Position numbers and translations under genes: made by a program. Below are positions 1 through 32,000 of a stretch of DNA of 32,000 nucleotides, piece after piece (position 1 is the first letter of the stretch; each line of letters opens with the position of its first letter). The notes under the pieces were generated by a model that saw only the letters and a program-made list of their open reading frames with translations, was not told the origin of the DNA and ran no database searches. The stretch is from Candidatus Saccharimonadota bacterium. GTDB lineage: Bacteria; Patescibacteriota; Gracilibacteria; Absconditabacterales; Absconditicoccaceae. The stretch is taken from positions 270,001 through 302,000 of the forward strand of contig JAUIDC010000001.1 of the NCBI GenBank assembly GCA_030429145.1, read 5' to 3'.

Positions 1-1124
1 GCATACTTTTTTGTCACTAACCCCTCTGTATGAAGGTCGACGGCTATTTTAAACGCAGCTTTGCCATTTCTCTTCCCGTTGCGGGTTTGAAGCATATAGA
101 GCCTACCGTCTTCTATAGTAAACTCTATGTCCTGGATGTCCTTTCGGTTCTTTTCCAGGAGTTTTACTATTCGTAGTAGCTCATCGTAGACTTCTGGCAT
201 CTGTTCTTTGAGAACGCTAATCGGTTCGGGAGTACGAATACCTGCCACCACATCTTCTCCTTGTGCATTTAAGAGGAACTCACCATAGAGCTCATTTACA
301 CCGGTTGATGGGTTTCTGGTAAACAATACACCTGTACCACTTTTATCGTTCAAGTTGCCAAACACCATGGCCATAACGACAACGGCTGTACCTAACAGAT
401 CGTCCAGCTTTTCTATCTTTCGATAGTCGACAGCTTTTTGACCATACCAGGATTTAAACACAGCCTCTATAGCCGGGAACAACTGTTCCCACACATCTTG
501 CGGAAACGCATAACCTGCATGCTGTTCAAACACCTCTTCATAAATAGAACAAAGGGTTTCCATATCCTGTGCGCTCATAGCACGGTCATCCGTGATATTA
601 TGTTCTTTTTTATACTGAGCAAATGCATGTTCAAAATGTTCATGATCAATACCCAATACTGTTTCACCCCACATATCGATCAGGCGACGATAACTGTCCC
701 AGGCCATACGTGCGTTAAACATTTTTATAAGACCAGGTATGGTAGCCCTGCTGGTACCGATATTCAATATCGTTTTCAGCATACCAGGCATACTCACTGC
801 AGCACCTGAGCGAGAACTTAAAAGCAGTGGACTTTCCGTATCGCCGAATTTTCTATCGACTTGATCACCTATTTGTCCTACGTAGTCCATGATGAGCTCT
901 TTCTGCTCATCTGTCAGATGTTGGCGTTTCAGATACGGCCCGCATTCTGTAGTAGGGATTACAATGCCTGGTGGCACAGGTATCCCAGCAATACTAGCCA
1001 TTTCAATAAGGCCAAAACCTTTGCCACCGAGTATATCGGGGCCAAGGCCTGCACCATTAGTCGTGGCGCCTAAACCAAAATGATAATTTATCATTGTGTC
1101 ATTACGAGAAACTGTTGTCTGCAT
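1..1124 (-). CDS. ppdK: pyruvate, phosphate dikinase, N-terminal ~374 codons (C-terminal part lies beyond window start)
   Basis: Own reverse-strand translation from ATG 1124..1122: MQTTVSRNDTMINYHFGLG..ILGGKGFGLIEMASIAGIPVPPG..LLLSSRSGAAVSMPGMLKTILNIG..GTGVLFTRNPSTG..GEDVVAGIRTP..IEFTIEDGRLYMLQTRNGKR. These are PPDK N-terminal ATP-grasp motifs. Absent from the track, presumably because no stop lies inside the window. No in-frame TGA. Alternative start ATG 1094..1092. Confidence 0.9.
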   Translation of the reverse strand, partial: MQTTVSRNDTMINYHFGLGATTNGAGLGPDILGGKGFGLIEMASIAGIPVPPGIVIPTTECGPYLKRQHLTDEQKELIMDYVGQIGDQVDRKFGDTESPLLLSSRSGAAVSMPGMLKTILNIGTSRATIPGLIKMFNARMAWDSYRRLIDMWGETVLGIDHEHFEHAFAQYKKEHNITDDRAMSAQDMETLCSIYEEVFEQHAGYAFPQDVWEQLFPAIEAVFKSWYGQKAVDYRKIEKLDDLLGTAVVVMAMVFGNLNDKSGTGVLFTRNPSTGVNELYGEFLLNAQGEDVVAGIRTPEPISVLKEQMPEVYDELLRIVKLLEKNRKDIQDIEFTIEDGRLYMLQTRNGKRNGKAAFKIAVDLHTEGLVTKKY

Positions 1125-1158
1125 CTTTGTTAGTCGTTTTTTTGTTAATTAATGGGTT

Positions 1159-1698
1159 TTACGATTCCTGTAATGTTTTTACCAAATCCAACGCCTCTAC
1201 GATCTCCAGGAACTGATTCGCAGGGTTGTTTGTAGGCTCTTCTATTTCTGTGAGAAGTTGTACATTGTTTGCGTTGAAAAAGTTGAAGCGAAAGACCAAA
1301 AAGGCAGCTCCTTCTTTTGTTCGTTTCAGGAACACTTTTAGGTAAGAAGTTTGAGTGCCAATGAGTGCTTTCTCTTCTTTACGATGAATATGACCGGAAA
1401 GCTCTGATGTCATAGGCTTGGATGTCGCCACCAGTGTTTCCTTATTGGAAAACTCTGCAGGCAAAGGTATGATCAATAAAGACATCCTTGCTGTTTGTTT
1501 CTCCGTCTTTGCTTTTCCTGTCACCTCGGGATCAATGGCGTCCTGAAACAGGCGGCGTGTTGAATGTTTGCGTTTCTGCTCTGCTTGAGACATAATTGCA
1601 TAGTAAAACACTAACCACCCTCTCTTTTCGTATAATTGAGGGGTAATGATTCCATTTTCAATCAACCATTGTGTTGTAATGTGCGAGTTTGTGGACAT
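1159..1698 (-). CDS. hypothetical protein (179 aa)
   Basis: Track ORF with ATG start and TAA stop, no TGA. Tight spacing to ppdK on the same strand. No motif I recognise. Confidence 0.55.
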   Translation of the reverse strand: MSTNSHITTQWLIENGIITPQLYEKRGWLVFYYAIMSQAEQKRKHSTRRLFQDAIDPEVTGKAKTEKQTARMSLLIIPLPAEFSNKETLVATSKPMTSELSGHIHRKEEKALIGTQTSYLKVFLKRTKEGAAFLVFRFNFFNANNVQLLTEIEEPTNNPANQFLEIVEALDLVKTLQES

Positions 1699-1981
1699 TC
1701 GATTTTGTTTTAATGTTGTTTTTTAATAGTTTTAATGTAATTTTTTGAAGAATAGAAGGCCTCCCTCATGTGGGAGCCTCTTTGTTTTTTAGTTTCATAA
1801 ATCGTTTTTTGGCAAATGTTAATGAACAATAATCTTCCCATTTTTTTGGAAAGACTTCGTTTATACAAAATGTCAAACTCACAACAAGGAAATATTTCAC
1901 AAAATGCATGGCAAATCGGTGGGATTTTATTATAATAGATAAATTACCTGTGTATTTTTTAAAAAAGATATAAATATCCAC

Positions 1982-3250
1982 ATGTTGATCCCTAGACCAA
2001 GATATGTATCTCAGCTCAGAAGCGCCATAGACAATCCTTCTATCAAGTGTATTGTGCTCGATGGCCCAAGACAAGCCGGAAAGACGACGCTCCTTAAACA
2101 CATCTACGATGACGACTCTGTGGAGATGAAAAAATATTATTATAGCTTTGATGATCAACTCAGCACAAAGCAGTTTAAAGACAGCCAAGAGTTTATCTCT
2201 TTTATGCAGATAAAATTTGGGATCGATTTTTCGAAACAGAATATCTTGTTTCTCAATGAGATTCAATACAGCAAAAATATCGGAACGATCATCCACGATC
2301 TCATCAATGAACATCAAATCAATACGAAAATTGTGGCCACATGAATCACGCAAGGAGAGTACAAGGATTTTCTGAAGTTGGATGCTGCAGACTTTACGGT
2401 CATCACTATCCATACGCTTAGTCTTGTTGAGTTTCTCGAATACAAGTGAATACATACAAAACATCTTGATCCGCTCAAACTCAGTAGTATCCTTTTCTCC
2501 GAGATAGAACCGCTCCTCAAAGAGTTTATCACGCGATGAGCATATCCGAGTGTCGTGGTTGCAAAAACTGCTGATGAAAAGAAAGAAGCACTCAAGCATC
2601 TCATGCAGTCGATCATCATGAAAGATGTGAGCTTCTGGTTCCGTAGAGAGGAGATCGCTTATTTCGAACAGATTTTAGCAATTATCAATGACCAACACTC
2701 ACGCATCCACAACAAGCGAGCGATCAAAAACACCTATGAGTTCCCTGCCAAACTGATAGACAAATATACACAATTTCTTGAAGATCACTTTCTCATCACA
2801 ACACTTTCGCATTTCTACACCGACAAAACAAGAGAGGTTTCACACAAAAAAAATTCTTATCTTCTCGACATGGGCATCAAAAATTATCTCAACAATACAT
2901 TCTCACCGCTCCTCCACGATCCTTTTATCATGCGTGATATCGCACTACAAGAGATCTACAAAAGCATTCCTGCAGATCACCACATAGCAGCCTATCAGAA
3001 AATCAATGGATCGAAAATTGATTATGTCGTCTGTAGCGATAAGCATATCATCCCTGTAGTAGTAGGAGATAAAAATACAGAAAGCATACCCAAGGTTTTT
3101 GCAGGATTTTCTGAACACTATGGAGAAAAAATTGAAACACTCATAAAGACTACCGCCTCTTTTAGTAGCATGAACTATCTAGGCGAAAAACCAGTATATG
3201 TGATCCCCTACTTTCTCATAGGAAAATATCTCGCTGAAAATGCAAAATAA
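1982..3250 (+). CDS. AAA+ ATPase, COG1373 / AAA_14 + DUF4143 family (422 aa)
   Basis: Track ORFs 1982..2344 and 2555..3250 share a frame and join through TGA at 2342, 2447 and 2537 with no TAA/TAG between. Walker A is LDGPRQAGKTTLL. TGA positions give KIVAT[G]ITQ, LEYK[G]IH and ITR[G]AYPSVV, matching the TGS and GGYP motifs I recall for this family. The overlapping 277-aa minus ORF is antisense noise. Confidence 0.85.
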
Positions 3251-3344
3251 TCATCCTACACACACAATTTTTCTATATCACAAAGAAAAAACTTGTAAAG
3301 TTTCTGCAGATGGCTATGATTAGCCTCCAAACAAAAAACACATT

Positions 3345-3916
3345 ATGAACAAAGTATTCCAATGGGTGAGAAACATAGTCAGCTCTCTGCGTACACCTAC
3401 GACAAGTATACGGTATCACAAAGTCACTAGTGATATATATGCGAGGGTAGATAGACTATACAACTCCTGGGAGGCTTTGTGTATCTATCACCGTCAAGAT
3501 GAAGTACGAATTCTCTACAATCAGCTTGCTGACTATGGAGATGTGTTACTGCATACCGTATCTGACAACAATGAGGGACTAGAAGAAGAGTGTTGCTACT
3601 ATTTTATCAATGAACTGATGCAGGTCTTTCATGACCCCTTCATCTGCTACAACGATGATTTTTCAGACTTTCATAATCTGACAACAATGAGGGACTAGAA
3701 GAAGAGTGTTGCTACTATTTTATCAATGAACTGATGCAGGTCTTTCATGACCCCTTCATCTGCTACAACGATGATTTTTCAGACTTTCATATGATATGTA
3801 TAGAAGCACTACACGCTTTTGATCCCGCTATCATGTTGCCAGAAATAGAGTATCAACGCTATGGCAAAAGAGTCTCATCAAAAAGTATTTTTCACAAAAA
3901 CATCACCGCTCATTAG
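3345..3916 (+). pseudogene. hypothetical protein gene split by a 116-bp tandem duplication (frameshift)
   Basis: Track ORFs 3345..3698 and 3734..3916 both contain MQVFHDPFICYNDDFSDFH, with the Met codons at 3618 and 3734, 116 nt apart. Deleting one copy restores a single 151-aa ORF. As printed, the first ORF ends at TAG within the second copy. Confidence 0.6.
3560..3791. repeat. perfect tandem direct duplication, 2 x 116 bp
   Basis: 3560..3675 and 3676..3791 are identical by eye (atctgacaacaatgagggactagaagaagagtgttgctactattttatcaatgaactgatgcaggtctttcatgaccccttcatctgctacaacgatgatttttcagactttcata). The period of 116 is not a multiple of 3. Confidence 0.9.
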
Positions 3917-4013
3917 GCAGTGATGTTTTAAATTATGTGAAAGCATTTGATTTCTGCACTGAAACGGATATAGATGAGGAGTAAGTAAAAAATTATTCCT
4001 TTTCTTTGTTTGT

Positions 4014-5024
4014 ATGCAGCTGAGAAATATCGAGATCATCGCACCGAGAGGAACGCGAAGAGAAATTGATGGGTTGATAAAGACCTATGAGATTTCTCAT
4101 GTTTGGAAAACTGACATCGATAGCAAAACAAAGAGTATAAGATTTGTGCTCGAAGCGGAACATGCCGATGAGATACTCGATACGCTTGATAAACGTTATA
4201 GTAGTAAAGAAAATTTTAAGGTGATAATCACCTCTATCCTTGCAACCATCCCGAGAGTTGAGGAAGAAGAAAAACCTGAAGAAAAAAAAGAGGAAGTGAA
4301 AAAGCCAACAATTCTTGGTAATCCGAAATTGGTTTCTATCTATCGCGAAGAGCTCCATGCTCGCGTGCTCTGACAGGCTGAACTTTCACCGAACAAGATG
4401 ATCTTGTTTGCGCTTTCAGCTATCGTTGCTGCGATCGGTTTCATTTATAATAATATTCCTATCCTCATTGGATCAATGATGATCGCTCCATTTATCGGTC
4501 CGAACTTAGGTCTTGCGTTTGGTGCGACTATTGCAGACAGCGATCTGATCAAAAAAGGATTGAAAACTCTTGGTGTCGGATTCTTATTGGTCGTTGCCAT
4601 GGGTGCAATCTGGGGAATCGGATTTTTCGATGGCATCCACACGATAGAGCCACTCTTCTTATCGTATGACCTTATTTTCTTGTCGTTCATCTCTGGAGGC
4701 GCAGCTATTATTTCACTCCTTGAAAACAACGACGTCTCTCTTGTTGGTGTAGCAGTTGCAGTTTCTATCTTGCCTCCTCTGACACTCTGCGGAATGCTTC
4801 TCGGTCATGGAGACTATGCGAATGCATTGCAAGCGCTTCTCGTATTTGTTGCAAATATTATTTGTCTGAACTTAGCCGGCATCATGACATTTCATATGGC
4901 TGGCATTCGTCCAGCAAAGCGATGGGAGGCAAAAAAAGCTGAGATACAAGCGAGAAAAGCGACAGTATTTTGGACTGTCATGCTCTTTCTTTTGATGGCT
5001 ATCACGTTCTTTCTCACACAATAA
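4014..5024 (+). CDS. DUF389 / TIGR00341-family membrane protein (336 aa)
   Basis: Track ORFs 4014..4373 and 4398..5024 share a frame and join through TGA at 4371 (..REELHARVL[G]QAELSPNKMILFALSAIVAAIGF..). Soluble N-domain followed by multi-TM domain with MMIAPFIGPNLGLAFG, the typical DUF389 layout. TAA stop. Confidence 0.8.
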
Positions 5025-5137
5025 TCTTGGCTAAGGATATAATTTCACAGAAGCAGAAAACTTTTATTGTAATAGAATAACACAGAGATATAAGCCTAGA
5101 AGGTATCTCATCATTTCTCACAAAAACAAATATACTA

Positions 5138-5965
5138 ATGAAACTACAATGGATACTTGCACTGCTCTTCACGCTCAGCGTGTTGGCCTGCAATAAAAAA
5201 GAATCAAACGATCTATTGCCTAACGGCGATCAGACAGCAACGGCGAATGATAATACATCACAGGCAAAAGTCGGACTTAGCGGCAATACTATAGAGTACC
5301 GCATTGCTACAGCTTATGAGAAAAACTACGTACACTGGTGTCAGCTTTGGGACTCACCATTGAGTAGTTATGAACGAGCTAACGCATGCGGTCCGACCTC
5401 CTATATGATCGCTGCGCATATGATTGCCGCCGCCCATGGCTATGGATTCATGCCGGTTTCCGGCACAAAGCTCAAAGCTATCGTCACTAAGATGGGCGGT
5501 GTCCCTATCTCTATGACACAAATCTCAAGTCACGTCACCAACTACGACTCGCCTCCGCTCAGCACTCTCTCTTATACAACGACCAACAGGAATGCATTCA
5601 AATCTTTTCTGGAGGCTCAGCTCGCCGAAGGCGAGCCACTAATCGTCCCTATTCGCATCTCAGGAAGCCTGAGAACCAACGACAGTCGTTATACGGATGA
5701 AAATTCGTTAACTAACTACGACTTGGATATCGTTGACAAAACTACTCGACCGAACTACATCAACACTTCGGGAGTGGGTCATTTTGTTGTTGTCATAGGG
5801 ATCAAAAAATCTCTCTATACGTGCAACGACTATATTTACTATAAAGACCCTCTTGCACAGTCAGGTGCGACCAAAGTTTGTAGCTACGAGAGATTTCTCT
5901 CCTCTGCTGCCGCCAATGGCGCCTCTAATCTCTACTACGACGCCCTCGTCATCAAAAAACAATAA
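5138..5965 (+). CDS. putative lipoprotein with C39-like (papain-fold) cysteine peptidase domain (275 aa)
   Basis: Signal peptide plus lipobox-like MKLQWILALLFTLSVLAC. Candidate catalytic Cys in ANACGPTSYMIAAHMI and His in GVGHFVVVIGI, as in Peptidase_C39_2-type domains. No TGA, TAA stop. Confidence 0.6.
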   Translation: MKLQWILALLFTLSVLACNKKESNDLLPNGDQTATANDNTSQAKVGLSGNTIEYRIATAYEKNYVHWCQLWDSPLSSYERANACGPTSYMIAAHMIAAAHGYGFMPVSGTKLKAIVTKMGGVPISMTQISSHVTNYDSPPLSTLSYTTTNRNAFKSFLEAQLAEGEPLIVPIRISGSLRTNDSRYTDENSLTNYDLDIVDKTTRPNYINTSGVGHFVVVIGIKKSLYTCNDYIYYKDPLAQSGATKVCSYERFLSSAAANGASNLYYDALVIKKQ

Positions 5966-5985
5966 CATACACGTGAGATACCTGA

Positions 5986-6017
5986 TCCCTGCAGTTTTTC
6001 TGCGGGGATTTTATTTT
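5986..6017 (+). terminator. Rho-independent terminator after the lipoprotein gene
   Basis: tccctgcag-ttttt-ctgcgggga forms a 9-bp stem with one G.U pair, followed by ttttatttt. Its T-run overlaps the TAA of the convergent DUF2779 gene. Confidence 0.5.
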
Positions 6018-7555
6018 GCTATCTCCTCTAACACCTTCTGATAAATACATACCATCGCCCGCGTATCTTGTTTACAGTACTCTAACAAGTTCTGGATATG
6101 TTTATTGCAAATGTCTGTTTCAAATTTTCACTGGACGATGCCGGCGAGCAGCTCTGCTGCGATAGCGCCGTGAGGCACGGCCATGCCGTCGTAGGAGATA
6201 TCTGTGAGCACTGGTAGCACTTTCTTGATAGACGATGAACCGTTGAAGTGACGATGAAAATATAATTGTTCACTGAAGATTTCCATGAGGTCGAAAGTGT
6301 TTTCATTTATCTTTGCAAAGACCTCTGCGTATTGTGGATATCTTTGTGCCATCTCATCATTTCTGGTATTTTCAAATCATTTGAACCACACTACATAGGT
6401 TCCAGCTCCCTCATCAAGATCATCTATGAGCTGTTTCACGATCGTTTCATTGGTATCAGCACCTGCACCGATGATGGCTTCTTTATGTGAGATCGTTCCA
6501 TCCTCGTCCATACGATGTACAGAATATTGGACGACCACCTGTTGCCATGGGCTTGTTCACTGCATGAGTGGCACAGGTCGACTAATGGTCTCATAGTCAT
6601 AGAAGTACATAGGAAAATGAATGTTATCAAACTTTTGTTTGATCCCGTCTGCATCTATGACCTTCTCTCATTGCTGCCAGAGTGAAACATAGTTACTCGA
6701 TTTGTTTTCTTCTCATTTCGCATTACGAAGCATTGCCCTTTCATCCTCCGTAAAATGGTCGATCAAAATTTTTCCTATCTCATAAAACTCTTTCGTCTTG
6801 TTTCTAATCTGTGGAATATTCCAGATGGTTCCCTTCTCCGGCTCTGTACCAAAATAGGTCAAGTGATCACTGCCGTCATACGGATAAACCTTGCAGAACT
6901 CCTCTCTCTCCAATGGAATATTTTCTGTCATAGAACCGATAATATTGAGCACAGCCTCATCACTTTTTAGTTCGTTCGTCACCTCTTCGCGCTGTAACAG
7001 TGCCTCAGGATCTATGTCTCATTCTCTCACATACTCTTTATTGAGATGTACCATAAATGCTCTACCCGAATATTTATCTTTCAATGCTTTCTTCAAAACA
7101 AAATGCTGAAAACTAACATCTGCCTCCATATCATCGAGCAGATTGTTTGCCTTCGTCTTTTTTCTCACACCATTTTTTGCTTTCACCTCTCGGAGGTCAT
7201 ACTTCCCTTCACTATTTCTGACGAGCAAGTCACACTTACAAAACAGATTATCATGGACAATTCCTGCCTGATAGACCACGTCAGGATTGGTCTTAAACGC
7301 GTCCAATGTATTGAGATGATATCACTGATATCGATCGGGATGCTTACGTTGCATAGACTCTACATTGACGATATTTTGTCACTGGAAAAGAGCTAATGCC
7401 CGCTCCTCCACAGCATTACCAATAGCCAACCCATCCATATCTCCATACATCTTGTCCAAAATTTTTGCATACACACCATTTTTATCGTGCACATGCCATC
7501 GAGCAAGATGTGGATTTGTTGTATATTCTACGAAAAGTGATTTTGTTAAGCGCAT
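6011..7555 (-). CDS. DUF2779 domain protein (PD-(D/E)XK-like N-domain; 514 aa)
   Basis: Track ORFs 7019..7306, 6713..6982 and 6128..6352, plus untracked pieces, form one frame from ATG 7555..7553 to TAA 6013..6011. Eight in-frame TGA (tca on + strand) at 7379, 7322, 7019, 6713, 6668, 6557, 6377 and 6128. DUF2779-like motifs: HFPMYFYDYETISRPVPLMQ[G]TSPWQQVVVQYSVH, GSSSIKKVLPVL, LLEYCKQDTRAMV. Confidence 0.85.
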
Positions 7556-7686
7556 ATTGTTATCTATGGATTACTATCTAAGAACATCATCTTATTTTTC
7601 TTTTTTTGAATATCAAACTTTTCCCTGGTTAGGCTTGACAAATAAGTTTTGAAGGCTACATTTTAGTTGGACCAAAACAAAAGATC

Positions 7687-8379
7687 ATGAAAGACTCAGA
7701 ACAAAATATACAACTTTTCACTATCTATCCTATCCTTCAGCAAAAACAGATAGGGTTAATGGAAGATTATAGATTCCTCGTTACTCATCTCGACACACCG
7801 AGAACCACACTCTTCTCTCTTATGCAACCCCATGAGGCGTTACTTTTGTATGCTAACAGTTTGAATAAAGTAATTGGAAGACAACTCATAGGTGGAGAAA
7901 CTGAACCGTTTTTCAGTGATATCCCCCTCGGTAGTTACAATGTCATGCCTCTCGGATTGATCATAGAAGAGAGACCAGATGGACCTTTACAAAAGACACA
8001 CAACTATGCTATACAGCAAAACAAAGAACAGGAATATTTCAAGATTGTAAGCATCATTGCTAAATGTGCACTCAAACTACAATACAAACAACTAAAAAAA
8101 GCAATATTCAGCAATGCAGAACTACAATTTGATACTGACGACGAACCTGTATGGTATATCAACCCACACATGTACGAGATAGACAATCTACGTTTCCTCA
8201 ATCATAAATTTGTGTGTGAGCTGAGAAAAGATGAAAAAATAACCGCCTTTTTCAGAGAGATAAGAAATATATTTCTTACCGATGAGTTCACAACACGGTA
8301 TTTCTTTGAAGAGGTTTTGAAAGTGGGAGAGTTTCTATCCCATGTGACTAGTTTACAAATAGTATATCAGGACAATTAA
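7687..8379 (+). CDS. hypothetical protein (230 aa)
   Basis: Track ORF with ATG start and TAA stop, followed by a strong hairpin terminator. No TGA and no recognisable motif. Confidence 0.6.
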   Translation: MKDSEQNIQLFTIYPILQQKQIGLMEDYRFLVTHLDTPRTTLFSLMQPHEALLLYANSLNKVIGRQLIGGETEPFFSDIPLGSYNVMPLGLIIEERPDGPLQKTHNYAIQQNKEQEYFKIVSIIAKCALKLQYKQLKKAIFSNAELQFDTDDEPVWYINPHMYEIDNLRFLNHKFVCELRKDEKITAFFREIRNIFLTDEFTTRYFFEEVLKVGEFLSHVTSLQIVYQDN

Positions 8380-8384
8380 CCTAT

Positions 8385-8416
8385 AAAAAAGCCGGCGAAT
8401 CGCCGGTTTCTTTTTT
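8385..8416. terminator. bidirectional Rho-independent terminator between convergent genes
   Basis: aaaaaag-CCGGCG-aat-CGCCGG-tttctttttt: GC-only 6-bp stem flanked by an A-run and a T-run. Lies between the stops at 8379 (+) and 8415 (-). Confidence 0.65.
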
Positions 8417-9437
8417 ATATATCTGAATATTTATCTTTTTGAGGGTGAATTCTACTCTCATCATCTATCTGAAAGTGTTTTCTCACTTGATCATACAATA
8501 TTTTATAACCTTCTTTTTGTTCATCGGTTTTTTTCAGAGGAAAATCCGTATCCGTGTTTCGCCACAGCTCCCTCAAAATTTTAATAACCGCGGTATCCCC
8601 AAAGTGATCTCCTAAATCATCATATATTTCCTCATACAATGTAATTATTTTTTGGAACATGGCTTCCCTTTGATCAGGATCTGCAACTGCGTTATAGATA
8701 GTGTGCGTCAGCTCTAATAGCATTCTACCATCCTCTGGCACACCCATACGTCTAATAAGTGATGTTCTTCTTATATCCTGTGGATTCTCTATAGTGTTAT
8801 GTGAATCCATAGCAACCAGCCCACTTTTATACCGGTTAATAAATGTCACTAATTTTTCTTTTTGTTGTAAATCAGTAATAGTACGCATATGAGATATTCT
8901 TCTTTTTAATCACGAATCTTCTATATTCCACGACTCGATCTTCTGCATAATTTTATTACAAGTATCTCGATAATCTAAAAAGTCGTCATCATAATTTTCC
9001 ACATCAAAATCATATATTACATTTTGCACTTGCTGCATCATAACTTCGTATATCAGAAAATCTATTTTTGTTTTTTCATGTGGCAGAATCTGAGAAACCC
9101 ACTGATAAAATTTCTTATGATCAATACGCTGTTTAGTAAATAAAATTTCTTTCGTCGGAACATCTAAAGTATCTCCAAAGGCAAAACCAGCATTTACTGT
9201 TACTAACTCTTTATAGTACTCCACTCATATCTGTTCCATTCCCTTCTTATAAGTGTTCCGTCTAGCTCTTAATTCTTCTATTTTTTGTGCATTTTTTTCC
9301 TCTGTTTCCAAAAACACCTTTTCTACTTCCTCCTTTGTTTCTTGAGAAAGGGCTTGTCGTTTTTCATTTTCTAAGTTATGTAGTTCCTCATCTACCTCAT
9401 AATATTCTTCAAAAGTGCTCTCCTTATTAAAATCCAT
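8415..9437 (-). CDS. hypothetical protein (340 aa), immediately downstream of mutS
   Basis: Track ORFs 9225..9437, 8910..9224 and 8415..8888 share one frame and join through TGA at 9225 and 8910 (..GMEQI[G]VEYYKE.. and ..NIEDS[G]LKRRISHMRT..). ATG 9437..9435, TAA stop. Starts about 25 nt after the mutS stop. Acidic coiled-coil-like N-terminus, no known motif. Confidence 0.6.
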
Positions 9438-9462
9438 CTTTCCATATTGTAATACAAATAAA

Positions 9463-12069
9463 CTACTCCTCTATCTCATCCTTCAACTTCCCAAGCAACT
9501 GTAAGGCCTGCAATGGTGTCACATTGTTTGGGTCTGTTCCGTCGAGGATTCTTTTTAGTTTGTCGTATTTTGCTTTGGTCTCGAGGGCTTCGAAGTCGAC
9601 TCATCAGAAGAGTCATTCGACTTTGAGGTCTTTTTCTTTTTTCTTGGTCTCCTCGAGGTGAGAGAGATATTTTTTTGCTTGCTCTGTGATGATATTTGGT
9701 ATGCCTGCGATTTGAGCAACATCGATACCGTAGCTTTTGCTTGCACCACCTGGGACAATTTTTTTCATGAAAACAACTTCTTTATCTGTTTCATAGACGC
9801 TTACAGAATAGTTTTTGATACCTGGAAGCTGTCATTCGAGAGAGATAAGTTCGTGGTAGTGTGTGGCGAAAAGTGTTTTCGCGCCTATTTTTTCTGCGAT
9901 GTATTGGACGATCGCTTGAGCAAGTGCAAGACCATCGTAGGTAGAAGTCCCGCGTCCAAGTTCATCAAGTATAATAAAAGATTTTGATGTGGCATTGTGT
10001 AAGATATTTGCCATTTCGATCATCTCTGTCATGAACGTTGATTGGTTTTTTGCGATGACATCACCACTTCCGACACGTGCAAAGAGGCCATCGACAACAG
10101 GCACGCTCGCTTTTTGTGCAGGCACGTAGAGACCACACTGTGCGAGAAGGATGATGAGCGCATTTTGCCTCAAGTAGGTTGATTTACCACCCATATTTGG
10201 ACCGGTAATAATGTCTAGCGTGCTTCCAGAACCACCAATCTCGAGATCATTTGCGATGAACTGCTGATCGACTGGGAGAAACTCTTCGATGACTGGGTGA
10301 CGTCATGCTTTGATCTCAAGCACTCATTTAGAAAGCACTTTCGGCTGTGTTCGTTTATGCTCAAAAGTAAAGAGCGCATGGGTAGTGAAAATATCGAGCC
10401 GCGCGATCTTATCAGAAAGCTCGGTGAGTGCTTTCACTGCTTCTACTACTTTTTCTTTTGCTGCAAGAAGCGCCTCCTGTTCTTTTGCTTTGAGTTCAAA
10501 CTGTGCAGCGAGGATCCTATTTTGCAGTTCTTCCAGATGAGGCGTGATGTAACGCTGGCCTGTTTTGAGCGTTTGACGACGGATAAAATCGAACTTTGGA
10601 TTACCTTTTTGTTGTTTCGCTTCAAATGCTACAACATCTCTAGGCGTTACCTCAAGAAAATATCCTTGGTTGCCGATATATTTTACTTTGATATTGATCT
10701 TTGAGTATTGAGAGACCTCTTGTTGATATGCAATAAGCAGCTCATCACTACGATATGCTACTTTTCTGAGCCCATCAATCTCTGCGTCAAAGCCATCTTT
10801 GATATAGTCCATATCATCATTGAGACCTTCATCTTTGAGAAGTCTTTTCAAATAATCATATAACTCTTCACACTGCTCGAGCACGTTCTTTTCTATACCC
10901 AATGCTTCAATTCCTTCATAAGCTTTATTCTTTTCTTCAAAAAGAAGTGACAATGCATATCTAAGTTTTGCTAGCGTGCTCGGTGTATGTTTCTTGTAGA
11001 TAATAGTAGAAACGATCTTCGGAATATCGAGCATATGTCCAAATGTTTGTGCGATAGCTGATGCATCGTCACGATGATTTGTATAATGTTCTATTTGTTG
11101 CTGACGCCACTGGATCGTAGCGAGGTTTTTCGTTGGACGAATAAGTACTTCACGAAGTAGTCTCGCACCAAGTGCTGTTTTTGTTTGATCCAAAACGCCA
11201 AGTAACGAGTACTTCTTCGCTCATTCGTAGTGCGATGCAAAGATTTCCAGATTTTTGATAGTGACATTGTCTAGCAGTACTGCGTCGGTTGAGTTGTCGT
11301 ATGAGACAGAGATAATATTGTGAATGCTTCCCTTCTGCACGGAACGCAAATAGTGCATCAGTAGTGAAAATGCAAGTTTTCTTCCGTCTTCTAGCGCTTT
11401 TCCAAATGAGTGCAATGATTGTACTCCAAAAATATTTTGGAGCATTGTATCAGCGGCAGGAGGTTGATCATAGGTAGAGATAAGACAGTTAGAAAAATTG
11501 TGCATATACTGCTCTACCTCCTGTTTCTGTGGAAAATCTATGTCGATGACAATCTCGGATGGAGATAATACGAGGAGAAATTTTAGCAGCAAATCAATAT
11601 CGTCAAAGCTTTGTGTCCAATATTGTCATACTGAGAAATCACCCCAGGCTAGCTGATAGTTCTGCACATCTCAGCCTGAGTAAGCCAACGCAGCGATATA
11701 GGTATACTGTTTCTGTGACTCCTGAATATACGTCCCTGGGGTGATTACTGAAGTGACCTCGCGTTGGACGATCTGTCCCGCCTTCGGCTCACTAGTCTGC
11801 TCTGCCACAGCGACCTTATATCCGTGAGAAACTAATTTTGCAATGTATTTCTCAGCACTATGATATGGCACTCATGCCATTGGTATCGGATTGTCGCTGT
11901 TTCTGTCACGCGAGGTCAGCGTCAAATCCAGCAGCTTCGAACAAATCTTTGCATCCTCATAAAAGGTCTCATAGAAATCTCCCATACGAAAAAAAAGGAT
12001 GCAATCTTTATGTTGCAGTTTTATGTCCATATACTGCTTTTGCGCTGGCGTCAGCTTCTCTGTATTCAT
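9463..12069 (-). CDS. mutS: DNA mismatch repair protein MutS (868 aa)
   Basis: Five track ORFs (11872..12141, 11671..11871, 11221..11592, 10324..11193, 9832..10194) plus the tail form one frame, ATG 12069..12067 to TAG 9465..9463. Ten in-frame TGA at 11872, 11671, 11626, 11221, 10324, 10303, 9832, 9613, 9604 and 9601. Motifs: [26 protein letters not shown][G]VPYH, IKA[G]RHPVIE, Walker [38 protein letters not shown]. Confidence 0.95.
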
Positions 12070-12107
12070 GAAAACAAGTGTAATGAATCCGCTTCTAACA
12101 GCAACAT

Positions 12108-12136
12108 TAAAAAAAAGCCCTTTGAAACAAAGGGCT
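12108..12136 (-). terminator. Rho-independent terminator (minus strand) after CDS 12174..12962
   Basis: The + strand reads aaaaaaa-AGCCCTTTG-aaa-CAAAGGGCT. On the minus strand this is a perfect 9-bp hairpin followed by a T-run. It separates the upstream gene from mutS. Confidence 0.65.
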
Positions 12137-12173
12137 CTCAATATAACATACTTTTCTTACTAAGATGTACAAC

Positions 12174-12962
12174 TTATCACGCATACATCTCTTCTCGTTC
12201 CTTCACGACAGGACAGTTTGGACCAGGCTCATAGCTATCGATAATACAGCCATCTGCATGTTCGCCATGTTCATCTCCGTTATCAGTGATATATGGTCGT
12301 CCACAGATGATTCCACCTCTGCTGTTGAGATGCATATGAGGACTTTCTATAAGCTTCACTTCTGCTTTCGGGTCTTTCCATATCGCACCGATATCGCCAC
12401 CGTAGTATTTCCATTCTTCTATACTCTTGATAGCGTCTTCCTCCGTCTCCTTATCGACAACATACAATGCTGTATTTCTTAAACCAATAAGAATACGACG
12501 ACATGCCATCTCAAAATCAAAGCTACCAGGGTCTTCGATCTTTTCTTTGGAGTAGAAGTTTAATGGAATTTTCGTCTCATCTTGCGCTGTCACTACTACG
12601 GGATAGCAGTAGTTTCTTCCTAATATCGCAGGACTTGCTTCAACAAATCTCTCTACGATAGGAATGACAAATAGTTTCTTTACTCTCCTGGTATTTATCA
12701 GGTAACGTCCCTTTAAATTATTGTCATATAAGGCAATAACTGGACTATTTGTAGCGTTCTGCAATCTGATAAATGGACAAGAGAAAGGTTCTTTCACCAC
12801 AAGCACAGCTCCTAAGAACTCTCTTTGTTGTAGTTTATCGTATATGTTGACTCCCCATCTCCCAAAAGAATAGACCTCTTTTGACTCACCGATGAGGTAT
12901 TCGCCTTTTTTATCTCCTGCCTGGATCGGCGTATAGCCAGGTGGAATAATGTTTTTTTGCAT
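12174..12962 (-). CDS. hypothetical protein (262 aa)
   Basis: Track ORF 12177..12962. Its apparent stop is TGA, adding one Gly before the true TAA at 12176..12174. No recognisable motif. Confidence 0.6.
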
Positions 12963-13249
12963 ATACTTACTATAATTTTATTTTGTGATTTTTTATAATG
13001 TTAATGAACATTTTGAATGATATCAAAACAGTGACTAAAGTCAAGTTTGCACGTTTTTTCCACAAAATCGTCAAAAGTTTGTTAATAAGTGTTGATTTTA
13101 GCTGTTTTTGATAATTGTGTGACACATATTTTATATACTTTTTAATTTTTTGTAAATAACACATGGTTATCATTTTTCCAAAACACAAATAGTTTTTTTC
13201 AGTTCGGGTTGATTTTCTTTTTTATACAATTAAGACAGGAGCCGAACAA

Positions 13250-13297
13250 ACACAACATCTAGTAGTTGAAAACATGTTGAAAACCTAGATATAGTGT
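13250..13297 (+). promoter_or_regulatory. possible tandem NrdR-box-like operators upstream of nrdB (tentative)
   Basis: acacaacatctagtag (13250..13265) and aacctagatatagtgt (13282..13297) match my recollection of the NrdR-box consensus acaCwAtATaTwGtgt at about 12/16 and 13/16. Box starts are 32 bp apart, about 3 helical turns. GTTGAAAAC occurs twice between them with 11-bp phasing. Confidence 0.3.
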
Positions 13298-13334
13298 TTA
13301 TGCGCTTTTTACCTCATAATGTCACACCCACCAC

Positions 13335-14315
13335 ATGCCACTTATCGGAAAAAAGAAAGTAACAGATGGTATTAAGCTATCTGACAACCTCAATGTATTT
13401 GCTGATCTATATGTAAAGCAAAAACAAGCGATCCGATTTCCTGAGGAAATCAATATCGGACTCGACCTTGTTGACTATAAAGGGATGGCTGATGAAGAAA
13501 GAAAACTCTTTCACGACCTCGTAGGATACTTCGTTACATCAGAACTTCTTGTACAAAATGTACTTGGTGAATCATTCTATCCGTACATTATGGATCCAAG
13601 AGCGAAGATGGCGATGACCGTACAAATGTTTATGGAAGACATCCACTCTGACTTCTTCGAGATGATTCTCAATACGTTCAGTATGAACCGCGATGAGATG
13701 TACAACAAATCATCTACACATCCTATCATGAAGAAAAAACAGGAGATGGTAGCTGAAGCAGCAAATGCTATTAGTGTTTCTACCGGTGGCGTAGACCCTG
13801 ATACTATCAAAGGGAAAAAAGCGATCCTCAATGCTATTCTTATAAACAATATTATTCAAGAAGGTATTTTCTTTTACTCTGCATTTGCAATGTACTTTGC
13901 TATCAGAGAGACAGGAAGAATGAAAAATGTATGTAATGGTATGGACCTCGTTCTCATCGACGAAAGTTTCCACCTTAAGATGGGAATGGAGATGATCCTT
14001 ACTATGATCGAAGAGACTCCTGAACTTGTGCAGGATGAAGAGTTTGTACAGCATATCAGAGATACCATCGTTGCAGGAGCGGAACTTGAACTTGAGTTCC
14101 TCCAAAGTCTTCTTGGGTCACGCATGACATTTGGCATCAACTACAACGAAATGGCTGACTACCTCAAGTACGTTGTGGACAGAAGACTCGAAGAGCTTGG
14201 ATTTGGTCCTCACTATCTCGTAGGAGAAAATCCTCTCAAATTCCTTCAAAAACAAGACTTCAAAACTCTTCAAAATTTCTTCGAAATTACCCCAAACCAA
14301 TATACTAATTTCTAA
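13335..14315 (+). CDS. nrdB: ribonucleotide reductase class I beta subunit, class Ic-like (R2c-type; 326 aa)
   Basis: Track ORF. Ferritin-like metal ligands: TSE(70)LLV, ME(101)DIH(104)SDFF, QE(176)GIFFYSAF, IDE(210)SFH(213). Phe108 sits at His+4 where canonical R2 carries the radical Tyr. C-terminal NFFE..QYTNF tail. No TGA, TAA stop. Confidence 0.93.
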   Translation: MPLIGKKKVTDGIKLSDNLNVFADLYVKQKQAIRFPEEINIGLDLVDYKGMADEERKLFHDLVGYFVTSELLVQNVLGESFYPYIMDPRAKMAMTVQMFMEDIHSDFFEMILNTFSMNRDEMYNKSSTHPIMKKKQEMVAEAANAISVSTGGVDPDTIKGKKAILNAILINNIIQEGIFFYSAFAMYFAIRETGRMKNVCNGMDLVLIDESFHLKMGMEMILTMIEETPELVQDEEFVQHIRDTIVAGAELELEFLQSLLGSRMTFGINYNEMADYLKYVVDRRLEELGFGPHYLVGENPLKFLQKQDFKTLQNFFEITPNQYTNF

Positions 14316-14381
14316 CAAAAAACTGCAGTCCGTCACACACAAACCATCGTGTGCTTTTAATTTTGTGAATGTATAGTATCC

Positions 14382-16967
14382 ATGGCAAAAGTAGTTATCC
14401 ACCGTAATGGTCAAACAGAGCCCTTCAAGACAGAGAAGGTTATTGACGCAATTAAAGACGTACTCGTTGATATTAAATTGGACGATCCGTTTGTTGCAAT
14501 GTTTAAGATTATCAAAAATTTTGAAACAAAACTTCCCGATGAGGTGAAAACAGAAGAGATTGATAGTCTTATCCTCAAAGCAATTGAACCGCTTATCCCT
14601 GAAGATACTATCTACGATCAGATAGCGACTAGGCAGTTGGTAAAACTGATCTCTGAGGATATCAACAAGAAGTTTTCAAGCTTCAGCGAGTATATCAACT
14701 ACGGAGTGGAGAACAATATTCTCGACAAGAGAATGAAAGAGTTTGACCTTGGGACTATTGAACTCAACATCAATTACGACAACGACAAATATCTCAACTA
14801 TTTTGGTACTGCTACCCTACAGCACAGATATCTTGTGAAAGATAAAGACAAAACCATCCTCGAAAAACCACAATGGATGTGGATGCGTATAGCTATGGGC
14901 TTGAGTCTGTTGGAGCCGAACAAAGAAGACTTCGCTATCAAAGTATACAACAGACTTGCTACACTCAAATATCTTCATTCAACACCAACGCTCTTCAATT
15001 CGGGTACTAACTACCCGCAGCTTATCAGCTGTTTCATTGGTGTTGTAGGAGACAGCCTCGACAGCATCATGGAAAAGGCCACAGAAACATCAAACTACGT
15101 GAAATTTGCTGGAGGAACTGGAATGTCTGTTACAAAACTCAGAGCATCAGGTTCAAACATCTCCTCTATCAACTCTTCTTCATGTGGACCTATTCCATTT
15201 ATCAAGATCTTTGACACTGTCGTCTCATCTGTAGCCATCGGTGGAAAAAGAGCATCAAACATGGTAGTCTATATTGAGCCTTGGCACTACAATATTGAAG
15301 AGTACTTAGATCTCAAAGAGACAAATGGTAATGAAGCACTCAGAGCAAGAAAGCTCAACACTGCGCTTTGGATACCTGATGAGTTCATGGAAAGAGTACT
15401 CAGAAATGAAGACTGGTATATGTTCGATCCGAAAGAGTGTCCTGAACTTACAGAGACATGGGGACCAGAATTTTCAAAGCACTACAAGAGATATGCTGAG
15501 ATGGCAGAGAAAGGAGAACTCAAGCTTTGGAAGAAGATGAAAGCACAAGAACTCTACAGAGAGATGCTCATCCGTGCAGCGAAAAATGGAAACTACTGGT
15601 TCAACTTCAAAGACAGACACAACGAGAAGAGCCAGGCACCAAGCTACGCGCCTATTCACTCGACCAACATGTGTACAGAGATCAGTATTCCAAATCGTGA
15701 AGACAGTACAGCAACATGTACGCTTGCATCACTCAACCTGAGTAGATTCATCATGAAAGATAAACTGGAAAACGTTGACGATATGACACTCGAACAGAAA
15801 CTCGAATGCATCAACTGGAAGGATCTTGTCGACACAGCGAAGATTGCTATCCAAGCTCTCGACAATGTGATAGAACTCAACCACTACGTCGCAGATACAG
15901 CAAAGAAAAGTTCATTTGATCTCAGACCTTTAGGGCTTGGTGTGATGGGTCTAGGAGAACTCCTCCTCTATCTGAACATCCCTTATGAGCATACAGATGC
16001 ACTGACTCTTTCTGAAAAACTAGCTGAGACTATCTACAACGCAGCACTGGAAAAATCAGAAGAGCTCGCTGCTGAAAGAGGAACATTCCAAGACTATGAC
16101 GCAGAAAGATACTCATATAAGCCAAGAAGAAACATCCTTCTTCTCGCTATCGCACCTACTGCGAGTATTTCAAATATTGCAGGAACATCGAGTGGTATCG
16201 AAACATTCTTCTCAAATGTCTACGCGAGAGAGACTATCTCAGGAAAGTTTACTATCGTCGTACAACATCTGATAGAAAAATTGAAACAGAAGGGAATGTG
16301 GAATGATGAAATAAGACAAAAGATTATGAATGCTCAAGGATCTGTGCAGCATATCAACGACCTCGAAGATGTCTTTGACAGACAGGTCTTTAAGACAGTG
16401 TATGAGTGTTCACCAGCTTCACAGGTAGATGTTGCTGCTGTATGGCAGAAGTATGTTGATCAGGCTATTTCAAGAAATCTCTACGTGAAAGAAAATGAGA
16501 GAAATAATCTCTTTGATATCTACATGTACGCATGGAAGCAGTGATTGAAGTCTACATACTACTGTTTCATCGAGAAAAACATCCAAGGTGAGAAATACAC
16601 AGAAAGCGTTAACAAGCGTGGTGTACGTTCAGGATTTGGATCAGTCGGTATGAGAATGGACGCTGCGAAACAAAGTGACGAAAGCAACGCAGAAACTGCT
16701 ACTGCAAAAAGAGGCTTTAGCGCTACTATGGCAGCAGTATGAGCAGATAGCTCAGTTGCTGACGCTAACAGCAACACAAGCAACAATGCGAACCTAGAAA
16801 ATATAGACTTTAAAAATGTGACTGATGAACAGAAAGCGGCAATTGAAAATAAAATCAGAAATGAGAAAGGAGACGAATATCTAGAGAAACTCAAAGCAGG
16901 CACACTTTATGAAGACTCTTGTCCTGTTGACCCATTTGAAAAGGTCATGTGTACAGGATGTCAGTAA
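14382..16967 (+). CDS. nrdA: ribonucleotide reductase class I alpha subunit (861 aa)
   Basis: Track ORF 14382..16544 continues in frame through TGA at 16542 (YAWKQ[G]LKSTYY, a conserved GLK.YY motif) and 16740, ending at TAA 16965..16967. N-terminal ATP-cone (VIHRNGQTEPFKTEKV), LISCFIG, active-site STNMCTEISIP, C-terminal redox pair CTGCQ. Confidence 0.95.
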
Positions 16968-17023
16968 TAAGGCAACCCCACTGCTATCAGCCCCACCTTT
17001 ATGACACCAACGCACTGATATAA

Positions 17024-17053
17024 GAAAAGCCTGCCACGTTGGCAGGCTTTTTA
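17024..17053. terminator. bidirectional Rho-independent terminator between nrdA and the giant surface-protein gene
   Basis: aagaaa-AGCCTGCCA-cgt-TGGCAGGCT-ttttat: perfect 9-bp stem with 3-nt loop, flanked by an A-rich and a T-rich run. Lies between the convergent stops at 16967 (+) and 17071 (-). Confidence 0.7.
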
Positions 17054-17070
17054 TAATAGATGAATGATAA

Positions 17071-20000
17071 CTACTGTTTAAAGATATTGAGGGTAAGAGA
17101 GATATCTTCAGCTCCTGGAGGGAGATTGGTAAAGATTTCAGGATTTGCTTTGATAACGAGTGCACCGTCATCAAGAAGTCCGTCACCAGCTCTCTTATCA
17201 AACCAACTCTCTACGATAGATCTTCTTCCTTCTACGAGCTCCTTTAGATTGCCACCAAGGATAACTCCGTGGATAAGGAGTCTACCTCCATTGATCCAAG
17301 GCTTGTTGAGGTCGTTGTTGAAAGCTGCTTGATATCCATCACCTTCTGCTTTCACATTTTGCAGACCAATAAAGATACCTTTCACTGTCTGATTTTGGTT
17401 ATTCTCCTGGGCATTACCGATAGCTGAAAAGGTAAGATCTCCATCTCTGACGATAAACATTCCGTTAGGATTTTTCGTAAGATCACCCTTTACGGTAAGG
17501 TTACCATTGATAACGATCAGTGTAAACGCTCCTTTAGAGAATGTTGCATTTTCAAGGACTGTGATAGTTCCTCTCTTGCCATCTGGTGTCTTTGCATCTA
17601 TTACAAAGATGTTCTTTCCTGGCACTTTCGAAACACCTGCCTTAGTTACTGTGGTATTATTATCTAGTTTATCATCAATTGTATCCACCTTCACTGCAAG
17701 CGTTACATACTTGTTAACCATCTGCGCAATAAGGTTTGTATCTGCGTTACTAAGAGCAAACGAATCAAGCACCTTGATAAGCTCATTTACCTGAAGTACT
17801 TTCGTATTATCTTGTCTCTTATAGTCATCAAGATCTTTTGTCGAAGATGATGTACCTGTAGGAGTTCTTGAAACAGCATACTGCTTTGTTACACCAAAGT
17901 TCATCTGACATATTCTGTCACCAAGTGTAAGAGCGTTGCCGTTACAGAGTCTACCATTGATCACTCTCATCTCAAGTCTGTACTCTCCAAGTCCAAGATA
18001 GTAAGATCCAGTAATCTGTACTGCTCCAAGTCCTCCTGGGTTTGGTAGATCGTACTTGATCTTTGCTGATGAGAAGGCTGTATTGATAAGCGGAAGATTT
18101 GGATTGCTATAACATTTCTGCACCCATGTCTTGCTTGCTCCATTTGGACCATTGAGCGAGAATTCACAATCAAGCGAATCGATATTGATTCTTACGTCGC
18201 CAGTATTGCTTGTACATGCAGATGTCGCTTGTCCGTAACCAGCACCACCTGGGCGGTAGTAACCGTACTCCATATCCCATCGGTATGGCATATATTCACC
18301 AACATTGATAGAAGGCGGATCGATATACGAACATTGTACACCTACTGTAATACCCGAAGGTCTGTCTCCAAACGTACAGTCAGGGCGACATACCTTTCCT
18401 GCAGGAACACCTGCTGGTTTGATACCGAGCAATGGATTTCCTGGATCACACTGTTCACCTCTATCTGGCTGAAAGATACCATCACCACAATATGGACGAT
18501 GTCCTCCCCCACCAGGTCTGATGGCAACTGGTTTTTCACATGCAGGATTTGGTCTTCTTGCTACGACACAAACCGCCTTTGTATTAGTAGGATTACTATA
18601 GGTACATGTTGCTTTAAATGGCGTACTGTTAATAGTTGTACCTGTAAATACCTGTCCATTACCACACTGCAATACTGCATCAACAGGATAAGCACCCCAT
18701 GTTGTTCTACACTCGTACTCAACACTTACTTGTGATGCACTCGTGATCAAATTAGTAACATCTGGATTGCCACTGAGACCCTGACATTCTGGACTTTGTC
18801 CTGGAGGGCCTGTATCTGGTCCAATAGTTACCTGGTCTTCATCGTCTTCTACTCTATGATTTCTTCCTCTATTACATGGATTACTATCTCTATCTTTCAC
18901 GCCTGTTCCAGAAACACCGTTATAGGTACACACCTCTGTGTAGTTTATCTCATTGACTGTACTCTTGTAGGTTGCTGTAAATGTGATAGTTATAGAATCG
19001 CCTGGTTTGAGTGCTGGTAGCCCACTGAAAATAATTTCTTTCGTTCCACTAAGCGTCGTCACAATACCACCAGGTCCTCCAGTTGTATTGACGTAGTCAA
19101 CTCCCGCAGGGAGATAGTCACGAACCGTATAGCCGGTTATTGGAGATGTAGCATCAGCTTCATTTGTCACTACGATAGTATAGGTTACTGTGTCACCGTA
19201 TTTTACAATGGTTTTATCAACTGTTTTCTTGATGTTTACGTCGAAGAATGGCGTACCACCAAAGCCAGTAGTCGTTGTTGTTGCTTCGCCACAGTTATTG
19301 TTGTTATAGTAGTTATCTCCTTCTATACATACCTTATTTACATAGATGTGGCCACTTGCTACTGGACCCAGCACCGTTGCCTTGATAGAAACAAGACCGC
19401 TGTATCCTGCTGGCATATTTGTAAAGCCTGTCCATGTCAGCTTTTGTCCTGCACTTGGTGTTCCTGTTACTGTTGGTTGCCCAATATTTACACCTGAGTG
19501 AATCACTACAGAATTTGGAAGATACTGCAGACCTGCAGGAAGGTTATCAAAGAGCGACCAATTTGGCGCTGTTAACGGTCCAAGATTTCCATATCTGATC
19601 GTATATGTCACTACATCACCTGATGCAACGACAGGCTTATCGATCACCTTATTAGACCAAAGATCATAACACAAGATCAGAAACGTTGCATCGTCCTCTG
19701 CTGGACCTGCATTGGTCGCATCTACCACACCCTTGTTGAGGATGGTATGATTCTGACAAAGTGGCACGTTATTATTGATCTTTACATAGATCTTGATGAG
19801 ACCTTGCTGATTTGGAGCGAGATTTCCTACATTCCATGTGAGCGTCTGACCATTGATACTCGATGGAGATGGAAGAGAGTTCGCAAAAGTCACATCTGAC
19901 GGCAATGTGTCCGTCACGAATGTACCTGTTGCAGTTCCACTTCCTGAGTTACCATAGGTGATAGTATAGACGGCATACCCATTTGGCATGTAACCACCTG

Positions 20001-21213
20001 TGCTTGCTACCACATCCTTCTGAAGCCAAAGCTGAGGGTTTTGTGGACACTGTATCGGAGAGGTTACCATAGCATCGTTATTGAAAGTGAACTGATATGG
20101 TTCGTTTGATGCTGCTATCTGTACCTGATTTTTCACTGTCGAACAATTTGGCACAGAGGTTTTAATCTGTGCATCAAATTTGATATACTGGATGCTGTTT
20201 GCTGGCATATTACCAAGATTCCATGTGATAGTCGTCGTACCATTTCCATTGAGGATAACTGATGATGGAGTTGGTGTTGATGACGATGGAATAAATGTCA
20301 GTCCTGTTCCAAGTGTATCAGTCACGACGACATTGTTCGCAAGTCCTGAACCTATGTTACGAGAAGTAAGCGTATAGGTCACATTTTGTCCTTGGATCTT
20401 TGAGCCAGTAACAGATTTTTGTACTGTTACATCCGGCGGCAATGGCACTGGCACATTTTGACATGTCGCTGAACACGAGTTTCCTTGTGTACCATTTGCT
20501 AGTCCATTGTCACACTGTTCACCGTATGCGGTTGCGAGGATACCATCACCACACCAGCGGATCTGATATCTCTGACACTCTACCACACCCTTATTGTCCG
20601 ATGTTGTTCCTTCATTGTTGTCTGAGTCGAAAAACGTGAGCATCCTTGTTTCAGCATCATAGTTGGAACCTAGAGCTGGGGTTGTCGGATGAGATCCAGG
20701 ATTTCTATAGTTTGGTTTGTAAAAACTGAAGTTACCGTAGCTATTGGAAACTGTTGACGTATACGGCGAATAGAACGACCAGTTAAAATTGAAATATGCA
20801 GGAGAACCAACCTCCTCTGCTGTCGTAAGATGTCTTACTGTTTGATATGGATTAATTTTCCAGTTATGTGAGGCCAACTTATTCCTGTTGAAAATAAGCA
20901 CTCCTGAGTCCTTTCCAGGATAGTTCGACGAATTGTATACAATATGATTACCATAGTTGAAGATTTTGTATCTCCATAGGTAAAGCGGCACATTTGAACT
21001 ATTGTAGAAATAGTCGAGCAATATACCGTAATTATTCACATATACTGTACTATAGTTCGTCTCGTCACATGACATTTGCTGTACGGTAGAACTACCGAGG
21101 CTACTCACTGAGCTAGCTGACCAGTTATTGAGTGCACTATTTGCAGCAAACGACTGTCCGGCAAAGAGAGCCGCAGTCGTTATCACCGAGAAAATAATCT
21201 GTTTCAATTTCAT
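17071..21213 (-). CDS. giant secreted surface protein with DUF11 repeats and Cys-rich CGDG..EQCD repeats (1380 aa)
   Basis: Track ORF 17071..21255. The likely start is the internal ATG 21213..21211, giving signal peptide MKLKQIIFSVITTAALFAGQSFA|AN. About five DUF11-type repeats (e.g. VTVQKSVTGSKIQGQNVTYTLTSRNIGSGLANNVVVTDTLGTGLTF). Two Myxococcus-type Cys-rich repeats (WCGDGILATAYGEQCDNG..CSATCQ and YCGDGIFQPDRGEQCDPGN). TAG stop. No TGA in the whole gene. Confidence 0.9.
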   Translation of the reverse strand: MKLKQIIFSVITTAALFAGQSFAANSALNNWSASSVSSLGSSTVQQMSCDETNYSTVYVNNYGILLDYFYNSSNVPLYLWRYKIFNYGNHIVYNSSNYPGKDSGVLIFNRNKLASHNWKINPYQTVRHLTTAEEVGSPAYFNFNWSFYSPYTSTVSNSYGNFSFYKPNYRNPGSHPTTPALGSNYDAETRMLTFFDSDNNEGTTSDNKGVVECQRYQIRWCGDGILATAYGEQCDNGLANGTQGNSCSATCQNVPVPLPPDVTVQKSVTGSKIQGQNVTYTLTSRNIGSGLANNVVVTDTLGTGLTFIPSSSTPTPSSVILNGNGTTTITWNLGNMPANSIQYIKFDAQIKTSVPNCSTVKNQVQIAASNEPYQFTFNNDAMVTSPIQCPQNPQLWLQKDVVASTGGYMPNGYAVYTITYGNSGSGTATGTFVTDTLPSDVTFANSLPSPSSINGQTLTWNVGNLAPNQQGLIKIYVKINNNVPLCQNHTILNKGVVDATNAGPAEDDATFLILCYDLWSNKVIDKPVVASGDVVTYTIRYGNLGPLTAPNWSLFDNLPAGLQYLPNSVVIHSGVNIGQPTVTGTPSAGQKLTWTGFTNMPAGYSGLVSIKATVLGPVASGHIYVNKVCIEGDNYYNNNNCGEATTTTTGFGGTPFFDVNIKKTVDKTIVKYGDTVTYTIVVTNEADATSPITGYTVRDYLPAGVDYVNTTGGPGGIVTTLSGTKEIIFSGLPALKPGDSITITFTATYKSTVNEINYTEVCTYNGVSGTGVKDRDSNPCNRGRNHRVEDDEDQVTIGPDTGPPGQSPECQGLSGNPDVTNLITSASQVSVEYECRTTWGAYPVDAVLQCGNGQVFTGTTINSTPFKATCTYSNPTNTKAVCVVARRPNPACEKPVAIRPGGGGHRPYCGDGIFQPDRGEQCDPGNPLLGIKPAGVPAGKVCRPDCTFGDRPSGITVGVQCSYIDPPSINVGEYMPYRWDMEYGYYRPGGAGYGQATSACTSNTGDVRINIDSLDCEFSLNGPNGASKTWVQKCYSNPNLPLINTAFSSAKIKYDLPNPGGLGAVQITGSYYLGLGEYRLEMRVINGRLCNGNALTLGDRICQMNFGVTKQYAVSRTPTGTSSSTKDLDDYKRQDNTKVLQVNELIKVLDSFALSNADTNLIAQMVNKYVTLAVKVDTIDDKLDNNTTVTKAGVSKVPGKNIFVIDAKTPDGKRGTITVLENATFSKGAFTLIVINGNLTVKGDLTKNPNGMFIVRDGDLTFSAIGNAQENNQNQTVKGIFIGLQNVKAEGDGYQAAFNNDLNKPWINGGRLLIHGVILGGNLKELVEGRRSIVESWFDKRAGDGLLDDGALVIKANPEIFTNLPPGAEDISLTLNIFKQ

Positions 21214-21242
21214 GTGTCCTACAATTACATAAATATAAATTC

Positions 21243-21434
21243 CTATCTTGCTCATTCAGAGTATGGGAGAAGAGCCCCTGAAACACCTGCTCCTGTCACA
21301 CTTATACTATCAGAACTTACAATGTTTTCCTTTTCACTTCACGTACTATACCCATTTTCACCATATTTGTCAATAGCATATAACAAAAGGGCAATTCCCA
21401 CCAATAATGCTATCACTACAAGTAACTTTTTCAT
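21243..21434 (-). CDS. possible small membrane protein (63 aa), visible only under code 25
   Basis: Own translation from ATG 21434..21432 to TAG 21245..21243: MKKLLVVIALLVGIALLLYAIDKYGENGYST[G]SEKENIVSSDSISVTGAGVSGALLPYSE[G]AR. It has an N-terminal TM helix and two in-frame TGA. It lies between the orphan gene stop (21459) and the giant gene start (21213). Support is position and hydrophobic N-terminus only. Confidence 0.4.
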
Positions 21435-21458
21435 CCTCTACCGTATTTATAGAATAAA

Positions 21459-24400
21459 TTATCTTCCACCTTCACCATTTCCATTGTCACCACCATCTCC
21501 AGTACCATTGGTACCACCGTCGATGACTACATCTCCTTCTTCTCCTCCAGTTTCAATAATTGTACCACCGTCTCCTTCTGGTTCCTCAGGTGGCTCAACT
21601 GGTGGCTGCGTTGGAGGCGTCGGCGCCTTTGGCTTTCTACCAACAAGCGCTCCAGCTCACACATTGATACTATTTGCCGTCTGGTAGTTTTCTGTGTATT
21701 CCATACCAACATAGATATCACCAGGCGTCTTTTCTACTGTCGTTGTCGTTTCAGAGTATTTCATACTAAGCTGACCAAAGCTGATCATGAATCCCTCGTT
21801 TGCACATGGCGCAAAGAGCATCTTCACAAACTCACTTGGAAGAGTCAATGTTACACCATCCGCCGTCTCCAATGTTTGATTTTTTACGAGATCCATAAGC
21901 TGATCTGTATTGAGTGGTTGTACATCAGCTTTTTTGTCTTTCATGAACTTATTTACCTTGTCGAGAAGAAGTGAGAACTCTCTCGTTGTCTTAAATGACT
22001 CCTGTAGCTTCGCTTTTGCATCCAGTTCAGTAGCAGCTTCTCTGTATTCCTGTCCCTTGATGATCTCAAGATCCCCAGAAATAAATCCTGTCGTAGGAGT
22101 AAGTCCTCTTCTATAGTACGACACGAGAGCAATAGCCTGTGGAACAGTCTCCGTCTCGTATTTTTCAGTCTTGCCATCGATTTTCTTTGCTTTTTCATAG
22201 AGACTCGCAAATGAATTTTCTGTAATAGCGATACCGCTATTTTTAAATGCATCCACGTGTCCTTGTCTCTTAGCAAGCATCTGACCAATGCTATTCACTC
22301 CTCCAATAGTTTTTCCTTCTGCAATCGCATTTACTTTTGCTGAAGTAGATCCTGTCTCTAAGAGCACATTAGTGATATATCTCTTGTTTTGCTCCTTTGC
22401 CCATAGTGTGTCAAAGTGAGCATCAAAAATCTTAAGGTACGTATTGAGTGTGTCTATCGTCTGTTTCAATCTTGCGTCATCAGTTCCTCTTGTTGCTTCT
22501 GCAAACTCTCCAAAAGCCTTGTTATATTTCTCCTTAGTCGCAACAGGCGTCTTGTTTGGATCAGTCATATTTATAAATATCTGCCTATTGTCTCTGATCA
22601 TTGAGTCAATCAGCGCGACGTCCTGTGCATCAAGCCCAATATCGACACTCATAAATTCTTGCTGAGACTTAAGAATATTCATAGGTCTCTCCACAAGATA
22701 TGGCACCTTACTTGGATCACCATTGAGAGGAGAGTTTATAGCTCTTTTCCCCTTGGTCATATCTTTTTCACTGTCATATCCTATATATATCTTCTGTTTT
22801 TCACCTTGCGCACCAATCAGCGTTCCCATAAGTATATTTGATCACTTAGAAATAGTGATAGCGTTGTCTGTGACCTTCACGAGCGACTTATCATTCACGA
22901 ACACATCAAACTGGTCATAGATAGGATTGGCTGCTCTTCCTTTCTGTCTGATCGTAATCAGCCCATCGATTTCAGCAACCTCTGCCTTGTCACCAAGCCA
23001 GTATGCAATCTTCTCTGCATATGACATATTTGCGACATCTGCATTATCAAATTTTTCAAATCCTGCAAATGATGAAAGACGCTGTTCTTTCGCCTGTTTA
23101 TCAAATTTATCTGTACGAATAGTTGCTTTCTTATAGATCTTCATACCAACAAATGCATTAATCACTGGGATGGTTGCGAGCGTACCAACTCCTGCATTCA
23201 CAGAAAAGTCTACTTTACCTCTCGACTCTCTCAGTGCTTCATTTTTCCATGCACTTGCAAAGGTCGAAGCAATATCCTCCCATGTAAATCATTGCTTCAT
23301 ACCATCAAGTATATGGCGAGCCATAGCAAGAAGCGATGCATCATCAGCTCTTGAGAATAACTGTTTTAATTGTGTAGCCACCTGCTCTGCAGTTGCTCCT
23401 GGTTTAATATTTTTTAGCTGTGCTTGTAGCTGTTTACTGATATTTTCTGACTGAGCATCAATACCAGCCGTCAAGTCATTTCCAAGCTCGATACCAACCC
23501 CTGCATATCCTACTGTTGCCTCAGCATATGCTCCAGTATTCCAAAGTCTCTTTGCCTCAAGGTTTTTCTTGAGTGCTCCCATGTTGAGAGACTGACTAAT
23601 ACCAACGCGCGCAAACGGAATAAGCACATTTGCTGCACCTGCATTTCCTGTAAGCGTTGTCGTATTTGAAAGCTGAAGATCCTTACCAAAGTTTACGGCA
23701 AAACCTGGCGCTCATTTATCAGATACTCATACACCTACGGTCATACGATCAATGAGTGGAGAGATATTGTTAATAGTCATCCCTGTACCAATACCAGCAC
23801 CTCTCATATCCACGTTATTGTTTGGATCCTGTACGTCCATCATCCCTGCTGCGATCGTCCATGTGATCTGCGAGCGAAGAGCTCTTTGTGCATCTTGTGT
23901 CTGCTGAGGATCTAGGCCAAGTGCTGCTATCGCATCAGCTGTTTTTTGATCTATCGCACTTGCATACTTCGCTTCGATCTGCTTCTGTCTATCTGCAACA
24001 TCAATAGCTGCATTCTTTGTCGTGAGAAAATCTCTCAGACTAACAACCGTCATATATGGCAATGCTTGCATGATAAGATTTCTAATATGTTGTGCCTGTC
24101 CTGGGTTCGAAAGAGCCTCATTGAGTCCTTGCATATTTTGCCAATTAAGCAATCCTGCGCTACCAGAAAGCGTTGCTAGCTTGTCATGAAGCGCTTTTGC
24201 AAAGGCATCCTGCCCCATCATTTTCGCAGTAGTCTGAAACATGGCAAGAAGCTCCTTTTCCGTAAAGATCGTCTCTTTTTCATTGTACTCGGTCTTATTC
24301 TGCGCTCTCTTATCAAGTCTATCCTGTTTCTTTTCCAGTCTGTTTATCTTCTTCGCATCATCCCAAAGATTATCTCTTTGCAAAGCTCACTTCATCTGTC

Positions 24401-24944
24401 TAGCCCAATTGAGCGCTTGTTTCTTCTCCTCTTTCGTCGGGTATTTACCAAACATCGTTTCTGCATAATAAGCAGCGAGGCCTCTCGTGAAATTTATACC
24501 CTGAAGTGCTCATTTATCGAGAAATCATAGAAGAAGATTTTTGTTCTGCGTACCGATATCTGGAATACGACTGATAGCATTCATCAAATCTTTTTGCTCT
24601 TGATCAGCAACATCTTGCTTATTACGAAGTTTCTCATAACGTTTATCGTTTTTCACTTCTGTCCCAACAAATCTATCGTTATTGAGATCGGCGATATATG
24701 CGGAAAGTTCTTGCTGAGTCTCTACAACAACGACCTTTTGCGCCTGCTTCTTTTGTTGCTCAACCTCGTTAATCTCGTTGTTCAGCGTCTCCTTTTGATC
24801 TGCCGGCAAGCGCACATCATCAAGCTGCTTATCAAGGTTCTTTCCTTGTGCTAGAATCTTATCAATCTGCTTCGAAGTATCCTCCATAGGGTTCTTCAAG
24901 AGATCTTGATTGTTCTGTGCCAAAGGCGAATTAAGTCCTCACAT
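21459..24944 (-). CDS. large orphan protein (1161 aa) with coiled-coil N-region and Gly/Asp/Glu/Pro-rich C-terminal tail
   Basis: Track ORFs 24525..24923, 23727..24383, 23289..23627, 22842..23201 and 21657..22829 all share one frame. I translated every gap and found only TGA, at 24939, 24525, 24510, 24387, 23727, 23712, 23289, 22842 and 21657. ATG 24944..24942 is preceded by an in-frame TAA. After the last TGA the frame runs 66 more codons (..RKPKAPTPPTQPPVEPPEEPEGDGG..GDGGDNGNGEGGR) to TAA 21461..21459. No N-terminal signal peptide and no domain I recognise. Confidence 0.75.
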
Positions 24945-25109
24945 GTCTATTCAAGATAAGAGTTATAAAATCTTACCTACTATTATAGAGAGCATTTTTT
25001 ATTTCGACAATCCTAGGACCCCTCCTCTCCAATACAAAGAGATTTCACAAACACAATAAAAAAATACATCACTATTTATAGTGACATATTTATAATTTAT
25101 TATATCTTA

Positions 25110-26546
25110 TTATTTCCCTCACAAGACTACTCTTACTGTCGAAATTAACACCTGTAGATCCATAGCAAGCGACCAATGCTGGATATAATAGAGCTCCAAC
25201 TGCGCCTCTTGTTCAAATGGCAAGTTGTCGCGTCAAAACACCTGTGCATATCCCGTCAAACCCGGCTTTGCAGCTAGGAGTCTTTTCATCCACGGCTCAT
25301 ACTTTTCAACCTCTGCGGGAAGATGTGGCCTTGGTCACACCATCGACATAGTGCCTAAAAACACATTGACCAATTGCGGAAGTTCATCGATAGATGTTTT
25401 ACGAAGTATTCTTCCTACGCGAGTCACGCGTGGGTCATCGGCAATCTTCGGTAAAATATCATCTCTTGAGTTTTTTGTCTGAATAAGCTTCTCGTACATC
25501 TTCTGCGCCTTTTTTCCCCCATAATTTTCACCAGTACTCATATGTGTATACATGCTGCGAAACTTCAGAAATCGGAACAGCTGTCCCTTTCTACCTACTC
25601 TCTTTTGCAGGTAAAAGACTGGTCACTTGGAGTCAATCTTGATAAGCATTGCTGTCAGAAGGAAGATTGGTGAAAGTACGATCAATGCGAGGAGAGAACA
25701 AACCAGATCGCATAGTCTCTTAAAGACCTTCATCCAACCATCTAAAGGCGAGCTACGATATGCTCGTCACACCACTGGCCCAACACGCTCAGGCATAGCA
25801 ATCAGATCCTCCAAGAAATAACTCTCTGGGATATGGTAAAATATCTTCCCATGACTACGTGCATGATCAGCAATCATCTGCAAAGTATTGGTACCATATG
25901 AACCAACCGCCATCGCAATATCTATCCCCTCTCGGCTACGTGTCGAGTCATACTCTTCATACGCTACTGGGATGATCTCATAGATAGGATAGCCTATCAC
26001 ATCTTCCGAGAACTTTGTATAGTGCTTCTGTGTTTTATAGATAACCAATATCCTATAAGGCTGTCTTCTTTCTAGTCGGCCATTGAGATTGTTCCAAAAA
26101 ATATCAAAAATACTCAACACAACCAAACCACATCCGGCTGACCAAAGGATCAAAAATCTTGATATACCATCACCAAAGAGAAATCCATTTCCAAAAAGAG
26201 CCAAAAAGGTCATCGTTACTAACCGCCAGACCCATGCAAGCAAGAACTTCTTATAGTAACCATGCAATGGCCTAAAGAGCTCATAGACCCCAAGAAAAAA
26301 AGCTGCTATAAGAAAAATAATGATAGCTGCTAGTGAAAACCACATAGTTTCTTGCGTGTTGAATGCTGGGATTCTCAGCTGCAACCATGGTATCAGATCA
26401 GTATACTGACGCACCGTATAACCGATATAAAATACTGCTACGAGCAGTATAAAATGAAATAAAGGCCTCGCAAGGCGAAGCAACGTCTTATAGATTGAGG
26501 CAGTACCCTTCTCCATGAAGATAGTAATGGTTAAATATACTTTCAT
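25110..26546 (-). CDS. polyprenyl-phosphate glycosyl-1-phosphate transferase (bacterial sugar transferase, WbaP-like; 478 aa)
   Basis: Track ORFs 25767..26546 and 25335..25553 share a frame and join through TGA at 25767, 25623, 25335, 25233 and 25119, ending at TAA 25112..25110. N-terminal multi-TM region, then [26 protein letters not shown][G][42 protein letters not shown][G][14 protein letters not shown][G][17 protein letters not shown]. Confidence 0.9.
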
Positions 26547-26627
26547 ATTATAGAGAAATTACTATAAAAACGAAAGAGTAAAACCACCATCATAAAATTA
26601 TTATTTTTATATTCTCGATAATGACCT

Positions 26628-26945
26628 ATGTACGTACTACTAACAACATATCCCAATAAGCCAAGAGAACTAAAAAAGTTTATTTTGTGACTCGTGAAAA
26701 GCGGCCTTGCCGCATGCGTACAGAGAGTAAATTACGTAAAGTCATACTATATGCGAGAGGGTGAAATGAAGCAGGAAGAAGAGAAAGTATTACTTATTAA
26801 ATGTGCCAAAGACCACAAAGAGAAAATAGAAAAGCATTTCTCTGCAAATCATCCCTATGAAATTCCCGAAATGATTTGGCTTCACCCAGAGGAGGTAAAT
26901 GATGCCTATAAAGCGTGGGTGAAGAACACTGGCAAGAAAAAATAG
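26628..26945 (+). CDS. cutA: divalent-cation tolerance protein CutA (105 aa)
   Basis: Track ORF 26694..26945 extends upstream through TGA at 26688 to ATG 26628: MYVLLTTYPNKPRELKKFIL[G]LVKSGLAACVQRV..HPYEIPEMIW. This is the CutA1 signature. TAG stop. Confidence 0.85.
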
Positions 26946-26972
26946 TTGTTTTGTATAATTGATAGAATTGTT

Positions 26973-28055
26973 ATGAAGAAGTTTGGTATGGGTTTATTTT
27001 ATATAGTTGCTTTTTGCGGTATAAGCTACTTTCTTTGGGAGTATCTGAACGCTCCGAGAGAGTTTATCGTGAGCCTCATCATCAGCGTACTCATTATAGG
27101 CGTGCTCGCTTGGAAGAAAAGCCCCTATATGTTTGGCGTGTGAGTGATACTAGTTGTTGTGCACATCGTGCGACTTGTCGGTCATTTCATCCCAGTATAC
27201 AACGAAGAGCCTGACATTCGCCAACGATATCGCACCCATGACAGCATGCTTCGCTCAGTTGGCTGAGCAGCGGGAGATACACAGGTGACGTTAGTCAGTG
27301 CAAACACACAGACCGTGACTGACGCTGCTCAGCTCCGCTCCTCTCCGCTCCCTATCTATCAGTGAAACCAGATCATAACAGTGGGACCTGCTATAAGCTC
27401 AGAAGGGCGCGTCATGCTCACCTTCCGAGACGGTAGCAATGCGCAGCTCTTTCCTCAATCATCGCTACGCATAGACACTCTCGCACCAGACTATGCTACA
27501 CTGAGCTGATCGCGTCTAGGCCTGATTCTCGAAAGAGGGATCGTCGCGGTAGCAACGCCAAGGCGTTCGTTTACTCCTCAACAGTGGTTTGTAAAAGCAG
27601 GAGGGCTTTACCTCTCATGCAGAGAGTGTATTGTTGCTCTTTCGGGAAGTGCTGGTTCATTCTCGAGTGAAGAACCGTTTACTCGGCGAGTTGCATGAGG
27701 CGAGTTTATCACACTTTCTGGTGGAAGTTATCTTTTTACCAACAATGCGATACGCGCAAGCAACAACACTGCTCTCTCTGCCTTTTTCAATGATACGACA
27801 AATACAACGAGAAACCGAAAAAGCACATATGAGAGCGAACGTCAACAATATATCCGTGACAGACGGTGATGGTCGATGGATGCCAGCATACTGCTAACGA
27901 GTGTTAGTAAGATCAAAATGGCTCTTGTCTGACTTATCGACCGAACATATTTAGAAAAATATGACTATCTTGCGCTCTATGAGTACTTACTCGATGGTGG
28001 TGAAGTCCCTCCTCCATTTAGAGACCAGCAACATATCTTAGAGTATACACAATAA
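26973..28055 (+). CDS. membrane protein with FecR-like domain (360 aa), almost invisible in the standard-code track
   Basis: Only the first 65 aa appear in the track (26946..27143). Codon-by-codon translation continues in the same frame through TGA at 27141, 27264, 27363, 27507, 27696, 27867 and 27930 to TAA 28053..28055. About three N-terminal TM helices, then IYQ[G]NQIITVGPAISSEGRVMLTFRDGSNAQLFPQSSLRID, which is FecR-like. All 8 TAA/TAG triplets in 27230..27630 fall in the other two frames. Likely start ATG 26973 (MKKFGMGLFY). Confidence 0.7.
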
Positions 28056-28057
28056 AA

Positions 28058-28086
28058 AAATCTCACCTGTAGAGGTGAGATTTTTC
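28058..28086. terminator. bidirectional Rho-independent terminator
   Basis: aaaaaaa-TCTCACCT-gtag-AGGTGAGA-ttttt: perfect 8-bp stem between the convergent stops at 28055 (+) and 28105 (-). Confidence 0.7.
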
Positions 28087-28104
28087 ATACTTGCCTATTG
28101 ATTT

Positions 28105-28650
28105 TTAACGAAATGAGAACGACTCAAATGCCATGTCGATAGAGTCACGATTGCCACTGAAATTGCCAGCAGGAGCAAGATAGGTCATAACGTACACAGT
28201 ACCATTTCTCATCGTGTAGACCTGCTCCCATGAGAATATCTGGTCAAGATATTTTCCGCTAAATGAGACTCTTCTTGCCGGCGTTCCATCTACATTGAGC
28301 GATGTTGGCTGCACATAGGAAAACTCTCTGATCACCTCGCTTAACTGCGAAAGTGTTTGATTGACATAGACATCCAACCCCATATCTACTGGTATGTTTT
28401 CTCTCGTCACGTTGAATACTGGTGTATACTCTCCAATATCAGGTGAGGCTACTGTTGCAACCAAGTAAGGATTGGTAGCTCCTGTCACAATAGTTCGCTC
28501 ATTGGGATATGCAAATGAAATTGTATTTTCTGCATCCACGAAAACATTCTTATAAAAGAGTTTGTTTCCATAACGAAGCCATAGGATCAATGCTACGACA
28601 ATCAGTGCCGCAAGAGAAATCAGAAGCCATGAAAGCCATTTTTTCTTCAT
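28105..28650 (-). CDS. membrane-anchored hypothetical protein (181 aa)
   Basis: Track ORF. N-terminal anchor MKKKWLSWLLISLAALIVVALILWL followed by a beta-rich ectodomain. It may have a PsbP/DcrB-like fold, but that is a guess. TAA stop, no TGA. Confidence 0.6.
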   Translation of the reverse strand: MKKKWLSWLLISLAALIVVALILWLRYGNKLFYKNVFVDAENTISFAYPNERTIVTGATNPYLVATVASPDIGEYTPVFNVTRENIPVDMGLDVYVNQTLSQLSEVIREFSYVQPTSLNVDGTPARRVSFSGKYLDQIFSWEQVYTMRNGTVYVMTYLAPAGNFSGNRDSIDMAFESFSFR

Positions 28651-28755
28651 GTTTTGTTTCCCACAGAAAGGTAAATTACCTCACATATAATCAAACTTAT
28701 ACCAATAGCAAGGAAATTACTCATTATTTTCCTCTCTTTCCCGATATATGATATG

Positions 28756-29436
28756 TTATATGCGCAGGCCAATACTTCGTAAGTGTAAGAGCTTATCTGC
28801 GCGCCCTTTATAGAGGCCGTCCCCTATCAAAGAGCTACCTATAGATGCTGCATGGACACGAATTTGATGACGTATTCACTTGTTTATCACAGCGTAAGCT
28901 GTCGTCATATTAGTGTTTGCATCATAGTACAATGGTATGAAATAGGTTTTTACTTCATGTATCCTTCCACGACATTTACGTTTATCGTCAGGATGACGTA
29001 CCGCCACCATCTTCTGCTCATCATGAGCATGATGCATGATAGGACATGAGACACACAAAGCTTTTTCTCCTGTCAGTGGCTCCTGTGTTCGCATCGCATG
29101 TGTATCTGTATTCACATACTGTGTCAGATCACCAAGCATATCGCACAGGTAGATCTTAGCCGTGCGTCATGCGCCTTGCTCCTGCGTATACCAATCTGCG
29201 ATCCGCTTATTCTTCGCAAAATACAGCAATCATGCAGTATCATTGTCCAATCTATTCAGTAGTCCTCGCTCGTCTTGCCACGTCCATTGCTCTCTGAGTT
29301 GCTGCATGAAAAGAGGGTTTTTCTGATCTATTTTTTCCAAAAAAGAAAACTGGGTGCCAAAAGTAGTTGGCATCCCATGAGGCTTCCATACGTAGTAAAA
29401 CCTGCTGTCTTCATATCGTGAAATAGTATCCATCAT
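28756..29436 (-). CDS. RluA-family pseudouridine synthase (226 aa, no S4 domain)
   Basis: Track ORFs 29230..29436 and 28876..29139 share a frame and join through TGA at 29230, 29167 and 28876, ending at TAA 28758..28756. Motifs: YVWKPHGMPT, catalytic-Asp motif GLLNRLDNDTA[G]LLYFAK, and K[G]IRHQIRVHAASIG..LIGDGLY. Confidence 0.85.
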
Positions 29437-30008
29437 TATTTATTCGCGTCTTCGCGTAATGCTTTCAAAATATCCTCAAATACCTCTTCCACTGTTTGTG
29501 TCCCGTCTATCTTTACTAGTGTACCAAAGTGTTCGATATATTCAATGATTGGCATGGTCTGCGAATAATAGGTATTGATACGATTTTCCACACTCTCTTT
29601 CGTATCATCGGGGCGTCCTCTCTTCATAGCACGCTCAATAGCAACATCTTTAGGCACATCTATCCAAATACCAATAATTTCACGTTTATTTCTATACATC
29701 CTATCCAAAAACGAGTGCATCTGCGGAATATCACGAGGAAATCCATCAACGATCATCTTCTGACTCTCTCCGAGCGTCACGTAAAATGCATCAAAAAGCG
29801 CTACTACAAGAGCGTCATGAAGCAATTTTCCTTGATCCATAAGCACCTTAATGTACGAGCCAATTGCATTGTCATTGGACTCTAAGGCACGAAGGACTGC
29901 TCCTGATTCGAAATAACGATACTGGTTAATAAAATGATCAACCAGTTTCTTTGCTTGCGTTCCTTTTCCCGACCCTTGCGCTCCAAACAGAACGATATCT
30001 TTCAGCAT
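29436..30008 (-). CDS. adk: adenylate kinase (190 aa, short lid)
   Basis: Track ORF. P-loop FGAQGSGKGTQAKKL, VDGFPRD, RPDD. Its TAA stop overlaps the downstream ATG by 1 nt. No TGA. Confidence 0.95.
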   Translation of the reverse strand: MLKDIVLFGAQGSGKGTQAKKLVDHFINQYRYFESGAVLRALESNDNAIGSYIKVLMDQGKLLHDALVVALFDAFYVTLGESQKMIVDGFPRDIPQMHSFLDRMYRNKREIIGIWIDVPKDVAIERAMKRGRPDDTKESVENRINTYYSQTMPIIEYIEHFGTLVKIDGTQTVEEVFEDILKALREDANK

Positions 30009-30082
30009 GCTTCTCTCTAACAGGTAAATAATACGCTTTATCTATACCGAAAACCACCCCTGTATGCAATGCTAACTCACTC

Positions 30083-30110
30083 TTGTATTCTTTTATTTAT
30101 TTCGTATACT
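30083..30110 (+). promoter_or_regulatory. candidate sigma70-type promoter for the cold-shock gene
   Basis: TTGTAT, a 16-nt spacer, then TATACT, about 50 nt upstream of ATG 30163. This would give the long 5' UTR typical of csp genes. Motif match only. Confidence 0.35.
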
Positions 30111-30162
30111 TGATAGTAAGGAGTTATTATTCTCCAGGTTTATCTATTATACTTATAAGTTA

Positions 30163-30429
30163 ATGCAAGGTACTGTAAAATTCTTCAACGTTACAAAAGG
30201 TTTCGGATTCATCACTGACGAATCAAACCAGGATCACTTCATCCACATTTCTAACATCCCTTCAGGAGAAGCTCTTGAAGAAGGACAGGTTGTATCTTTC
30301 GAGATCCGCGAAGGTAGAAACGGTAAGATGGAAGCTTACGACGTAACTACTGGTTCTGCTGGTGTAGAAGGAAACGTTGAAATCAACGACGGTTCAGACG
30401 ATGATATGTCTGATGACGACGCTGAGTAA
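30163..30429 (+). CDS. cold-shock domain protein with acidic C-terminal extension (88 aa)
   Basis: Track ORF. RNP1/RNP2-like KGFGFI and DHFIHIS, followed by a tail of about 20 aa, GSDDDMSDDDAE. TAA stop. Confidence 0.9.
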   Translation: MQGTVKFFNVTKGFGFITDESNQDHFIHISNIPSGEALEEGQVVSFEIREGRNGKMEAYDVTTGSAGVEGNVEINDGSDDDMSDDDAE

Positions 30430-30484
30430 TCACGCTCTTAAAAAACTGATTATATACTTCTAGTAAATAAATGCGGTTTTGAAT

Positions 30485-30510
30485 CTCTGTCCTCGGACAG
30501 AGGTTTTTTT
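30485..30510 (+). terminator. Rho-independent terminator after csp
   Basis: CTCTGTCC-tc-GGACAGAG followed by gttttttt. Confidence 0.65.
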
Positions 30511-30514
30511 GTAC

Positions 30515-30547
30515 AAAAAATGCCACAGAACAGATAATTCTGTGGCA
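30515..30547 (-). terminator. Rho-independent terminator (minus strand) after CDS 30569..31042
   Basis: The + strand reads aaaaaa-TGCCACAGAA-cagataa-TTCTGTGGCA. On the minus strand this is a 10-bp hairpin followed by a T-run. Confidence 0.65.
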
Positions 30548-30568
30548 TTATGTATCAAGTATTTTGCC

Positions 30569-31042
30569 TTAGTCATGGCTCATTGCAGCTACAAATTCAC
30601 CACTTAATCCTTCATTGGACATATACCAGCTACCCTCTACTATGAGTGTATCATTATTTATATGACCGGTATATACGATTATAAGGTCATGAGGTGGATT
30701 CTTCCCTTTATATTTCTTGAAGAATATAAGAGGAGGAAGAGGATCTTGTTTATCATCTGGCAAGTATCCTCTCCAAACGATATCAAATTCTCCCAAATCA
30801 TCGCTACCATAACCCGTCTTAACAGAGTTGGCGAATTTATTATGCTCAGCCTCCGTCAAAAAGGCTAAAACTGTTGGGCTTCCAGTGAGAAGATGTCTTA
30901 TTTTCTCCAGATCATCAACTTCTTTTAACCACTTGACCGGATAGTGTTCATACCCTGGGGTCAGTGTCATCTCAAAGCTAATAATTTTACCCTCTTCTGT
31001 GAAAGTGCCTTTTATGAATGTTTTTTGTATTGCGGTTTCCAT
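30569..31042 (-). CDS. hypothetical protein (157 aa)
   Basis: Track ORF 30569..31189 trimmed to the internal ATG 31042 (METAIQKTFIKG..). The upstream 49 codons overlap the rpsI terminator hairpin. TAA stop. No known motif. Confidence 0.55.
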   Translation of the reverse strand: METAIQKTFIKGTFTEEGKIISFEMTLTPGYEHYPVKWLKEVDDLEKIRHLLTGSPTVLAFLTEAEHNKFANSVKTGYGSDDLGEFDIVWRGYLPDDKQDPLPPLIFFKKYKGKNPPHDLIIVYTGHINNDTLIVEGSWYMSNEGLSGEFVAAMSHD

Positions 31043-31093
31043 GTCATTATATTTTGTGAAACACAATAATATATTTTTTACAGAAAGAGTCAA

Positions 31094-31123
31094 TAAAAAA
31101 ACCCTGCCGGTGCATCGGGAGGG
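31094..31123 (-). terminator. Rho-independent terminator (minus strand) after rpsI
   Basis: The + strand reads aaaaaaaa-CCCTGCCG-gtgcat-CGGGAGGG. On the minus strand this is an 8-bp stem with one mismatch, followed by a T-run. Confidence 0.55.
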
Positions 31124-31192
31124 ATTTGCGTTTCTCTCTGAAAATAGAATTGCTTGTTTGATATGAATTTCATGCACGAATGCAAGCATATA

Positions 31193-31621
31193 TTAACGCT
31201 TTGATCGCTTTGGTTTCTTTCTCGCTTTCTTGAGACCTGGTTTCATACGCTCTTTAGATCTTGGATCTCTCTTGAGGAGACCGTATGGCTTAAGTTGTCC
31301 TCTGAGCTCAGGATCCCATTCGATAAGTGCTCTCGCAAATGCAAGTTTGATAGCATCTGCATGTCCTGCGATACCACCTGACGTCAATTTGATTTCAGCG
31401 TCAAACTTATTCACGTTATCCTTTCCAGTTACCACAATTGGAAACATAGCAAGATCATGAAGGTACTCATTACCTCCAAAGTACTCTTTCATGCTTATAC
31501 CATTCTCTCCTTTCTGGATAGTATAGTTACCTTTACCATTTGGGAAAAGTTTCACTACAGCCGTAGCTACCTTTCTTCTTCCCACAGCATATTTATAGTT
31601 TGCTTTCTTTGCAGCTGTCAT
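31193..31621 (-). CDS. rpsI: 30S ribosomal protein S9 (142 aa)
   Basis: Track ORF. GGIAGHADAIKLAFARAL, LLKRDPRSKERMKPGLKKARKKPKRSKR. No TGA. Confidence 0.95.
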   Translation of the reverse strand: MTAAKKANYKYAVGRRKVATAVVKLFPNGKGNYTIQKGENGISMKEYFGGNEYLHDLAMFPIVVTGKDNVNKFDAEIKLTSGGIAGHADAIKLAFARALIEWDPELRGQLKPYGLLKRDPRSKERMKPGLKKARKKPKRSKR

Positions 31622-31623
31622 GA

Positions 31624-32000
31624 TTAGTCGATACGTGTAGGATGTAAATTATCGTATTTTGCTGTCTCAGTCGTGAAGAGCTTCAATCTCTTCATGCGTC
31701 TGTCTCTGAGCTTATTCTTAGGAAGCATTCCTCTTACAGCAAACCACAATGGGTCTGTAGGCTTCTTCTGGAGCAATGTGTGGAGTGTCTTTGACTTCAC
31801 ATTACCCTTGTAACCGCTGTACGTATAGTAGAGCTTCTGTAGCAATTTCTTGCCCGTAACCTTTACCTGGTCAGCATTCTCAACTACCACAAACCCACCG
31901 GCATCCCGGAAGTCAGAATAGCTAGGATTGTTCTTTCCCATAAGCAAGTCTGCACAGATCACGGCAAGTCTTCCAAGAGTCTTCCCCTTAGCGTCTATCT
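31624..32000 (-). CDS. rplM: 50S ribosomal protein L13 (N-terminus beyond window end)
   Basis: Track ORF 31624..31962 extends in frame to the window edge (..DAKGKTLGRLAVICADLLMGKNNP..). GYKGNVKS, AVRGMLPKNKL. Conserved rplM-rpsI order. Confidence 0.95.
   Translation of the reverse strand, partial: IDAKGKTLGRLAVICADLLMGKNNPSYSDFRDAGGFVVVENADQVKVTGKKLLQKLYYTYSGYKGNVKSKTLHTLLQKKPTDPLWFAVRGMLPKNKLRDRRMKRLKLFTTETAKYDNLHPTRID

Follow-up and report, generated by a model that had tools for sequence, protein, structure and literature searches.

A three-change genetic code, with UGA as glycine and CGA/CGG as tryptophan, is the probable reading of an Absconditabacterales chromosomal window, with PPDK as an exception

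Which code is needed to translate this window, the whole stretch of 32,000 nucleotides analysed here, and does the same code serve all of its genes? The initial annotation took TGA for a glycine codon throughout and assigned translation table 25. Re-calling of the genes under alternative codes agrees with TGA being a sense codon. With TAA and TAG as the only stops, the number of ORFs of at least 300 aa increases from 6 to 18, and the coverage by a greedy non-overlapping gene set grows from 75.3% under table 11 to 91.6%. In the control, where TAA or TAG was made sense instead, only 7 ORFs reach that length. Of the gene models called under table 11 about half are wrong, as had been proposed, and the expectation that genes end only with TAA or TAG holds for each of the 23 genes with an end in the window (20 TAA, 3 TAG). 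The 24 gene models contain 56 in-frame TGA codons spread over 12 genes, or 54 in 11 genes if the TGAs at 24939 and 28681 precede the true starts; the earlier count of about 54 is hence close, while its 13 genes are reduced to 12 or 11.

Pfam domains are recovered in full length across the TGAs. These are MutS I-V in MutS (868 aa; 9463..12069, minus strand), which aligns end-to-end with E. coli MutS and has ten TGAs (11872, 11671, 11626, 11221, 10324, 10303, 9832, 9613, 9604 and 9601); Ribonuc_red_lgC in NrdA (861 aa; 14382..16967, plus; TGA 16542 and 16740); AAA_14 with DUF4143 in an ATPase (422 aa; 1982..3250, plus; TGA 2342, 2447 and 2537); Bac_transf, positions 1-178 of 179, in a sugar phosphotransferase (478 aa; 25110..26546, minus; TGA 25767, 25623, 25335, 25233 and 25119); and DUF2779, 1-126 of 126, in a protein of 514 aa (6011..7555, minus) with eight TGAs (7379, 7322, 7019, 6713, 6668, 6557, 6377 and 6128). 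In the RluA-family pseudouridine synthase (226 aa; 28756..29436, minus; TGA 29230, 29167 and 28876; four CGA, one CGG) the PseudoU_synth_2 match, 3-152 of 152, also runs across TGAs. The match of the DUF389 membrane protein (387 aa; 3861..5024, plus) is complete (1-137 of 137), but its five TGAs (3921, 3948, 3960, 3975 and 4371) are located upstream of the matched stretch. TGA is further found in four hypothetical proteins: one of 340 aa (8415..9437, minus; TGA 9225 and 8910, three CGA, two CGG), one of 262 aa (12174..12962, minus), where TGA 12177 is the last sense codon and is directly followed by TAA, one of 1161 aa without a Pfam match (21459..24944, minus; nine TGA) and a membrane protein of 360 aa (26973..28055, plus; seven TGA, six CGA, two CGG). 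In the gene of a DcrB/PsbP-like secreted protein (28105..28686, minus; Pfam DcrB) TGA 28681 is probably upstream of the true start.

Under the standard code these TGAs would be real stops, in pseudogenes or through sequencing errors, or would encode selenocysteine. Nothing beyond the presence of in-frame TGA speaks for this, and its probability is practically nil. It is already contradicted by 56 TGAs in 12 genes with Pfam domains intact across them, by GGN at the same positions in relatives and by independently assembled Logan contigs, which are 100% identical over the overlapped parts, about 14.4 kb; selenocysteine is disfavoured by the alignment of UGA to Gly, not Cys. The Logan contig ERR3428547_33923 holds an exact copy of the hypothetical protein of 179 aa at 1159..1698 (minus; no Pfam match, no TGA, CGA 1321).

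The meaning of TGA follows from conserved positions. Against 14 E. coli K-12 proteins, 13 TGA sites are well aligned, of which 10 fall on Gly (p = 2e-9) and none on Trp; GGA and GGT codons score similarly, with roughly 70% Gly. In the MutS codon alignment with 25 GTDB loci, two standard-code Clostridiales among them, the TGA columns contain GGN 74 times, TGA 41 times and TGG never. Of the 39 TGA sites for which a relative is available, 26 are matched by GGN, 10 by TGA alone, 3 by other codons and none by TGG; over 8 genomes, TGA pairs with TGG at 0 of 290 sites.

The motifs given in the initial annotation as conserved glycines are all present. TGA aligns to E. coli Gly in IPMA[TGA]VPYH and IKA[TGA]RHPVIE of MutS and in AWKQ[TGA]LKSTYY of NrdA (aa721). 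In the sugar phosphotransferase, aligned with WbaP and WcaJ, DSK[TGA]PVFY has Gly in WcaJ and MSMV[TGA]PRP in both, whereas AQVF[TGA]RD meets Gly in WbaP and Glu in WcaJ. For PLMQ[TGA]TSPWQQ of the DUF2779 protein the homologue column is mixed (G 50, W 29). RLDNDTA[TGA]LL and K[TGA]IRHQIR of the RluA-family protein both occur, with the Pfam domain continuous across their TGAs, and presumably correspond to the RLD..TSG and G.xHQIR motifs.

The W residues in such columns bear on table 4, in which UGA encodes tryptophan as in Mycoplasmatales. UGA is clearly a sense codon, and W appears at TGA columns in many publicly available translations of relatives. However, these W residues are consistent with TGA having been translated under table 4, as the columns hold only G and W: among 120 homologues of the Bac_transf protein, columns 308, 404 and 438 are G/W only, save for two gaps in each of the latter two, and in the DUF2779 homologues the TGA columns are mostly G/W mixes. 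With Trp at 0 of 13 E. coli sites, TGG pairing at 0 of 290 and GGN in its place, the table-4 reading is already contradicted and has only a minute chance of being correct.

Table 25 as such did not stand. The window contains 52 CGA/CGG codons (40 CGA, 12 CGG), and outside PPDK these occur at conserved tryptophans and exchange with TGG in relatives: over six lineages, 65 distinct CGA/CGG sites pair with a relative's TGG and only 1 with an Arg codon. Table 25 would thus mistranslate most of the 52 as Arg. TGG is still used for Trp, as had been noted, but Trp codons are TGG in only about two thirds of cases and CGA or CGG in about one third. In loci L001 and L002, the partners of window CGA are TGG 6 times, CGA 2, CGG 1 and GGC 1; those of window CGG are TGG 3 times and CAG 1; and those of window TGG are CGG 6 times and CGA 1. 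In the same two loci no window AGA, CGT or CGC pairs with CGA/CGG, the sole Arg codon paired with CGG being an AGG. In locus L046, TGG stands opposite window CGA 9 times and opposite window CGG 3 times. In E. coli proteins CGA corresponds to W at 5 of 9 sites and to R at none, and the other Arg codons to R at 81 of 128 and to W at none. Fewer sites stand behind CGG than behind CGA as Trp.

A gene in point is that of NrdB (326 aa; 13335..14315, plus; R2c-like, with Phe in place of the radical Tyr), which has no TGA and no TGG. Its sole Trp codon is CGA 13434, matched by the conserved Trp in human R2 and by W48 in E. coli; L002 has TGG at this position and L001 has CGA. In NrdA, L001 has CGG or CGA opposite five TGG codons, and in MutS CGG 10399 and CGA 10351 align to TGG in L001 and L002. 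The DUF2779 protein (four CGA, two CGG) meets TGG of L002 at four such sites, and the ATPase (CGA 2534 and 2717) meets TGG of L046 at CGA aa246. In ribosomal protein S9 (142 aa; 31193..31621, minus) CGA 31205 corresponds to the aromatic residue in the QFSKR motif at the C-terminus. The LeuRS gene, which lies 3 kb to the left of the window, contains 14 CGA/CGG codons, many of them at invariant Trp; at five positions where E. coli also has Trp the codon is CGA, and one further CGA lies one residue off an E. coli Trp in the alignment. In the DUF2779 and Bac_transf homologue sets the CGA/CGG and TGG columns alike are R/W mixes, and true Arg columns are R/K with W almost never present; the CGG108 column of the Bac_transf protein (four CGA; CGG 26223) has W 72 and R 44 in 120 homologues, and DUF2779 CGA/CGG columns are R/W/F/Y mixes.

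CGA or CGG is also present in ribosomal protein L13 (C-terminal 124 aa; 31624..31998, minus; off the right edge, full gene in L026; CGG 31906) and in a secreted hypothetical protein of 275 aa (5138..5965, plus; no TGA; CGA 5375 and 5747), which has a 58% identical orthologue in L002 and L046. Three more hypothetical proteins carry them: one of 117 aa (3345..3698, plus; CGG 3411, CGA 3507) and one of 230 aa (7687..8379, plus; CGG 8296), both without a Pfam match, and one with an uncertain start at 30569..31189 (minus; CGA 31115; 157 aa in a public pipeline). The giant surface protein (1394 aa; 17071..21255, minus; called gene with precomputed CLIPPER/DUF11-type Pfam matches) uses TGA for 0 of 140 Gly codons and has 16 TGG and one CGA. 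Adenylate kinase (190 aa; 29436..30008, minus; called gene with Pfam ADK, aligned to E. coli) has none of the reassigned codons. The window also encodes a cold-shock-domain protein (88 aa; 30163..30429, plus; called gene with Pfam CSD).

The proposal that UGA is the sole change and that CGA/CGG remain arginine is assumed by most annotation pipelines for the group (bioRxiv 10.64898/2026.05.24.727570) and is favoured by PPDK, where CGA occupies invariant arginines and is replaced by CGT, CGC or AGA in relatives. Outside PPDK it is already contradicted by the codon tallies, the 65 to 1 of the relatives and the 5 to 0 of E. coli; it would also leave NrdB with no Trp at the W48 position and put Arg at the five shared Trp positions of LeuRS. 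We regard it as very unlikely.

PPDK (N-terminal 374 aa; 3..1124, minus; running off the left edge, full gene of 903 aa in L045) is the one gene that does not fit the three-change code, and this exception is unexplained. It avoids TGA altogether, and its window CGA codons at 420, 171 and 144 (aa235, 318 and 327) are Arg-like; aa235 is on a conserved Arg in PDB alignments, R in 104 of 104 standard-code PPDKs. Three of the five CGA codons of the full gene, including that of RLLDPPLHEF, are at arginines invariant in 100-104 of the 104, and at all five the relatives have mostly CGT, CGC or AGA. In six lineages, this one and five others, PPDK has 17 Arg-type and no Trp-type CGA/CGG sites, compared with 1 and 65 in all other genes (Fisher p = 9e-17). 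This contradicts a clean reading of CGA as Trp; we found no report of the exception in the literature searched.

It is conceivable, if rather improbable, that CGA/CGG are not cleanly reassigned, being either ambiguous between Trp and Arg or read in dependence on message or cell state, as Arg in PPDK and Trp elsewhere. The split between PPDK and the other genes is in line with this, as are the Arg-box codons of PPDK: CGA/CGG make up 8.3% at invariant-Arg columns and 8.9% elsewhere, so that they are not selected against at the former, and TGG is absent from these columns in 16 clade members. Uniform ambiguity, however, cannot satisfy the PPDK sites and those of the other genes together, and the LeuRS codons at invariant Trp also argue against it. 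For message dependence, no nucleotide context was found that separates the Arg-type from the Trp-type sites, and we know of no mechanism for message-specific decoding of sense codons in bacteria. Moreover, the PPDK tree disagrees with those of the flanking genes, thus lateral exchange may contribute. Ambiguous translation is described by Shulgina & Eddy as untested (PMC8629427).

Conserved protein positions and codon-for-codon exchange with relatives show the codon meanings. We suggest, with a probability of about 0.88, that the window comes from the chromosome of an uncultivated Absconditabacterales bacterium of the SR1 group (CPR/Patescibacteria), read with UGA as Gly, CGA/CGG as Trp, and UAA and UAG as the sole terminators. 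The nearest loci and named homologues belong to Absconditabacterales, SR1 HOT-345 and Patescibacteria, in agreement with the earlier placement in CPR/Patescibacteria; the lineage is of the SR1/Absconditabacteria group. Judging from the literature, UGA decoding would need a tRNA-Gly(UCA), CGA/CGG would be read by Trp-accepting tRNAs with UCG and CCG anticodons, tRNA-Arg(GCG) would be restricted to CGU/CGC, and release factor 2 would be lost. No tRNA genes were found in the window, its 15.8 kb of flanks or the PPDK-region loci of relatives.

The three-change code is not new. Shulgina & Eddy (2021) (PMC8629427) described it for Absconditabacteria (UGA=Gly, CGA=Trp, CGG=Trp), and it is taken up again in PMC13092985 and in bioRxiv 10.64898/2026.04.02.715157; knowledge of UGA=Gly dates back to 2013, that of the CGA/CGG change to 2021 (PMC8629427). 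All three reassignments are seen in the window, the nearest relatives are Absconditabacterales, and the relative SR1 HOT-345 (L010) has tRNA-Arg(GCG), as PMC8629427 describes for CPR. The GC content is 0.41, compared with 0.26-0.38 quoted for reassigned clades (PMC8629427). Per 10,000 codons the window has 41 CGA and 12 CGG over all genes, against <37 and <7, one species excepted, in PMC8629427, a rough comparison only, since those figures come from aligned Pfam domains. Table 25, the Candidate Division SR1 and Gracilibacteria code (Campbell 2013 and Rinke 2013, cited in PMC8629427), shares with the window UGA as Gly, UAA and UAG as the only stops and a CPR host with a small genome. However, it keeps CGA/CGG as Arg, while in the window all analysable genes other than PPDK have them at Trp positions. 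Table 4 of Mycoplasma/Spiroplasma also has UGA as a sense codon and gives gene calls identical to those of table 25, but its UGA is Trp and that of the window Gly. To our knowledge, yeast CUG is the only well-known precedent for a sense codon with two meanings in one cell. CUG is read as Ser and Leu in some yeasts (PMC8629427), which is relevant to PPDK only; there the ambiguity extends over every message, whereas the meanings of CGA/CGG in the window appear to be split by gene.

Reading TGA as a sense codon restores the gene structure of the window. With this change ORFs of 300 aa or more increase from 6 to 18, versus only 7 when TAA or TAG is taken as sense instead, and coverage by a greedy non-overlapping gene set increases from 75.3% (table 11) to 91.6%. 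The 24 resulting gene models hold 56 in-frame TGA codons, spread over 12 of them, and TAA or TAG closes all 23 gene ends inside the window. The initial annotation, which assigned TGA to glycine, counted about 54 such codons in 13 genes and called for a comparison of gene calls between tables, was thus essentially right in its counts and quoted motifs, and the comparison bears it out. The Pfam domains of MutS, NrdA, Bac_transf, DUF2779, AAA_14/DUF4143 and the RluA-family protein run at full length across the TGAs. For the RluA-family protein a PDB search gave no match, and its alignment to E. coli RluA spans only 20 residues.

The identity of the inserted residue follows from codon comparisons. 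Against standard-code references (14 proteins of E. coli K-12), 10 of the 13 well-aligned TGA codons fall on Gly (p = 2e-9) and none on Trp, and the Gly rate equals that of the GGA and GGT codons. A codon-level MutS alignment was built from 25 loci of GTDB genomes, namely Absconditabacterales, SR1 HOT-345, one labelled Gracilibacteria and two standard-code Clostridiales. In it the window's ten TGA columns are occupied by GGN 74 times, by TGA 41 times and by TGG never. Among 39 comparable TGA sites in genes common to close relatives, the partner is GGN at 26, TGA only at 10, another codon at 3 and TGG at none; counted over 290 UGA sites in 8 genomes, a TGG partner does not occur once. This, with the lack of Trp at the E. 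coli sites, excludes translation table 4 (UGA=Trp). In the relatives' public translations the conserved TGA columns are pure G/W mixtures, which fits a use of table 25 for TGA by some pipelines and of table 4 by others. Selenocysteine recoding is excluded by the position of the 56 UGAs at glycines and by an Rfam scan of the whole window, which returned 0 matches; the reading of the TGA-interrupted genes as pseudogenes is excluded as well. Hence, judged from these alignments, we consider the assignment of UGA to glycine well established. A 262-aa hypothetical gene ends in a TGA followed directly by TAA (12174-12179, minus strand), and this final TGA is either a UGA-encoded Gly or the leftover of a former TGA stop.

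The window is cellular DNA, with a GC content of 0.41, and encodes MutS, NrdA/NrdB, pyruvate phosphate dikinase (PPDK), adenylate kinase and ribosomal proteins S9 and L13. It is matched by two Logan contigs (run ERR3428547), and a 936,577-bp NCBI contig carries a PPDK identical to that of the window. The closest MutS loci (L001 and L002) are 79% and 75% identical, the next-closest are labelled Absconditabacterales or SR1, and the named DUF2779 and Bac_transf homologues belong to Candidatus Absconditabacteria or Absconditabacterales. The next-closest MutS loci and the named homologues thus point to placement in Absconditabacterales.

The alignments of public translations that show G/W mixtures at TGA also contain W/R mixtures at conserved Trp columns, and CGA and CGG were therefore tested. 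In the two closest relatives, L001 and L002, the partners of the window's CGA are TGG (6), CGA (2), CGG (1) and GGC (1), and those of CGG are TGG (3) and CAG (1). Conversely, the window's TGG pairs with CGG six times, all of them in L001, and with CGA once. The window's AGA, CGT and CGC are matched there by Arg or Lys codons and never by CGA or CGG; the sole pairing of an Arg codon with CGG involves AGG. In the syntenic relative L046, TGG stands opposite the window's CGA 9 times and opposite its CGG 3 times. Against E. coli, 5 of 9 CGA codons fall on Trp and 0 of 9 on Arg, and the other Arg codons fall on Arg at 81 of 128 and on Trp at 0 of 128. CGA occurs at TGG-paired sites in MutS, DUF2779 and AAA14. 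The CGG sites of this kind are MutS aa557, DUF2779 aa499 and LeuRS aa103 and aa1434, and the homologue column of Bac_transf aa108 (CGG) holds W 72 and R 44 times, so that CGG also marks conserved Trp positions, by fewer sites than CGA. In the window CGA occurs 40, CGG 12 and TGG 95 times, and CGA and CGG make up about one third of the Trp codons. Conserved Arg positions appear to be free of CGA and CGG in every gene tested, PPDK excepted.

Two enzymes illustrate this use. NrdB has no TGG, and its sole CGA (13434-13436) falls on the Trp conserved in the FW.PEE motif, equivalent to E. coli W48 and matching the Trp of human R2. In LeuRS, located 3 kb past the window's left edge on a Logan contig whose overlap with the window is 100% identical, CGA stands at five Trp positions common with E. 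coli and at one more offset by one residue in the alignment (examples are YDW, YYKW, VNWCP, QWFIK and DWP). As to the enzymes themselves, NrdB (13335-14315, plus strand) has the Chlamydia R2c protein as its best match among solved structures and carries Phe at the radical-tyrosine position of class Ia R2 (IHSDFF versus IHSxxY), which suggests a class Ic (R2c-type) subunit. LeuRS (7906-12471 of the left-flank locus L045, outside the window) is 1521 aa long, with Ser_hydrolase/Hydrolase_4 and NUDIX domains inserted within the synthetase, and the LeuRS of L046 seems to be a shorter version of 934 codons.

No tRNA genes are present in the window, in 15.8 kb of its flanks (L026, L027, L045) or in the relatives' PPDK-region loci. 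The 30 related loci hold only tRNA-Met, tRNA-Ser and tRNA-Arg(GCG) in the SR1 HOT-345 locus (L010) and tRNA-Ser in L016. A UCA, UCG or CCG anticodon was found neither in the window and both flanks nor in these 30 loci. Reading UGA as Gly would call for a tRNA-Gly(UCA) and loss of release factor 2, and reading CGA and CGG as Trp for Trp-identity tRNA(UCG) and tRNA(CCG) together with a tRNA-Arg(GCG) that replaces ACG. The tRNA-Arg(GCG) of SR1 HOT-345, located near MutS, agrees with the literature description for CPR bacteria.

The PPDK gene (3-1124, minus strand; the full 903-aa gene lies at 2466-5177 of L045) behaves differently. None of its 75 Gly codons is TGA (p = 1e-4) and all its Trp codons are TGG. 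Three of its five CGA codons occupy arginines of standard-code PPDKs: aa235 (420-422, minus strand; Arg in 104 of 104), aa635 (the arginine of RLLDPPLHEF; 104 of 104) and aa889 (100 of 104). At aa318 (171, minus strand) the standard-code residue is variable (E/D/A) and some clade relatives have Arg codons; at aa327 (144, minus strand) it is Tyr or Phe, and clade relatives have Arg codons. We compared the window's PPDK with those of five further lineages (L035, L046, L048, L049 and L050), all in TGA-rich contexts, and classed each CGA/CGG site as Arg-type or Trp-type by an Arg codon or TGG present at that site in any relative. PPDK of the six lineages gives 17 Arg-type, 0 Trp-type and 5 unclassified sites, versus 1, 65 and 58, respectively, in all other genes (Fisher p = 9e-17). 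Invariant-Arg positions carry CGA at 3 columns in the window's gene, and CGA or CGG at 10 positions across the six lineages. These two codons account for 8.3% of PPDK Arg-box codons where Arg is invariant and for 8.9% in the remaining columns; their use is that of neutral synonyms of CGT. No clade member has TGA in PPDK's 60 invariant Gly columns, unlike the genes neighbouring PPDK in L048 and L050, where TGA makes up 40-70% of Gly codons. By its codon usage, PPDK thus reads as if written in the standard code, and such a PPDK is found in at least six Absconditabacterales lineages, or in 16 by protein evidence.

We reject the idea that Trp is tolerated at the arginine positions of PPDK, since TGG, though PPDK's sole Trp codon, never appears in the Arg columns of the 16 clade members. 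Recent horizontal gain from a standard-code donor is rejected as the sole cause by conserved synteny and clade identity. The order AAA14-PPDK-(iPGM/enolase)-PK is kept in all six lineages but L035, where a RecG-like gene follows PPDK, and the window's PPDK shares 66-75% identity with clade members, versus at most 50% with the best match outside the clade. No PPDK was found in viral contigs, so a phage-borne copy is unsupported. The PPDK tree conflicts with those of the flanking PK and AAA14. For PPDK, the window shares 72-73% identity with L048 and L035 but 65-66% with L046 and L049; for PK and AAA14, its nearest loci are L046 and L049. This incongruence makes some lateral exchange inside the order likely and suggests lateral replacement of PPDK within Absconditabacterales, although the sampled PPDK carriers are all recoded themselves. 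In L046 (9152-9799) and L049 (9313-9942) a small ORF directly upstream of PPDK has a standard-code-like look as well, with no TGA, four shared Trp codons that are all TGG and one CGA paired with CGC. The ORF upstream of PPDK in the window (1159-1698) is not homologous to it, so a conserved two-gene cassette is unsupported for the window's organism.

Selection that acts on highly expressed genes could explain why PPDK avoids TGA and does not use CGA/CGG for Trp, and TGA is also avoided by PK, enolase, most ribosomal proteins and a 1394-aa surface protein; the Arg-type CGA/CGG sites of PPDK remain unexplained by such selection. TGA is missing from the 140 Gly codons of the surface protein (17071-21255, minus strand), for which P = 5e-8 given a local TGA rate of 11%, and the gene has only one CGA against 16 TGG. 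TGA use is highly uneven from gene to gene.

We put at roughly one in five the probability that PPDK is a chromosomal gene that retains the standard genetic code within recoded genomes. If this is true and lateral transfer is not the explanation, the exception would imply ambiguous CGA/CGG decoding, message- or state-dependent decoding, or a standard-code translation system for PPDK. That it reflects ambiguous or message-/state-dependent decoding we likewise put at about one in five. Uniform ambiguous decoding cannot satisfy PPDK and LeuRS together, and no nucleotide context within -9 to +12 nt splits Trp-type from Arg-type sites. Shulgina & Eddy (PMC8629427) left it open whether cells reassign CGA/CGG cleanly or decode them ambiguously in vivo, and the PPDK exception makes this question concretely testable.

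The code also has practical consequences. Gene callers using table 11 split half of the window's genes, and those using table 25 or table 4 still give Arg at about one third of tryptophan positions. Public databases already mistranslate the group with the Absconditabacteria code: in the DUF2779 and Bac_transf homologue sets (P0001-P0120 and P0241-P0360), 22-65% of the relatives have R at conserved Trp columns, where CGA/CGG was taken for Arg, and 11-44% have W at conserved Gly columns, where TGA was translated with table 4. Such errors impair the search for homologues, the prediction of structures and the inference of catalytic residues across the group; a mistranslated NrdB, for instance, appears without its radical-transfer Trp.

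Last, the window is to be compared with the known codes. Translation table 25, proposed in the initial annotation, shares with it UGA=Gly, in-frame UGA inside genes and UAA/UAG as the sole stops. However, this table keeps the other codons standard and is thus incomplete here, as the window departs from it by CGA and CGG at Trp positions. The Absconditabacteria code inferred by Shulgina & Eddy (2021) comprises both UGA=Gly and CGA and CGG=Trp (PMC8629427), and it has been restated since (PMC13092985; bioRxiv 10.64898/2026.04.02.715157). The window's code is this one and is already known; the organism joins its users as a new, comparatively GC-rich one in which CGA is heavily used. Its GC lies above the 0.26-0.38 quoted for the reassigned clades (PMC8629427), and its CGA/CGG frequencies per 10,000, counted over all genes, are at least equal to the figures of that study, which were counted in Pfam-aligned codons.

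Follow-up and report, generated by a model that had tools for sequence, protein, structure and literature searches.

The minus-strand region 24944..21459 of the window, which is the whole 32,000-nucleotide stretch of DNA that was analysed, almost certainly contains one single gene of a lineage-restricted family, translated with genetic code 25, where translation table 11 gives five ORF fragments. The product belongs to an uncharacterised family that is detectable only in the Absconditabacterales lineage and has no sequence link to described families. The window comes from the chromosome of an Absconditabacterales bacterium (SR1/Gracilibacteria-class Patescibacteria); the ribonucleotide reductase large subunit that it encodes is 85% identical to that of MAG OZ246420.1, and the next matches are Absconditabacterales MAGs.

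The CDS was delimited by frame analysis, comparison with full-length homologues and dN/dS against the closely related locus L036. It comprises 1161 sense codons, including nine in-frame TGA codons, and closes with TAA; an acidic product of 127 kDa is predicted. The table-11 ORFs at 24525..24923 (132 aa), 23727..24383 (218 aa), 23289..23627 (112 aa), 22842..23201 (119 aa) and 21657..22829 (390 aa) share one minus-strand frame, in which the only TAA or TAG is the gene's own stop, compared with 25 and 53 in the remaining two frames. The longest run free of TAA and TAG in 1000 shuffles of the region was 328 codons. Retranslation and the shuffles thus bear out the original prediction, which had fused five ORFs and their open gaps across nine TGA codons into a 1161-aa protein, although 65 residues, not 66, follow the last TGA. 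The strand of the feature was absent from that prediction. Only six codons are open upstream of the ATG.

TGA encodes glycine (code 25) in this DNA. All 20 window genes checked terminate with TAA or TAG and none with TGA, while the housekeeping genes carry TGA at canonical glycine positions, namely in the motifs IPMAxVPYH and xRHPV of MutS and VxPRP of the sugar transferase. TGA accounts for 56 of the 616 glycine codons in the window and for 9 of 94 in the target. No tRNA genes were found within the 32-kb window. The target TGA codons, all on the minus strand, specify residues 2 (24939..24941), 140 (24525..24527), 145 (24510..24512), 186 (24387..24389), 406 (23727..23729), 411 (23712..23714), 552 (23289..23291), 701 (22842..22844) and 1096 (21657..21659). 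The orthologue in L036, which is 81% identical, keeps the M-TGA start and has GGA at codons 140, 186 and 1096, GGG at 145 and 701, and GGT at 411. Conversely, six TGA codons of L036 correspond to GGN in the target, so that the two codon types are exchanged at 12 aligned glycine positions and never with TGG. Residues 406, 411, 552 and 1096 fall in invariant glycine columns of homologues free of TGA, and the DKG motif at residue 145 is kept in the orthologues P0002 and P0003. Apparent TGA stops of the homologues likewise read through into a similar acidic tail.

The fused call is not new, since a public NCBI-sourced record (P0054) already holds the same 1161-aa protein, mistranslated with tryptophan at all nine TGA sites. 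That record agrees with a code 4 reading, in which TGA specifies tryptophan; however, the GGN codons at six of the nine sites in L036 with TGG at none, the four invariant glycine columns and the glycine demanded by the MutS and transferase motifs leave this reading practically no chance. The interchange of TGA and GGN, together with uninterrupted orthologues, supports the table 25 translation and the single product originally proposed.

Division into five ORFs under table 11, with the fragments listed singly in public table-11 gene calls (P0015, P0020 and P0047), could also be expected of a decayed pseudogene or of five independent short genes whose common frame arose by coincidence or assembly error. 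This explanation is ruled out by the full-length orthologues, by dN/dS and by the alignment of TGA with GGN in L036, and its probability is negligible. The observed 1161 open codons far exceed the shuffle maximum, and dN/dS is about 0.06 in all segments and over the TGA junctions (0.05-0.06 in every body segment, 0.21 in the tail). Conservation extends over all five fragments and not over one alone, and the existence of full-length orthologues shows that sequencing errors did not create the shared frame; neither of these two possible objections to the original prediction therefore applies. The nine 'stops' are ordinary glycine codons of an intact protein gene, by which the five ORFs are fused into the 1161-aa protein.

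Full-length orthologues, 1193-1354 aa long, occur in seven relatives, two of which have no internal TGA; full-length orthologous ORFs were seen in L001, L003, L004, L005, L006 and L007. P0002 and P0003 lack internal TGA, while table 11 breaks up their neighbouring genes. When 1.84e9 representatives were searched with a HMMER profile, 50 proteins were recovered, all of them members or fragments of the target's own family, which thus comprises at least 50 clusters at 50% identity. The protein is taxonomically restricted, as its description as an orphan implied, but it is not an orphan in the strict sense. A second, word-indexed protein search using the alignment returned the same three proteins and no new relatives. 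A GTDB scan with the family motifs, which are too specific, gave no matches, and when the neighbouring ribonucleotide reductase served as the query, the lineage was recovered together with one further orthologue, L007. In other Absconditabacterales loci the family gene was not seen within 10 kb of the reductase. At L008 the reductase flank is occupied by a 2828-aa giant.

Searches of Pfam, NCBIfam and PHROGs with the target and its orthologues produced noise only, and the Pfam scan of all 50 family members revealed no recurrent family. PDB was searched by sequence with no match, whether the query was the single sequence or a profile (noise only for the A4 profile of 349 positions), relatives of the target were not detected in 2.9 million viral contigs, and the family is mentioned in none of the papers found. 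The original statement that no domain can be named agrees with these results, and no clear match to a characterised family emerged from Pfam, NCBIfam, PHROGs, PDB, the 1.84e9 representatives or Foldseek.

No other protein of the neighbourhood diverges as fast as the target, which is, for example, 42% identical to its counterpart in L001, where the transferase and the giant downstream protein retain 76-77% identity. Such divergence would be typical of exposed or interaction proteins. The family is inherited vertically and diverges fast, though under purifying selection.

A Bac_transf (phosphoglycosyl/sugar transferase) gene, assigned by Pfam, is located on the same strand at 25110..26546 and is always immediately upstream of the target family. 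Just past its stop, an AT-rich hairpin with a T-run (TCACTAT-AA-ATAGTGA, 25054..25084, minus strand) was read from the sequence as a candidate terminator, having been missed by the terminator scan, which needs GC-rich stems; it is possible that this hairpin makes the target its own transcription unit. A promoter-like site, TTGTCG-17-TATAAT (24982..25010, minus strand), lies 38 nt upstream of the ATG; the match is to the consensus only, and sites of this kind are as numerous in the region as expected from shuffles.

The original prediction placed the target directly upstream of a giant secreted adhesin-like gene. The giant is indeed found downstream (17071..21255, minus strand), and its 1394-aa product contains four DUF11/CLIPPER stretches and carries a signal-like sequence at the N-terminus, which probably starts at M15 (about 21213), but a conserved 63-codon ORF with two TGA codons (21243..21434, minus strand) is inserted between the two genes. 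The encoded peptide has a hydrophobic helix in its N-terminal part (MKKLLVVIALLVGIALLLYAIDKYG...), and small ORFs occupy the equivalent position in L036, L004, L001 and L006. In all eight loci the Bac_transf gene is followed by the family gene, then by a small hydrophobic-helix ORF and the DUF11/CLIPPER giant, even in L005, where identity falls to 31%. However, since gene order is conserved over the whole 30-kb block among the same relatives, adjacency alone is weak evidence of a functional link.

The architecture was predicted with AF2 for the orthologue P0002, which is 37% identical to the target, and the target was aligned to the family by hmmalign. Three sequences yielded an unusable model (pLDDT 39), whereas the 50-sequence alignment raised pLDDT to 79 (79.1, pTM 0.41, mostly 70-97 in the beta blocks). 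The model comprises a helical N-terminal region of about 375 aa followed by three blocks of beta-strands, about 14 in all, which are long, amphipathic and rich in Gly. The blocks are separated by an 85-aa four-helix insertion and a multi-domain insertion of about 440 aa.

The all-helical N-terminal region (approximately aa 16-373, 23826..24899; this and the following features are on the minus strand) starts with a Lys/Gln/Glu-rich stretch and contains the conserved motifs NRxEK..., GxDxFAxAL and LPYMTVxSLxxWL. The coiled-coil-like N-terminus of about 250 aa originally proposed is helical as stated, but is predicted to extend to about 375 aa and to consist of separate, bundle-like helices. A classical coiled-coil stalk was rejected, as the AF2 model contains numerous distinct helices of 15-40 residues each. 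Beta block I (approximately aa 385-490, 23475..23792), defined by AF2 and conservation, is predicted to contain seven long Gly-rich amphipathic strands and includes the invariant motifs IPFAR and G-PGF-xDF-K. The predicted four-helix insertion (approximately aa 491-572, 23229..23474) is followed by a long predicted beta-hairpin (approximately aa 578-611, 23112..23213), in which the hydrophobicity of the protein peaks (KD 1.40). In the inserted mixed region (approximately aa 654-1020, 21885..22985) of the P0002 model, a small beta-rich domain scores the highest pLDDT; it is accompanied by a helical region, short strands and three helices. Beta block II (approximately aa 1033-1100, 21645..21848; AF2 and conservation) has five predicted strands and contains the only cysteine of the protein, C1047, in an invariant PCxNE motif, together with the invariant motifs IYVGME and YQ. 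Because C1047 and Q1088 (YQ) are invariant, a thioester-domain (TED) adhesin was considered, and was rejected in view of the absence of TED Pfam matches in the target and the 50 family members; the context of Q1088 also differs from the TED motif.

Residues 1101-1161 (21462..21644) form a Pro-rich linker and then an acidic Gly/Asp/Asn-rich tail, in general agreement with the Pro-rich and Gly/Asp/Glu-rich tail described before. This part of the protein is under weaker constraint (dN/dS 0.21). As also anticipated, the tail is not of the RTX type: a regular expression for the GGxGxDxUx nonapeptide, its relaxed form included, found no occurrence. The length of the protein, its helical Lys/Glu/Gln-rich N-terminus and its Gly/Asp-rich tail could suggest a structural protein of a phage or mobile element (tape-measure-like) or an RTX-type calcium-binding exoprotein. 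This is highly improbable, given the lack of this repeat, the lack of matches in PHROGs and the viral contigs and of significant ones in BFVD, and a chromosomal site between housekeeping genes that is fixed in eight genomes.

The family-averaged hydrophobicity displays strong period-2 amphipathicity (mu180 1.3-2.2) in 9 of 13 predicted long strands, compared with values of at most 0.5 in helices. Glycine makes up 14% of the strands against 7.6% overall, and the polar strand face is unusually Gly-rich. No transmembrane helix was predicted in the whole target, the top 19-residue Kyte-Doolittle mean being 1.40. The absence of an N-terminal signal peptide, noted originally, was confirmed by the polar N-terminus and the short open stretch preceding the ATG; the N-termini of the homologues are also polar.

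The Foldseek comparison proposed in the original prediction, run on the P0002 model, revealed no match in PDB or BFVD at E <= 0.001. The best resemblances, all sub-threshold with E-values of 0.8-1.6, were membrane beta-barrels with RMSD of 3.5-5.2 Å, Foldseek probability of 0.84-0.98 and TM normalised to the target of 0.46-0.55. They included the designed barrel TMB10 (8uzl; probability 0.98, TM 0.55), KdgM (probability 0.89-0.93, TM 0.48-0.53) and NanC (TM 0.46). A ClyA-type alpha pore-forming toxin was rejected (MakB 6t8d, probability 0.07, TM 0.13, RMSD 24.9 Å). AF2 predicts about 14 long strands of dyad amphipathicity that might close into a porin-like barrel, with barrel matches at TM of 0.46-0.55 but E > 0.1; an N-terminal Sec signal peptide was not found in the target, nor was a C-terminal aromatic beta-signal, the last strand being followed by the 61-aa Pro-rich/acidic tail ending in ...GEGGR. 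Patescibacteria are regarded as having no outer membrane (PMC12102498), and a classical porin would therefore have no obvious membrane or known export route.

Amphipathic strands are also compatible with a soluble alpha/beta protein. The target may thus be a soluble cytoplasmic protein, for instance a scaffold, or a 'taco'-type sheet that packs on helices and binds lipids or ligands, the strands forming one layer of an alpha/beta fold and the proximity of the adhesin gene reflecting inherited order. [quoted passage not shown] However, the FMO-type matches have RMSD of 21-25 Å and probability of at most 0.25, against 3.5-5 Å and 0.9-0.98 for the barrels, the polar strand face is unusually rich in Gly, and a Pro-rich linker with an acidic tail of low complexity, together with such fast divergence, would be more usual in exposed proteins. 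A soluble protein is accordingly a possible but doubtful reading.

The closest local fold resemblance of the predicted beta part is to KdgM and NanC (PDB 4pr7, 4fqe, 2wjr), which are small 12-stranded outer-membrane porins, and to TMB10. All share long antiparallel meander strands, a dyad hydrophobic pattern and many glycines with the beta part predicted for the target. Unlike them, the target has neither a signal peptide nor the aromatic beta-signal; its strands are arranged in three blocks with 85-aa and about 440-aa insertions and a 375-aa helical region ahead, sequence similarity is absent, and the E-values of 0.8-1.6 are not significant. KdgM and NanC also differ in that the host phylum of the target is regarded as outer-membrane-less (PMC12102498).

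An N-terminal helical or coiled-coil part followed by a C-terminal beta-barrel is characteristic of Deinococcus SlpA, OmpM of Negativicutes and the TPR-and-barrel exporters BcsC and PgaA. The target would be similar to these proteins only in layout, with a large predicted helical region and then a predicted barrel-like part, and its gene adjoins a sugar-transferase gene, as do those of the exopolysaccharide exporters BcsC and PgaA. It differs from them in the absence of SLH, TPR or barrel profile matches and of a signal peptide; a SlpA_C match in one family member only (E = 0.11) is at noise level. In two-partner secretion a TpsB barrel such as FhaC is likewise encoded beside a giant TpsA, and FhaC (4qky) is among the weak Foldseek matches (probability 0.63, TM normalised to the target 0.18). 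However, POTRA or ShlB/Omp85 profiles of Pfam and NCBIfam were found neither in the target nor in the 50 family members, the giant of the window carries a Sec-type signal of its own and DUF11 repeats but no TPS domain, and the organism is presumed to be monoderm. The genomes of cultured Absconditabacteria (Vampirococcus lugosii) are rich in very large envelope proteins, including DUF11 adhesins thought to mediate attachment to prey (PMC8080830). These bacteria share the lineage and the genetic code of the window, and the 1394-aa neighbour is of this type; the giants of V. lugosii carry recognisable adhesion domains and are predicted to be secreted or to sit in the membrane, whereas the target has no such domain or export signal.

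With rather low confidence, the target may be assigned to the cell envelope as a porin-like protein. In this reading its beta-strands would close into a porin-like barrel or make up a large curved sheet; the N-terminal domain and the tail would lie on one face, and the inserted domains on the opposite face. The protein would serve in the envelope or in host contact, jointly with the small membrane peptide and the giant DUF11 adhesin, whose genes follow just downstream. Confidence in the explanation as a whole, combining the code-25 gene, the architecture and an envelope or host-contact role, is slightly better than even.

Another option is an exported pore-former or anchor, whose barrel would insert into the outer membrane of the prey or host at the contact site while the DUF11 giant adheres. 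The predicted porin-like strand set is compatible with this; its strand number (about 14) is even, from which it would follow that the N-terminal domain and the tail share one side, with the large insertions opposite. The cultured Absconditabacteria prey on Gram-negative bacteria as epibionts and have elaborate surface proteomes (PMC8080830), and rapid divergence of the target would also fit. However, no export route was found for the target, similarity to pore-forming toxin families is lacking (MakB probability 0.07; none in Pfam and NCBIfam) and all structural evidence is predictive, making such a role rather unlikely. More speculatively still, and with only a slim chance of being correct, the target could represent a porin-like protein that is self-contained and has about 14 strands, no Sec signal and big domains on both faces, in a phylum regarded as outer-membrane-less. 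It would be exported by an unrecognised route into the prey outer membrane or an unrecognised outer layer, and with the small peptide and the DUF11 giant it would constitute a conduit or anchor of the epibiont-host junction.

The target is a well-supported hypothetical protein with a structural prediction, and not a demonstrated new system. Table 11 splits it into five fragments and one public record contains nine wrong tryptophans; structure and family analyses in code-25 lineages thus need table 25. What is revealed is a conserved, fast-evolving 127-kDa protein with no known relatives, fixed beside a giant adhesin in a lineage in which the members brought into culture live as obligate epibiotic predators. 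If the membrane barrel is real, it would bear on how Patescibacteria, lacking an outer membrane, build or breach envelopes at host contact, and on the existence of beta-barrel membrane proteins beyond the diderm biogenesis pathways.

The minus-strand frame 24944..21459 translates into 1161 sense codons interrupted solely by TGA, at residues 2, 140, 145, 186, 406, 411, 552, 701 and 1096, and ends in TAA. ORF listing confirmed that the five fragments visible under the standard bacterial code (table 11; 132, 218, 112, 119 and 390 aa) share this frame. It contains one TAA or TAG, its own stop, versus 25 and 53 in the other two frames, and the longest TAA/TAG-free run in 1000 shuffles was 328 codons. 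Just six open codons precede the ATG in this frame, and a hidden signal peptide is therefore absent, as had been proposed. The orthologue at locus L036 of a relative begins M-TGA-G-(I/L)-N-S-P-L-A-Q, as does the protein studied here, which supports the assigned start codon.

Long open frames of the window become about twice as long once TGA is counted as sense, and TAA or TAG terminates all 20 of the genes examined. TGA occupies textbook glycine positions in MutS (IPMA-G-VPYH and G-RHPV) and in the Bac_transf sugar transferase (V-G-PRP). It accounts for 56 of the 616 glycine codons in the window and for 9/94 in the 1161-aa gene, an ordinary share. The large subunit of ribonucleotide reductase is 85% identical to that of OZ246420.1, a complete 1.1-Mb MAG chromosome, and the next matches (60-77%) come from MAGs labelled Absconditabacterales or Gracilibacteria. 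On sequence grounds, the source is assigned to an Absconditabacterales-type Patescibacterium using code 25 (UGA = Gly); the recoding itself is well known and not new. The window is cellular rather than viral DNA; it encodes MutS, the two subunits of the reductase, adenylate kinase, the ribosomal proteins S9 and L13, the transferase and a pseudouridine synthase. Two further genes, encoding a DUF2779 protein (6011-7555, minus strand; eight TGA codons) and an AAA_14/DUF4143 ATPase (1982-3250, plus strand; three TGA codons), are split up under table 11.

A word-indexed search identified three homologues of 976-1208 aa with 34-45% identity, uninterrupted under table 11 in places where the adjoining genes are fragmented. 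The family members P0002 and P0003 lack internal TGA codons, and in P0001 and P0002 translation past an apparent TGA stop yields a Gly/Asp-rich tail of the same type. Matching of six-frame, TGA-sense ORFs with the family HMM recovered full-length orthologues at loci L001/L002 (1237 aa), L003 (1219 aa), L004 (1228 aa), L005 (1258 aa), L006 (1193 aa) and L007 (1354 aa); their presence in several relatives rules out sequencing error as the origin of the shared frame. Relative to the L036 orthologue, which is 81% identical, dN/dS amounts to 0.05-0.06 for every one of the four segments of the body, with dS saturated, and to 0.21 for the tail. These values and the full-length orthologues exclude a pseudogene and, together with the uninterrupted homologues, also a series of separate short genes. 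Six of the nine TGA codons are GGA, GGG or GGT in L036 and three are TGA in both, and six TGA codons of L036 are GGN here; this exchange eliminates a reading of TGA as Trp. Frame, code, orthologues and selection thus uphold the original prediction of a fused gene and its interpretation: this is a single code-25 gene of a conserved, lineage-restricted family under purifying selection.

The fused ORF is already public as an unnamed, mistranslated gene call. P0054, an NCBI-sourced entry from a 936,577-bp contig, is the same 1161-aa protein with Trp at 9/9 TGA sites (a table-4-style translation), and the same Trp-for-Gly error may affect further proteins in this record. Table-11 fragments are present in public collections as P0015, P0020 and P0047. 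A HMMER profile of three orthologues matched 50 proteins among 1.84 billion representatives, 41 of them at E <= 1e-10, and found no link to any other family. Because all 50 are members or fragments of its own family, the protein is taxonomically restricted and not a strict orphan, the earlier designation holding only in that no described family matches. Searches of Pfam, NCBIfam, PHROGs and PDB sequences returned nothing or noise, consistent with the original statement that no domain could be named; the same outcome was obtained when all 50 members were scanned against Pfam and when relatives were sought among 2.9 million viral contigs.

AlphaFold2 (AF2) modelling on three sequences gave a pLDDT of 39; with the 50-sequence alignment, the orthologue P0002 was modelled at pLDDT 79.1 and pTM 0.41. 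Mapped onto the residues of the 1161-aa protein, with approximate boundaries, this model predicts an all-helical region with many helices of 15-40 residues (aa 16-373), seven long strands (385-490), four helices (491-572), a long hairpin (578-611), an inserted part comprising a small beta domain (pLDDT up to 97), a helical region, short strands and three helices (654-1020), and five strands (1033-1100). A Pro-rich linker and an acidic Gly/Asp/Asn tail follow (1101-1161); no RTX nonapeptide was found in the protein, in agreement with the earlier view of the tail. Family-averaged hydrophobicity, which is independent of AF2, reveals period-2 amphipathicity in nine of 13 long strands (mu180 1.3-2.2; helices <= 0.5), and Gly is about twice as frequent within predicted strands. 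No 19-residue window reaches the hydrophobicity of a transmembrane helix, the maximum being 1.40, in the hairpin.

The conserved motifs are located mainly within strands or next to them; they are G-PGF-xDF-K, IPFAR, AW-N...KVD, YIGY, YYR, PCxNE (with the only Cys), IYVGME and YQ. Cys1047 (PCxNE) and Gln1088 (YQ), which belong to the C-terminal beta block, persist even in P0019, P0037 and P0051, the members that diverge most; these residues could conceivably form an intramolecular cross-link or serve in catalysis. No thioester-domain profile matched the protein. Comparison of the N-termini of P0002, P0007, P0012, P0003, L001 and residues 1-15 of the protein itself revealed a weakly conserved polar motif, G-[IV]-G-L-[SR]-Y-E-N, at the position in which a signal peptide would normally lie, and GVRLEGK in another subgroup. 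The polar motif could be a non-classical export tag.

Foldseek searches of the P0002 model against PDB and BFVD returned nothing at E <= 0.001. The geometrically best sub-threshold matches are membrane beta-barrels, namely the designed TMB10 (TM 0.55, RMSD 3.5 A, probability 0.98) and KdgM (TM 0.48-0.53, probability 0.89-0.93), with NanC, PcoB, OprB and FhaC also among them; FMO matches head the E-value list, yet their RMSD exceeds 21 A. The KdgM alignment spans 243 columns for a Foldseek target of 171 residues, a length that would fit beta block I, the helical insertion and the hairpin. In a meander of about 14 strands, both large insertions would sit opposite the side that bears the N-terminal domain and the tail, the arrangement seen in outer-membrane proteins.

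The order Bac_transf, family gene, DUF11/CLIPPER giant is fixed in 8/8 loci, as the synteny comparison across relatives established, and the surrounding block, with S9 and adenylate kinase at one end and the reductase at the other, is broadly syntenic. The giant does adjoin the gene downstream, but not directly: between the stop codon and the likely start of the giant lies a 63-codon ORF (21243-21434, minus strand), unlisted in the original prediction, which encodes MKKLLVVIALLVGIALLLYAIDKYG... with an N-terminal hydrophobic helix and contains two TGA codons. In L036, L004, L001 and L006 the same position is occupied by an ORF of 57-61 codons that also encodes such a helix, and the window shares the motif IDKYG-N-Y-T with L036 and L004. 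Within the 10-kb region, the two best matches to a sigma-70-like promoter, both on the minus strand, fall in intergenic zones, at 25010..24982 and, between the gene and the giant and inside the small ORF, at 21373..21345; these, like an AT-rich hairpin with a T-run after the transferase gene, are consensus matches only.

The 1161-aa protein is the fastest-diverging of the block at depth, with identities of 42% in L001 (transferase 76%, giant 77%), 34% in L003 (76% and 64%) and 33% in L007 (81% and 56%). Beside the transferase, a 360-aa membrane protein (26973-28055, plus strand) uses TGA for 24% of its glycines (seven codons) and also diverges fast (about 50% identity where its neighbours have 76%). 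A nearby gene (28105-28686, minus strand) encodes an N-terminally anchored DcrB-family protein; both are syntenic in relatives.

The giant gene (17071-21255, minus strand) uses TGA for 0/140 Gly codons versus a window average of 9% (chance about 2e-6 by arithmetic from window codon counts), and its L036 orthologue (13795-17946) has 18 TGA codons. Ribosomal proteins, adenylate kinase and the small reductase subunit avoid TGA as well. Either selection acting on highly expressed genes or a recent replacement could explain such avoidance. The giant probably starts at M15 (around 21213) and not at the first ATG (21255); MKLKQIIFSVITTAALFAGQSFA at M15 matches MKITKIIFALAITVSIFVGQSFA, the signal-peptide-like sequence with which the L036 orthologue begins. 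At L008, a 2828-aa giant (13576-22059, minus strand) beside a reductase of 77% identity matches the DUF11 giant at 30%. The size of the surface-protein locus thus differs strongly from genome to genome. At the distant family locus L005, a gene downstream of the DUF11 giant (20315-21814) matches Por_Secre_tail, a T9SS-type C-terminal sorting domain unexpected outside Bacteroidota-type secretion.

Tentatively, the protein may have an envelope or host-contact role, with a porin-like barrel or curved sheet. Patescibacteria are held to have no outer membrane (PMC12102498), which counters the barrel readings; a barrel inserted either in the membranes of prey or in some unrecognised outer layer seems improbable. 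The main rival explanation, a soluble alpha/beta protein, is about as likely as the envelope or host-contact role. A surface role is favoured by the biology of cultured Absconditabacteria, which are epibiotic predators with many giant surface proteins, including DUF11 adhesins (PMC8080830). As an envelope or host-contact protein, the 1161-aa product would act alongside the giant adhesin and the small peptide. The interest of the finding lies in a family that is uncharacterised and has no structural match, and for which the prediction made is specific and testable.
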